Source: Stegostoma tigrinum
Taxonomy: Eukaryota
Reading direction: 5' to 3'
Assembly (NCBI RefSeq): GCF_030684315.1
Contig: NC_081363.1
Location: 26,786,116-26,850,115, forward strand
DNA: 64,000 nucleotides
In this document: in pieces, positions 1 through 64,000 of the stretch
How positions within the stretch are numbered: the first letter of the stretch is position 1
Layout: every line of letters begins with the position of its first letter
Notes under the pieces: model-generated
Database searches by the model: none
What the model was told of the DNA's origin: nothing
Seen by the model: the letters and a program-made list of their open reading frames with translations, nothing else
Program-made: the position numbers and the translations under genes

Positions 1-1528
1 TGTATGCTTCTTCCTTGGATCGGATACTATTTCTAATTTCTTTTTGTAAGCCGTGGATTAGCTGTCTTACCTATTTTTTGTTTTCTTTTTTTGTTTTTGC
101 GACAGGAATAAACAGTTGTTGCAGTTTTCCCCCATGCATTCCTTGAATGTTTGCGAATGCCTATCTACTGTCATCCCTTTTTTAAGTAACTTTTCCCTAA
201 TCTATCGAGGCCAACTCACACCTCGTACCCTGTAGCTTCCTTTATAAAGGTTCAGCACCCTTGTCTCTGAATCAATACCCTCACTTTCCATCTTGATTTA
301 AAAAAAAAATTCTTCTATCATGTTATCATCACACTCCCCCGCGCACCCCCCCCCCCCCAAAAAAAAGGAGATCTCGCACAGCTAGATTGGCAATGATTCC
401 TTTCTCATTACACAGCACCCAGTCTAAGATGGCCTGCTATCAAGCTGGTTTCTCCATGTATTGATCAAGTAAACCGTCCCATGTACATTCCAGGAATTCC
501 TCTGCTATGGTGTTATAGCTAACCTGATTTGCCCAATCAATGTGTAAATTAAAATCACTGACAGTGCCTTATCCCATGCATCTAATTTTCTGTTTAATGC
601 CATTCTTAACATCACTGCAGTCTGGGGGTCTGTATATGATACCTAATGCTTTTTTGCCCCTTGGTATTTCTCAAATCTACCCAGACAGACTCCAGTTGTC
701 AGAGCTGTTATCCTTTCTCACTACTGTTAATTTCCTCTTTAACCAGCAATGCCACTCCACCACCAACTTTCTTTTTGCCTGTTGTTCCTAAATACTGAAT
801 ACCTGGGACATTCAGTTTCCATCCCTAGTCACTTTGTAGCCATGTCTCTGGGTACAATATAATTGGGATTACATTTACAATTAGTTGATCCACTTTATTG
901 CAGATGTTCTGCACAAAGCCTTTAAGCTTGTCCTTTTAACATTATTTGTCTCCTTAATTTTGTTTGAACAGCCCTGTTTGAATCTTGACCTTGGTTTCTC
1001 AGCCTATCACTTTTTTTTTCTTTCCCTCTGAGTCTTACATAGCTTCTCATTCCCCTGGCATTTTAGTTTAAACCTTCCCCGGTGGCTCCAGCAAACACAC
1101 TCTCTTCTCCCTAGGTCATCAGCCCCAGTCCTGCCCATGTGTAGACTGTCCAATTTGCACAGGTCTCACCTTCCCCAGAAGCAGTCCCAATGCCCCAGGC
1201 ATCTGAAACTCTTCCCCTCGCACCTCCCACTCCCAACAGCATCTTTTCAGTCACGTAGTCATGCAGTATATCCTATCATTTTTCCTCTGACCGGCACGTG
1301 GTATCAGAGTAATCCTGAGATCACTACCTTTTTTGTGATCAGATTTCTTCACTTTCCTCTTAGCTGCCTGTATGCTGCCTTTTAGGACCTCCTCCTTCTT
1401 TTTTCCCCACCCATGTTGTTTTTACTGACATGTACCATGACCACTGGCTGTTCACCCTCCCCCCTTCGGAATCCCCACCCTCCCCCTTAGGAATCCTGTA
1501 CCTGCTTTGAGACATCCTTGATCCTGCT
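1..1528 (-). mobile_element. Degenerate CR1-type LINE fragment (ORF1 end / ORF2 endonuclease region), ending where a PLE is inserted
   Basis: Resembles the antisense of the elasmobranch CR1 ORF1/EN region (e.g. cagagtaatcctgagatcactacc, gagacatccttgatcctg). No intact ORF; boundaries approximate. Confidence 0.6.
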
Positions 1529-1529
1529 A

Positions 1530-4182
1530 GAGAACCCAAGATAACAAAGTGTGGAGCTGGATGAACACAGCAGGCCAAGCAGCATCTCGGGAGCACAAAA
1601 ACTGCCATTTCGGGCCTAGACCCTTCTTCAGAGAGGGGGATGGGGAAGAGGGTTCCGGAATAAATAGGGAGAGAGGGGGAGGCGGACCGAAGATGGATAG
1701 AGGAGAAGATAGGTGGGGAGGGGATAGGTGAGGACGGATAGGTCAAGGGGGTGGGATGAGGTTCGTAGGTGGGAAATGGAGGTGCGGCTTGAGGTGGGAG
1801 GAGGGGATAGGTGAGAGGAAGACGATGTTAGGGAGGTACGGATGAGCTAGGCTGGTTTTGTGTTGCACTGGGGGAAGGGGAGATTTTAAAGCTTGTGAAA
1901 TCGACATTGATACCATTGGGCTGCAGCGTTCCCAAGTGGGATGTGAGTTGCTATTCCTGCAACCTACAGGTGGCACTGCAGGAGGCCCATGATGGATATG
2001 TCGTCTGAGGAATGGGAGGGGGAGTTAAAATGGTTCGAGACGGGAGATGCAGTTGTTTATTGCGAACTGAGCGGAGGTGTTCTGCAAAGCCGTCCCCAAG
2101 CCTCCACTTGGTTCCCCCAGTGTGGAGGAAGCCACACCGGGTACAGTGGATACAGTATGCTACATTGGCAGATGTGCAGGTGAACATCTACTTGATATGG
2201 AAAGTCATCTTGGGGCCTGGGATAGGGGTGAGGGAGGAGGTGTGGGGGCAAGTGTAGCATTTCCTGCGGTTGCAGGGGAAGGTGCCGGGTGTGGTGGGGT
2301 TGGAGGGCAGTGTGGAGCGGACAAAGGAGTCATGGAGAGAGTGGTCTCTCCGGAAGGCAGACGAGGGTGGGATAGAAAAAATGTCTTGGGTGGTGGGGTC
2401 GGATTGTAGATGGTGGAAGTGTCGGAGGATGATGCATTGTATCCGGAGGTTGGTGGGGTAGTATGTGAGAACGAGGGGGATTCTCTTTTGACGGTTATTG
2501 CGGGGACAGGATGTGAGGGATGAGTTGCGGGAAATGTGGGAGACACGGTCAAGGGCGTTCTCGACCACTGCGGGGGTGGGTGGGAGTTGTGGTCCTTGAA
2601 GAAGGCGGCCATCTGGGATGTGCGGGAGTGGAATGCCTCATCCTAAGAGCAGATGTGGCAGAGGTGAAGGAATTGGGAATAGAGGATGGAATTTTTGCAG
2701 GAGGGTGGGTGGGAGTCAGTGGGCTTGAAATAGACATCTGTTTCTAGCTGGTTGCCTGAGATGGAGACAGAGGGGACCAGGAAGGTGAGAGATGTGCTGG
2801 AGATAGTCCAGGTGAACTTGAGGTTGGGGTGGAAGGTGTTGATGAAGTGGATGAACTGTGCGAGCTCCTCTTGGGAGCACGAGGTGGCGCCGATACAGTC
2901 ATCAGTGTAACGGAGGAAGAGGTGGGGTTTGGGGTCTAGGTGCGGAAGAGGGACTGTTTCACGTAACCTACAAAGAGGCAGGAATAGCTTGGGCCCATGC
3001 GGGTACCCATAGCCACCCCCTTTGTCTGTAGGAAGTGGGAGGAATCGAAAGAGAAGTTGTTGAGGGTGAGGACGAGTTCGGCTAGGCGGATGAGGGTGTC
3101 GGTGGAGGGGGACTGGTTGGGCCTGCGGGACAGGAAGAAGCGGAGGGCCTTCAGGCCATCTGCATGAGGAATTCAGGTGTATAGGGACTGGACGTCCATG
3201 GTGAAAATGAGGTGTTGGGGGCCAGGGAATTGGAGGAGGTGGAGGGCGTGGGTGTTGTCACGGACGTAGGTGTGGAGTTCCTGTGCTAAGGGGGAGAAAA
3301 TGGAGTCCAGATAGGTGGAGATGAGGCAGGAGCATTTGGAGACAATAGGTTGACCAGGGCAGGCAGGTTTGTGGATTTTGGGGAGGAGAAAGAAACGGGC
3401 CGTGCGGGGTTGGGGAACAATAAGGTTGGAGGCTGTGGGTGGGAGGTTCCCTTAGGTGATGAGGTCATGGATGGTATTGAAGATGATGGTTTGGCGCTCG
3501 GGGGTGGGGTCGTGATCAAGGGGGCGGTAGGAGGAGGTGTCGGAGAGTTGGTGTTTGGCCTCGGCGATGTAGAGGCCAGTACGCCATACTACCACTGCGC
3601 CACCCTTGTCTGCGCATTTGATGGTGAGGTTGGGGTTGGAGTGGAAGTCTGCCCGTTCTGCGGGGGATAGGTTGGAGTGGGTAAGAGGGGTGGAGAGGTT
3701 GAGGCGGTTAATGTCTCGACGGCAGTTGGCGATGAAGAGGTCAAGGGAGTGTAGGAAGCCTGGGGATGGTGTCTAGGAGGAGGACTTGTGTTGGATGCGG
3801 GTGAAGGGGTCATTGGAGAGACGGTTAGGCTCCTGGTGAAAGAAGTAAGTGTGGAGGTGAAGGCGGTGGAAAAACTGCTCTGTCCAAACGTGACTGGTCT
3901 TCGTTGATGTGTGGGTGGAGGGGGACAAAGGTGAGCCCTTTGCTTAGGACTGACCATTCGTCCTCAGTCAGTGGGAGGTCTGGGTGGATAGTGAAGATTC
4001 GGCAGGGCTTGGTGTGGCTTTCACTTCTGGGGTTGCTGGCTGTGGAGCTGTGGGCAGAGCGATGTGGGTGGGGTTCCATCAGTGGTGGGCGGGCCGCTGT
4101 CTATGGTCCAAAATGTCAGCTTTTGTGCTCCTGAGATGCTGCTTAGCCTGCTGTGTTCATCCAGCTTCACACTTTGTTATCT
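1530..4182 (-). mobile_element. Penelope-like retroelement (Neptune-type Cys linker), near-complete but frameshifted RT + GIY-YIG ORF, with an inverted terminal copy at its 5' end
   Basis: Minus-strand motifs: VLSKGLTFVP (~3925-3955), IFTMDVQSLYT (~3178-3210), QTKGVAMGTRMGPSY (~2985-3030), LRYTDDC (~2895-2915), linker CNRRKCYTC, GIY-YIG VAYCIHCTRCGFLHTGGT..FAEH. 4105-4182 is an inverted copy of ~1539-1615. Confidence 0.92.
1602..1633 (-). ncRNA. Degenerate minimal hammerhead ribozyme in the PLE terminus
   Basis: Reverse complement ctCTGAAGAagggtctaggcccGAAAtggcag. Core boxes are present but the ACGTC stem III/cleavage site is mutated. Confidence 0.7.
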
Positions 4183-4439
4183 CTGAGCTCTCCTGCCATG
4201 GTTTACCTCTTCAAATTATACCTTGGAAAGCACTTTCACATCAGGTTCAATTCAATTCAATCCAATCCAGTTACCTGTGGACCTTGTCTCCTGGTCCGTC
4301 TACTATCCTTACAGATTAGAAGCCAAAAAGACTATTATAAGTGATAGAAGTAGTGGGGACTTGCCTCCTTTATTCGCTACTCAAATGTCTCCCTATTGCT
4401 CAACTTCATTACTTGTTTTCAACTCCATTTAGGCCAATT

Positions 4440-5410
4440 TTTGTCTTGATTCCTTTACTTACATTTCAGACACTAGTCATGGATCTGTGTTTCTGGATAT
4501 GAAATTTGGCATGTTATGATCAGCGTTAATTGGAAGATCCTTCCTTTAGTAGATGTAGAATTGATAACAATAACATGTTCTGATTGATTCTGGAGAGAAT
4601 TGTTCTGACAAATTGTCCTTAGAATAATTCATGAGCTCATCCTTCAGGCTACTTGCAACATGATTCATCCAAATTCTCTGAAGATTTTAATGTACCACAA
4701 GTACTGCAATGCCTTTCCTGAAACCTCCCATTATTTCTTGATTCATACTTTGTGCTACAGTGTAGCTCAGGAGGACTAGAAGCCATTTTCACCATTGATT
4801 CTTCTTTTTGTCATCTTACCTCCACCCAAATTGATCTGGCAATTGGACCATATGGGCCAAGATCATTTCTCACTATTTGTAATTATCTCACCCATTATTA
4901 GCAGTGCCGTCCCACTTTTTTCTTTCTGAAATGTTAAATTCCCTTGACCATTCAGGTTCAAGTTGTGGTCATCTCTCAAACATGAATGGAGATTGCATTT
5001 AATTATATCTGTAGTATCAGTTCATCCACTTGGTTATGAGTGCTGTGTGTATCAAATAAGGACAGAAGAAATAGGAAATATAGGCCATTAACTGCACAAA
5101 TCAACTCTGCTGTTCAGTGAGATCCTAGTTGTTGAGTGACCTCAACACCAGTTTCCTGCAACTATCCTTTGTTTTTATAGTGACTGAGATCAATAGATCC
5201 CCACTTCAACAACCAAGGCTTCACAGCTTTGGTGGGCAGAATGATGAAATGCTTTTCATCTCACTAAACGGACTCCCCTTTTATTCTGAAACAGTGAGGG
5301 AAAATATCCTTTTGGTATCTACCTTTAAATGAGATCACCCCCATTCTTCTAAACTCTAAAGAACATAGGTCGAGTCCACGTAATCTTCCCTCATAGCACA
5401 AGCCATCCAT
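4440..5410 (-). mobile_element. Old CR1 LINE fragments (EN region ~4440-5050; 3' end ~5065-5410)
   Basis: Similar to 1-900 and to CR1 3' ends elsewhere (agatcacccccattcttctaaactc). Heavily decayed. Confidence 0.5.
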
Positions 5411-7342
5411 TGAAAGGCATTTGAGGGTAAGGAGAGACTTTGTTTGTGTGTTACCATGTTTTATTTTCTTTGACTCTATAATTGCTCACTCTTGTGTTTG
5501 AATGTTGTGTCCCTTCTGGTCACAATCTGGTTGTCATTAGTTACATCACTATCCTACTTTTGTCCTTTTCTCATAATTTTCCAGATCTCTCATGAATTGT
5601 TGTCACTGCCGTACCCATTTTAGTTTAATACCCTTTTACAGCTATAGTTAGATGATAAATCAGGTCACTGGTCCTAGTGTGGTTCAGCTGTAGCCCTCCC
5701 AATGGCCCTCCCAACCTTTCTTGCCTCATTATTGTCATATGAATCAAAACCCATTCCCTACACCGATCTTTTGAGCCACATATTCAGCTCTGTAAGGAAT
5801 TATTACCTCTAGTGATTCTGTTTTTTTTTTAAACTTAGACTAAGGATTCTGTTGAGACTTAGCTATGCCAGAGCCCCATAGTCCATTTTACCTGGAGTGC
5901 TGTTACGTTATTGCATTAAAACATGGCAACTAGATAGGGTCAGCACATGACCACCTGTGAAGATCTTTAATATGATGCACAGTCTAATGTTGGGATGCTT
6001 TATCCATGTATGTAGCCTGTATTCGACCCTAATTTTGCATCCTCTCAAGGGTCCATGAAATCTGTGGTGGGTGGGGGGGAGGGGAATTTCCTCAGGTGCT
6101 TTTTGGGAGCACTTTCAATCCCAAAAAAGTGTTCTCATCTTTGCAGCTCATTAACTTGTGTGCTTCAAAGTAGAAACTAGTGTGTCAAGTCAGAGCTTTT
6201 GTTTTCGGTTGAACATGAATGTGTAGCTGTTTTCTTTGCTTCCAGTATGCCGGGGCACGTTTTAGACCTGAAGGTATAATGTAATTTTTCTCCCAGATGT
6301 TTTTCAAAGATAGTATGAGTGAGTGATTGGAGTTGTGTACTTCAGGCATTTCAATACTGGGTGTCACTTAAATACTAATGAGTTTTTTGTTTTAGAATTT
6401 GGGTTGGGTTTGGCGAGGGAGCAGTCGGGGATGGCTCAGTCCGCAGAGCCTCACTGAAACATTGTCATTTTGGTAGTGTAATAATTCTGTAATAGTGGCA
6501 ATCACTCATCTAAGCTCTGGGTGCTGTAAGGTGTTTTTGTTATTGCCATTCTTTTTTAAAACCCATTGCAAACAATAAATATGCCTGTTTATAGCCTACA
6601 TTTTGTGCGATTGTGAAATATGAACAAGAGTCCGTATGATGATACAGGACAAGCTGATACACTCTTTTTTTTAACATTTTTGAGCAAGAGCTTACCAGGG
6701 CCTGGGAAATTTTTCAGCAGGGGGCCCTTTAACCTCAAGAAAAAGATGAATGAGTATTTATGTCAGCAGCTAAATCTGCCAGGATTTACTCTGCGCAGCT
6801 AGTAATCCAGTAGCTTGCAGGTTTGCAATTGATCCATTGAATGAGCAAGACCGGATGTTTTGTGAGGCGAGTTGCTATGGATTGGATGATTCTGACTATA
6901 TATGTTATTGAGTCAACAGGGAATAAAAATTGCACTGAATAATAAAATCCTGTCAAACTGAATGGAATCTTATTTGAAAGTCTCAGGAAAGGAACAAAGA
7001 TTTTAGTGTATTTGAATGGGTTGGTATAAAGAGGGAACCAATTGTAGGATGACTCTTGCCTCTGGTTTCATGGTGCTACAGTTTTTAAAATTCTGGCTTT
7101 TTTTTCTGTCTGCTTTTAAATCGCAGCACGACCTTGCAAGCAACACCCTGCCCCTACCCTCTCCGCCATCCTAAATCTCTACAAGGGCTTATAGCCTTGT
7201 AACCCGTCAAACCTCTCTACTCCTCTAATTTTGGTCTCTTGTATGTTTCCTGATACTCACTGCTGTACAAGTTGTGTTTTCATCTGCCTTAGCATCAAGT
7301 TCTGCAATTAACCTTCTTAAACCTTTCCTCAATTTCTTCCAA

Positions 7343-7560
7343 ATAAAAACCAAAAGAACTGCAGATGCTCTTTGGACTCTATCCCATCATTTACTCCCTA
7401 CCCCACCCACCTCCTTGTTTTTTGCGTATAAACTGATGTTTTCCCAGCCATCATCAGTTCTGAGGAAGGGTCACCAGACCTGAAACATTAACTCTGTTTT
7501 CTCCTCCCACAGATGCTGGCAGACCTGCTGAGCTTTTCCAGCAACTTTGTTTTTGTTCCT
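7343..7560 (+). mobile_element. Short PLE terminus (family B) with a hammerhead at 7456-7493 and an inverted tail at its left end
   Basis: agttCTGAGGAagggtcaccagacctGAAACATTaact. Flanking direct repeat ttcctcaat at 7325-7333 and 7556-7564. Confidence 0.75.
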
Positions 7561-9339
7561 CAATATTTTTTTTTCCATTTGAGGCACCCTTAACAGCTAT
7601 GGACTGAAGCAAGGCTTTGGCTAACTGTGCTGAATGTTCGTGGCTTGATTTCCTATTTTGATTTATAATCTTTCTGCATTGCACTTTGTGGTGTTTTACT
7701 ATGTTAAGTGTGGGTAATTGTTGCCCATTATAGTATGAATCGGGGTGGAAGTGTTTTTGTTATCCTGGCTGCTCGCTGTATTTACTTCATTTGAATCAGG
7801 AAGTTGACATAACTCAGAAATGAGTATGGCATCCTTGAGGTCATTTTTAACCATATTTCGTTGTCATTTAGCTTACTGCTAGATACCTGTGGGGTAACAA
7901 ACTTTGTCTGAGTTTAATAGAATCCTTGTTGGACATGGAGCTGCTCTTTGCTACTAAAGTAACTTGAATGAGGTTTGTCAGTATGTCGGTAAAGTTTGGG
8001 ATAAAGGTTTTGGGTAATGTTCAATATACTGAAAATAAACAACCTGTAGAACAGAATCCCACATACTTAATAAAAACAAACATTGGAATTGCCTCTGAGT
8101 TTTTTTTTTGGCTGTTAGAGTTTAAAATATCCAGTATACAGGGCGTTGTAAAGTTCTGATATGTTGTGCTGTATAGTAACTCACTTGCATGCAGAGTTGT
8201 TTATCATGGTGTCAACTGATCCACAATGTTTATAAATGTGGAAAAGAACATATGTTATACATACACTTTTTAAATGGCTTTTGACCAAACTTAATAGTTC
8301 AAGTATACCTAGTTTGTGGGCCATTGGTCGTTCCATTGTGACTTCTTGAGGAACTTTTCAAGAGGCCATAAAAGTTGTATAAAATCCTACTGGGAATGAC
8401 TTTACATCTAAATATGTTGAGCACACATTTAAAAGTGGTAAAAGTAGTTTGGAATTAAAGGTTCTTCATGGGGAACTGAAGTAAGTCTTTGTCACGTTTT
8501 ATTGCATAGACCTTTAGGGCCCAAAAGGTCTGAGGAGTTGGAGCCACCATTAGAAGCTCAATATATAAAGTACAGAATGTTTTGTTTGGAACTGCAGGAA
8601 CTTTTTAAAACAAACTTGCATCCCCAGTGTTTGCAGTTCTTCTTTTGGTGTTTTTTTTTGCAACCCCAGTTGCTTCCCAATGTGCCAATTCACACATTTA
8701 TTATAACATAGTCCTTGAGGTGGGGGATACGAGTGTAAACAGTGAGCATTAGCAGGATATTTAACCAATCCTATTTTCTTTCAACAAGAGCTACTAGGTA
8801 CTTTCTTATCTTTTAACATAAGAGACTAGGCAAGGTAGAAGGTAGTTATTAGTTTGTTTGTACTTTTTAATTTTTGTTTTAGAGTGGGTTCATTTTGTTA
8901 GTAGATATCTGGGTTTTCTGGTTGAAAAATAAAGTAAAAATTATTGGTGTCTATGGAGATCATAACACCAAGTGGGTTAATAAAATAGACATGACCAGAT
9001 CTTTGTTTTCCTAATGGATCTTTAAATGAACAGGATGAAGTGAAAGCAAAAAAAACCATTACATTTTCGTATTCTTCTTTGGAGAATGTGCATTGAGTAG
9101 GATCTGAAGTTCTGCTCTCCCATATATTGGTCTGCTTGCATCATGAAGGTTTATTACACCAGGTATGAATATCTTGAGGCACCAAAGCGAGTTTGGCTGT
9201 TTTGACAGAAGATTGGAGGCAGTTGTTCCAACCAAAAGAGTCTGAAATGTTGTTTAATACTAGAAATGTGACTATTTATTTTGAGTGCCTACTGTGGTAG
9301 GATTGCCTGTAGGTAGAAAAGGATGTATTTTATCTTCAC

Positions 9340-9800
9340 TCATGAGCATTGCTGGCCAGGTCACCACTTCTCTTCAGTTGTCATCAATAAGGTGGTGATG
9401 GGCCATGTTCTTTGAACACCTACAGTCCATGTGTTTATGGGATATAATCATGATGCTATTGAAGAGTTACAGAATTTTGACTTGTGACCATGAAGAAACA
9501 TTGGTTAGAATTCTATGTTAGGATGTTGTGTGGCTTGGAGGAGAATTTGCAGGCTGTAATGCTTCCTTGCTTCTGCTGCTCTTGTTGCCCAAAGTGGTAG
9601 CTGTCATTGGTGTCGAAGGTACCTTTGGTGAATTGCTGCAGTGCTTTGTGTAGTGGCAGCATTGTGTGCCATCTGTGCAGTGGTGGAAGGAGCAAATGTT
9701 GAAGGTGGTGGATATAGTGCCAGTCTGTTTGGTTGCGTTGTGTTAGATGGTGTCAATATTCTCGAGTGTTGTTGGAATTGCATTCATCTAGGCAGGTGGA
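9340..9800 (-). mobile_element. 3' fragment of a second CR1-clade LINE family (same family as 54570-55500)
   Basis: Decayed similarity to 54570-55040. Confidence 0.6.
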
Positions 9801-10768
9801 TCAAATCTGACTTTGTGGACTTTAATATATTTCAGCAATTTTTGTAACAAAATGTATGTAATGGGAATGAATATAATTCTTTTTTCTGTGCTATTGTGTA
9901 TGCTTAACAAGGTATGTAATCTTGGCAGAGAAATGACACACATCTGGGATTTATGAAAGGAAAACGTGCAGCTTGAATACTTTAAATTTAAACCTTTTCT
10001 AAATTTGTTTGCTTCTCTTGTATCAAATATACCCATTTGCTAGCCACATAGGTAGTTCATTTTTAGAGTCTTGCTAATGCTGGCCTTGATGACTTGTTTC
10101 ATCGTCCTATTAATCTGATTTAACCTGCCATTCCCTCCCTTCCATGGTATCTTAGCCTAAAATTGGGCGTCCTGTCCGTGTATGTTGCTTGATGATTTAT
10201 TTTGATTTGAAATTCTTTGCCTGTTGAAAACCTAAAGAGTGATCTAATTGAGATGTTCAAGATGATTTGAAGGACTTGATCGGTTAGAAAGAATTTTTTA
10301 GGGGTGGGATGTGGTGCATAGAACAAGAAAGCCTAACCCTAAACTGAGTTAGGCTTTATTAGGGATGTTCTCTTAAAAAGGGAATGACAACTGGAAACTC
10401 TCAACACTGGAGGCTAGGTTATTAAGAACGTCAAATTTCTGAGATTTGTCCAAAAAAAACTAAATTCTGAAGAATATTTATATTTCTAAGTCTGCTTTCT
10501 TTCCCCAGATGCAGCCAGACCTGCTGAGTGTTCCCAGCAATTTCTGTTATAGTTTTTTTTTGCGATCTCTTGGGTAATATACAATCTCCAGTCTGCATTC
10601 TCAATCGAGTGAATTTGCCAGTCTAAAGACAATGGAAATGGAGTTAATGGAGTTAAGGTTCAGATTGTCCAGTTAGGCTGTGGCTAATGCAACAGCCTTC
10701 ACTGGATTCAATAGTCTATTGCTGTCCAGTTTCTTCATGGTGTAACTCCAATGTATTAGACTAGACTA

Positions 10769-10792
10769 GTGTGTGTGTGTGTGTGTGTGTGT
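10769..10792. repeat. (GT)n microsatellite
   Basis: About 12 GT units. Confidence 0.95.
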
Positions 10793-11989
10793 ACACATGT
10801 GTGCGTTTTCACTTTGTGTGCTGAGCACCCTGGTTCAGGAGGAGAATATTTTGGTGAGCCTCCAGTTCTGTCCCAGTGAGCACGGCTGGATAAGACTTAT
10901 GTGGAAACCTTGGTGGAGATGTGGATCAGCCTTTTCTTCGATGTACTTTATATAATGAGCAACTCTGAACTGGGCTTGAGTCCCTGTTGTAGAATAGGCA
11001 ACGCACTAAAGTATTGTGCATTAATTCTACAGCTATAATTTCTCAAGAATCTATAATCTTTGGAGAAAAAGAGAAGGAAAATTTACTTTGCTTCTTGCAT
11101 TTTTTTCTTTAGAAACAGCTTTCAGGTCACCATTATCCTGAACAGCATTAAGTAGAATCTGTTGAGTGACCAATAACTTTAGTTAACAGACACCCATAAG
11201 GAAGTGACAGTGGAAGATGCAGGACGACTTGACTTTTCTGAAATGTGGTTTCTTCGTTTCTAGAATTCTCAAAATAGCACTTTAGATTTTATAAGAGACT
11301 TCTATTTTCACTGGCTGTACAGATTAGAAGTGGTTTAGGAAGGAAATAGATATAATTCCGGAGTGGAGTGAAAGTGGGAACAGGGTATAGAGTTGGATGA
11401 TTAGCAGAAATCATTGATGACTGAGCAGGCTCGAGGGACTAAGTGTGTGCTTCTCCGGCTCCTATTTTCAGTGTTTGCTGCAAACTAAACAAGCAATGAG
11501 CCTTGGCATAAATTCATTTTAAATTCTGTCACTGTGTGCATCTAGATTAAATTTAATCAAGCATCTCTGTTAATCTAGGCTAAGTTTATCATGTTCAGCA
11601 TCTCCAGTGTTCTTTTGTGGATGCATAACTAAGGTGGTGCCTGTTTCCTTTATTTTCCCTGAAGGCACAAACTGTTCTTAAGGTGTTTGCCAAGATCTGG
11701 TACTTCGCTTCAACTGTAAGCCAAGGTATTGGGCCCTAAGAGCCAGCAGCAACACTGACAAACTAGCTTGATTGAGAATAACTAACTCATGCAAACTGGA
11801 GATTGTATATTGACGTATTATCTACTGAGCCATAGTGTGTGATAGAGCTTGGTGAAGATGCCTATTGGATATCCTTTCTGCCAAATAAGTGTTGCGTTTT
11901 GCTAGCTGTCTGCAGTATGGAAGGTAGAATGATCTGGACAATCATTGATCTAATGTACGGTTGAGTTGACAAATGTTAACGTTGGAAGA

Positions 11990-12200
11990 GAGAGATAGCA
12001 AGAACTGCCAATGCTGGAGTCAGATAAGTGTGGAGCTGGAGGAACACTGCAGGGCAGGCAACACCGGAGGAGCAGGAAAGCTGACGTTTTGGATCAGGAC
12101 CCTTATTCAGAAATGCAAGAAATACTGCAGAAGGGTCTTGACTCAATGTCAGCTTTCCTGTTCCTCTGCCCAGTCTGCTGTATTCCTCCAGCTCCACACT
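11990..12200. mobile_element. Palindromic PLE-terminus mini-element (family C) with degenerate hammerheads on both strands
   Basis: Arms agtgtggagctggagga..ggaaagctgac / gtcagctttcctg..tcctccagctccacact. Direct repeat gttggaaga at 11981-11989 and 12201-12209. Confidence 0.8.
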
Positions 12201-12309
12201 GTTGGAAGAACTGCTTTAGTTGTGTGAACACTTAACACAGAAAGTTGCTGTAATTTGTGCCCGCAAAGTGTTTGCTACACGTTTAAGTAATGTTGTTAAA
12301 ATGTGAAGA

Positions 12310-12885
12310 ATAGAAAGAACCACATCGTACAAAAGAGGCCCTTGGGTGCATTGAATCTGCACTGACGTGTGAGAAACACCTAACCTTCAGCCTAATCCCA
12401 TTTACCAACACCAGGCCTGAACCCTTGAATGTAAAGTGCCTAGTGACCATCCAGGTACTTTTTTTAAAGGATGTGAGGCAACCTGCCGCTTCCATTTCCA
12501 CCCCCCCACCCCCCCCCCCCCCGTAGTGCATTCCAGAACATCACCACATTTTTTTGGGTTAAACAGGTTTATCCACACATAATTCACCCCACCCAAACCT
12601 TCTGCCCTTCACCTTGAGCCTGTGCTCCCTTGTGACTGACCCTTCAACTCGGAACTCGGAACCTTGTCCACTGTGCCCATGCCCCTCAATCTTGTACACC
12701 TCAATCAGATCGCCCCGCACTCTTCTCAGCTCAAACAAAAACTACCCAAGCCTTTCCAATCTTTCCTCAACTTAAACTTTCCATTCCAGGCAGTATCCTG
12801 GTGAATCTCCACTGCAACCCGTTCAGTGCAAAGACACCTGCCCTGTAATGTGGCAACTAGAAATGCACACAGTTCTTCAGTGTTA
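12310..12885 (-). mobile_element. CR1 LINE 3' fragment (older)
   Basis: Decayed paralogue of the adjacent young copy 12895-13412. Confidence 0.75.
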
Positions 12886-12894
12886 ACATGAGGT

Positions 12895-13412
12895 AGAACA
12901 TAGAACATAGAACATAGAACAGTACAGCACAGAACAGGCCCTTCAGCCCACAATGTTGTGCCGACCATTGATCCTCATGGATGCACCCTCAAATTTCTGT
13001 GACCATATGCATGTCCAGCAGTCTCTTAAATGACCCCAATGACCTTGCTTCCACAACTGCTGCTGGCAACGCATTCCATGCTCTCACAACTCTCTGCGTA
13101 AAGAACCTGCCTCTGACATCCCCTCTATACTTTCCACCAACCAGCTTAAAACTATGACCCCTCGTGCTAGCCATTTCCGCCCTGGGAAATAGTCTCTGGC
13201 TATCAACTCTATCTATGCCTCTCATTATCTTGTATACCTCAATTAGGTCCCCTCTCCTCCTCCTTTTCTCCAATGAAAAGAGACCGAGCTCAGTCAACCT
13301 CTCTTCATAAGATAAGCCCTCCAGTCCAGGCAGCATCCTGGTAAACCTCCTCTGAACCCTCTCCAAAGCATCCACATCTTTCCTATAATAGGGCGCCCAG
13401 AACTGGACGCAG
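12895..13412 (-). mobile_element. Young 5'-truncated CR1 (HER1-like) LINE 3' end with a (TTCTATG)n tail
   Basis: Open frame 12989-13375 ALERVQRRFTRMLPG..RRGDLIEVYKI..FFTQRVVRAWNALP is the CR1 ORF2 C-terminus. (CATAGAA)n at 12895-12920. Confidence 0.95.
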
Positions 13413-14487
13413 TAATTGAGGTAATTGAGTAAATAGACAAACTATGGTAGAATGTCCCACAAACAGCACTTTAAATGAAAATGTAATCAAGTCTGATCCC
13501 AAACAGCTATTAGAGACACTGGTTCACTGAATCTGATTAAAACTCACATTCTTGAATTCTTCTTACTGCTTTTAAGAGATCTAGTTTTGGACCTCCAAGT
13601 CTCTTCAAGTTAGACTGTCTCAATGACTGATTTTATGTCTTAGTAACTTCTGAGACTGAATTCCCTGGTATTCCTGAAGTTGCTTTTAAAATATATAATT
13701 ACTGGCAAAATTTCAACTTTTATCAACCTGTTATCTTCATTTTAACCTGCTCCTGAGTTTCTGTAAGCTCCAATGTTTCTCAATTAGATCAAGCAAATAC
13801 TACTTTGGTGGGCTTCTTTCACCCTGCTTTCAGTTGCACTGAACTGTCAATGGCTCCTAGGGCTTTTCTTTACCCTTTTCCACAGCATGAGCTACCACTT
13901 TTCAGTTGTCTAGAGTCTACTGACAACAGCACTTCTGCTTTATCATCTCTTAACCACAAACTGAAGCTAACTCTCTCGCTTCAACAAATGCCCTGAGAAG
14001 TTGAAACTAGGGAACCATCTTGAACATCCATCTCCGTGATGCATAACATACTCTGATCTACCCTTAACCTGTCTTTTAGGCTAAGGGAATCATATTTTAG
14101 AATTTTTTTTCTCTTGGATGAATTAAATGAACTTTACATCCTTTGAGTTCACTAGATTTTTTTGACATTTAGTTTTTAATTCCCAAAACAAGCAATATTT
14201 CTGGACTGTCATTACCACAGGCCGGGCTCCAGGTCAGCAAGGACTCTTAGAGTTTTGATCCTACCTAATGCATAACCGCAAACATTTAAGGCTCTGATGT
14301 ACACTAATTGTATTTATTCCATTTTTACTGTTAGTCTTTTATACTAAACAATCATATACTAAAGAACATGACCCAGCATCCTCTTTTATATACCCTGATA
14401 TCTATCTATCTCTAATTGGAATGGACCAAGCATTTTTAGCTTATCCCTACCTGTGTAAATATGATAATTTAAACTTGACGTTCTGAT

Positions 14488-14722
14488 TAAAACCAAAAGA
14501 ACTGTGGATGCTGTAAATCAGCAACAAAAACAAAGTTCCTGGAAAAGCTGAGCAGGTCTGGCAGCATTTGTGAAGGAGAAAACAGTTAACGTTTCGGGTT
14601 TGGTGGCCCTTCCTCGGAACTGATGGAAGTTCTGAGGAAGGGTCACCGCACCCAAAATGTTAGCAGCTGTGAAAAAAGAGTTACCAGACCTGCTGAACTT
14701 TTCCAACAACTATATTTTTGTT
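14488..14722. mobile_element. Palindromic PLE-terminus mini-element (family B) with hammerhead motifs at 14586-14620 (-) and 14628-14663 (+)
   Basis: Minus: gttCCGAGGAagggccaccaaacccGAAACGTTaac. Plus: gttCTGAGGAagggtcaccgcacccAAAATGTTagc. Arms are inverted. Confidence 0.8.
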
Positions 14723-14908
14723 CTTGAAGTTATTGTTCCTGTGTAACTGGTTCCTTGTACACTGAGGACCAAAACTGGACATTAGAATTCTAAATGTGGC
14801 CTAACCAAGACCTTGTACAGAGACAAAACAATATGGTTTATTGTAAGATAATAAAATATGAGGCTGGATGAACACAGCAGGCCCAGCAGCATCTCGGGAG
14901 CACAAAAG

Positions 14909-14940
14909 CTGACGTTTCGGGCCTAGACCCTTCATCAGAG
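14909..14940 (-). ncRNA. Minimal type I hammerhead ribozyme, intact core
   Basis: Reverse complement ctCTGATGAagggtctaggcccGAAACGTCag. Confidence 0.85.
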
Positions 14941-15885
14941 AGGGGAATGGGGTGAGGGTTCCAGAATAAATAGGGAGAGAGGGGGAGGCGGACCGAAGAT
15001 GGAGAGAAAAGAAGATAGGTAGGGAGGGGATGTCAGTCCAGGGAAGACGGACAGGTCAAGAAGGTGGGATGAGGTTAGTAGGTAGGAGATGGAGGTGTGG
15101 CTTGGGGTGGGAGGAAGGGATGGGTGAGAGGAAGAACAGGTTAGGGAGGCAGAGACAGGTGGGACTGGTTTTTTGATGCAGTGGGTGGAGGGGAAGAGCT
15201 GGGCTGGTTGTGTGGTGCAGTGGGGGGAGGGGACGAACTGGGCTAGTTTTGGGATGCTGTGGGGAAGGGGAGATTTTGAAGCTGGTGAAGTCCACGTTGA
15301 TACCATATGGCTGCAGGGTTCCCAGGCGGAATATGAGTTGCTGTTCCTGCAACCTTCGGGTGGCATCATTGTGGCACTGCAGGAGGCCCATGATGGACAT
15401 GTCATCTAAAGAATGGGAGGGGGAGTGGACATGGTTTGCAACTGGGAGGTGCAGTTGTTTATTGCGAATGAGCGGAGGTGTTCTGCAAAGCGGTCCGCAA
15501 GCCTCCGCTTGGTTTCTCCAATGTAGAGGAAGCCACACTGCATCCCAAAACCAGCCCAGTTCATTCCCCCCCCCCCCCCGCACCACACAACCAGCCCAGC
15601 TCTTCCCCTCCGCCCACTGCATCCCAAAACCAGTCCAACCTGTCTCTGCCTCCCTAACCTGTTCTTCCTCTCACCCATCCCTTCCTCCCACCCCAAGCCG
15701 CACCTCCATCTCCTACCTACTAACCTCATCCCACCTTCTTGACCTGTCCGTCCTCCCTGGACTGACCTATCCCCTCCCTACCTCCCCACCTATACTCTCC
15801 TCTCCACCTATCTTCTTTTCTCTCCATCTTCGGTCCGCCTCCCCCTCTCTCCCTATTTATTCTGGAACCCTCACCCCATCCCCCT

Positions 15886-15917
15886 CTCTGATGAAGGGTC
15901 TAGGCCCGAAACGTCAG
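15886..15917 (+). ncRNA. Minimal type I hammerhead ribozyme, intact core; predicted cleavage after 15915 (GUC)
   Basis: ctCTGATGA-agggtctaggccc-GAAACGTC-ag: CUGANGA box, stem II, GAAA, palindromic ACGU, NUH triplet. Confidence 0.85.
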
Positions 15918-16539
15918 CTTTTGTGCTCCTGAGATGCTGCTTGGCCTGCTGTGTTCGTCCAGCCTCACATTTTATTATCTTGGATTCTCCAGCATCTGCA
16001 GTTCCCATTATCAGTAATACATGGTTTATTGTAAGTTGAAAAAGCTCATCTGTGCAAAGCAAAAGTCCAATTTGTTTAGGATTTTGTTTCTCTTGAGCTT
16101 TTTATTCTCTTGACAGCTTGCATTTCAGTTTGATGTAAAATATACTTATTGATTTTTTGCCTATGTACATAATGTTGTTTATCTTGGTCATGTGCCATTT
16201 ACCAGAACACAAACCATTCTCCCAATGCATTTTAATTTGCTAATAAACTTGTTTGTCACCCTGCACCTTTTTATTTCTAATGGATTCACAACAAATTGTT
16301 TCGGCTATGCAGTGAAATGATCTACTTTGTATAATGTTATGAGACCTCACATGAAAATTGTGTGGTGAAGGCAGGTTGTAAGTGGCCATGCTATCCATGT
16401 ATTGACAGGGAACTTTGTCTTTAAGTTATTGCTCTGACACCTGTAGTTTGTTTTCCTTTCTTCAGTGTACTGCCATTATTTTGGATTCCAGCTGAGATTG
16501 ATGTGTATAACATATACTGTTCTGCCTGGATTCGAACTT

Positions 16540-16900
16540 GCATGTTCACTCATGTCCCCTAAACCTCGCTGAGCTCCCCTGACTCTAATGCTGCAGCAGC
16601 ATCTTGATTTTTAACAATCTCATCCTTCATTCCTTCCTCTTGCTCCTATCTTTGCGGCCTCTTTTTAGCTTTATGCTCTTGCAGAATTCTGCATTTGTAC
16701 AGCTCTGATTGCTTTATGCAGATTTGATTTCCTTTATTTTGTTTTTGTGGCTGTGCCTTTGATCATGAGGGCCCTGAGCCCTTGTCAACCTCCTTATCTC
16801 CCATGTTTGCTGCATTTGTTTTAAGAAGTGCTTCCTTTAAACCTAAGCATTTTGTTCACCTGTCCTTAGACATAGGAAATACATGTGTGAAATTTGGACT
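16540..16900 (+). mobile_element. Old L2-like LINE 3' remnant
   Basis: Weak resemblance to L2 ORF2 C-terminus/3'UTR; similar to 7110-7330. Confidence 0.35.
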
Positions 16901-18904
16901 GAACTAAAGTAAAACTGAAGTCACTGGAGTCTTACCAGAGCATAGAACTGTGGAGAGGGAGAGGGAGAGACCAAGCCTGAGGCAAGGGGAAAGGGTTGAG
17001 CAGGAGAAGCCTTTTGTGGTAACTTTGGCTGGTGCAGGAATTGAACCCATGATGCATTGCTGACCGGCCATTCAATCAACTCTACTGACGTGTACCAAAA
17101 ATTCACAGCTTGTAACGACAGGGAATAGCCTTTTTTTTTCCTTTGAAATGTGTTGCAAAGTTTTTACTCTTAAAGATGCTGTATGAATTCAAGTCAGTGA
17201 TTTGAATGATTTCAGTTGTTATCTTTTTCATTAATTCTACAGAGTGTGAGGACAGAGCAGGCTGGGAGCTGCTCACTGACTGACAGTATGCCTGTGGGAT
17301 GTAAAGACAGGATGTGGTTTCCATACTGCTTTTTGAAATCGAGCAATATAAGCCTTCTCAACTTGGGAATTGGGGATGGAGTACTGAATGGAATTGAGGA
17401 TAAATTTAAAAATCACTTAATTCATTGAAAATTAACCTAATCTCTTTAGAATGATCTCAAAGTGACGTCATGACAACAGAACAGGCGTATCCTCCAAGTG
17501 GTCTGTAAATTAAAGTTTTCTTGTATAGGCTGCTATTGACTTGTTGAGTGTTTTGATTTTTTTTAAAATGACCAGCGGATCAGCTTTGTTTTAAAACCAG
17601 ATCAAAGTTTAGCTTGGAATAAGTTAGAACAAAAGTTGTGCTGCATTTGTGTAGCTCTGATCGCTTATGCAGTTTTGATATGGTTGCAGACCTGCTTTGC
17701 TTCAAGATTTCCCTTTATGCAGTAAAAGCATTGCAACTTGAATTCTGATTCAGGACTTGCAATGGCTTTGTCATGGAATAGTCAGCGGTTGCTTCTACAA
17801 GTGGACAAAGCAGAATGAGTTTTGGCGGTGAGTGATACTCATTTTGTTTCACTTTTTAACAGCACTTAAGGCTGTGGCTCCTGTTTCTGGCTTAGTCCCA
17901 CAGTCCTTATGAGCCAATTTGCCCTGAATGTCTATCTGTCTTTGTCTACCTGTTGTGAAGCAGCATGTGTTTCAGCATGTTTTTCATGATATTCAGATGG
18001 TTCTTCTTTAAATGGCAATTCTTAGCCAATTTCTATCACAATTGGCTACAAAGTCAATTTTGCTGGAATTCCCTGATGTCCCTTCTGTCAACAGTCTGGT
18101 CTTGTATGGTTGGACTCAAGGAAACTTTGAGACTTCACACCTTTTGAGCGTTCAGTGGATATTCCAGGAAGCCTTGTATTATTTAAAAATCCTTTTCTGA
18201 TTTTGTTTCATAGTTGGGCTGCAGTTGAATCCACAATGTCATGTAATTTGGGGGCCATTTTGTAAAACATGTCCATTTTTAAAGAATGTTGGTTTTGATT
18301 TCATTATGTATGACAGGAAAGAACAGTTTGAAAACATGTTGTGGATTCCTCTTGTAAGTGAAAATCAGTAGATTCTGAATAATAAATAGATGCTTCTTTT
18401 TGAGGAGGTTTTAACTCTTGCAAGCTCTGGGAAAAGAGAATTGTTTCTATGGATCGCCTGGCATCCGTGTCCTCAGCTAAAGGAATGCAGGAGGACCAGA
18501 TGAATCAGACTTCTTAAATTTGAGAACCACTTAGGTTTTTGCATTCACCTTTCCATTTGATTAATAAATGGGCTTTTTTTTTGATGTTTCATATTGTACA
18601 AATGAGATTTACTTTTTAATATTAAAAGGTATTTGTACTTTTTAAAGAGCTTCAGAAATTTGCTCTTAGAATTCAAGGATTGTGTGTAGGATGAATGTCC
18701 TGGAGAAGCTCTTTAGGATCACATTAAAAATTGCTGCAGCGAACCACAGAATTAGAATTGGTAGGGGACCAAAAGCGTTCATTAGACTTACCGTGTCTGC
18801 TACAGCTCTCCAAATGAACATCTTGCTTGGTGCCTTCTGAGGTTTTCTCTCTAACATTTATTTTATAGACACAATCTTATCTAATTTTAAACTCTATCTG
18901 CCTC

Positions 18905-20000
18905 ATCTCAGCTCACTGGCTCAGTTGACCAAAGTCTCCTTGTACTCTAAGATAGCCTTCTTTGCTATCTACGATCCAACCAATTTTGCTGTTATCTGCA
19001 AACTAACCATGTCCCCCAACATGTTCATCCAAATTGCTTATATAAATGACAGACAACAGTGGACCCAGCACCGATCCTTGTCACACCACTGGTCACAGGC
19101 TTTCAATCTGAACAGCAACCCTCCTCCATCACCCTCTGTCTCTTAACGTCAAGCCAATTTTGTATCTAATTGTTTAGCGCTCCATGTGATCTAACCCTAC
19201 TCACCAGCCTACCTTGTGGAACCTTGTCAAAAGGCCCGCTAAAATTGGTGCAGACAATGTCTGTCTACTGTTCTGCCTTCGTCTATCATCTTGGCTAATT
19301 TCAAAAATCTCAAATTTGAGAGATATGCTTTTACATGCACAAAGACATGCTGACTATCCCTAATCGGTCCTTACCTTTTCAAATGCATGTAGATCCTGTC
19401 TCTGAGAATTGCCTCCAACAACTTGCCCACCACTGACTTTAGGCTCACCAGTCTGTAGTTCCTTCGCATTTCCCTGCAGCCTGCATTAGATAATGTCACA
19501 ACGTAGCCGCCCTATTGTATTCCAGCACGTCACCCGTAGCTGTCAAGATACAAACGTATCTGCTGGAGGCCCACAATTTCTTCCCTAGCTTCTGGGGTCT
19601 CTCCATATTGAATGAAACTCCTCATTCTCCACCCCCCCACACCCCCACCCCTTCCGAGATACTGACATTTAATGGATAAGCATAACACAGGACTAACTAT
19701 AAATGACTCAACATTTTCTCCCCATGCGCTCTGTTCGGATCTTTTTAATGATTTTTGAGGACTTGATTCAAATCTCGTTACGGTTTCTCTTCTCCAAGAA
19801 TGTTAGCCCCAGCTTGTGAAATCAATCTATTTTCTTAATGAAATTCTGCATCCCTGGAGCCATTCTCTGAAACCTCTTCTACACTCCTCGGGTTTGCCAA
19901 CACATATTTGTAAAATGCAGCGCCCAGCATTAGATGCAGGCTCCTACTTGATCTTGTACTCTATCCTGTATTAATGAAGCCTTGAATACTGGTATGCTTT
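18905..20000 (-). mobile_element. CR1 LINE RT-region fragments
   Basis: Antisense of VLGPLLS..YISNLD..FADN-like RT motifs (~18985-19090) plus a DFSxAFDKVP-like region (~19210-19245). Confidence 0.75.
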
Positions 20001-20007
20001 ATTAATG

Positions 20008-20226
20008 TAGAGCGTGGTGGGGTGCCTGGAACACGTTGCCAGCGGAGGTGGCGAAGGCGGGCACGACAGCATCATTTAAGATGTATCTAGATCGACACAT
20101 GAACGGACAGGGAGCAGAGGGATACAGATCCTTGGAAAATGGATGACAGGTTTAGATAGAGGATCTGGATCGACGCAGCCTTGGAGAGCCAAAGGGCCTG
20201 TTCCTGTGCTGTAATGTTCTTTGTTC
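20008..20226 (+). mobile_element. CR1 LINE 3' end
   Basis: RVVGAWNTLP-like end, then gggcctgttcctgtgctgtaatgttctttgttct tail. Confidence 0.85.
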
Positions 20227-20749
20227 TTTAACTTATCTGTAGCCTCTCCTGCCATCTCTTTAATAAATTTTATGCACTTGTGCTTCATGGTTCCTGTGCT
20301 CCTGCACCCCTCTTATAGCTGTACATTTGTTTTATGCTGTTTTAGTCTTTTATTCTTCCAACCAGGAAATCATCAGCTGTTACTTCCTGCATTGAACCTT
20401 TTATCTGTCATCAGCCACCCACTGATCCCACCAATTAGTCAGTGTCGTTTCTCAAAATTCTGCACTGTTGTCCTCATGGTTTACAATACTCCCAAGTTTC
20501 ATCGCACATCATCTTTTTAAATTGTTCTCAGCCATTGAGAATGGCAGCTATCATTAGTAATCACTATATCAAATGTTGACAGAATTGTAAAATGTTATTA
20601 TTCCTTTCTTTCTCCTCCCTAAAGGCAGATGAAATATATCTAATGACTAAGGACAAAAATAAAATTGGGGAAGTTAAGAATAATAAAATGGAACTTTCCC
20701 CTCAAAAGGATTAAGGGAAATGTGGCATTATTACTGGACACTGAATATA

Positions 20750-21310
20750 AGAGACACAGTATGGAACAGGAGTAGTCCACTTACCATTAAAGAGATCGTG
20801 TGTGATTTGTGATCAAACTCCACATACCTGCCTTTGCCCCATATCCTTTAATACTTTTTGATTTAGCAAATAGGACTTTTTGTTTAAACATAATCATTCA
20901 TCAATTTGCTTTTTTCATGGGTGTGAGTTACAAATGGCCATTTTTTTTGTGAAGAGTAATGTTTTTCATTTCTTGTTCACTTCTAATTTTCAGACATTTT
21001 TATTTCTCCCCTAGATCAAGACTCCTCGATTTTCAAAAGTAGTTTTTCTCCTATTTATCGATTTTTGATACCTGTAATCACAAACTTTAATCAAATCTCC
21101 ACTTACCCTTCTAAATTCCAGGGACTGCAACCAGAATTTGTAGTTGTGTAGATCTTCCTCCTATAGTTTAAACCTTGAATTCAATTCATTCTAGAAATCT
21201 TTCCTCCTAGCCTATTCTGTTCTGTCCTGCCCAGCAATGATGAAGGCATTGGATGTGACTTGAATAATAGTCTGTAACACTGACACATTACCTCATCTTC
21301 CTGGTAATCT
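20750..21310 (-). mobile_element. Old CR1 3' fragment
   Basis: Decayed antisense CR1 3'UTR/ORF2 end. Confidence 0.55.
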
Positions 21311-21499
21311 ATTCCTGTAGTATCAAGACCAGCATTTTGTCACCTTTTTTTGTTTAAAAAAAATGTTTTTGCATTCGTTTGTGGCACTTTGATTCTTTTT
21401 TCCATGTACCTGGACTTTACACCTTTCTCTTAAACTTTCTTTTGATTATGTTTTTCTTGGCCTTTTTCTTTTCCCCACTAGTATGGTTAGATTACACTT

Positions 21500-22372
21500 G
21501 CCTTTATTGCTCAGTCCTGTGAGTATAGGAGTTTAGAAGTCATCTTCAGATTGTGTGCAAAGCATCAGTGAGGCTCTTCTGGAATGCTGTCTCCACTTCT
21601 GGTCACCCAGTCACAGGAAGGATATTATAAAGTTGGAGTGGGTTCAGAAGATATTTACTAAGTTGTTGCTAGGTATGGGAATTTTTTGAACTATGAAGAA
21701 AGGCTGGATAGGCTGGGACCTTGTTTCACTGGTGTGCAGGAGGCTGAGATGTTTTTATAAACTTCTATAATGTGGAGTACAGATAGATTTAATGGTACAA
21801 TTTTAGCCTCACTGCGAAGCCTCTTCCAGGGATGCCTAACCTGAAGAGGTTACCCTCCTCCCTCCGGACCAACCTCGGGGAATCTCTCTCCCACTGCAAC
21901 TCTCTTGTCCGCCTCCCCCTCTATCCCTATTTATTCCAGAACCCGCTCCCATCTCCCTCTCTGAAGAGTCTAGGCCCGAAACGTCAGCTTTTGGGCTCCT
22001 GAGATGCTGCTGGGCCTGCTGTGTTCATCCAGCTCCACACTTTGTTATCTTGGATTTAATGGTAGTTGTCTTTTCCTAGGATGGGGTATTTCAAGACTAG
22101 GGGGCACCTTTTTTTAAGGTGAGAGGATAGAGATTTTAAAAAAGACACAAGGCGAATGTTTTACACTGAGGGTGGTTCACGTGTGACATGCACTTCCTGA
22201 GGAAGTGGATGTGGCCACAATTACAATGCTTAAAAGACCTGTAAATAAGCACACGAGTATATGGAAAGGCTTGGACCAGGAGCAGGCAGGTGGGGCTAGC
22301 TTACATTAGGATTATGTCCAGCACGGACTGGTCAGATTGAAGCACCTGGCTCTGTGCTGTATGACTGTATGA
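21500..22372 (+). mobile_element. CR1 3' fragment split by a PLE insertion
   Basis: ORF2 C-terminal motifs on both sides of 21798-22052; 3' tail ctgtgctgtatgactgtatg. Confidence 0.8.
21798..22052 (+). mobile_element. 255-bp PLE family A insertion with a hammerhead (21959-21987, 3-nt deletion) and a 12-bp TSD
   Basis: TSD gatttaatggta at 21786-21797 and 22053-22064; ctCTGAAGAgtctaggcccGAAACGTCag. Confidence 0.85.
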
Positions 22373-22479
22373 TTTGAGCAACAGTATGAAATGGTTCCTG
22401 AATAAGAAAGAATTGAAGAGTATGGCAAAAAAGGAAGATGCCATTAATCTAAGGCGGGGGGGAAATATTAGATAGTAGG

Positions 22480-22577
22480 AATTTCTGAAGAAGGGCCTAG
22501 GCTCACAACGTCAGCTTTCCTGCTCCTCTGATGCTGCGTGGCCTGATGTGTTCATCCAGCTCTACACCTTGTTACCC
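22480..22577 (+). mobile_element. Short PLE terminus (family C) beginning at a degenerate hammerhead
   Basis: CTGAAGAagggcctaggctcACAACGTCag. Flanking repeat gaaatattag at 22462-22471 and 22592-22601. Confidence 0.7.
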
Positions 22578-22659
22578 TGGGGGGGTGGTGAGAAATATTA
22601 GTTTGGCCAAAAAAAAACAACTTTCCTGAAACTATGGGTGAAGCACATGGTAGCACCAC

Positions 22660-23000
22660 GACTGAGTGGCTCAGTAGTTAGCACTACTGCAGGGACCTGG
22701 ATTTGATTCCAGCCTGGGGTGACTGTCTGTGTGCAGTCTGCACATTATCCCTGTGTCTGCGTACATTTCTGCCAGGTGTTCTTGGTTTTCTGCTGCGGTC
22801 CAAGGATATGTAAGTTGGATGGGTTAGCAATGCTAAATTGTCCATAGTATTTGGGGATGTGTAGGTTAGGTGCTTAAGCTCTGTGAAATGCAGGGCGAGG
22901 TTGGAGAAATGGATCTGGTTGGGATACTGTTCAGAAGGTCTGTTTGGACTTATTGGGCTGAATGGCCTGTTCCCACACTGGGGATTCTGAGATTCTATGA
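22660..23000 (+). mobile_element. HE1-like tRNA-derived V-SINE
   Basis: A box tggctcagtagt, B box gatttgattcc, V-domain-like core, CR1-like tail gggctgaatggcctgtt..ttctatga. Confidence 0.85.
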
Positions 23001-23414
23001 TGAGAATAGCTTGATGTCTGTAACACAACATTTTTGTTATTGTGCTGTTGCTCTCAAAAAAAGCAGAAGTAACTCATTTGGCTCTTTGAACCTGCTGGCC
23101 TATTCAATTACACTGATCAGTTTGTGTCTTCAATTCCATGTTCCCATCTAGACCAATAATCTTTTTGATCCCTGCCTAATGAGGGTCTATTTGCCACCAT
23201 CTTTAAAGATAATCAATGGCCCTCATTTCTGCTGATTGCTGAGGTAATGGAATCAATTGAAGTGAAGTGGATTTTGTTTCTATTTGTTAGGATTATTTTC
23301 TGGCCTTGGTGTTGGCTTCTGACACAATTGGATTACCCTTGATGCTGCAGAACCCTGAGTGGGAAGGTCAGATTTTGTTGGGGAGTTTCACCCTTTTAAT
23401 GGCTTGTTCCAAAT

Positions 23415-24330
23415 GTTAGAGATTTATAGCACAGAAACGGACCCTCCCAGTCTAACTTGTCCATGCCAGCCAGATATCCTATGTAAATCTAGTCACATTT
23501 GGCCCATATCCCATCAGCCCTTTTCATGTACACTTCCAGATGCCTTTCTAAATGTTGTAGCTGTAGCAATCTACACCACCTCCTCTGGCAGCTCACTCCA
23601 TGCACACATCACCGTCTGCATGAAGAAGTTGTCCCTTTTTTTTTGGGGTCCTTTTTTTTCTCTCAAATCTTTACCCTCCCCTTTTTCAAACCTATGCGCT
23701 CTAGTTTTTGGATTCTTCCCACCAGGCCTCCTCCTTTCTCCTCCACCCCCGCCCCAATCCCAACCTGGGGAAAATACCTTGCCTATTTACCCTATCCATG
23801 CCCCTTTTATGATTTTATTAAGGTCACCCCCTGGCCTCTGACACTGCAGGGAAAATAGCCCCAGCCTATACAGCCTTTTCCTGTAGCTCATCCCTCCAAC
23901 TCTGGCAATATCCTTGTAAATCTGTCCTGAACCTTTTCTAGTTTCACAATATCCTTCCTATAGGAGTGAGACCAAAACTGCTCACAGTATTCTAAAAGTG
24001 ACCTAACTGATGTCCTGTACAGCTACAACATGACTTCCCAATCCTATGCTCCATGCAATGACCAATAAAGGCAAGCATTTCAAACACCTTCACTATCCTA
24101 TCTACCCGCAACTCCACTTTCAAGGAAATGAACCTGCACTCCAAGGTCTTCTTATTCAGGAACACTCCTCAGGACCTGCCCTGATTTGCCTTCTCCAAAT
24201 GCAGCACCTCACATTTATCCAAGTTAAACTCCATCTGTCATTCCGTGACCCATCTGATCAAGATCCCCTTGAACACTGAGGTAACCTTCCTTGCTGTCCA
24301 CTACGCCTCCAATTTTGGTGTTATTCATCA
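23415..24330 (-). mobile_element. CR1 LINE 3' ~0.9 kb fragment
   Basis: Antisense of the CR1 ORF2 C-terminus and 3'UTR, collinear with 44300-45200. Confidence 0.85.
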
Positions 24331-24426
24331 ACCAAGTTTTTTTTTAAAAGGAGGGCTAAAATTACGAATGTCTTAATGGATTTGCTTGAATTGGCTGTCA
24401 CATGTTTATAGAGGTAGAATTTTGGT

Positions 24427-24565
24427 AACAAAAAAAAGTTGCTGGAAAAGTTCAGCAGGTCTGGCAGCATCAAGGTGAAAACAGTTCGTGTTTAGGGGCT
24501 GGCCCTTCCTCAACTTTATTTTTCCTGATTTTACAGCATCTGCAGTTCTTTCAGTTTTTATTTAT
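24427..24565. mobile_element. Collapsed palindromic PLE terminus (family B), 13-bp TSD
   Basis: TSD gtagaattttggt at 24414-24426 and 24566-24578. Confidence 0.75.
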
Positions 24566-25005
24566 GTAGAATTTTGGTGTCAGGTTCATATTTAGAAATA
24601 TGCAAAATATCTTATTGTCAAAATGTTCTGTGAGGACAATTGACTCTGCTGCCAGCTTAAAGCCATAGTGGTCAGCGCAAGACAGTTTTAAATACTTTTG
24701 ATTTTTTGTTTTGCACGCTTGTTTGCTCACTTATGACCAAAATGGGCTGAATCTTTGGCACGACCGACAAAATGAAAACAAACAATTTGTGGTTTTAACT
24801 GTGCAGTTTAAAATGATTGCAAATACTCACTTAATTCTTGCTGTTGTGCTTTGAGGAAAAAAATGTTTTAGAATTTTTTTTGCTGGAAAGTAGAGGCTGA
24901 TCTACATTTGATGTGGGTCGGTAATGTTTTTCTTAAACTTTATTGCCTTGAAACTGTGTATATTTCTGTTTTTCACTAATTTATCCTGTCCTTTTCTCTT
25001 TCTAG

Positions 25006-25030
25006 GAAAAGAGGCATAGATGTTGTACAG
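25006..25030 (+). CDS. Putative 25-nt micro-exon of an unidentified host gene (KRGIDVVQ or EKRHRCCT depending on frame)
   Basis: Branch-point-like cactaat (24974-24980), long pyrimidine tract, tctag acceptor, CAG|gtgagt donor, in non-repetitive flanks. Coding status uncertain. Confidence 0.65.
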
Positions 25031-25689
25031 GTGAGTCACACTACTTTTTTTCTTGCTGCTTGTTTGACTTATTGGTATGGTCAGATAAGATAATAGGTTT
25101 ATTCGATGAATGATGCATCAAGGGAAAGCTGCACAGTTAGTGTGTCATGGCCATTTCATGATTGTGTGTCTGTGTCATGGGCCCCAGTACCTTTTTTTTT
25201 TGGATGTGTAATTTTTGGTTTCTAACTTTTAAATTCAGTTTTAATAGTGACAATGAAGTGAGGATTGTCAAGTGGTGACTCGTTACAGAAATGACAAAAT
25301 GCTCTGTACTACTTGAAGGGAAGTGGAGGAGAAGCAAGAAGTATTCTGCATATTTTCATTGACTGACAAGTTCATTTATTTTGTGCATATTGTTTGTTAA
25401 TGGAAGAAGATTCCACTGAATCCAAGGGAGATCATGCCACTAACGTAGACTTGATTGATAGTGTTGAAGAGGAAGTATTTCAAATAAGTTTTTTTTTAAA
25501 TGTCCTTTCTGCCTGGAATGTTTGTTCAACCATCACTATGAAAACTGAAGTCCCGTTCTTAAAGCATACATGTACATGTAGTGTGAAATCAATATCATCC
25601 CTACTTTCAGTAAGGGCCTACCATATGTCTAGATTACAACAACGATTGTACTTCAGAGCTACTTAATTACCTGTAAAATATTTTGGGAC

Positions 25690-25985
25690 TCGCTAAGATT
25701 GTGCCAAATAAATGCAAATCTTTCTTGTTGCGTGTTATCAATGGACCTCTGAAATGTTAATTCTGATCTCGTACTCAGTCTCTCTGTGGCTGTAACACTG
25801 TATTCTGTGATAACAAAGTGTGGAGCTGGATGAACACAGCAGGCCAAGCAGCATCTGTGCTCTGTTCTGCACTTTGGTGGACTCTCTGGTGCACTTTGTA
25901 TGGTAAAATCTGTCTGCAGAGCATGCGAAACAACACTTGTTTTCACTGTATCTCTGTACATGTGCCAACAATAAATCAATCAGTC
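25690..25985 (+). mobile_element. Rex1/Babar-like LINE 3' tail with a nested 48-bp PLE terminus (25809-25856, -)
   Basis: Ends ttcactgtatctctgtacatgtgccaacaataaatcaatc, like 63500-63540. Confidence 0.55.
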
Positions 25986-28074
25986 TACTTCTGCTGTGGA
26001 GATTTTGTTTCCATTTGCTGATGTGATTTAGAAATTTTAACTCCCCAAAAGCAGATGATGGGGTTGGGTCAACTGAGATCTCACAATCTTATTTTAAGCC
26101 CAACATGCCTCAATCCTGCCTTTTTGGTTTTAAAGATGTCAGACAACCAAACTGCTTTCACTTTAATGAGACTACTTGTGTCAGGCTTAGCTCTTTTTAA
26201 ATTTTACATTGAACATTTTGGTTAGGCAAGTGCCTTTTATAACACCACTTCTGGACGAATAGAAAGAGGAATGACCAAGTGTAAACCACTGTAGCTATTA
26301 GTCATTTTCTTTCATCTCTTCATGAGTTGTGGGCATTGTTTGCTTGGGCTAGCCTTTATTGCCAGCCCCTAGTTGCCCTTTTAAGGTGGTGGGGAGCTGC
26401 TGCCTTGAACTGCAGCAGTCCTCCTGCTGTGGATTGACCCAAATATTGTCGGGGGGGGGGAATTCAAGGATTTAGACGGAATAATACTCCTTCCTTTTTA
26501 TGCATGACGTCTCACCAACCTGGCCTTTCAATTCCCCTTAAACCACTCCCACCACTCCCACCAGTCTCGATTGTTTCTGCTCTGTCGGTGCCCTCTGTCT
26601 GTGGCCCCTGCTTGCAGTTGCTGCAGCCTGGTGTCAATGCCATACCTATACAATAGCTGATGCCCTTGCCCTCTCCCAAACATTTGAGTCCGGTCTTACA
26701 GCATGGGAGCACCTCCTGAGTTAGTTGTTTTTTCAAGTTAGTCCAGTTTTAGTCATCAGCTTCTGGGTTTGATGTACAGTGTCTGGAATTTTCTGTGGGT
26801 TAAGGGGTGGAAAGATGTGTTAGGCAATTGACAGGGGAAAGGGAGACAGTATTCCAGGAATGTGTCAGCTTTTACTGACTTTTGTCATTTTATGTGCCAT
26901 AAGTTAGGTGTCCCACGTCCTGGCACTGATTTAAAATTGACATAATTTCTGAAGGACGCAATTTGATTATTTCATTTCCAATGGTTCCTGTTTTGCCTAC
27001 ACCATTTAGGAAAGCAACTAATTTGTCTCGGTGTCCTCTCTTTATACATTTTGTCATAGGATTTCTTGTGGAATGTGGTGTTTCCCAATTGAATGGAGTT
27101 AAAGTGCTACTGCATAGAATCAACTCACCAGGATTTGACTTTTCATGTGTTCCTCAAGTTTGAACTGAAATGTCATTTAAACTGGGAGTTTAAGACCAGA
27201 AAGTGCTCAGAAACTTGTTTTCAAAGGCAAAAAAATTGCAGGCTTTATTATTGTGTGTAATTAGTTCAAAGACTTTCAAAATATGTTGAATTATTTGAAG
27301 TAGACTGGCTGATCTATGTGGAGACTCAGCAGTCAATCGTGTCATACCTACATCTAGTAAGAGCAGTGTGATGAATAACCCCTCCTGTCTTATTTTGATT
27401 CTTTCAGTAAAGAAGAATGGTGGTTCAATATTTGTGTCCATATTTGAAATGCAATGAAAATTTGAGACCAGCACTTATCATGGAATGTCGTCATTATTGT
27501 TGTGTCCCTACCAGACCACCTGAGAGTGATCTCATTAAACTCGCATCCCAACTCCTTCCCTATAGTTCCCCCTCATGGCAGTAGGATGCCCCAAAGCACA
27601 TTTAAAGTCAACCTAGTACTTTTTCAAGTGTATTTAATACTGGGAGGTAGGAAGCAAACAGCCAGTTTATACACAGCATGTTTCCACAAACAACAATATT
27701 GTGATGTCTGAATCTGTACTTCACAGACATTGATGGAGAGGTCATTATTGAGCAGGAGTCCAGGGATAACTCTGCTGCACTAAGCTAACACCATGAAATC
27801 TTTGCATCTATTTGAAAAGAGTGCACAGCATCTTAGTTTATTATAACATCTGAAAGATGGTACTTACTCACTAATGCACTGGAGTGTAAGCTCCTCTGTA
27901 TCCAAGTCTGTGTGTGCTGTAGAATCCATCCACACCAGCTAATGTTGGGATAGGGTGCCACCACCACTGCTTCCCTTCAGCCAGAGCCTTGGGGTTACTC
28001 TGGTAAGAGTGAACCGTTAATGAGTCTTAACAAGAAGCGGTATTTAGAGCCATAGAGTGGCTCTAAAGGCTGGA

Positions 28075-28365
28075 ACCTTTTCACTGGAGTGTAGGAGGTT
28101 TAATGGTGATCTTATAGAAGTTTATAAAATCATGAGGGGCGTTGATAAGATGAATAGCAAAGGCCTTTCCCTTAAGGTGGTGAGAGTTCAAAACTAGGTG
28201 CATATTATTAGCGGAGGAAAGACTTAAAAAGGACGTGAGGGGCAACTTTTTATGTGAAGTGGTTAGCGTATGGAATGAACTGTAGGAGGCATTGGTGGAT
28301 ACAGGTAAGTACCTGAGTAGGAAAGGTTTGGAGGGATATGGGCCAGACACAAGCAGGTGGGAGTA
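28075..28365 (+). mobile_element. CR1 3' fragment
   Basis: RRFNGDLIEVYKIMRG-like motif. Confidence 0.8.
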
Positions 28366-28384
28366 CTGTACGGTCGGTTGGTGA

Positions 28385-28852
28385 GAATCTCTTTCTGGAT
28401 TCTGCGCAATCTTTCTGCAGCTGACCTATGGACATCACGTGCTCAACTGAATGATGCTCAAAGTGATAGGCACCTTCGTGGAATGTTCTCCAGCTTGTAT
28501 GTTCAAGGGCAGGAGATTCCCATGTCGGTGGGCTTATGGGAATTGTTTAGGGAATGGAGCCCTTTGTGTTTTTAGGAAGTTGTTTTGTAGGGCTCCCACG
28601 ATCACAGCCGGTCGTGATTACAATGCCGGGATACTGGGAATGTTGGTGCGGGAGAGGGCTCTCTCTCTCTCTCTCTCTCGCGCTCATTGGTACGGCTCTC
28701 CTGCCGGTGGATTTACAGGATGTTGTGACGAAAGCACCAGTGATAACGCTGTAGGGATCGAGGTGTTTTGTGTACATGGTCCAAGTTCCTGCATTTGTCT
28801 TAACATGCGGTTTATAATGCGATGCCAACAGTTGTGCGTTACGCTGGTAAGT
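28385..28852 (+). promoter_or_regulatory. Candidate internal promoter / alternative first exon ending at a CTG|GTAAGT donor (28846/28847)
   Basis: About 20 CpGs in ~480 bp that I cannot assign to a repeat; CACGTG; ATTGG; ZNF143/THAP11-like TGGGAATTGT; (CT)n; consensus donor. Confidence 0.45.
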
Positions 28853-28921
28853 TAGAGATTGCTGCGGCTACTTTGAAACACAATGTTGAGGCAGCTGATA
28901 CAGTTGGAATTATGAAGTAGA

Positions 28922-29018
28922 GAGAGATAATGGGAACTGCAGATGCTGGAGATTCCAAGATAATAAAATGTGAGGCTGGATGAACACAGCAGGCCAAGCA
29001 GCATCTCAGGAGCACAAT
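28922..29018 (-). mobile_element. PLE family A terminal fragment, truncated just downstream of the hammerhead cleavage site
   Basis: Near-identical to 31771-31866; direct repeat tgaagtaga at 28913-28921 and 29020-29028. Confidence 0.85.
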
Positions 29019-30721
29019 TTGAAGTAGACTGTTTGTTATCCACCACCACCCACCCAAAGGTGTATGACATTGTCAGATTGGATGGAGCTTAATGCAGTCT
29101 CCAACATTAACCCTTTTCAGAACCATTGCAACAAAACACAAAGTCCGGGAGTGATACTTAAACCTGCAACCTTCCGGCAGGCAGGTACTACCAACTGAGC
29201 CGGAGGATACATGGTAATGTTAGTGGGACAAGGTGGTTGGTTTTTATTTTTCTGCCGCTGTCTTGTTTGTTTGTGCACTAGAAGTGTTAGTAAATGTGTG
29301 TTTGTGTGTTAACGGACTCTCAAGGGATGGGAGCACAATTTTAACTCCTGTGCAGATCTTGTGATTGTTCAAGAGTAGCACAGAAGCAATGCAGTTTGTT
29401 AAGCAGTAGACCTGTGGTAGAGACGCAAGCTAGTACTTAACCTTTGCATTGGGAAGCTTGAAGCTTTTTCCCACTCCACTACCTGAATCTTCCACCTCAT
29501 GGCTAATGGTGCAAATAGTTACTGAGATCCTGAGCGTGGACAGTGTTAATGTAGTCACACAAGCTTCATGTTTGGTGAATACATTAGTTCAGATTATACC
29601 ATTCCTATATCTACTCACTGGCACATAAAAGGAAACTGGAGTAGACACAGGCTAATGTTCACATCACAGCAATATGTTTATCTACCAACTTTTGGACATA
29701 AATGATGCAAGATTGTGAATCTTTATTAAACTGTTGCTTTTGCATCCCTTGAGGTGGTGTTGTTGTTTAACTCTTGCTTCCTTGTGTAAAAGTGAACAGC
29801 ATTACAATGTAGCTCTTTATTTGCAGTTTGTTGTACAATGTGAAAAGTCTCGCAGCTGATGGCTGTCTTTTTCCAATAGATAATTCCAGCACTCCTCTAT
29901 AGTAAGGCTCACTTCACTGAAAAGCCAGGAGGGGAAGCTGTCACAAAGGAGAATAGTTCATTTAAATAACTGGTTCTGCTTGTGATCATTGGAAAGGACT
30001 TCCTTTTTAATATATAAGAAGTTTCATTCTCAGCCTACACATGTTGCAAAGCATTTTTTTAAAAATTGTAAGCTTGGATCTTTGGAAAAGTTCTTTTGGG
30101 TGTGTTTCTCAATGTACCTGGGAGGCTGACGTTTTTGATGAAGTCAGATAATAATAGAACCTTGCTTTGTTACTGTCAGGGAGTTTTTTTTATAAATAGG
30201 TGGCACCATCTGCTATCTCTTTGAATCCCTGTCAGATCTATTTCATTGTTTTTTAATTTCACATTCCTGCATCTATTACTCCCTTTTATTGTTTGTTCCA
30301 TATCTCTTGGTACGCATTTTTCTCCATCCCTTGCTTAATTATAGCCATCCACTTTGCTCCACAAATGGTATTTGTCACCCTGCTGCTGCTACCACTTCCT
30401 TCTCAGATTTTCAAAAAGACCTTCTTTCTGGCCAGAGCCATGAGTTCCTCTTTTGGGAATTAACAACATTGTTCACCTGATTTCTCCCTTCTTTGTTCTG
30501 TATCGCTGCTCCTTGTCCCTTTTTTTAAAAAAATCTGTTTCATTTCACCCAATTTAACTGCAAATAGCATTTGAAAAGATTAACACAGAGGTGTTAAGCA
30601 ATCTGAGGGAGAAATGAATAAAAGATTATATTTCTAAAATCAGGTGAAGAGGGGGAGGGTGATCCTGACGTGTGTGCACACTGACACTAGCCAGTTAGTT
30701 TGTCTACATGTTAAGAGACAG

Positions 30722-31022
30722 TACTCAGTAATTAGCACTGCTGCCTCACAGCACCAGGGACTATGGTCAATTCCACCCTCAGGCAACTGTACAAATTCCA
30801 CGTAACATTCTCCCCCTGTCTGTTTCTCCAGATTTCCTCACACGATCCAAAGATGTGCAAGTTAAGTGGATTGGCCATGCTAAGTTGCCAATAGTATCCA
30901 GGGGATGTGTCGGCTAGCCACGGCTACAGGGATAAGATCTGGGTGTGATGCTCTTTGCGGGGTTGGCGTGGAGTTGATGGGCTGAACGGCCTGCCTCCGT
31001 GCTGTAGGGATCCTGTGCTTCT
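30722..31022 (+). mobile_element. HE1-like V-SINE (decayed)
   Basis: ctcagtaattagcactgctgcctcacagcaccagggac head; CR1-like tail. Confidence 0.8.
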
Positions 31023-31770
31023 ATCTTAACTTCCAGCCCGAATGAAGGATTTCCTGCTTATGCACAGCTGTATGCTTTCCATTTTGATTTCAGCTTTTTA
31101 AGATTTTTAGATTTTTTGTTTCCTTCCTCATTCAATTTCCAAAACTTGGAAATCATAAACAAAAGAAACTAAAAATACCCAGTAGTTGTGATAAAAGGTC
31201 ATTGATGTAAAATGTTAATTGTGTTTCTCCCTGCACATGCTGCCTGACCTGCTGATGTTTTTCCAGACTCTCTTGTGTTCTGGCAGCGTACATCACTGAC
31301 AGGTCTATGAGCAAACTTGAGAGCTTCCCAACAGCATTTGAAGATGGATGTATTTTGTTTGGAATCTTTCCATGCTGGCAACGATTGTGTTTCCACTGAT
31401 TTTAGGGTAAAGCCTGAGGTAAATGTTTGGAGCTGTAAAAATGTTGATAGTAGGCATCTCCTTATGTCGACTACAGTTGTGAATATCTTGGGAGATTAGA
31501 AAAAGAGAACTAAAGGTCATTTTAATCTCTAACTCCTTTTTAGGTCTTTGACAAATCAAACAGTTTAATTTAGTTGGTTTTGACTGTATTGTCCCTACAT
31601 ATTCTTTGTCTTTAACCTACAAGACAACACAATATCTTGATCACAAACCAAGATAACACGTGGTATTTACTTTAACTTAAATTCTGAATATTCAGTTTAA
31701 AATATTAACCGTGTGCTGCAAATTAAGAAAACGATCAAAGAGTGGGCAGGTAAAGAACATCTTTTATTTT

Positions 31771-32948
31771 AGAGATAATGGGAACTGCAGATGCTGGAGA
31801 ATCCAAGATAACAGTGTGTGGAGCTGGATGAACACAGCAGGCCAAGCAGCATCTCAGGAGCACAAAAGCTGACGTTTTGGCCCTAGACCCTTCATCAGAG
31901 AGGGGGATGGGGAGAGGGAACTGGAATAAATAGGGAGAGAGGGGGAGGCGGATCGAAGATGGAGAGAAAAGAAGATAAGTGGAGAGGAGAGTATAGGTGA
32001 GGACGTGGGAAGATGGACAGGTCAAGGAGGCGGGATGAGGTGGTAGGTAGGAAATGGAGGTGCGGCTTGAGGTGGGAGGAAGGGATGGGTGAGAGGAAGA
32101 ACAGGTTAGGGAAGCAGAGACAGGCTGGGCTGGTTTTGGGATGCAGTGGGGGGGGTGGGGGACGACGAGCTGGGCTAGTTTTGTGATGCACTGGGGGAAG
32201 GGGAGATTTTGAAGCTTGTGAAGTCCACATTGATACCATTGGGCTGCAGGGTTCCCAAGCGAGATATGAGTTGCTGTTCCTGCAACCTTCGGGTGGCATC
32301 ATTGTGGCACTGCAGGAGGACCAGGGTGGACATGTCGTCTGAGGGATGGGAGTGGGGGTTGAAATGGTTTGCGACTGGGAGGTGCAGTTGTATATTGTGA
32401 ACTGAGCGGAGGTGTTCTGCAAAGCGGTCCCCAAGCCTCCGCTTGGTTTCTCCAATGTAGAGGAAGCCACACCGGGTGCAATGGATACAATGTACCACAC
32501 TGGCAGATGTGCAGGTGAACGTCTGCTTGATATGGAAGGTCATCTTGGGGCCTGGGATAGGGGTGAGGGAGGAGGTGTGGGGGCAAGTGTAGCACTTCCT
32601 GCGGTTGCAGGGGAAGGTGCCGGGTGTGGGGGGGGGGGGGGGGGGGGGGGTGTGTGGAGCGGACAAGGGAGTCACGGAGAGAGTGGTCTCTCCGGAAAGC
32701 AGACAAGGGTGGGGATGGAAAAATGTCTTGGGTGGTGGGGTCGGATTGCAGATGGCGGAAGTGTCGGAGGACGATGCGTTGTGTCCGGAGGTTGGTGGGG
32801 TGGTATGTGAGAATGAGGGGGATCCTCTGGGGGTGGATGTGGCGGGGGTGGGGTGTGAGGGTATGTTGCGGGAGATGCGGTCAAGGGCGTTCTCGACCAC
32901 TGCGGGGGGGAAGTTGCAGTCCTTGAAGAACTTGGGCACCTGGGATGT
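31771..32948 (-). mobile_element. 5'-truncated PLE family A (linker + GIY-YIG + terminus with tail); hammerhead at 31869-31900 carries G12A
   Basis: ORF 32175-33047 contains CNRRKCYTC..VVHCIHCTRCGFLYIGETKRRLGDRFAEH..EQQLISRLGTLQPNGIN. Reverse complement CTGATGAagggtctagggccAAAACGTC. Confidence 0.93.
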
Positions 32949-33844
32949 CCTTGAAGAACGTGGACATCTGATATCTGAGGTCTGATCTGATATTGTGATA
33001 TGAGGTGCCATTAGGATCCCTGAACTCAGCAACAGTATGGAAGCCAAAGCCTACACGGAATTCCACCTCATCCGGACTGAGGCATACTGCTACCATCTGC
33101 TTCGGCCAACTGGGCCAGAGTGTCCCTGAAAAGTTTGTATCATCTCTATAGCCTATTTAACTGTGACATCAATTTCCAGAAGTTGAAAAGTGTATGAAGG
33201 CTCTAAGAGGCTGAGTGTTAAATTTTCACAGCTTCAAATAACTCCTTCAGTGTTTTACTTGAGCAGTTCTGGGTCTGAAGGTAATACTAAGCTCCTTAAT
33301 CTGAGTTGCTAGAGATTTGTTTTGTTTTTAAGAAATTATCTCCTCAGTTGTGCAGGAGCAATGTTTTAAGTATCAGTCTTCAGCTGTAAACCCTGCAGAA
33401 ATCTGCCAAATTGAAACTAAAACAGGAAGGTTATCATTGTTTCCTTTTTAAGCTTAAAGCCCAGAATATTTCATTAGATAGCCTACACTATATAAATTTC
33501 ATGTGTAAACTCTCCAAATGTGAACAAAATACCATTAGTTGTTAAACTCCATAGGCTACTAGTTCAAAATTCAAAAATACATTTTTCTATATATGTAAAT
33601 CTTACACTCCATAATCACACTACACATGGACTCTTTTTTTTGCTATGCTAACAAAATATACTATGATTGCTTAGTGTACCCTACAGAGTCGTAAGTTAAT
33701 GTACTGGAATATGACTGAACAGTTAGGAAACAGGGTATCGTAGTATAAAGTTATTTTCACTTAGAAAGTTCCATTCCGGAAGTGTTTGGTTGGAACCCTG
33801 AGGGGTTATTTGAAGCTGGGAAAGTCTAAGAATATGGTAGACAA

Positions 33845-33928
33845 CCAGGAGGCTGGAAGAACACAGCAAGCCAGGCAGGATCTGGAGGAAAGGAGAAATA
33901 AATTTTTGGGTATGACCCTTCTTCAGGG
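33845..33928 (-). mobile_element. Short PLE terminus with a decayed hammerhead, inside a possible solo LTR (~33700-34315)
   Basis: Reverse complement cCTGAAGAagggtcataccc.. followed by a PLE-type tail. The LTR call is weak. Confidence 0.5.
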
Positions 33929-35019
33929 TGAAGTGTAAGATCAGTTGTGTGAATAATCAAGGAAGACATTATCAGATCATGAATCAAAAGAACCCGGTAA
34001 GTCAAATCTATTGATATGATAGAGCTGGGAACTCTTACTGTCTATTGTTTGAATAAAGCAATGTTATTAGGATAGATGGGATTGTATTTTAGCTGTGTTT
34101 GGAAATATTAAGTATTGTGCTAATTGTAAATAGCTTTGTATTCTATTTGATCTTAATTTCTAAAGTTAAAATTTATATTAGTGTTAAAACCCAATGCTGC
34201 ATATTTGATGGTTTGCATTTCAATGAACGATCACCTTGTTAAACTAGAAACAAAACCAAATACGATCGATCAAGCCAGCTTTCGTTCTGGAATCTGACCT
34301 GCCCGATGATAACGCTGAGACAAAATTCAGCAGCCAGCAAATATCCTGCATACATTTTTAAATTGGTCATAGCCTGCCCTGGAACAACCAGCAGTTATGT
34401 GTTTGTTTCAAACATCTGAAAGCGCTTTTATGTAATATTGAATTACTTAAAAATGATATGTGGTGTTAAGGACATGAGTATGATGTTTGAGAACAACATC
34501 TTGTGTAACTTGCAGGAACTTTGGTCTGTTTACTACTTTTGGTTTGTCAATGTTTGCTGGCATTCAATGAAGTCATAGTCTGAACGTATGAAATTCCTGA
34601 TGTACAGCCTTTACAGGTCTGTTTTTATTTGACATTTGCATTATCTCTTCATTTTCTATGCCCATCTGCATCCTCTGTTTCACTTATTCATTGGCCTGGT
34701 ATGGAGAATCACATTAAGCAGTCAGTGCTGTTTATCGAGTGTTTGGGTGTTTTCAGTAGATAGTTGAATGAACGGTATTGCCTGAAACAAGTCTTTAGTT
34801 TTGAAATTCAGCAGTAGACCTTTCTTTAAACTTGTCTCTTTAAACTTTTGTCTCTTACTGTGATAAATTATGACACCATTCTCCTACCCTTCCAGTTCCA
34901 TTGGCATGTTGGTATATCGTACCGCTGCTTGCCTAATCTCTTGGCAGCCTGCCACCAGCAGGGTGACTAGTTTGGGTGCCATTATGTTGGCATTTCAGCC
35001 ACTAACAAGAGGTTAACTT

Positions 35020-35600
35020 GAAATATAAACAAAAAGTGATGGAGACACCCAGCAGATCTGACAGTAACTGTGGAGAGAGAAACAGTAAACATTGAGTCCA
35101 ACCTGAGGGGTGACCTGATAAATGCCTACAAAATTGAGAGGGTGGATAATCAAAGGCTCTTCCCCAGAATGGACAGGTCAACGACGAGGACACAAGTTCA
35201 CGGTGAGAGACGGAAGTTTAGGGGAGAAGTGCACAAACTTTTTCGCACAGGGTGGTGCGTGCCTGGAAGGCTGCCAACGGAGATGGTGGAATTAGGTGCG
35301 TTAGCAACTTTTAAGGCCTATTTTGATAGACACATGAATGGGAGGTGAGCAGAGGGATAGAAACTGCATGGGCAATAAGTAGCAGGTCTAAATAAGGACT
35401 AGGAATCAATGCAGTCTTGGTGGGGTGGGGGTGGTGGTGGGCCTGCTCCTGTGCTGTATTGTATCTCCTGTTCCAAAGGACAGGCCTGTTGGGCAATGTT
35501 AACTGTTTTTCTCTTTCCACAGATACTGCCAGACCTGCTAAATCTCTCCATCACTTTTTCTTAGTTTTTTTTCAGTCCAACATCTGTAGTTTACTTTCTA
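35020..35600. mobile_element. Family B PLE palindrome (arms ~35020-35100 and ~35495-35600) with a CR1 3' end (~35101-35470, +) at its centre
   Basis: aaaaagtgatggaga..gtggagagagaaacagt is inverted relative to actgtttttctctttccac..tctccatcacttttt; LRGDLINAYKI motif lies between them. Confidence 0.7.
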
Positions 35601-36519
35601 TTTTATAGAATAACTTAGTCCTCCATTTAAAATTTAAAAATCAAGTCTTTACAAGTTACAGTATAATTGGTTATCGGGGATGCATTGAGATTGGGCGCTT
35701 GGCAGTAAATGAAAATTGCCAGTTTCCTCACTGCAGTAGCAAGAATGAAATTAAAATATTCCTTTCTTTTGAAGTATTCTGTAACCAGCACAGGTCTGGA
35801 GCCTTTTGACCTCTCTCTGTTGTGATTGAACATTCAGAGGAACATACTTTGACTACCAGTATTGGAGGAGAAGGTGATTGCAAGGTTGATGGTGAGGTGC
35901 AAATCCTTTTAATGTTCAAAAATAGATTGCCCCTAGTTAGCTGCTAGTTGGAATTTCCTAACTCTGCTCTAAGTAGTTCCTGATGAGGCTTTAGAAGTTT
36001 AGATGTAGTTCTGTTTCAGAGCTGTGAAATAGAAACTGGTCAAATCGCGATGAATACCAGGCGATTGTTCCATCTCCCGTTTTCGTGCAGCAGTTTCGGC
36101 ACCAGGTTGTAGTTTGTTTCTGTTACTGTTTATACTGAGAAGGGGTGGAGGTGAGAACATAAAGCGCGTTGGCTCCCTTTGTAAGACTTGATAACACCTC
36201 TAGGGCTAATCCCAGCACAATTATTATGGGGTATGGTTTTCAAAACCTTGTAAGGAATGAGCATGTGAACCTGGACTACTCTTCCTTTTTTTGGTTGTCC
36301 TGTAATCATGACTAATGGTAGTCAGCGGTGACTGTAAGTATTGCTTCAGCATAGTGAAGCATCGTATATTGTATCACTGTTTTGCCACCACTGTTGTGTC
36401 TCAGCTCTTGCGGGTGTGCACACACGCGACTGGCTGATTTCGAGCTCGCTCTCGCTCATCCCATTTGGAGGGGTGTATTTTGGAGAAAACAAGTTATGTA
36501 CAGAAGTAGTACTTTCTAC

Positions 36520-37100
36520 ACTATGCTGGAGAAACTCAGCAGGTTGGACAGCATTTGTGGAGGGAAACAGTTAATGTTTCATGTCCAATATGAACCCTGT
36601 TCAGAAGTGAAAGGTGCCGGAAAATAGGTTCATTTTATCTACTTTCTGTAGAGATACAGAAGGAGCAAGAAGGCAGGTGCTTTGGAGGTCCAACACACAA
36701 GACAAAGGGGTTCTTAATGAAGAAAGCATGGTGGTGGGGGAAGGATATAAAATGGGTGTAAACTAAAATGTGAAAGGGAGAGAATTGGAGCTTGCTACTA
36801 AGTGCTTGTGGGGGAACAAGGGTTGGAGCAGGGAGAAGAGGACGCAAGAAAAATTGAGGGAAAACATGATGCAGTCACTTTCTGAAGTTTATTGAATTCA
36901 ATGTTGAGGCTTCAGAAGCTGTAAAGTGCCCAAGTGGAAAATGATGTGTTGTGCTTTGTTGAAGTCTTGCTGCAAGCTCAGGACGCAAATGTCAGCATGG
37001 GAGCAAGATGGTTCATTTTAAAATAAGAAACCGGGAGGTCGGGGTCACTCATATGGACAGTATGGAGATGTTTCGCAAAGTAATCGCCCAATTCGTGTTT
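36520..37100 (-). mobile_element. Older PLE 3' fragment (terminus + GIY-YIG C-terminus)
   Basis: gctggagaaactcagcagg terminus; antisense of a QHIIFHLGTLQ-like motif near 36920-36950. Confidence 0.7.
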
Positions 37101-38240
37101 GAAACTGATCCAAGAGTGAATGTAGATAATATGATCACCAATTTGCAGATGTCACAAAAATTGTTGGTGTGATAAAGGAGGAAAGGCATAGACTACAGAA
37201 ACGAATAGAATTTAATCTGCAGAAGTGAGGTGAATCATTTTTGGACAACTAACAATACAAGTGAGCATATAACCAATGGTATACAATGCTGGAAGTACAA
37301 ATTCAGATTCACCTTTGTGCGTGCTTGTACGAGGGGGCAAAGCTGCAAATTGAGGGGTGATAGATTTAAGACAGATGTCAGAGGCAGGCTCTTTACTCAG
37401 AGTGGTAAGGGTGTGGAATACCCTGCCTGCCAATGTAGTTAACTCAGCCACATTAGGGGCATTTAAACAGTCCTTGGATAAGCATATGGATGACGATGGG
37501 TTTGTGTAGGGGGATGGGCTTAGATTAGTTCACAGGTTGGCGCAACATCGAGGGCCGAAGGACCTGTTCTGCGCTGTATTGTTCTATGTTCTATGTCCAC
37601 AGGACCTTGGATTGTTCAGGGATGTGCAGGCTTGGATTAGCCACAGTAAATATGGGGTTACAGGATGCACCAGGATAGGACTGGGTGGGGTGCTCTTTGA
37701 AGGGTTGGTGCAGACTCAGTGGGCTGAATGGCCTCCTTCTGTGCTGTAGAAATTCTGGTGAAACAAATATATCTTTTGGACTGTGGGTGCAAACTCATGC
37801 AGAGTCTGAGTGTTTTGGCGGGGGGGGGGTGCAGTGGCGCAGGGTGGTGGCGGGACGAGAATGTGCAAATTCCACATGGACATTCACCCAAGGCTAGAAT
37901 CAAACCTGCGTCCCTGGTGCTGTGACGCAGCAGTGCTAACCAGAAAGGCTCAAGTTTCTTGGCCTGTTGTGTTCATCCAGCCCTACACATTGTTATCTAA
38001 GAATGTGATTGTACTGGAAGCGGTGCAGAAGAGATTCACCAGAATGTGGCTTGTGGTTGGAACAGTTCAGCTATGAACAGACACTGCTTTTCTGAGAGCA
38101 GAGAACGTTATGTGGTTGGAGAGGATACTGATAATGTATGTACAAAACTGATGGGCAGAGATAGGATAAATAGGAAGAATAGTTTTTCTCTTTAGCTGTG
38201 AGGTCAATAAAAAGAGTTTAGTTTTAGTTAATTGGCAGGA
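37100..38240. mobile_element. Nested cluster: old CR1 (+) interrupted by a young CR1 3' end (37325-37596, +), HE1 SINE pieces in opposite orientations (~37605-37755 +, ~37770-37942 -) and a PLE tail (~37955-37998)
   Basis: (TTCTATG)n tail at 37580-37596; antisense SINE head ccctggtgctgtgacgcagcagtgctaacc; CR1 resumes with VLEAVQKRFTRM. Confidence 0.75.
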
Positions 38241-39125
38241 GATCTGGCTGCTGACTGCATCACCTCTTAGCCTTCAGGTTTATTAACCACATTCCATGGT
38301 CCCACTCTTTTTTTTTCCCCCCCCCACCAGGCTTTGTGGACAATCAGAATTGGCGGTGTCTCTGAATACCCTTGGAAAATGCAGAATCTGGCACAAGGGA
38401 GTCATTGACTTTCTGTTAACAAATGCGGAGTCTGGCAAGAAAACCTGTCTTCAACCAGAAGCATTTAAATGTCGAAGCACCTCGAGTTAGTGAATACAAT
38501 AAATGATTAACATGTTAATGTTTTGAAGTTTTAAATGAAGCCTGCCTTCCTCTAGCACAATGTTGTCATTTAACTAGATTAATACAGCGAAGTGGGTTGG
38601 GCTTGAATGAAAGACTGCTTGAATTGTGTGAGATGGACAATATACACACATGCAGTCCACATGAGAGCGTGGCAGTGCAGGCTCTTTTTGTGACCTCCTT
38701 GTATATTGAGCAACTATGATTCATGGCATTCTGTTTACCATAGTTGGAGAAATAACGTCGTCAATATTCATGGATAACTAGAATTTAAAGTTTAACATAT
38801 CCTTGGGGCGGGAGGAATGGTTTTAAGTGTGCTGTTTTATGTTGTTTATTTAAATAGTTATTATATTTGTCCTTATGAGAATTTTTGATTTATTTCTTGT
38901 TCTTAACCTAAAGTAACAACATTTTTATGTAATGTGGGAAACTTGTAAATTAAGCTCTTTGGAAAACATGGTGGATTCTTTTCAACTAAGTATGGAAATC
39001 TCTAGAATGTAATTCTAGAACTGGACTACCTTTGTCTTTTACTAGTTGGAACCTGTTTTCGCTTGGGCCTTTTTTTTTTGATATGCGGTTGAGTTAATAT
39101 TCTAAATCTACCTTTTTTGTTCTAG

Positions 39126-39154
39126 TGTCCTATTCGAAATACTTGTCTACACAA
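39126..39154 (+). CDS. Putative 29-nt micro-exon (CPIRNTCLH, VSYSKYLSTQ or VLFEILVYT depending on frame)
   Basis: ccttttttgttctag acceptor and CAA|gtaaga donor. All three frames are open; 25+29=54 nt preserves frame with the upstream micro-exon. Confidence 0.6.
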
Positions 39155-40363
39155 GTAAGATAGGCTGGCTGATCTGCTCTTGATTCTTAAGTCGCCTTGT
39201 CTTGGTGTTTATTAAAGCTAAACTTTTGTAACGTTCCCTCATAATTTTGGTAGTGGTTACCAGGTGAGCACTGAAGAAGCCACTGGACTTAACGTTAACT
39301 GTTTCTGTCTGCAGCTGCTGCTGAGTTTCTCCAGCAATTTTCTTGGCTGTTTTTTGTTGTAGTTACCAGTGCCTTGGTTCAACACCTACAGTCCCTTCAG
39401 GGCTTGAACTGGGAACCAGAACTATGAGCAGTGCTCATGAATATGGTTTGATCAGACCATTGAACAGTTTAAGTGTGACATCCTTTGACGACTTCTGTTC
39501 TGCTTGGTTGTACAGTTCAACATCCGCTTCAACTGCTACCACATAGTGGTCACTAATATGTAGGTGATGGAAATTGAGTCCTCCCCTAGGTCATAGGAAG
39601 ATGGCAAAATTTTGCCAAAAGATTGAGAGGATAAAGTTGAGCATTGAAGCATGTACAATTCTTTTTTTTTTTCTAAAGAAAGTCTATTAGAAACAAAAGT
39701 GCCAATATTAATTGTTCTTTGCTTAATTTGTATATCTTGCAGATTGTGTTCTATTCCCTAACTTGCTTTTAGTTGCACGTGCTAGTCCGGGTTGGATGCT
39801 GGCAAATGATAGTCTTTCTGCTAAGTACACTTTCTTATCTGCAATGTCTGTCACCGTATTAATGGATAATTCAATATAGGAATCTCAGGATTGCAGTACC
39901 CTGATTTATTTTCCCTTAATGTGGAGGGAAGCGGGGCATGAGCCAGTTGACACTTTTTTTTCTGTGAAGTGTTTTGTTCCCTGAACCTCAGCCAGTGCAC
40001 TAGCTTTGCTAACCTCCTGCATGTCCTATATTTGCCCTAGAAAAATTGATGTATCTGAATGGAAGCATGTGTATTGCAGTTGATATGCTCAGTGTCCAAA
40101 AGTTCAGTGAAAAAAGAATCACTGTGAAGTAATAACAAATTGTAACTTCCAGGAAAAGCACTCTGGAAGTGATTCATTAGGTACCCCAGAGCTGGCTGAG
40201 ATTGAGTGTTCGTGTTTGACCTCCCTTTTCCCCCTCTGAGAAGGGCTGATTTGATGGAGGGTTACGTTTCCACTGATCAATTTCATCTACAATTCCCACC
40301 ATTTTGACAACAGGTGAACTGTTCTGTTAAGCTGTCTCATTCAGATGTGCATATTTGAGGGGG

Positions 40364-40690
40364 AGGTGATGGCCTAAGTGGTGTTATTGCTGGACTGTTA
40401 ATCTGCGAGACCAAGAACTGGGTTTGAATCCTGCTGCAACAGATGTGGAATTTGAACACAATAAAAAATATCTGGAATTAAGGGCCTAATGATGACTCTG
40501 AATCCATTGTTGATTGTCAGAAAAACCAATCCAGTTCAGTAATGTTCTTTTTAGCGGAGGAAGCGGCCATCCTTACTTGGTCTGCTCTTTTTTTATACTC
40601 CAGACTCTTAGCAATGCGGTTGACTCTGAACAGCTGTCTGGGCAATTAGGGGTGCTGCCTAGCCAGTGATACTGTCATCCTATTAACAAT
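40364..40690 (+). mobile_element. tRNA-derived SINE (second family) with a tail related to the 54570-type LINE 3' end
   Basis: A box tggcctaagtgg, B box ggtttgaatcc; tail gggcaattagg..gcctagccagtgat. Confidence 0.75.
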
Positions 40691-41169
40691 TTTTTTTTAA
40701 TATCCTGAACTGTCTTTGAGTGCTGGTGTTCTCTGTGCCACTGCATTTCTATCACTCCTTCAATAATGCTCTTGTTAGCCTAGGGCCACACAATCCAATT
40801 GCTGCCATGTAGATGAATTCAGTGCTATGATTCAAAAGCCTGTTTTTGCTGCTCAAGCAAGTGTGGCTCATATTGTGGTAGGACACTGAACCATCAATGT
40901 TGAAGGCAAGTTGTGTTTTTTATTTTTTTAAAAAAGCTATTTTCCTGTCTTTGTCTTTAGCGATTTGACCTAAACCTGCTCTGAAGTCAACATGAATCTT
41001 TTCTTTGATAATGTGTGAATGAATTCTTCCAACTTTTTTAATGGAATTTTTTGTTTGTTTTTTGAGTTTTCTTCACTCTTGTGATTCAAGAATGTTGACG
41101 GACTCATCTGTTTTCTAGAACTCCACTGGCCAAGCATATATGACTGCTGTGAAATCATATCTGGGCCTG

Positions 41170-41860
41170 GGTCATAGCCAAACAGCTCAGAAACAACAGA
41201 TCCTTTTGACCCAACCCTCCATGCCGAGCAGGTTTCCTAGACTGAACTAGTCCCATTTGCCTACATATGGCCACTCCCGCTCTCTAGCACTTCCTATCCA
41301 TGTACCTGTCCAAACGTCTTTTAAATGTTGTAATTATACCTGTCTCTACCAATTCCTGTGGCAACTCATTCCATATGTGAGCCACCCTCTGCATGAAAAA
41401 GTTACCCACTGTGTATCCCTTTTAAATCTTTCCCCTCTCACCATAAACCTATGCCCTCTAGTTTTGTCTGCTTCGTCCTAGGAGAAACATCATCTGACTC
41501 CATCCAGCACCAAGTGGTGTGTTTGATCTTCGCTCTGTTCACTTGTCTAAATTCTCCAGCAACTCGCTGAAGCTTGTTTTGACAGCACGCCTCAATGCTG
41601 GAACTTTGCATCACCTCAACGGATGCAAGCTACAGATACATCTAAGCATTCTTTGTCTCCAAGCTGCAGACACTTCAGATACAAAATTAGCTCACTGTTT
41701 CTTCATTGTCACAGGGCTAAATTTCTGTAACTCCACACCTGGCAATTGCATTGTAGAAACACCACCCCCCCCACCCCCGACATGGCAAAGGCTCCCTCGT
41801 CATTGACCTCATTGCCTCGAGGCATATAAGGACACACAACAAGTTCTGACCTTGCATTTC
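41170..41860. mobile_element. CR1 3' end (~41170-41480, -) adjacent to a second-family LINE 3' fragment (~41490-41860, +)
   Basis: Similarity to 23415-23720 and to the reverse of 54570-54950. Confidence 0.65.
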
Positions 41861-41924
41861 AAGAATGATTTTGATTTTATTTTCAAAAGTTGCACTAGCA
41901 ATTCACAAGGAACAATTATTAAAA

Positions 41925-42108
41925 TAAGTCTGGAGCTGTAGGAATACAGTGGAGCAGGAAAGCTGACGTTTCGGGTCGGGACCCTTTTTCTGACGAGTCG
42001 TGACCTGAAACGTCAGCTTTCCTGCTCTGATGCTGCCTGGCCTGTTCTGTTCCTCCAGCTCCACATTGTTATCTCTGACTCCAGCATTGGCAGTTCTTAC
42101 TATCTCTG
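41925..42108. mobile_element. Palindromic PLE mini-element (family C); + strand hammerhead at 41988-42016; 13-bp TSD
   Basis: gagcaggaaagctgacgtttc / gaaacgtcagctttcctgctc; CTGACGAgtcgtgacctGAAACGTCag. TSD aattRttaaaata at 41914-41926 and 42113-42125. Confidence 0.85.
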
Positions 42109-44104
42109 AGTGAATTGTTAAAATATGTTTGTCACCCTGCAGTTTCAAGCTTTTCCTGTTTGAATTGTTAATCCAAGAATTTTATCAAAGCAAAGCATCA
42201 CACAAGTTGTGTGTATGCAACTTAATTCTGATATGTATCGCTGCTAACATACAAAGAACATTTTTTTTGCATAAGCATAAAACTTCCAAAGATTCCACAA
42301 GTGTTCCTAGAATTGTAGCTATTAGCTTGTTCCTGTTGTCTGTAGAGGCTCTGTTTCGCAGAGTTCAAAAAGATAACATTTTGATTTCTGTCCATCATAT
42401 CACTTTCCTCTTGCTGTGCAGAACTCTGTTGTTTTACAGCTTTTTTTAGTCAGAGAGAGGGAGAGAGAGAGAATTGGCAAATTTCAGTGACACACTCCTA
42501 ATCTTTGTGCATTTCCCAGTCATTGTCTAAGCAGTCTGTATTCTTTAGCAAAGCATCCTTTTGCTTCATGGTGATCATGATTTTCCCTTCACTGATAATT
42601 GCTGCATTTATATCATCATATGAGAATTAGTCACCACCAGTGTATTGAAGAATCATCAATTCCTGGATCTGTAATGCACAGAAGTTACTAAATGGTAGAT
42701 CAAATGCTGTCATCTTAACTAGGTGCCTTTTGTTTTGATGGCAAACCACATCCTCTTGTACAAATGTAATGCTTGATCGATTTAAAGAATTGAGCTGAAC
42801 TAATATGGAATCCAGAGTGATGACTTCTGCATAGAACTTGAATGATATTTGTTTAATTGTGGTGATTAGTAATGGAATGAGATCTCTTCCATCAGTGAAA
42901 TACTGTAATTTGGTGTTTTAAATGCTAATTAGACCCAGTAGTTTTGTGGTAGTTAGATTACAGAGGTTGTGGTTAATAACAATCCCACTATAACTTTGGA
43001 AACTTCTATTAAGCTTTTTAAAAATTTAGAGAATTTTTAGAATAAATCTGGTTTTGGCAAGGTTGCCATTTTTTTGAGACCTGATCTGCCATTGACCTTT
43101 CTAATAATGACCCTTGTTTTAGAAATGATCTAGCCATCATTCACTCACTCACATGGTGTTAAACAAGTATGTCAATTTCACCGCCTCGAGGGACATGGGA
43201 ACATCAACGGGAAGTTGTGCACCGTCTTGATTTGGACATTATTGACCTCCCTTTTAATGATTGTTTGATCAAGATCCCGGAAAACTGCACTTAACAGCAT
43301 TGTGGAGCTACCTTCATCAAACATATAGCAGTGATTCAAGAAGAACCAAAGATATTTAGCAGGTAGAAAATACGTGTGGGCCTTGTCAGTGGTACCCATA
43401 CCCTAAGAGTAAATTGGAAAGAAATAATAGCATATTTTATGTTGTTAGGTAGTGTGAAAGTACTTTCAATACAAGCAATCATTTAACCAAAGAGTTTAAA
43501 AATAAATAGAAAAAAAACCCCTTGGTTTTAAAAAGTTGCAAGATTTACTTTTTTAAGACTTATGTTTTTTGTAACCTTGATGGAAGAGAATTTGACGGTT
43601 TTTATAACCAAGTCTAGTCATGTACATTGTGTTCTCTGTCGCAACCTTGGACATTGTAGAAGTACAGTACAAATCAAAGTTACATATGGCAATTTATATT
43701 CGTCTAAACCTGACTGCACATGTGGATTGTAGTCAATGTATAAGCTTTGTGGTTCAAAACTAATTAGGACTGTTTTTATGACACGGTACCTGAAACTGGA
43801 GAATGGATTCATTATTGCATAACAGATTACTTCTGTTTGAAAAATGGGAGTAACTTTCCATAGGCTTAAATTTCCTACTTTTTTTTTTTGTATGACCATC
43901 TTTTGAACTTAATGTGGCTTCCACTGAAATGAACCTACATATTGGCCTCTAATTTCTGTTTTGGGGGTGTAGAAGTCAGCCAGTTTTCCCATTCTGGAAC
44001 CCTGCAAAAATCCTTGCTGCATATGCCTGAGTGCAAATTGAGGGTAGGTTTGGGCTTGGCTGTGATTTTCCTCTCCTATTGATACTTTGCTGCCAAGCAT
44101 GAGG

Positions 44105-45232
44105 GCCCCATGGTGTTCGAGGTACGCTACTGGCTTGGATTGAGGATTGGCTGTCTGACAAGGCAGAGAGTTGGGATAAAAGGCTCTTTTTCGGAATGGC
44201 AACTGGTGACGAGCGGTGTCCTGCAGGGTTCAGTGTTGGGGCCACAGCTGTTCACCTTGTATATTAATGATCTGGATGAAGGGACTAGGGTGCATTCTGG
44301 TGAAGTTTGCCGATGATGCAAAGATAGGTGGACAGGCAGGTAGTACTGAAGAGGTGGGGAAGCGGCAGAAAGATTTAGACAGTTTAGGAGAGTGGTCCAG
44401 GAAATGGCTGATGAATTTCAATGTGAGCAAATGAGGTTTTGTACTTTGGAATAAAGAATACAGGGATGGACTATTTTCTAAATGGTGAGAAAATTTGCAA
44501 ATCAGAAGTGCAAAGGGATCTGGGAGTGTTGGTCCAGGATTCTCTAAAGGTTCACTTGCAGGTAGAGTCTGTAATTAAGAAAGCGAATGTAATGTTGTCG
44601 TTTATCTCAGGAGGGTTGGGATATAGAAGCAGCGATGTGCTTCTGTGGCTTTATGAAGCTCTAGTTAGGTCCTATTTAGAATACTGTGTCCAATTTTGGG
44701 CCCCACACCTCAGGAAGGACATACTGACGCTGGAGCGTGTCCAGCGGAGATTCACACGGATGATCCCTGGAATGGTAGGTTTAACGTATGATGAATAGCT
44801 AAGGATCCTAGGATTGTACTCATTAGCGTTTAGAAGGTTGAGGGGAGATCTAATAGAAACTTACAAGATAATGTATGGTTTAGAAGGGGTGGTCGCTAGG
44901 AAGTTGTTTCTGTTATGTGGTGAGACTAGGACCCGTGGGCACAGCCTTAAAATTAGAGGGGGTAAATTTAAAACTGAAATGAGACGACATTTCTTCAGCC
45001 ATAGAGTGGTGGGCTTGTGGAATTCATTGCCACAGAGTGCAGTGGAGGCTGGGACATTGGATGCCTTCAAGGCAGAGATTGACAAATTATTCTGAGAAGG
45101 AATCAAGGGCTACGGGGAGAGTGCAGGGAAGTGGAGTTGAAATGCCCATCAGCCATGATTTAAATGGCGGAGTGGACTTGATGGGCCGAATGGCCTTACT
45201 TCCACTCCTATGTCTTATGTTCTTATGGTCTC
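44105..45232 (+). mobile_element. 5'-truncated CR1 LINE, ~1.1 kb (RT core to 3' tail), frameshifted
   Basis: [49 protein letters not shown]; (TCTTATG)n-like tail. Confidence 0.95.
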
Positions 45233-46061
45233 ACTTGGTTGACAAGCAGGAGGGTACCTTTTGGATCATGTAATGGAGCTGAAGCCAGAAACAAGTTTGA
45301 ATGTTTGAGAATCAGATACTTCGTCTTTAAATCATTGGGCAAAGGTCTGCCTGGATTTATAATAAAAAGAAAACTCCTATCATCTGGATGGTTAGATCGT
45401 GAGGATGCAAAACAAAAATCTGAATTATGGGGCATCTGGTGATGTACTATTGGGTCCAAAACTAGCTAAAAACATCAGTGCAAGCTGACTTGTGCAGTGA
45501 GTGGGCGATAGTTTCTCTCTACCGTGCCCACAGCTGCTATTGACTGAAACCATTATGGCACTTTTAATCAGTGTAAGGCTATAATTAATGTTTATTTCAT
45601 GTGGAAATGGTGAAGAGTTGTTTTCATCACTGTGGTTTTTGGTCTTGTTTACTTATAGTGCAAATTTCTCTGGCATGTAGAGGGCTGTGTCCTGCTTTTC
45701 TACTACGAACTTTAATTCCAAATGTGCAGTATTCTTTTGATTTACCATACTGTAAGGGAAGAGATTTTCAGTGTATAAAGGAAGGTATTGCACATAACAA
45801 TGAGTTGCAAAAGTAATTTTTTATTTTAAATATATGCTGAATATCTAGGAGAGATATGATCATGAGGTGGGTCCAAAACCCGAAGCTAACCTTCTGATGA
45901 AAGGGCTTGACTTGTAACACTTTAGTTATTGCCTGACCTGCTGAATATTTCTAGCATTCTCTGTTTTTTTAACTGTTTCCAGTGTTCTGAACCAGACCAG
46001 GCCACTGCACCCCCCCCCCCCCCCCACTGCTCCCCGCCACCCCCAAACACAGCCTAGACCG

Positions 46062-46088
46062 TACGTTTCTCTTATTTTACAGGTAAGT
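46062..46088 (+). other. Candidate recursive splice site: acceptor immediately followed by a donor (cag|gtaagt)
   Basis: tttctcttattttacAG|GTAAGT; AG at 46081-46082, GT at 46083-46084. Confidence 0.35.
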
Positions 46089-46684
46089 GCCAGCCATTGT
46101 ATTCTTGATACAATTCAATTGATCAAACTACAGTCTTAAAGCAGAACACATTTTTATTCATATACTGTAGTTAAGACAATAAAAAGAAGAGATTGGAGTA
46201 ATTTAACTCTATTAGAAAACTTAACAGATTGTTGCAACAGCTACTGTTTAATAGCTAAGTATAGTAACATCCCATAAGCTCACTTTTTTGGCAAAGGCAA
46301 ATTCAGTACAACAGATTTATCTGAAATGCAATATTAGCAGGAGGAAGTGAACCCCAGCTTGTAGCTGTAGCAGGAAGAGGGGAAAACAGCTTCCACATCC
46401 AGCTTCAAGACCCCAGCAGCAACTGAAAGCTCATACTTTTTAAAAAAAAACTCCTGTTTCTGTGGGTGTTTGACCACACCCATTCAGGCTGCTTCTATTG
46501 TTCTAACTTTTTAAAAATAAAAGCCAAGGCCTCAATGTTGCTGACTTGATTGACTTTGACTTTGACTTTGAAGCAGACCTCTCGTGCTCTCTCGGCCTAA
46601 AAAAAATGGACAAAATAGACTCAACGCTATACCAGTGCTTAGCATATGGCCTTTGTTATTTCAGTATGTGCTGCCCACAAGGAA

Positions 46685-47035
46685 AGATGGCTCATTTGGT
46701 AGCTTTCTTACCACTGAGTTACAAGATTCTGGGTTCAGGTGCCACTCCCAGACCTGAGCACAGAAACCAAGGCTGCTACTCCTTCAGTGCAGTATTGAAG
46801 GACTGCTGTCATTTCAAATGAGATGTTAGATTGGTGCCCTGTCTGGCCTACTGGGGATATCAAAATTTCCATTCCACTGATTGAAAAGCAACATGATCTG
46901 ATTATAATCAAATAGCTGTCTTGTGAGTTTGCAAATTAGCAGCCATATTATCTACATTGCAACAGTGATTTCATTTTCTAAAAGTATTCCAATTGCTGTA
47001 AAGTGCTTTTAAGATTTCTGGTGGTTGTGAAATAC
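46685..47035 (+). mobile_element. DeuSINE (SacSINE1/AmnSINE1-related) copy; further pieces at ~27620-27900 (-), ~48045-48290 and ~61260-61510
   Basis: tRNA-like head tggctcatttggtagc..gggttcaggt, Deu-domain-like cagtgcagtattga..gagatgtta, L2-like tail gtaaagtgcttt. Confidence 0.65.
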
Positions 47036-48589
47036 AATTTTACCTTTTTTTAAAAAAATTTTAACTTTCCATGTTTTTGTCATTTGAGTTCTCCACCCAC
47101 CTGCACCCCCCCCCCCCCCAACCTGTGCTTTGTTTTTACTCCATTGATACATGTATATCATCTCTAAAGGTGCTGATGCACACTGGGAATTAGTGGAACT
47201 GATCCTGTCTGCCATCTAAATGATATTGCTTGTATATCCCCCTTGGTGAGTGTCGGTGAAGTATTCGTTATAAAGACTATCATAGTTGACCCTCATTGCA
47301 TCCTTTTAATGATGTGTTTGCAGACGTGTCCATTCTCTGTAGAATCAATCCAGTATTCCAAAAATGTTTTTTTTTTCCCTGCTCCCTAGCCTGCTCTCAT
47401 TTGGGCGAGCTGATCCAATGACTTTCTCAAGTCACTCCTCAGAATGGCACTAAGTGGTAGCATGTTTATGTAGTAATCCACTCAGGAACAATTCATTTAA
47501 AAATAATATGCTCTCCATTGTTAAGTAGCTGTGTTTTCAGTACTTTTTAGTTTCAGAATCCTCTAGTTGATTCTTGGCCTGGTTTACATTAGAAAGCCTT
47601 TAATTATTTACTTGTATGAAATGTACAGGGCCCAAAAATGAGAAACATTCCACTCTACAGCCTTCACAACAGTCACTTAGCTGGTAAGCAGCAGTGTTGG
47701 CTGCTGGGATTATGGCACTGATATCAGTGCTAGTGATTCTTCAGTAAGACACCATTGTCATATTTTTACTGTATAGTGTTGACTTGATGGTGTTAAGAGT
47801 AGAACTGAATTCACAGACTACTTTTGGTGTTTTTGTTCAAGTTATTTCTCCGGTGCTTATCAGTGTAACAACAATGCACTTTATTTAGCATTGCTGTTTT
47901 GTAAATTAAGCATGTAGTATGGAGTTTAATGGTAACTAACAGCCACATGGTTTAATATATGAACTTGGGATCAACAAATTGTCACATCCTGCTTCCAGTA
48001 CCTCATTTCAAAGGCATACAGTAAACTGGGTGATTACTGTGTTAGCCAAAGCTCAGTTGGTGGCACACTCTTCATAAGGATTTGTAAGGTTATTGCTTAA
48101 AAATCTATCCCAGTGCCTTCCTTCCATATTTCAGGCTATTATTTCAATGCATGAAGGACAGTAACACAAGTTGTAGTCTCAGTTGTGATGTTAAACTACA
48201 AAGTCCTCACTATGTTATTCAAAGATGAATAGCTGAGTACTCCTGGTATTATATTAATTCATTAGCCACTATCTCTAAATAGTGCCACCGTAAACCCAGT
48301 GGAATCTCTGGCTGCTTCCTCATCAGAGGAAGATGACTTGTGGTTTCATCTGAGGGTCATGTCTCAAGCAAGAGCTGAGGCTGAGAAGGAGGGTCCTTCA
48401 CTAAAAAGCAAAAAATCTGATAATTCCTATTGAAAGGGTTTTTTCCCCACTGGGCACGTTGGTTGCCATGGTTCCTATAATGACAGTCTTCCAGCAACAT
48501 TGGGTTTGTAGGGTCCTGTGGTTGATAGCAGATTCCCCATCTACAAATGATCATCTGTCATTGAGTCTTCACCTACGAACAGTGCCAGA

Positions 48590-49290
48590 ATCATATGGTC
48601 GTAAGAGTAGACTGTTGGACCCGTTGCATTTGCTCTGTCATTCAGAGATCGTAGCTGATCTGTTAAGTCCTAACTCTGTGTTTCTGCCTTTTTCTCCCCC
48701 ATGACTCTTTATTCAAAAATCTGTCAATTTAGCCTTGAAATATTCTTAATGACCCCACCTTTGTGGTATAGAATTCCACGTATTCGCTCCCCTCAGAGAA
48801 ACAAATCCTTGTCACCTGTCTTCAATGGACAACTAGCTTACTCAGATCATGCTGTCTGTCTGGCCCTAGACACTCCTATCAAACAAATCTCCCATGCTAA
48901 AACCGATCAATCATCCTTTAGGCATTTTCAGGCCAAGGAGCATAACGCCACCACCTTTTCAGTTCTCCAAAGGTACTGTCCTCTCCGTGACACTGAGGTC
49001 CAATCTGCAATGGCACTTGTTTCTGCAAAGCCAGGGATAGCAACATTTTGCCTCTGCCCTTCTCCCTGGCGTTCACCGTTCTGCCAGGTGAAACTAGTAT
49101 ACTTCATAGAAAAACAGAATTGTTACAGCACAGGAGGCCATTTGGCCTTCGGTGTCAACGTGCATCAGGCTGCTTACCCAGTGCTACTTTGCCTGCTCCC
49201 TAAAGCCCTGCACGTTCTTCTTCTGTTTTCTAATTAACCATTAAGTTTTATTTTAAATGTCTCTACTGTACCTGCCTCTATCAGCATTCT
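48590..49290 (-). mobile_element. Decayed CR1 3' fragments
   Basis: Antisense CR1 3'UTR signatures at ~48590-48920 and ~49100-49290. Confidence 0.5.
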
Positions 49291-50459
49291 CATTCTTTTT
49301 TAATTTGCAGAATTGTATTTTCCTACCTTTTCACTATGGTGATCTCCTAATATTGGAAAGGCTACATACAGATACTAGTAATTCTTTTGGCTGAACGTGT
49401 CTGTTCACAAGCATGTCTTGAGCTCCTGGTCATTTGTCATGTTTATTCTCTGTCCCCTACTCATTTGACCCTGTGTCTCTTACATTGATCAGATGAGGCT
49501 CAACATGAGCTGGGGGAACAGAATCTAATCTTCCAGTAAGGCACTTCAGTCTTCCAGACTCCCTATTTGTGTTCAACTGTTTCAGGTAATAGCCATTGTT
49601 CCCATTTTGTTTGTTTTTTAGAACAGTTGTTTGCAGAGATCCTGTTTTTAACTTTGCGTCCTCATTGACCCACCTTTTTTGGTTTTCTTCTTCCAATCCA
49701 CTCCCTCTTACCTTGCACCAGCCCCTTTTGACAGTAACCAATCTCTTTGCTTTTCCCTCCCAATAGTTTTTCACTTGACCCCCTGTTTGACATAAATTGT
49801 GTAGCTTTTTCCAGTATCTGTACTAGGTCTTGCTTAATTTTAATGGGATGAATGGTTTACTGCTTCATCTGTCTTGTGATTTATTGACCAATCATGGCAC
49901 CTGATCCACCAACACCAAGATTTTGAGCTTGAGGGCCATTGCTTTTTTTTAAGATGACACACACATTCACACATTTCCTGTTAAAGAAGACTTCGGACCA
50001 TAGCTCTCAAACTGTAATGTAACATCTGATGATCACTTCTGGTAAAACTGCATTGAATAATGGCTGATGACTGGTGTTTGTGGCTTAAAAATATATTGCG
50101 CTGGCTCCTAGGTTTTTTTTTCAAATCTCTCCATGACCTCTCTTCACACTTCCCCTCTGACCCATGTAAGGATTAAATCTCCAGCAAATTCTGCACTTGT
50201 CAAATTCTAGCATTGCTCATACAATTTATCTAATCACTAGTTCAACTGCAGTCACATGCTCAGAGCAATCTGTCAGACCATGTGTGGGCTGTGCAAAAAA
50301 ATTGCTTGAAGTTGCTTTTATGTTGTGTCTGAAAGTGTAATGGTTTCACAGTCTGGGGACCTGAGGACATAACCATTGATGATGCAATGGCACCATCCAA
50401 ATGCAGGTGGTTATTGCAAAGGGCTTGAGCCCATGAAGTTTTCAGTAAGCCTTTGAGAA

Positions 50460-50735
50460 CTCCCAGAGTTGAAATGTCTAATACTAGGGGGCATGAATTC
50501 AAAGTTTGAGGGGGGGGGGGGAGAATTCAAACAGGATGTGAGGGACAAGTTTTATATTTGCAGAGTGATAGGAGGCTGCCAGGGATGGTGGCAGCAGCAG
50601 ATACAATAGGAGCATTTTAGGCACTTTTTAGATAAGTATGTGAATATGCAAGGAATAAAGAGATGTGAATCAAGGGCAGGGAGGAGGGATTAGTCTAATT
50701 TGACATCATGTTTGGCACAATGTTGTGGGCTGGAA
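50460..50735 (+). mobile_element. CR1 3' end
   Basis: PRVEMSNTRGH-like start and CR1 3'UTR. Confidence 0.75.
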
Positions 50736-51349
50736 ATTTTTTTTAGGTTTATTTGTCACAAATACTGAGTATAAGAATACATAAGTACAGCAAAAAGTGC
50801 ATGAAGTTGCTCATCACTGGTACCTGCTTGGTCACAAAAACCCGAATTAAAAAGATTTAACACCACCAAAAAGGAAGCAAGAGAAAAAGAAAACTTCCAG
50901 ATCTCGGATGCCCAAGCCCCAGCTCCACAACAGTGCAGGTGTCGCTCCAATCACTAGGACACACAGGAGGCTGGCCCGCTCTTGCTATCCCTGTCCCTGC
51001 CCGCGCGTTGAACTCCTGCCACGAGGTTCCTGATGGACCTGACATCTTCTGGACTCTCTACTCTCTGCAGTAATTCAATCCACCCCACCCAACACCACCT
51101 GCCCTTTATCTACCTAGAGAGAAGTTGATTAGAAAGGAACTGGCAAACAGAGTGGAACTCGGAATGGAGTGACTTACCCTGCCCATTCCTGTGCTGTACT
51201 GCTGTGTTCCAGAACTGAAGTCCCAGTTGGCTGCTGGTCCATTCGAAGAAGTGACACTTATTGCTATGTCTGAAGTTTTGAGAATTTCACGTGTTAGTAT
51301 GTTTACTCCAATTTAAATCTGTTTGGAATCCAAGCAGCAGCTAAATTGG

Positions 51350-52580
51350 GAACCAAAACAAAAGTTGGTGGAAAAGCTCTGCGAGCCTGGCAGCATCTGT
51401 TTTGGTGGGGGTGGGGGGGGTGCAGAAGGTGGAGGTAAATCAAAGATAATATTTTGCTTTGGTGATCCTTCCTCCGAACTGATGGTAGCTAGGAAACAGT
51501 CAATTTATATGCAGAAGATAAGGTGGGGGTGTGGAGATGAGGGGTAAATGATATGTGGGGGGAGAAGAGCAGATGGACATACAAAGGAGTGGATAACAAT
51601 CCGGCTAGGAGGGTGAATAGCTGCTGGTAGCTAACAGTGGGTGGTGTGTAATGGCAGACTGTCATAACAAGGCCTGGTGTTGGGGTATGGGGCTGGGACA
51701 TGGGAGAGTTCAGACTCTTAATTATTGAACTCGAAATTGAGTCCAGAGGGCTGCAGGGTCCCCAAGCGGAAAATGACATGTTGTTCTTCCAGCTTGTGCT
51801 GAGCTTTGCTGGAGCACTGCCAGGGACGGAGATGTTGGCCAGGCAACAGGGTGGTGCATTAAAGTGGCAGGCAATTGAAAGCTCTGTCTTTTTTGTGAGC
51901 AGAATGTAGATGTTCTGCGAAGTGGCCTCAGTCTACACTTTGTTTCCCCCGTGCAGAGGAGACCACACTGTGAGCAGCGAATGCAGTAGACAGTAAAGTG
52001 CTGCTTCACCTGGAAGATACATTTTGAGCCGTTGGATATTAGGGACCAAGAATGTAAATGGGCAGGTGTTACACCTTCAGTGATTTTGCAGGAGAAGGTG
52101 CTGTGGCGAGGTCTTGGGGGGTGAAGGAAGAGTGGGCCAGGGGATCCCGGAAGGAATGGTCTCTGGAAGCGGATGAGGGAGGGGAGGAGAGGGGAATATG
52201 TGCCTGGTCGTGGCATCTCACTAGAGCTGGTGGAAGTGGCACCTGATGATCTATTGGATGTGGATGCCGGTGGGATGGTAGGTAAGGACAAGGGGAACCC
52301 TATTGCTGATGTGGGAGGGAGGAGAGGGGGTGAGGGTGGAAGTGCTGGAGATGGATCAGACCCAGTGCTGGTGAATTCTTAGTTGTGAGGAAGAAGTGGG
52401 CATTTCAGAGACTCGCTTGTCAAAGTTGGCCTCATTGGAGCAATGCGACGGAGATGCAAGAACTGAGAATTGAATGGAGTCTTTACAGGAAGCTGTGTAT
52501 GAGGATGTGTATTCCAGGAAACTGGGAGTCAGTGGGTTTATAGAGCATGCTTAGTGGCCAGTCTACCTCCAGAAATGCCA
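51350..52580 (-). mobile_element. 5'-truncated older PLE (family B-related), linker + GIY-YIG + terminus
   Basis: ORF 51722-52291 contains VYCIRCSQCGLLCTGETKCRL; collinear with 1880-2770. Confidence 0.85.
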
Positions 52581-54249
52581 ACAGAACTAATGGCAACTAA
52601 CATGCTGTGATCTGGCGTTGGATGGGTCTGTGCAATATTGTCTCTTACAGAGAAGAGTAAGCCTTTCCACTGCACCTAGCAAAATTTCCCTCCATGTTTT
52701 TTTTCCTATATAGGCTTTCCTCAGCATCTATCTTTTCTTTCCTGTAATTTCATCGGCATTTGCTCACCACCAAGAGATCCAGTAATCATGAAGTTCATAA
52801 TAGACAGATCAGATGTCTTAACTTGACCTTTCTGCTACTCAGTACATTGTTCTTAGGTTACGTTTCTGCATCCATTCTGAACAGAGTGGAAAGTCTTTTG
52901 AAACTGAACACCCTCTTTTATTTCCCTCCCAACCCTGGGGTCACAGCTGGCAGATGAACACAACACTGCAGTCCTGCACAACGTAGGCCTGTGGCAGGAG
53001 TCCAGTAATGTATGCCATTTGGATGAAGTTAAGAGGGTAGGCTCACTGACAATTGTGGTCTTTCTAAACCGATACCCTGGTGAATGTTGGTAATGTGAGT
53101 GGTTTGTAATTGATGTAACCTTTCCTTTGCATGCGGACCAAACTGGAAGGTTCTTGAAGCTGTGTACAATGTTCACTGCTCAATACAATGCAATTAAAAT
53201 GCAACATATGACCAAGCATAAACTTCTCCAGAGAGAGACCCAGATTCCAGAAACAGAAGTACTCAGAAGGTCAGACAATAACTGTTCTGGGAGAAATGAG
53301 TTATTGATTAGTACCTTGCACCTTGCTTCCTTAGTGGGTTCAGTGGTTGAGATTGAGGTTTTGTAGGGGGTGGGTTGTAGGTGGCAACACCATCTTGCAT
53401 TGGTTGGCAGGCTGGCCTGTGGATGACTTTCCTATGCTGTGCCAATTGAAGTCCTGAAGTGGGCCATTGATGCCCGCTTTGAGGGCCTCACCTTAACATT
53501 GCCCATCGAGGAGACTCTCCACCTGGGGAGTAAGATCAGCAAACTGGTCTGTTTAACTCCTGGTTAAAATGGTTGGAAGGAATTCAATGCCTACTTTAAA
53601 GAACCTGGCACCAAGAGAGCACAACTCCATTAACAACCACCCACCTGTCCTTGCTGTCAACAAGCCCCTTGACCTGCTTCCTACCATCGTTCATTTACCA
53701 TTGCTTGGACCAAAGCCTCAAATTGAGGAAAGGGTGGGTCCTCTGCTGCTAGGAGCCACCACCCCCAGCTGGGATTACTGAATACTGAAGAACTGTAGGT
53801 CTTTGATTTGATCTCGCTGGGCACCTCTCAGGTCTTTGATCCCAAGGAAGACCCACTGATGGCCTGCTGTAAGTGCCTGAATGGCAGAAGAGGCACTGGG
53901 TGCCCCTTAATACTGGCAACATAGGGTTCCCATTCGCGGTCCCACAGGCAGCTAAGAAACCCCATTCTACATGATTCGGCCAGAAGTTTCAGGCCAGTGA
54001 CTTGTCGTCAGAGCTGGAAAAAGTTAGTGAGGAGTGATGTAAGGTGTTTGGAATGTGGGTCAGGTAGATGTCATAAGTTATGACATCCCTGAGTGGTTTG
54101 GGTTTACAATCCCAATCCAAGATCTGATACTCCAAGACCTCATATTCCGAGATCCACCTGGCCATTTCAATTGCTACAGATATGAGATTTTGAATTAAAT
54201 ACAGAGCAATAGGAAAATAAAAATCAAAGGTTTGGTGATTGGGTGGAGA

Positions 54250-54500
54250 ATAGAATCCTCGAATCCCTACGGTGCAGAAGTAGGCCCATTGAGGCTGCAC
54301 GACCCTCAGAGCATCCCAAACAGACAGCTGTGCTATCCCTGTAACCCCACGTTTTACCATGTCTAATCCACCTACTCTGCACTTCCCTGGGCACTACAGA
54401 CAATTTTTAGCATGGCCAGTCCACCTAACCTCCACATCTTTGGACTGTGGGAGGACACTGAAACACCCAGAGGAAACCCACACAGATCTGAGGAGAACGG
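54250..54500 (-). mobile_element. HE1-like SINE, 5'-truncated
   Basis: Antisense of the 22740-23000 type sequence (gacaatttttagcatggcc, ctttggactgtgggagg). Confidence 0.8.
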
Positions 54501-54554
54501 CCATTGTCACAACTCCGTTGGTAACTGTGCAGTGGAAAACAAGACCCACTTTTT

Positions 54555-55500
54555 TTTTTCTATGAATTTGTTGGATGTTGGCATTGCTGGCTGGCCAACA
54601 CTTCTTCGTGCCCATCTGTAGGTACCCTTGAGAAGGTGGAGGTGAGCTGCCGCCTTGAACTGCTGCAGCCCACCTGTGGGTTGACCCACAATGCTATTGA
54701 AGAGGAATTCTAGGATTTTTGACCCAGCGACAGTAAAGGAACAGCAGTATATTTCCAGGTGAGGACGGTGAGTGACTTGGAAGGGAACTTGGAGGTGGTG
54801 GTGTTCCCACGTGTTTGCCGCTCGTATCCTTCTAGATGGAAGTGGTTGTGGGTTTGGAAGGTGCTGTCTAAGGATCTTTGAATTTCTGCAGCATATCTTG
54901 TAGATAGTACGTATTGCTGCTATTGAGTGGTGGTGGAGGGAGTGAATGCTTGTGGATGTAGTGCTAATCAATCGGGCTGCTTTGTCCTCTGGCGCCATGC
55001 TTCTTGAGTGTTGGGCTGCAGTCATCCAGGCAAGTGGGGGGTATTCCATTACACTCCTGACTTGTGCATAAGGCAAGGTGGTGCACAGGCTTTTGAGGAA
55101 TCAGGAGGTGAGTTATTCGTCACTAGTATTCCTAGTTTCTGGCCTGCTCTTGTAGCCACTGTTAATGTGGTGAGTCCCAATTGAGTTTCTGGTCAATAAT
55201 AACCCCCAGGACGTTTGACAGTGGGGGATTCAGTGATGGTAACACTTGAATGTCAAGGGGTGGCAGGTTGTGTCTTATTGGCATGGTCATAGCCTGGCAT
55301 TTGTGTGGCGTGAATGTCACTTGCCACTTGTCAGCCCAAGCCTGGATATTGCCCAGATCTTGTTGCATTTGAACATGGACTGCTTCAGTATCTGAGGAGT
55401 CACAAATAGTGCTGAACATCGTGCAGTGATCACCAAACGTTCCCACTTCTGACATTTTTATGATAGAGGGAAGGTTACTGATGAAGCAGCTGAAGGCAGT
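54555..55500 (-). mobile_element. Second CR1-clade LINE family, RT C-terminus to 3' end
   Basis: FGDHCTMF (degenerate FADD), QQDLGNIQAWADKWQVTFTPHKCQ, AQVRSVMEY..LAWM. Confidence 0.85.
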
Positions 55501-56202
55501 GTGCTGATCGCTCTTTCTACTTGGAGCTGATGCAAAGTTTTAAATTTGTGTTGTTGTAGCTGATTTGAACTGAAGAAAAGTTTCAGCTGCCAACCTGCAA
55601 TTTGATTTGAATTTTTCAGCGTTAGGGTACCATCTTTCTCTGTCTGCTCATCTATAAGTGATGGTGGATCTAGATGATCGATTTAAGCCATGTGCCTTTT
55701 AACATACAACCACAAAATAATTGAGAAGTAGTCAAATGACGTCTCTATTGGGAAATATTGAATAAAATCCTGTAATTCCCTTGCTCATTGCCCAAAAAAT
55801 AGTTGTTTCTCTTAAATGATATTTATAGTGAATCTGAAGCACAGTGTAATTCCAAGAACGCAGGCTATTTTTAATTTTTGAATCATGTACACAGATGACT
55901 GACTAATGTGCATGCTGGAGGATGAGAATTTCCTTCTGTTCCACTATCTCTACCTCTCTGCCACCAAAATGCTTCAGCTTCAAGTGCCCATCAATTATCA
56001 CCATGGATTCTCTTTCTCAGAGCCTAATCATAAGGTTACGTGGAGAGTGGCGCGGCACAAAGTCTTTGTTTCTCAGTGGTACCTGGAGCTTCTATGTACA
56101 TCACTGACCAAGAATTTGCATTTCTAAAGCACCTTTTTTGAGCCTTGGGATCAATCCAATGACCTTTTCAAAGACTGATTTTTATCCTTTTTGAGGTGTA
56201 GC

Positions 56203-56362
56203 CAACACCATGCAGAGCTGGAAGAACACTGCAGGTCAGGCAGCATCAGAGGAGTGGGAAAGTCGATGTTTCGGGTGGGGACCCTTCATCAGGACAGCCT
56301 GCTGTGTTCCTCCAGCTTCACGCTGTGTTGACTCTGACTCCAGCATTGCAGTTCTTGCTATC
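56203..56362. mobile_element. Palindromic PLE mini-element; - strand hammerhead at 56262-56295; perfect 12-bp TSD
   Basis: Reverse complement gtcCTGATGAagggtccccacccGAAACATCgac. TSD ttgaggtgtagc at 56191-56202 and 56363-56374. Confidence 0.85.
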
Positions 56363-56409
56363 TTGAGGTGTAGCTGCTATTGGGACATAGGAATCTTCTC
56401 TGCACTGAA

Positions 56410-56830
56410 GTGACCTGGTGCCTGTCCACTAGCCACAAGGCCCAAGTCAGGAGTGTTATGGCATGCCCTTCTCTTGCCTGAATGGGTGCTCTTCCAATAA
56501 TACTCCAAACACCCAGGGAAAAGCAACCTTTTTTTGTTTGCTTTTCAGGCTCATCTGCCAGCATGTTGAACACCTGTGACTTCCACCGTCTAGATGGACA
56601 AGGGCTGCAGATTCAGGAGAACTCCACATTCTACATGTTTCCCACCATCTTGACTTGAAACTACATCCCTGTTCCTTCAGTGCCACAGGGTTACAGTCCT
56701 GGAACTCCCTTTCCAACCACACTAGAAGCGTCCCTACGCCACACGGGCTGCAGGGATTCGAGAGGGGACCCCGCCAGCACCTACTCCTGGACAATAAGTG
56801 CTCACCTAACCGGCAACGTCCAGATTCCTT
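56410..56830 (+). mobile_element. Second-family LINE 3' fragment
   Basis: caaggcccaagtcaggagtgttatg = KAQVRSVM. Confidence 0.7.
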
Positions 56831-57839
56831 AAATTTCTATAAAACATAAATGTTCTTTACTAAAGAGGTTTTTAGGGAGGGAGTTTTAATAAAGCTGATT
56901 GTGAGAGAGGCTAGGTTCCAACCGTTAGTGGAAAATAAATCATTATCTAATTTATTTCTTCAATACAAGTGGATGAACTGGAAGACCAGCCATTGTGTTT
57001 ACTTTTTTAAAAAAAACTATTTGTGTTCAGTACACTAAAGCATCTGTTTAAATAGTCATTAAAGAAATATCAGGAAGCATCTTGCAAAAGAACAGTAAAA
57101 CCGTTGTTTCCATGACGCACCAAGTCATGTGGTTCGAAGACACATGGGGTGGTGTATGATTCGGTCCTTTTAATTTGATTTGTATCAGCTTGGCAAAGAC
57201 AACATCAGGCAGGGATGCATTCCTTTGCTTTATGTCAAAAAATGCTTTATGTATGGTAAAACATTGTGCAGACATCCCACTGTCTGTGGCCAGGCATGAA
57301 AGTATTGGTGATTGGGTTATGACGTGAGCACGCCTTGCAGATGGTCCCTCCTCAGTGAAACAGTCAGTGATGCAGCGTCACATCAGCTGCAACTCACCTC
57401 TTTGTCAAGTTGGGCGAATCACTACCAGAGCCAACAAAAGCTTGTTTGGAGATTATAATAGTGCGTTTGAGATGTTGATGTGGGTGTATTGAAATATTCC
57501 AGTACGTCATAGAAGTTAAAGCACCTGCTGGGGTGGTTTATTAAAGCTTCCAGCTGATCAAATGTCATGCTAACTCCATTGCACAAGGTCTAAATAGAAA
57601 GACAATTTAACCTGTGAACTAATTTTTTTATGGTGCAATGTAGTACTTGTTCTTCACATTTTAATTGTTAGATTTCTCTGTCTCTTCCTTTTTATTTTTA
57701 ACATATAAGCTGACCTTTAACAGTTACAAAATGAATGAGTCGATGGTATGATTGCTCAATGTGCCATTGTCATTCTGTACTGAAGTGAATGCAATGCAGT
57801 AAGTGTGGTTAGAACTATATTGATAGCATAAGGGAATGG

Positions 57840-58630
57840 AACACCCACATCCAGCAACTTGGAACTATGCCGAGAGAGGAGGAGGAGGAGGAGGAATACC
57901 TCCTACAAGTGTTCAAGCATAATGGGTATCCAAAGAACTGGGTCAGGAGATGCCTACAGGAAGAGCATCAGAAAGATTCTACACGCCCCGACACACTCAT
58001 CACACTACCCTATAACAGGAACACATCAGAACTCACCAAGACTCCTATGACTGCTGGCATCAGAGTGGCACACAAGCCCATATCAACCCTACGACAACTG
58101 CTCACCCGAATTAAAGACCTACTCCACCATGGACAGGACCAAAGTCATCTACAAAATCCCCTGCAGAGACTGTGAGAAACACTACATTGGACAAACAGGA
58201 AGGAAACTAACAGCAAGAATGCATGAACACCACCAACTGGCTACAAAAAGACACGACCAATACTCACTCATATCAATCCACGTGGACAAGGTGAACCATG
58301 ACTTTGACTGGGACAACACCAAGATCCTGGGACAGGCTAGGCAGAGACAAGCACGATAACGCCTGGAAGCATGGCACTCCACATAGCATGCTATTAATAA
58401 ACACATTGAACTCAACCCCATATACATTCCACTATGGAGGAAACCCAGAAGTGAGGCAATCCCAGAGTTTAAAAACCCAGGTGGGAAAGCACACAGCTTC
58501 ATCAGAGGCTGCACTGAGCATGTTACCAAGCACGGTAACGAAACGTCTGCGGAACAACAAACCAGCTCGGCGAGTCAACCAGCCTCAACACTCTCAACCC
58601 GAGCTACAGATCTACTCCAGAACCTTAAAT
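57840..58630 (+). mobile_element. Penelope/Poseidon-type PLE 3' part (short linker + GIY-YIG)
   Basis: NGYPKNWV..ITLPY..GIRVAHKP..VIYKIPCRDCEKHYIGQTGRKLTARMHEH..FDWDNTKIL; no Cys-rich linker. Confidence 0.9.
58511..58550 (+). ncRNA. Minimal type I hammerhead of a different PLE clade (G8C variant)
   Basis: gca-CTGAGCA-t-gttacc-aagcac-ggtaac-GAAACGTC-tgc: stem I gca/tgc, 6-bp stem II. Confidence 0.8.
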
Positions 58631-59884
58631 TATTGAATTAGCTTTATTGCCATGTGCACTTGAATGAGTGCAGTAAAAAGTTTGCAATGGTGCCATCTTC
58701 TATACAAGATACCTAGGTACAGATGGTACAGAATTGAAAGAATAATAAATAAGACCCCAGCATGAGAAGGAGAAAGGGAAAGAAAGTACGCTATTTACAG
58801 CCCTGTCACCCTCCAGTCCATGCCAGCACGTAGCCTGCAGACCCTGCTGGGCCTCAAATATGGAGGCCTTGACTCCAGCCTGCAAGGGCCTCACCACCCC
58901 GCGCAAGCCTCCAGTCTGGACCTCTCCTGCTGGGGTCAACTTCTAAGTAGTCTGTAAACAAGTGGTCCATTACCTTCTCCTGAAAACCTCCTGCACTATT
59001 CACAAAATGCACTTTTAACGTGAGTGATCCTGTGGAATCAGATGCACCAACTACCCCCTTCACTGCTGTGATCGCAGCACATTACACCTCAAATGTCCCT
59101 TTCTGTAGATAGTAATTATACTATTGTGTATTTTGTCAATAGTATAAGATTGCTAAAGCTTTCTGCTAAAGTTAATTTCACAGAAACCTGTTGTACTTAG
59201 CAAGGGCAGAAACCTGTTCCCATCCTAGTTGCCTGCCATTTTAACTTGGACCTTCTCATAAGGAATCCTTTGTTAAAAATCCTGAAATTTCCAATGCAGC
59301 CCCATTCTGGGAGCATTATCCTCGGAGTGCAGTGCTTTAAGAAAACCAACCACCTTCTTTGGAAAGATGCCAACAGCAGTAAATAAACAATTTTATTGAA
59401 AGGCTCGATGCAGTAAAAGCTCTTGTAGTTAGATGTGTGGGGGCTGGAAGACCATTAACATGTCAAGTGAATATGTCAGGACATATAAATGTGAAAAAGA
59501 TTTGAATGCCTCTGAAAAATTTTTCTATTTGGCCACATGTGCTCTAACATTACAGTAAGTGATGTAGGGCTAGTCTGCAAAATTACTGAAATAAAAGTCT
59601 ACAATAACCCTTAACTGTTTAAAAGAAGTGATGCAAAATCATGGCTTAAGTGTCTAAACTAGAGATCTTAATTCTGAGTTAGAACTGTAATATATTTTCT
59701 AATTTGGAAGCTGGGAGTCGCAATTATGTAGCTGCAGAGAGAGCAAGATCTGTTTATTTTATGGTATGTTCTGTCAATACTTTAAACACTACACTTTTTT
59801 TAATTGTAATTTATGCATCAAGTTCCTGTACAGTAATAACTAGTGGCTGCAGCTTTGTGTGACCTTGGCCTTCACCTCTAGGAA

Positions 59885-60100
59885 CTGAGTGATAGAGGCT
59901 GGTACGATTGCCACATTTAAAAAGACATCTGGATGGATATATAAACAGGAAGGGGTTAGAGGGATATGGGCCAAATGCTGGCAAATGGGACGAGTTTTAT
60001 ATAGGATATCTGGCTGGCATGGACGAATTGGACGGAAGTCTCTGTTTCTGTGCTGTATCTCTCTGTTTCTGTGCTGTATTTCTCCTGTGACTCTACAGTA
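59885..60100 (+). mobile_element. CR1 3' end with a 21-bp tandem duplication (60039-60079)
   Basis: VIEAGTIATFKRHLD motif; tctctgtttctgtgctgtat occurs twice. Confidence 0.8.
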
Positions 60101-61949
60101 GTAGGTATTTAGTTGCTTGATTGGACTTTGGATTATCTTGTTTAATATACGTCACCAATGTCAGACAAAATTCCAGCAGCACTAGAAGTGTTGCAGAGGA
60201 TGGATTTTAGTGGTAAAACTTGCTGAAGGTTTACTTGGCATAAAATTATGGTGTTTCATTTCAATTGTGGAAAAAAATTGTTAAAGGATGAATTGCTGTT
60301 TCCACCACCACCACCGCCCCCCCCCCAACCCCAGCCAATGTTGAGAACAGTTATTTGCCTCTCTTTTAGAGAAAGACTAATCTGATTTGAAGTAAGCAGG
60401 ATAGCACCAGTAAAACCTGTTTCTTCCCATGCCTTGTTATAATATTTTCTCTTGCATTTTAATAAACATTTCCTATGTTAATTTAGAGAGCTTGTCACAT
60501 GTCCTTGTGTGCAGCTACAAGTGAGAAACAGTAATTAGCACTTTGAAAGTTAATTGTTTGGTTTTTCTTTTTCAAAATTTGAATTAGAATGTTATGAAAA
60601 AAATTAAATTGATTGCTTTAATGTTACCCTTGCAATTTGCTTTCTCTCTAGTTTGTTTTTGATTATTCTTTGTTCTGTCCCCACTCCCATATTGGAATGA
60701 AATTGTCTAAAGAAGTTTTTTTTTAAATTTATAAATGTCCTTTGAATCTTCTCCGCTGTAGCCATTGATTCATGTTGGAGTGTGTTTCCACACTGTCAAG
60801 GCACTCTTCAGTAGTTGGCGGCTACACTTCTCATGCGGTATCCTCTGGGGATAGTCTACTTTAAATTGTGGGATTTGTGGGGAGAAGGAGGAAGGTAGAC
60901 AGCCCCCACAGGAGTATCTGATTCCATCTTTACCCAGCATCCATGTGGGCATTTTTGTTTGAAAGGAATGAAATGATAATGGTCAAACTATTCAGGGACA
61001 GCTCCCTTCTGATTTGGTAGTATGCGGGTGCCGAGATCAGACATAAAACCTGTATGGCTTATTTCTGATAAGCACTTTAAATCACTGGTAATGTAATAAT
61101 AGTTGCTTTTTATTTCAGAGTTTCTGGAAAATTCCATTTGAGCATTCAAGGCCTGGAGATCCTGTAGTATAATTGCTGTAGAGATTTAGTAATTACTCAT
61201 ACGATGTATTGACAGGAAAAAAATTAAATTTAGTTTCCCTCCGCCTCCTCATATGAATCATAAAGACCCCATGATCTCATTCCAAAAACCGAAGAGAAGT
61301 TCTTCCTGGAGTTCTGGCCAGTATTTATTCCTTAACCAAAATCCCTCTTAATTCCAAAGAAATTACCTGATCTTGCATTTTTTTTGTTGTACAAACTTGA
61401 TGTTTGTAAATTGGGTGTTGTATTTCTGAGGTCAGGAAAAGATGTGAAACTATTCCTTGAGTCTTTCCCACTTCTGACAGATGTTGGGGATATTTGCTAT
61501 TTTAATGACATTGAGCGTGTTTTGGTGCTTTTTTGGATGTTGTTTTTGTCTTTGCTTTACAAACACCAGAATTCATTGCAGCTGCTGAAGCAATGAAATG
61601 TTGCAGTGTTCAAAATTTAATGATCATGATTTCTGTTTAGTTTTTAAAAGGACCATTTGGGAGCTTGGCTATTTAGTTTGGCCACAGTTTGGATTTAGTG
61701 GAAGTGTTTTCTGGCTAGTTTTACAGGTAGATTTGTATGTGCTAAATGTGTCCTTCTTGTTTAGCCAAGACTATCATGATCACACTCTTTTGTAAGAGCC
61801 CTGTGACTTACTTGGGACTTTTCAAAACATGAAGTCCTGTCAATGTAGCCTCATGACATCCACTCAAGTCATCTCCTGAGACAGTTCCTCGTGATCAAGG
61901 ATGACTTGCTTCTGATTTCAGTGGGCTAATCTGTCATCTCTAAATCCAA

Positions 61950-62490
61950 TGTGATAGAGTCAGAGATTCATACAGCATCCGTGTGGGCACTTTTTTATTA
62001 GTGATTTGATATGGTTCAAACCATTCATGGACAGCTCCCTCAGTCCAAGTAGTCCGTGCTAACTAAATTTCCCAAACTAAACTAGCCCTACTTGCCTGCG
62101 TTTTTGGCCCATATCCCCCAGTCCATTCCTATTCATGCATCTATCCAAATGTCTTTAAACTGTTGTAACTGTACCTGCCTCTACCACTTTGCCTGGCGGT
62201 TCATTCTACAAATGAACCACCCTCTGTGTGAGAAGAGTTGCCCCTCTGGTCCCTTCTAAATCTTTTTCCACTCACCTTCAAAAATATGTTTTGAACTCCC
62301 ACCACCCTAGGGAAAATAGCTTTTTTGCGATTCACCTTTTATCAATACCCCTTGTGATTTTGAAAAAAAAACCTAAAAAATTGCCCCTCAACCTCCTAGG
62401 CTACAGTGGGGAAAGGCCCCAGCCTGTCCTCGTATCTCAAACCCTCCAGTCTGAGCAACATCCAGGTAAATCTTTTCTGAACCATTTCTA
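61950..62490 (-). mobile_element. CR1 3' fragment
   Basis: Collinear with 23415-23945 and 41170-41480. Confidence 0.8.
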
Positions 62491-62599
62491 GATTCTGCTA
62501 CCATTTGAGAGGCTGGTTTGAGTTGATTTTTGGGTTTTGTGACCTCACTTGAGTCTTGGACCTTGCCCCAGCATGTATCCAACAACATCTCCGTTCTTG

Positions 62600-62822
62600 T
62601 GATTATTGAAACTGCAGATGCTGGAGAATCCAAGATAACAAAGTGTGAAGCTGGATGAACACAGCAGGCCAAGCAGCATCTCGGGAGCACAAAAGCTGAC
62701 GTTTCGGGCCGAGACCCTCCTTCAGAGCTCTGATGAAGGATCTAGGCCCGAAACGTCCGCTTTTGTGCTCCCGAGATGCTGCTTGGCCTGCTGTGTTCAT
62801 TCAGCTTCACACTTTGTTATCT
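62600..62822. mobile_element. Loop-less 190-bp palindromic PLE family A mini-element with back-to-back hammerheads, a one-sided 33-nt tail and a 16-bp TSD
   Basis: Arms 62633-62727 and 62728-62822 centred on GAGCTC. TSD aacatctcYgttcttg at 62584-62599 and 62823-62838. Confidence 0.93.
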
Positions 62823-63029
62823 AACATCTCTGTTCTTGATGCCTTATTGAATCAGACTTCTCCCAGGGCCATGCAAAAGTTGGTAGGAATGTTTGATCTC
62901 ATGCTTAAGGTACTGTTTTGAAGCTTTTCCATTGTCCTGCTTGAAGAGCATCCAGTTCTGAGGAGTGATGATAACCGATGACTTGTTCTGGTCTTCCCAT
63001 GTAAATGCAACAATTAAGAAGGCACAATG

Positions 63030-63545
63030 CCTTTTCCTCGGGCTGGTGAGGAAATTTGTCATGTCCATAAGGTCCCTCACCAACATCTACAGATGCACCA
63101 TTGAAAGCATACAGTCCAGGTGCATAACGGCCTAGTATGGCAACTGGTCTGTCCAGGACCGTATGAAACTACAGAAGGTTGTGTGCACAGACCAGACCGT
63201 CATAGAAGCCAACCTTCCGTAGACTCTATTTACATGGCTCACTGCCGCAGAAAGATGGCCAACATCATCAAAGACCCATCACACCTTGGGAATGATCTCC
63301 TAAAGCCTCTTTCTTCAGGCAGAAGATACAGAAGCCTGAACACATGCACATGCAGATTCTGGAATGGCTTCTCTTCAGTTGTTTTCACACTGTTGAATGG
63401 ACGCTAGCCTCAAATAATGTAACCTGTATTCCTCAAAATCTTTTTGATCTGTACATCCTTTACTAACTGTGATTTGCCAATGCTGCTTGTAAACAAAGCT
63501 TTTCATTCTGCTTTGGTACGCATGACAATAAATCAATCGATCGAC
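63030..63545 (+). mobile_element. Rex1/Babar-type LINE 3' end
   Basis: TNIYRCTIESI..CITA*YGN..KLQKVV and ANIIKDPSH..SGRRYRSL motifs; acaataaatcaatc tail. Confidence 0.8.
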
Positions 63546-63594
63546 CAAGCCTCCTGCTATGACTGATTTCGAGGTGTTTCAGTTTTGTTGGCAC

Positions 63595-63692
63595 AGAACC
63601 AGAAATGGCTGGAGGAACTCAGCAGGCCTGGCAGCATCGTGGAAAGAGAAGCAGAGTTAATGTATCAAATCTAGTGACCTTGCTTCAGAACA
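63595..63692 (-). mobile_element. PLE family B terminus with a decayed hammerhead; another terminus starts at ~63958 and runs off the window
   Basis: gctggaggaactcagcaggcctggcagcatc..gagttaatg..gtgaccttgcttcagaac. Confidence 0.65.
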
Positions 63693-64000
63693 ATCTGGCG
63701 TCAAGCTGCCAAATGAGCCAACAGAGGTTTTGTGCGATTACTGACTTAGTACTGGGCTTAGAGGGTGGTGTTGCTGTTTGGATTGCCTTTCTCATTACTG
63801 GATGCAAAGTATTTCTCCGTACTGCTGTAGGTTATCCAAATCTCTGAAACATGTAGGAACATGGTGCTTGGCAACCATGATCTTAGTTTCAGTCCTTCTG
63901 GTCCTTAAATACTTCCTTCCTAATTTCAGCCAAAGATCGGCCTGGTATGTTGGAGTTAACAAGGTTTAGAGCTGGATGAACACAGCAGGCCAACTAGCAT

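Follow-up and report, generated by a model that had tools for sequence, protein, structure and literature searches.

Across the genome of Stegostoma tigrinum, short retrotransposon stubs break at the 5' edge of a hammerhead ribozyme motif, and the pile-up is far beyond what chance or simple nearness to the 3' end would give. The stubs are the 3' ends of EN+ Penelope-like retrotransposons (PLEs); they are by-products of insertion and not a new class of element. Judging from sequence, the breaks at this edge probably correspond to run-off at a capped RNA start, and the hairpins to head-to-head joining of two cDNAs that were primed independently.

Elements and termini in the window

The window, i.e. 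the whole stretch of DNA analysed, comprises 64 kb, with positions counted from its first letter; breakpoints were scored in a 1.4-Mb sample evenly spaced over the S. tigrinum genome. Within the elements, the C of CTGANGA is numbered +1 and the preceding base 0; the predicted family-A cut falls after +28. We found 31 PLE termini in the window and one per 3.2 kb in the sample, hence the window is not special. The first-pass annotation, which had put the density at about one terminus per 3 kb and likened it to that of SINEs, is borne out by these counts. Extrapolation from the sample gives about 1 million termini genome-wide and about 128,000 short family-A hairpins (from 56 in 1.4 Mb). The supposed three families are really two, A and B, with an older subfamily of A.

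The elements encode a reverse transcriptase (RT) followed by a C-terminal GIY-YIG endonuclease in one ORF, and the unit measures about 3,450 bp. Two natural copies (L012 and L070) match RVT_1 with E-values of 4e-4 and 2e-5 and GIY-YIG with E-values of 2e-3 and 4e-3, below the Pfam cut-offs; a Pfam search of five broken frames from the window returned no families, and a PDB sequence search no matches. In the family-A frames of the window the GIY-YIG motif is preceded by C-x4-C-x2-C, corresponding to the CX2-5CxxC linker between RT and endonuclease that PMC8557442 describes for the Neptune and Nematis clades. The proteins of families B and A compare at 35-53% over the longer aligned blocks. Pseudo-LTRs are evident from the direct copy of the 3' end that precedes 18 of the 28 scored ORF-start copies, and the insertions display the EN+ PLE layout of an inverted 5'-truncated copy, a 30-40 bp tail at one end and a target duplication. 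The features of the window are:

1525..4070, minus strand: long family-A PLE copy with broken RT and GIY-YIG frames, 3' UTR, hammerhead motif at 1631 and 3' end
4099..4182, plus strand: short inverted arm, +11..+93, on the 5' side of the long copy 1525..4070
7342-7369: inverted tail piece beside the family-B 3' end
7368..7560, plus strand: family-B 3' end, -91..+100, core from 7460
7427-7432, plus strand: family-B TATAAA, within 7368..7560
7456, plus strand: A of the family-B initiator-like TCAGTT, within 7368..7560
11981..12209, unstranded: older family-A hairpin (first given as 11990-12200), 9-bp direct repeat
11991-12111, minus strand: its tailed arm, 0..+128
12130-12200, plus strand: its tailless arm, from +6
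14486..14722, unstranded: family-B hairpin, tailed arm (minus) -11..+134, tailless arm (plus) from -3; a search of the flanks found no direct repeat
14831..16037, unstranded: young family-A long-long inverted pair, 19-bp direct repeat
14845-15538, minus strand: its first arm, -525..+94
15604-16021, plus strand: its second arm, -257..+134
15854..15861, plus strand: TATA-like box TATTTATT, a putative promoter element at a distance of 30 nt on the upstream side of the break edge
15884..15887, plus strand: family-A break edge, predicted RNA start, -3..0
15888..15915, plus strand: candidate minimal type-I hammerhead motif with CUGAUGA, stem II, GAAA and palindromic ACGU; predicted cut after 15915
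22484..22580, plus strand: older family-A single arm from 0 (first given as 22480-22577), 15-bp imperfect direct repeat
24414..24582, unstranded: family-B lopsided pair (first given as 24427-24565), arm +2..+97 (minus), tail piece +90..+135 (plus), 17-bp direct repeat
28923..29017, minus strand: young family-A single arm +34..+128 without the core, 11-bp direct repeat
33845..33928, minus strand: old A-like single arm starting near the core 5' edge (by eye), 10-bp direct repeat
35020..35604, unstranded: B-like inverted pair with about 400 bp of unrelated sequence in between, break not assignable
41914..42128, unstranded: older family-A hairpin (first given as 41925-42108), arms breaking at +7 and +5, 16-bp direct repeat
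56189..56374, unstranded: old A-like lopsided pair (first given as 56203-56362), arm from +1 (minus), arm +57..+117 (plus), 14-bp direct repeat
62584..62838, unstranded: young family-A hairpin (first given as 62600-62822), both arms from -1, tailed arm to +125, tailless arm to +93, 16-bp direct repeat
63593..63691, minus strand: family-B single arm -2..+96 (first given as 63595-63692); no flanking direct repeat found

The long copy 1525..4070 and the arm 4099..4182 together form a long-short pair, an uncommon type.

All eleven places originally cited as termini breaking near the hammerhead are PLE 3' termini. At nine of them at least one arm does break at -11..+7 (by eye for 33845), whereas the arm at 28922-29018 has its break at +34 and is without the core, and the interrupted pair at 35020-35600 could not be placed. 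The hairpin layout centred on the core, initially described as shared, is cleanly two-armed at only four places (11990, 14488, 41925 and 62600); the rest comprise two lopsided pairs (24427 and 56203), an interrupted pair and four single arms. Eight of the eleven are flanked by direct repeats of 9-17 bp, as compared with 8 of 200 random intervals under the identical rule. Most of the places are thus flanked, as reported, but the length range of 9-16 bp is too short for young pairs: target duplications, found in 58 of the 77 sampled pairs, have a median of 17 bp in the young ones.

Breakpoints at the hammerhead edge

In the sample, 125 of the 229 family-A arms at risk break within -7..+10, about 10-fold more than in the flanks, and only 4 of the remaining 104 break in -30..-8; the break rate falls from 0.059 to 0.002 per nt, i.e. 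about 30-fold, past -7. Among family-B arms 54 of 69 break in -7..+3, and the edge lies at an equal offset from the core in both families. A 10- to 11-fold excess is kept in young, inverted and single family-A arms (identity of young arms was taken over a fixed interval). By eye, at most one or two hairpins among 50 listed of 7,031 have an arm past -7, with a search pattern that allowed arms to -15. The breakpoint map therefore confirms the observation of stubs breaking at the hammerhead and shows, in two families, the sharp peak that had been anticipated, instead of the smooth distribution that would have spoken against it. Smooth 5' truncation with a motif merely lying near the 3' end, or a low-complexity alignment artefact, is refuted by the sample and barely credible as an explanation. 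The 3' end is only 65-100 nt away from the motif, and the upstream alignment of old copies is poor, but the steep drop past -7 does not fit, the peak persists in young arms with an alignable upstream part, and the breaks adjoin either an inverted partner or, in 10 single arms out of 25 (as compared with 4 of 200 random intervals), a target duplication.

The family-A peak is about 17 nt broad and not confined to a single base. About half of the family-A arms extend past the edge, so a model based on an RNA start needs read-through RNAs or template jumps. Of the ORF-start copies, 18 extend to the upstream pseudo-LTR, and 5 of these use the edge as well.

The motif itself reads as a candidate minimal type-I hammerhead, with the CUGANGA and GAAA boxes, stem II, a palindromic helix III and a UH cut triplet; helix I has 4 bp in family B and only 2 bp in family A. 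An Rfam search of the window gave no match at gathering scores, and in the region 14450-16050 only chance hits, with no hammerhead match. It is unlikely that the folded hammerhead, or an element protein bound there, stalls the RT and thereby sets the main peak. Such a stall would agree with an edge that follows the core at one offset in two families, with the 5' strand of family-B helix I ending exactly at -3, and with a break rate that is raised already at +4..+10 and, in family B, across +11..+40; furthermore, the lizard ribozyme cleaves only with protein (PMC11167929), which means that protein affects this region of the RNA. A fold, however, should halt the enzyme on its 3' side, whereas the peak comes after the core has been copied; its stability is unremarkable against shuffles (z from -0.2 to +0.4 in four of four folds); and the extra G and the box at about -30 (see below) would both be left unexplained. 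A G-quadruplex stall in the cDNA was considered and rejected: the edge precedes the synthesis of the G-runs, and family B has none there.

The proposal that the ribozyme fold or its cleavage sets the main stop is thus not upheld. Run-off at a cleaved end predicts starts at +29, while the peak lies at -7..+10, on the 5' edge of the motif and some 30 nt past the predicted cut, and retains the core, which is upstream of the cut; this refutes self-cleavage as the main route, and we consider it highly improbable that it makes the RNA end for most cDNAs. As a minor route accounting for about 4% of the arms, we incline slightly towards accepting it. Arms starting exactly at +29 number 3,494, those at +30 699, at +31 584 and at +28 176 under a stricter filter; the share of +29 starts is about 3.7% versus 0.4-0.7% after rough correction, and among 50 listed short hairpins the AGCT following the cut forms the centre of 21 (ACGT of 2, GGCC of 6-7). 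On the other side, a start at +29 is seen in only 2 of the 128 young arms of the sample, and the lizard element has no RNA reads beginning at the cut (PMC11167929). Since AGCT is palindromic, microhomology alone could favour this centring; the minor spike may reflect either true ribozyme cleavage or microhomology.

Promoter-like box, extra G and paired arms

In Pol II core promoters a TATA box lies about 30 nt upstream of the initiator. The same spacing is seen here, as both families have a TATA-like box at a distance of 29-30 nt on the upstream side of the edge. The family-A unit has its sole TATWWAW match in TATTTAT at -33, the box of the older family A is at -33 to -36, and the 1-kb reference of family B has ATATAAA at -33. 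The edge context is TCAGTT in family B, CCATTT in older family A and pyrimidine-only in young family A. The family-A box is not a strict TATAWAW, and its opposite strand reads AATAAA. D. virilis Penelope has been described as having an internal promoter without TATA (PMC2377424).

Base tallies next to the edge, counted by hand on the first 100 matches listed, from the first contigs, with P values that treat paired arms as independent, reveal an excess of G before the edge in young family A and in family B. Among 8,457 young family-A copies with a base other than C at -4, the first 100 have 69 G, 5 A and 26 T, as against 31 G, 26 A and 43 T at the control position -5 (p=2e-7); in family B the counts are 50 G/31 A versus 13 G/40 A in the control (p=4e-5). 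Continuous copies with a purine at -4 number only 366, with 47 G/53 A in the first 100; so few copies and no G bias imply that point mutation cannot supply the extra G. A template-jump scar, i.e. G for C at -4 in continuous copies, was not found either, this ratio being like that of the -5 control of 295. Of 20 break junctions unexplained by the partner arm (30 loci, by eye), 16 had G. The older family-A subfamily has no G excess at -4 (30 G/48 A versus 25/26 at -5, p=0.28), where AATT microhomology may mask it. The hairpin partner arm is AG-rich and alone can supply a G. In L1 and SVA an untemplated 5' G has been attributed to the cap (PMC3287187).

Exactly one tail is present in 73 of the 77 pairs of the 1.4-Mb sample, and the 3' ends fall into two classes, at about +92 and about +128, both of which are represented once in nearly all pairs. 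The two arms tend to match in length class (172 pairs: both short 120, both long 42, mixed only 10), and their subfamily markers concur in 92% versus 59% in shuffles, an agreement that could alternatively come from gene conversion or co-active subfamilies. That the second arm is made by fold-back of the cDNA, or by self-priming on an antisense template according to the model of PMC3846280, appears distinctly unlikely. The head-to-head palindromic junctions do carry short microhomologies, and the markers are common to both arms; yet a fold-back copy can neither outgrow its template arm nor acquire a tail, whereas of the 73 pairs 32 have the longer arm without the tail and 19 with it, the arms of the other 22 being within 3 nt of each other, and non-palindromic fillers separate many arm pairs. 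The antisense-template variant retains a small probability.

It is very unlikely that the hairpins are a non-autonomous SINE-like family copied as a unit, in spite of their extrapolated abundance and of a few non-trivial junctions seen twice among the 50 listed. Among these there are 33 distinct junctions, the commonest of which, found 6 times, is the simplest join; the hairpins span 109-240 bp, the one-tail rule is identical in long pairs, and edge-breaking stubs lack the upstream box. Nor do we find the head-to-tail tandem units of non-LTR retrozymes: of 197 short family-A arms, 124 have an inverted copy upstream, 3 have a direct one and 70 have neither. Because the junctions differ between copies and the layout is already published for PLEs, the separate class of hairpin repeats initially proposed is not warranted, and the initial interpretation as a whole is only partly supported.

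Proposed mechanism and comparison with known systems

In the model of run-off at an RNA start, the box and initiator would drive Pol II, the capped template RNA would begin about 4 nt before the core, and the extra G would be the copied cap. The element protein would nick both strands about 17 bp apart, with priming from each target end at two internal start sites; both cDNAs would run off the RNA 5' end, and repair would join their ends head to head via filler or short microhomology. As the short template, one can think either of a unit-length RNA of which the front is copied or of a short transcript fired from the 3' pseudo-LTR, in any copy; tail lengths did not differ between the two (14 of 60 versus 6 of 28 ending at +134 or beyond, p=0.42). 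The ribozyme cut may be the end point of a minority of arms, some 4%. More tentatively, we can envisage an LTR-like plan, in which the TATA and initiator of the pseudo-LTR direct capped transcription from the hammerhead's first base and a protein dimer primes two cDNAs on this leading part of the RNA, one per end of a staggered cut. If true, the termini would preserve, on the scale of the genome, target-primed "strong-stop" DNA from which the RNA start can be located within a few bases, and a small second class would record germ-line ribozyme cleavage.

The roughly one million extrapolated termini are a record of past insertion reactions and bear on three questions, namely the tandem/inverted insertion mode of PLEs, the template RNA and the role of the hammerhead. 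They speak against fold-back of one cDNA and in favour of priming at either end of the target, narrow the predicted RNA start to a few bases, and contain a hint of ribozyme cleavage in a small fraction of the templates. Double copying from each side of the DNA cut would help settle how PLEs insert.

Our literature search, mainly of open-access papers, found no study of PLE breakpoint peaks or shark-type palindromes. The accounts of EN+ PLE insertion units in the available portions of PMC8557442 and PMC3846280 describe 5' truncation, partial tandems, an adjacent inverted copy, a tail and a target duplication, and prefer self-priming on an antisense template; these portions give no breakpoint distribution. 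Adineta Pen2a_Av (PMC3846280, same portions) resembles the shark elements in its 30-40 bp tail at one end and palindromic head-to-head junctions, and its pseudo-LTR has a putative TATA and initiator. Unlike the units in those portions, the shark inverted insertions are mostly double stubs of about 200 bp, for which a hard edge was measured and an extra G observed. The available part of PMC4209133 reports for metazoan PLEs minimal hammerheads with the same core boxes, an extra base before stem II and a palindromic helix III, in thousands of solo motifs and, in Schistosoma, opposite-strand pairs 100-700 bp apart; it proposes a role in cleavage and circles, and that part contains neither a shark-type genome nor a breakpoint analysis. 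Non-LTR retrozymes, reported in one chondrichthyan (bioRxiv 10.64898/2026.07.22.740005), are likewise non-coding, hammerhead-bearing and derived from PLE pseudo-LTRs, but form head-to-tail tandem arrays, in contrast to the dispersed head-to-head pairs or single arms of the shark.

In vitro, Anolis Poseidon PAc cuts and extends both strands, two internal start sites delimit a tail just downstream of the hammerhead, and the reaction needs no ribozyme cleavage; the study maps neither cDNA stops nor the joining of two products (PMC11167929). Unlike PAc, family A has the CX2-5CxxC linker, which points to a different clade, and shows a small spike at the cut site. As in L1 twin priming, the second priming would come from the other target end, with the target duplication kept and microhomology at the junction, and complete L1 5' ends likewise carry an untemplated G (PMC11702581, PMC3287187). 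The two L1 cDNAs, however, cover different parts of the RNA, whereas here one segment would be copied twice, from two fixed starts.

Families and copies in the window

Walking outward from the window (positions 26786116-26850115 of its contig) revealed that family A, one of the Penelope-like element (PLE) families of this 3.2-Gb genome, is arranged head-to-tail in units of about 3,450 bp. Its natural copies match the reverse transcriptase (RT) and GIY-YIG profiles with scores below the Pfam cut-offs, and its frames contain the CX2-5CxxC linker, which is listed as a feature of Neptune and Nematis elements in excerpts of PMC8557442. Family B, whose protein is 35-53% identical to that of family A over the longer aligned blocks, is by sequence comparison a separate PLE. 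The first-pass annotation counted at least three families, the third of which turned out to be an older subfamily of family A. The hammerhead motif (numbered here from the C of CTGANGA as +1, with the preceding base as 0) went undetected in an Rfam search; it conforms to the minimal hammerhead as described in part of PMC4209133. The 3' ends form two classes, at about +92 (tailless) and +128 (tailed), and the difference between them is the known tail.

At the 11 places in the window where PLE 3' termini had been annotated, they are indeed present. A break near the hammerhead holds for nine of them, where an arm (one 3'-terminus piece) ends at -11..+7, while of the remaining two, one has its break at +34 and the other is interrupted; clean hairpins, i.e. 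two head-to-head arms, are found at only four. Flanking direct repeats accompany eight of the 11, compared with 8/200 random intervals under the same rule, and measure 9-17 bp instead of the proposed 9-16. The window contains also the following features:

57813-58600, + strand: PLE-like coding fragment, unmatched by tblastn with the family-A protein; downstream of it, around 58515-58547, lies a degenerate hammerhead-like motif whose stem II differs, and the two together are possibly a third, unrelated PLE family overlooked earlier.
21816-22056, + strand: 93 bp from the 5' region of family A fused directly to -54 of the 3' end, i.e. an internally deleted or jumped family-A copy.
12893-13441, - strand: ordinary LINE 3' end, marked by a frame for the RT C-terminus and by a short tandem-repeat tail.

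In one fetched genomic locus (L151, ~9150-9460) a family-B copy is interrupted within its 3' UTR by a short family-A hairpin that has a flanking repeat of its own and is therefore younger than the B copy.

Position of the breaks

With a spacing of only 65-100 nt between motif and 3' end, a break "near" the motif is to be expected in every short copy; rates were therefore calculated per base at risk. The sample, 140 segments of 10 kb at even spacing on 17 large contigs, yielded 304 family-A arms, 229 of which reach +10. As many as 125 of the latter break in -7..+10 and only four of the 104 remaining in -30..-8; in rate, the former interval exceeds the flanks 9.9-fold (p=2e-57, with arms treated as independent). 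The excess is 11-fold in 141 young arms, and is alike in inverted (40/63) and single (17/54) ones. In family B, where alignments of old copies may end early, 54/69 arms break in -7..+3 (36/47 in the better-preserved subset), so that the predicted sharp peak at the hammerhead exists in both families. In the whole genome the core start is retained on both arms of 7,031 hairpins; by eye, at most one or two among the 50 listed have arms extending past -7. Several long-long pairs in the sample have near-identical breaks on both arms (-1156/-1155, -257/-257, -182/-186). Among 30 fetched copies retaining the ORF start, which are best matches and not a random set, 28 were scored and two aligned elsewhere; 18 of the 28 reach the upstream pseudo-LTR, and of their 5' starts five fall in -7..+10, two downstream and 11 upstream of it.

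The proposal that the ribozyme fold or its cleavage sets the stop does not agree with these positions: the predicted cut (after +28 in family A) and the main peak are about 30 nt apart, and at the peak the whole core has already been copied. The hammerhead region folds like shuffled sequence. A smaller spike coincides with the predicted cut: arm starts in family A number 3,494 at +29, 699 at +30, 584 at +31 and, with stricter filtering, 176 at +28; relative to the 171,331 arms reaching +27, and after a rough correction, +29 accounts for about 3.7%, versus 0.4-0.7% at neighbouring positions. Microhomology instead of cleavage is a live alternative for this spike, as the AGCT just 3' of the predicted cut is a palindrome and forms the centre of 21/50 listed short hairpins. 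In another fetched locus (L107, ~470-570, reversed), the hairpin junction is a short tandem microsatellite abutting +29.

Formation of the hairpins

Exactly one tail is present in 73/77 head-to-head pairs, and a target duplication in 58/77 (median 17 bp in young pairs). Among the 73, the tailless arm is longer in 32, the tailed in 19, and 22 are equal within 3 nt; a single folded-back cDNA cannot yield one-tail pairs in which either arm may be the longer. Across 172 pairs, both arms are short in 120, both long in 42, and mixed in only 10 (69 expected), and subfamily markers agree between paired arms in 92% versus 59% in shuffles. These data fit two primings on one RNA segment; the short template would be either the leading part of a long RNA or a short transcript arising in a 3' pseudo-LTR. 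The 50 listed hairpins display 33 distinct junctions, which indicates that each insertion forms its hairpin anew and speaks against a separate self-copying hairpin class.

Promoter-like signs and known systems

Comparison with the TATA and initiator consensus motifs revealed TATTTAT at -33, the sole TATWWAW match in the family-A unit, and ATATAAA at -33 in the 1-kb family-B reference. Both boxes lie 29-30 nt upstream of position -3, which in both families falls within initiator-like sequence. The family-A box (window 15854-15861) reads AATAAA on the opposite strand, which could be a putative antisense poly(A) signal and is absent from family B.

In young family A the base at -4 is C in 70,437 copies and something else in 8,457. 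By hand tally, the first 100 listed of the latter comprise 69 G, 5 A and 26 T, versus 31 G, 26 A and 43 T among the first 100 listed at the control position -5 (p=2e-7 for the G excess). Continuous young copies with a purine at -4 number only 366 (47 G and 53 A among the first 100 listed), thus the extra G belongs to junctions; nothing in the same copies suggests that a template jump brought a cap G along. Of 30 fetched loci scored by eye, four are substitutions in continuous copies and six carry a G for which the partner arm may be the source; in the remaining 20, G is present in 16. Among the matches listed, family B has 50 G and 31 A versus 13 and 40 in the control, and no G excess was found in the older A subfamily (30 G and 48 A versus 25 and 26). 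Taken together, the position of the break edge, the spacing of the promoter-like boxes and the additional G favour cDNA run-off at a capped RNA start, which we consider a likely cause of the edge, over a ribozyme block.

The stubs and hairpins are real and abundant, and their layout is already known. No published breakpoint map for PLEs was found in the open literature (Repbase, Dfam and subscription papers lay outside this scope). The portions available of the following sources describe a PLE inverted copy, tail and target duplication (PMC8557442, PMC8969392); palindromic head-to-head junctions, a self-priming model, and putative TATA and initiator elements (PMC3846280); an internal, TATA-less promoter of D. 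virilis Penelope (PMC2377424); L1 twin priming, in summary (PMC11702581); untemplated G at L1 and SVA ends, attributed to cap copying (PMC3287187); and retrozymes as tandem arrays (bioRxiv 2026.07.22.740005). In a lizard PLE, according to excerpts of PMC11167929, both strands are cut and extended, with synthesis beginning at two sites that mark the limits of the tail, and this scheme of two primings and two start sites agrees with our hairpin data.

Follow-up and report, generated by a model that had tools for sequence, protein, structure and literature searches.

Inverted pLTRs, one-sided tails of 30–40 nt, target-site duplications (TSDs) and palindromes at the junction are published features of PLEs, and how these elements come by ends that are tandem or inverted has been called undefined (PMC3846280; PMC8557442). 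Pen2, Pen2a and Pen3a of Adineta vaga, for example, combine head-to-head inverted pLTRs with such a tail on one side, a TSD and junction palindromes (PMC3846280; scheme in PMC8557442). Here, we describe a palindrome of the same general architecture at 62.6 kb of a 64,000-nt stretch of the Stegostoma tigrinum genome; this whole stretch is referred to below as the window. Compared with the A. vaga elements, as presented in the accessible parts of those papers, the palindrome contains only two pLTR ends, its junction is loop-less, and junctions in the window are clustered at the start of the ribozyme.

Several other systems share some of these properties. The minimal hammerheads of metazoan PLEs have in common with the motifs described here an extra base between positions 9 and 10.1, the pair G10.1–C11.1, a palindromic 15.2/16.2 without loop III, and a short stem I (PMC4209133). 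Dual minimal hammerheads on opposite strands have been reported at distances of about 100–700 bp (PMC4209133), whereas here only 4 nt separate the two cores, each is the antisense of the other, and both are lesioned. The Poseidon element PAc of the green anole also has a tail with two fixed bounds, and its ribozyme lies about 100 nt inward from the end of the pLTR; it belongs to the Penelope/Poseidon clade, in contrast to the parent element here with its CX2-5CxxC linker, and the accessible part of the PAc text reports no head-to-head products (PMC11167929).

Non-LTR retrozymes are likewise non-coding, hammerhead-bearing and related to PLE pLTRs, but they are head-to-tail tandems with type-I ribozymes on the same strand, an arrangement absent from the palindrome, which is head to head with ribozymes on opposite strands (bioRxiv 10.64898/2026.07.22.740005). 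MITEs are also short and non-coding, with inverted repeats and a TSD (PMC8969392). They are defined by terminal inverted repeats at both ends and an origin from DNA transposons, whereas the palindrome has asymmetric ends with a tail on one side, a long TSD of variable length, and retroelement-derived pLTR sequence throughout; neither a DNA-transposon partner nor identical siblings were found in the 64-kb window. UCON13 is listed as Penelope-derived, with no mention of palindromes in the part of the source available (PMC5753468).

Our literature search, whose reach did not extend to most subscription journals or to Repbase and Dfam, found no description of a junction hot spot or of shark PLE palindromes, and repeat databases may already contain palindromic consensus sequences of this kind. 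The head-to-head architecture is already known; what appears, from what we found, not to have been described is a minimal form free of coding sequence and a clustering of junctions where the ribozyme starts, with a possible promoter explanation.

The palindrome and its parent element

The palindrome is the strongest inverted repeat within 60–64 kb of the window, with arms of 95 nt each, a 0-nt spacer and 94% complementarity that ends immediately outside the arms. Its left arm (62633–62727, minus sense) is a PLE pLTR whose 5' end lies 2 nt upstream of CUGA, and carries the 33-nt tail (62600–62632, minus strand), which is the extreme 3' end of the element. The right arm (62728–62822, plus sense) is a second pLTR copy spanning −2 to +92, and copies 14846 and 4182 share its tail-less end. 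Three differences separate the tail from those of copies 16013, 28926 and 31774, and tailed ends lie at +124/+125 counted from C3. The two TSD copies (62584–62599 and 62823–62838 on the plus strand) are identical at 15/16 positions, for which the chance is about 1e-8 per position pair by arithmetic; the left copy is flush with the end of the tail and the right one with the end of the palindrome. These features had been reported in a first-pass annotation of the sequence: its 95-bp arms with no loop and six mismatches are reproduced exactly on re-measurement, the 33-nt tail is present on the left only, the 16-bp TSD abuts both ends, and the centre 2 nt upstream of CUGA follows from C3 at 62730 (plus) and 62725 (minus).

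The palindrome consists of two pLTR ends and nothing else, and both arms are 91–93% identical to the termini of longer repeats in the window (family A). Five longer repeats continue beyond the position of the join into purine-rich sequence, and at three of these five loci they extend into coding relics of RT and endonuclease. A decayed, near-complete parent with RT and GIY-YIG lies at 1525–4182 (minus strand); it has an inverted tail-less pLTR from about +11, and no TSD was found for it. A 5'-truncated, tailed copy at 31774–32950 (minus strand) retains a CX4CxxC linker and the GIY-YIG domain. Both arms of the palindrome are the 3' end of this parent, flanked by a TSD, with one tailed and one tail-less end, and the PLE origin suggested in the first-pass annotation therefore holds, the RT/GIY-YIG relics of that element sharing the window.

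The parent shows the traits of an EN+ PLE, namely RT followed by a C-terminal GIY-YIG endonuclease, a one-sided 33-nt tail, an inverted 5'-truncated pLTR and a TSD of variable length (9–22 bp). A window RT piece retrieved five homologues among 378 candidates, all of them from carpet sharks (Stegostoma, Rhincodon, Chiloscyllium), and the window relics align along the RT and EN of these proteins (P0001–P0005). At E ≤ 0.01, RVT_1 was found in 4/5 and GIY-YIG in 3/5, with some matches below the curated cut-off. The Pfam scan of eight frameshifted ORF pieces of the window gave no match (0/8), and the parent is classified through the named homologues rather than through a direct Pfam scan. The CX4CxxC motif stands upstream of the EN within 32178–33050 (minus strand), and a CX2-5CxxC linker before GIY-YIG marks the Neptune and Nematis clades (PMC8557442); judging by the linker motif and the vertebrate host, the parent would be a Neptune-type PLE.

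PLE ends are very common in the window: an HMM built from nine PLE termini has 35 matches, 34 of them at E < 0.01, and no match on the reversed window. Relics of more distant PLE families, with 29–50% identity to shark proteins, lie at 51351–52523 and 57813–58636. A family-A copy at 21795–22065, with a 12-bp TSD candidate, switches at about −65 to a 110-nt purine-rich segment that is unique in the window; it is possibly an internally deleted copy retaining a 5' piece of the element. ORF fragments at 12989–13441, 44427–44798 and 54507–55539, one piece of which was scanned with no Pfam match, resemble what we take to be the 3' ends of CR1/L2-type LINEs. The plus strand of the window has 19891 T against 16936 A, and more G than C, a composition that would fit a long intron transcribed from the plus strand.

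The six mismatches between the arms are at 62654/62801, 62697/62758, 62711/62744, 62715/62740, 62719/62736 and 62721/62734, and each arm has three changes relative to four other copies. As noted in the first-pass annotation, five of the six fall in or near the ribozyme cores; these five are within 31 nt of the centre (p=0.013, for a span picked post hoc). The p-value is 0.038 when an N7 variant common to copy 1525 is left out, and 0.015 against the other copies. This central clustering is marginal; mutation or selection toward asymmetry at palindrome centres is one possible source of it. The outer arms have 1 change in 128 nt, compared with 4 changes in 65 nt for the tail plus TSD (p=0.045). 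Arm-to-arm gene conversion was considered as the cause of these near-identical outer arms and rejected as unsupported, since the arms share no private variant relative to the four compared copies.

Hammerhead motifs within the palindrome

The first-pass annotation had also reported a hammerhead motif on each strand, and we located a minimal type-I motif on both. The minus-strand motif (62692–62731; C3 at 62725, C17 at 62698) has a 6-bp stem I created by the join and a core change of A9 to G at 62719. In the plus-strand motif (62724–62763; C3 at 62730, C17 at 62757), the first pair of stem I is broken at 62758, where position 1.1 has changed from A to C, and one stem II pair is broken at 62740. 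Neither copy combines an intact core with an intact first stem I pair. Changes of A9 to G, of 1.1 A to C and in stem II are expected to impair hammerhead cleavage; the mismatches would damage the ribozymes, and there is no compensatory change.

An Rfam scan of the whole window at E ≤ 5 gave five matches, none of them a hammerhead (0/5). Across 16 copies of the motif in the window, 78.9% of cells are paired, compared with 17–44% for slid partners. Five of the nine pairs vary on both sides, a number reached by 12 of 500 shuffles, in an alignment of 16 rows that contains one misaligned row and several rows with non-native upstream bases. This covariation gives moderate backing to the hammerhead motif across families.

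When 13 loop-less join offsets from 0 to −12 are compared, −2 is the single one that gives a longer stem I (6 bp against the native 2 bp), in agreement with the join geometry set out in the first-pass annotation. Its accompanying proposal that the symmetric AGCT could extend stem I stands for the minus strand (6 bp) and fails for the plus strand, in which the first pair is broken. For a distal helix as a possible rescue of the native stem I, the constrained fold lies 11 kcal/mol above the best fold.

The palindrome is predicted to fold mainly against itself. Folding prediction makes its hairpin more stable than the hammerhead fold by 44–46 kcal/mol, with G12–A15 paired in all six transcript prefixes tested. 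From either strand, the antisense arm is transcribed first and each transcript has one sense ribozyme, while minimal PLE hammerheads are inactive in vitro as monomers and need dimers (PMC4209133). The ribozyme core is predicted to be sequestered in a hairpin in any read-through RNA, and the palindrome is, on these folding models, not a working double ribozyme. Self-cleavage was also considered as the source of the junction and rejected: cleavage takes place about 30 nt downstream of the junction and does not set it.

Two further observations concern the hammerheads of the window. Loop II of family A (15889–15915 and other copies) carries a CUAG that is palindromic, as are stem III and the AGCU past the cut site; such sequences could help to hold an intermolecular dimer together. 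At 53985–54025 (minus strand), a hammerhead-like core has AGCT directly upstream of CUGA, with no mirror arm and no recognisable downstream pLTR.

The first-pass annotation had considered that the palindrome might be a MITE-like, non-autonomous ribozyme retroelement that amplifies as a unit, in which case the −2 join could have been favoured through its 6-bp stem I. The observed join is indeed the sole stem-I-lengthening offset (1/13), the element has its own TSD, and its mismatches concentrate around the ribozymes. In addition, pLTRs suffice in cis for mobilisation (PMC3846280), and pLTR-derived non-autonomous retrozymes exist (bioRxiv 10.64898/2026.07.22.740005). However, a second copy of the −2 junction was not found within the 64-kb window, which is also the full extent of the sibling count, and the junctions of all eight scored pairs differ. 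Its RNA is predicted to be a 95-bp hairpin with a sequestered core; it would have a single sense ribozyme, yet dimers are needed; and its lesions would harm the ribozymes, without compensation. The TATA-like box has been lost, the arms lack a shared private variant against the four other copies, and the parent's own mechanism already accounts for the tail-less end. We regard amplification as a unit as highly improbable, and the palindrome as very probably a product of PLE insertion that does not amplify itself. Stray copies were also sought among bacterial and archaeal contigs; two exact scans each returned 0, a result that is uninformative on sharks.

Junctions of head-to-head pairs

The window holds further head-to-head pairs, and coding-free PLE palindromes occur several times within its 64 kb. 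A sister insertion of family A (14833–16035) has arms that reach −594 (tail-less) and −355 (tailed), a 33-nt tail and an exact TSD of 15 bp. Older pairs are found in family C at 14489–14727 (arms to −9, tailed, and −4, tail-less) and in family B at 11981–12209 (9-bp TSD, 14-nt spacer at CUGA) and 41914–42131 (join at about −3/+6, TSD 16/19). Two more, also older and with a short tailed arm, are at 56191–56374 (12-bp exact TSD, tail-less start at −3/−4) and 24405–24578 (TSD 19/22, tail-less start at −4 to +1). Eight pairs were scored, six of which have TSD candidates of 9–22 bp; a ninth (35036/35592), an old pair with arms 82% alike, was excluded because a 380-nt insertion, related to 20011–20217, hides its centre. 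The 62.6-kb palindrome is the shortest form of this known type of PLE insertion.

In the eight pairs, the tail-less arms start at about +11, 0, −4, −594, −4 to +1, +3 to +6, −3/−4 and −2, and the tailed arms end at about −2468, −5, −9, −355, +80, −3, +60 and −2. For families whose upstream DNA is not known, these offsets may be off by a few bases. Four of the eight tailed arms end near CUGA. Among the tail-less arms, seven of the eight have their start between −4 and +11 nt from CUGA, a span picked after seeing the data, with junctions read by eye in 64 kb only. Binomial P-values for this clustering range from 2e-9 to 6e-5 over four length nulls (P ≤ 6e-5 for the harshest). The count becomes 6/7 (P ≤ 3e-4) without the 62.6-kb element, 7/9 if 35036/35592 is taken as a miss, and 6/7 if 1525/4182, which has no TSD and possibly represents two events, is dropped.

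There may be no true hot spot at all: random 5' truncation with inversion could give the same picture through small numbers, later central deletions and the detection of short pairs. No two of the eight junctions are alike. The three family-A pairs share their tail-less end (+92/+93) and differ in their junctions, only that of the 62.6-kb element (1/3) sitting at −2, and other family-A arms end at −2468, −1052, −594, −355, about −65 and about +35 to +55. Four pairs also look as if bases near the centre have been deleted, and such deletions can shift junctions. Against this, the P-values are low under all four nulls, pairs were detected via their outer ends, independently of the position of the junction, and deletions would be expected to blur a peak rather than create one. 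We therefore consider purely random junctions unlikely.

The first-pass annotation had argued that junctions unique to each copy and evenly spread along the PLE would point to ordinary abortive insertions; in the eight window pairs they are unique, but they are not evenly spread. It had also suggested that reverse transcription often folds back just after copying the ribozyme. Joins do cluster there (7/8), but simple fold-back of the first cDNA is doubtful: in the sister insertion, the tail-less arm is the longer one (−594 against −355), so fold-back of one tailed first strand cannot yield it.

We also surveyed junctions by way of mis-predicted proteins, in which none of 16 candidates was scorable and three weak matches had 34–45% identity; this approach is insensitive because reading frames close near the junction. 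Single PLE termini at 22484, 33926, 39271, 45893, 63689, 10464 and 31188 appear to stop within a few bases of CUGA; they were left out of the junction count, their native upstream sequence not being established. In 1525–1633/4100–4182 and 14846–14940/15886–15980, the two arms differ at family-variable sites, as if they came from two pLTR templates, while the 62.6-kb element has arms that match each other there.

Proposed RNA start and route of insertion

A TATA-like box is present at −33 to −35 in all copies with native upstream DNA in families A (5/5), C (2/2) and H (1/1). In the native family-A parent it lies at 15854–15860 (plus strand), with C3 following 34 nt downstream, and it is found at 7427–7432 (plus strand), at −33, in family C, which has a second copy at 51503–51509 (minus strand). 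Shuffling gives P=5e-5 for family A, 0.005 for family C and 0.11 (not significant) for family H, for a TATA pattern that was loosened post hoc at one position so that the family-A motif scores fully. The three families are related by descent, and between families only 5–11 of the 23 bases from box to CUGA are identical. Among nine other termini, none has a box scoring at least 6/7 at the same position, and the palindrome itself has no TATA-like box.

The spacing from a TATA box to the start of transcription is about 30 nt, which would place the RNA start at −2 to −5. Arms start close to this position and to native stem I: at −2 in family A (stem of 2 bp), at −4 in family C (4 bp) and at −3/−4 in copy 56292 (3 bp), so that arm start and first base of the native stem coincide, or differ by at most 1 nt, in all three. 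The tailed arm of family C extends to −9, beyond the proposed start. For A. vaga, a putative TATA plus initiator has been described in the pLTR (PMC3846280). Penelope of D. virilis has a TATA-less internal promoter and an intron that ends at helix I (PMC2377424; PMC4209133), so the layout of TATA box and ribozyme is not universal.

The palindrome could be the same kind of PLE by-product with another cause for the stop, such as bound PLE protein, the structure of the ribozyme, an upstream C-rich tract or a splice boundary, and with a join made perhaps by self-primed fold-back. A self-primed hairpin requires a loop. The junction has none, and a single strand cannot give a tail-less arm that exceeds the tailed arm, although self-priming has been proposed for palindromes at PLE inverted junctions (PMC3846280). 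Protein may sit nearby, given that the anole ribozyme depends on PLE protein (PMC11167929). The distance of about 30 nt between the junction and the cleavage site speaks against self-cleavage as what defines the junction. A splice boundary is suggested by the D. virilis intron ending at helix I (PMC4209133) and by pyrimidine-tract/AG motifs at −12 and −4 in family C, which resemble a splice acceptor. An AG is lacking at the join in family A, however, and family C is without a C-rich tract. Taken together, these other causes of the stop seem to us clearly less probable than a run-off at the RNA end.

We favour, with a probability of about 0.55, a single insertion of a Neptune-type PLE, in which run-off pLTR cDNAs, copied from RNA starting at the ribozyme, were joined head to head. 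The argument is drawn from sequence comparison. For retroviruses, minus-strand strong-stop DNA provides the model of a cDNA that is primed near the 5' end of the RNA and runs off at a fixed length. PLE RNA would start where stem I of the ribozyme begins, the TATA-like box lying about 30 nt upstream. The PLE protein would nick and extend both target strands and would prime at two internal positions of the RNA, one on either side of the tail. From the two target nicks, a cDNA with the tail and another without it would then grow toward each other. When primed in the upstream pLTR, a cDNA would run off after about 95 or 128 nt, like retroviral strong-stop cDNA. Both cDNAs would stop at the same base, and a template jump or blunt join would give the loop-less palindrome. 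The 6-bp stem I would be a by-product of the join, and the ribozymes would be passengers, trapped in the hairpin and decaying. L1 twin priming also uses two primers at one target site, and produces an inversion of a different part of the RNA, whereas the palindrome copies the same terminal segment twice.

The priming steps are extrapolated from the anole PLE protein, which in vitro cuts and extends both target strands without requiring ribozyme cleavage, is predicted to be a dimer, and has two internal RT start sites that bound the tail (PMC11167929). That enzyme is a Poseidon protein and the parent here is Neptune-type, so twin priming is carried across clades. As to the clustering of junctions, we see about an even chance that the 5' end of PLE RNA is its cause. 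Somewhat more tentatively, transcripts of shark Neptune-type elements may generally start at the hammerhead, and strong-stop cDNAs, each paired with a second cDNA from the opposite target strand, may explain inverted pLTRs and mass-produce MITE-like palindromes de novo.

That the palindrome matters as a working double ribozyme is, on the folding models, very unlikely. For annotation, PLE palindromes can be mistaken for MITEs or miRNA hairpins: that at 41954–42025 matches mir-3136 in Rfam with E=4e-4, below the gathering score, and is likely to be a source of false miRNA annotation. If they are intronic, such palindromes would supply double-stranded RNA of about 95 bp to host silencing or editing. 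Minimal insertions of this kind would preserve, within about 250 bp, traces of the two RT start sites, of the cut in the target and of the point where RT stopped, and would thus serve as a test case for the open mechanism of PLE insertion.
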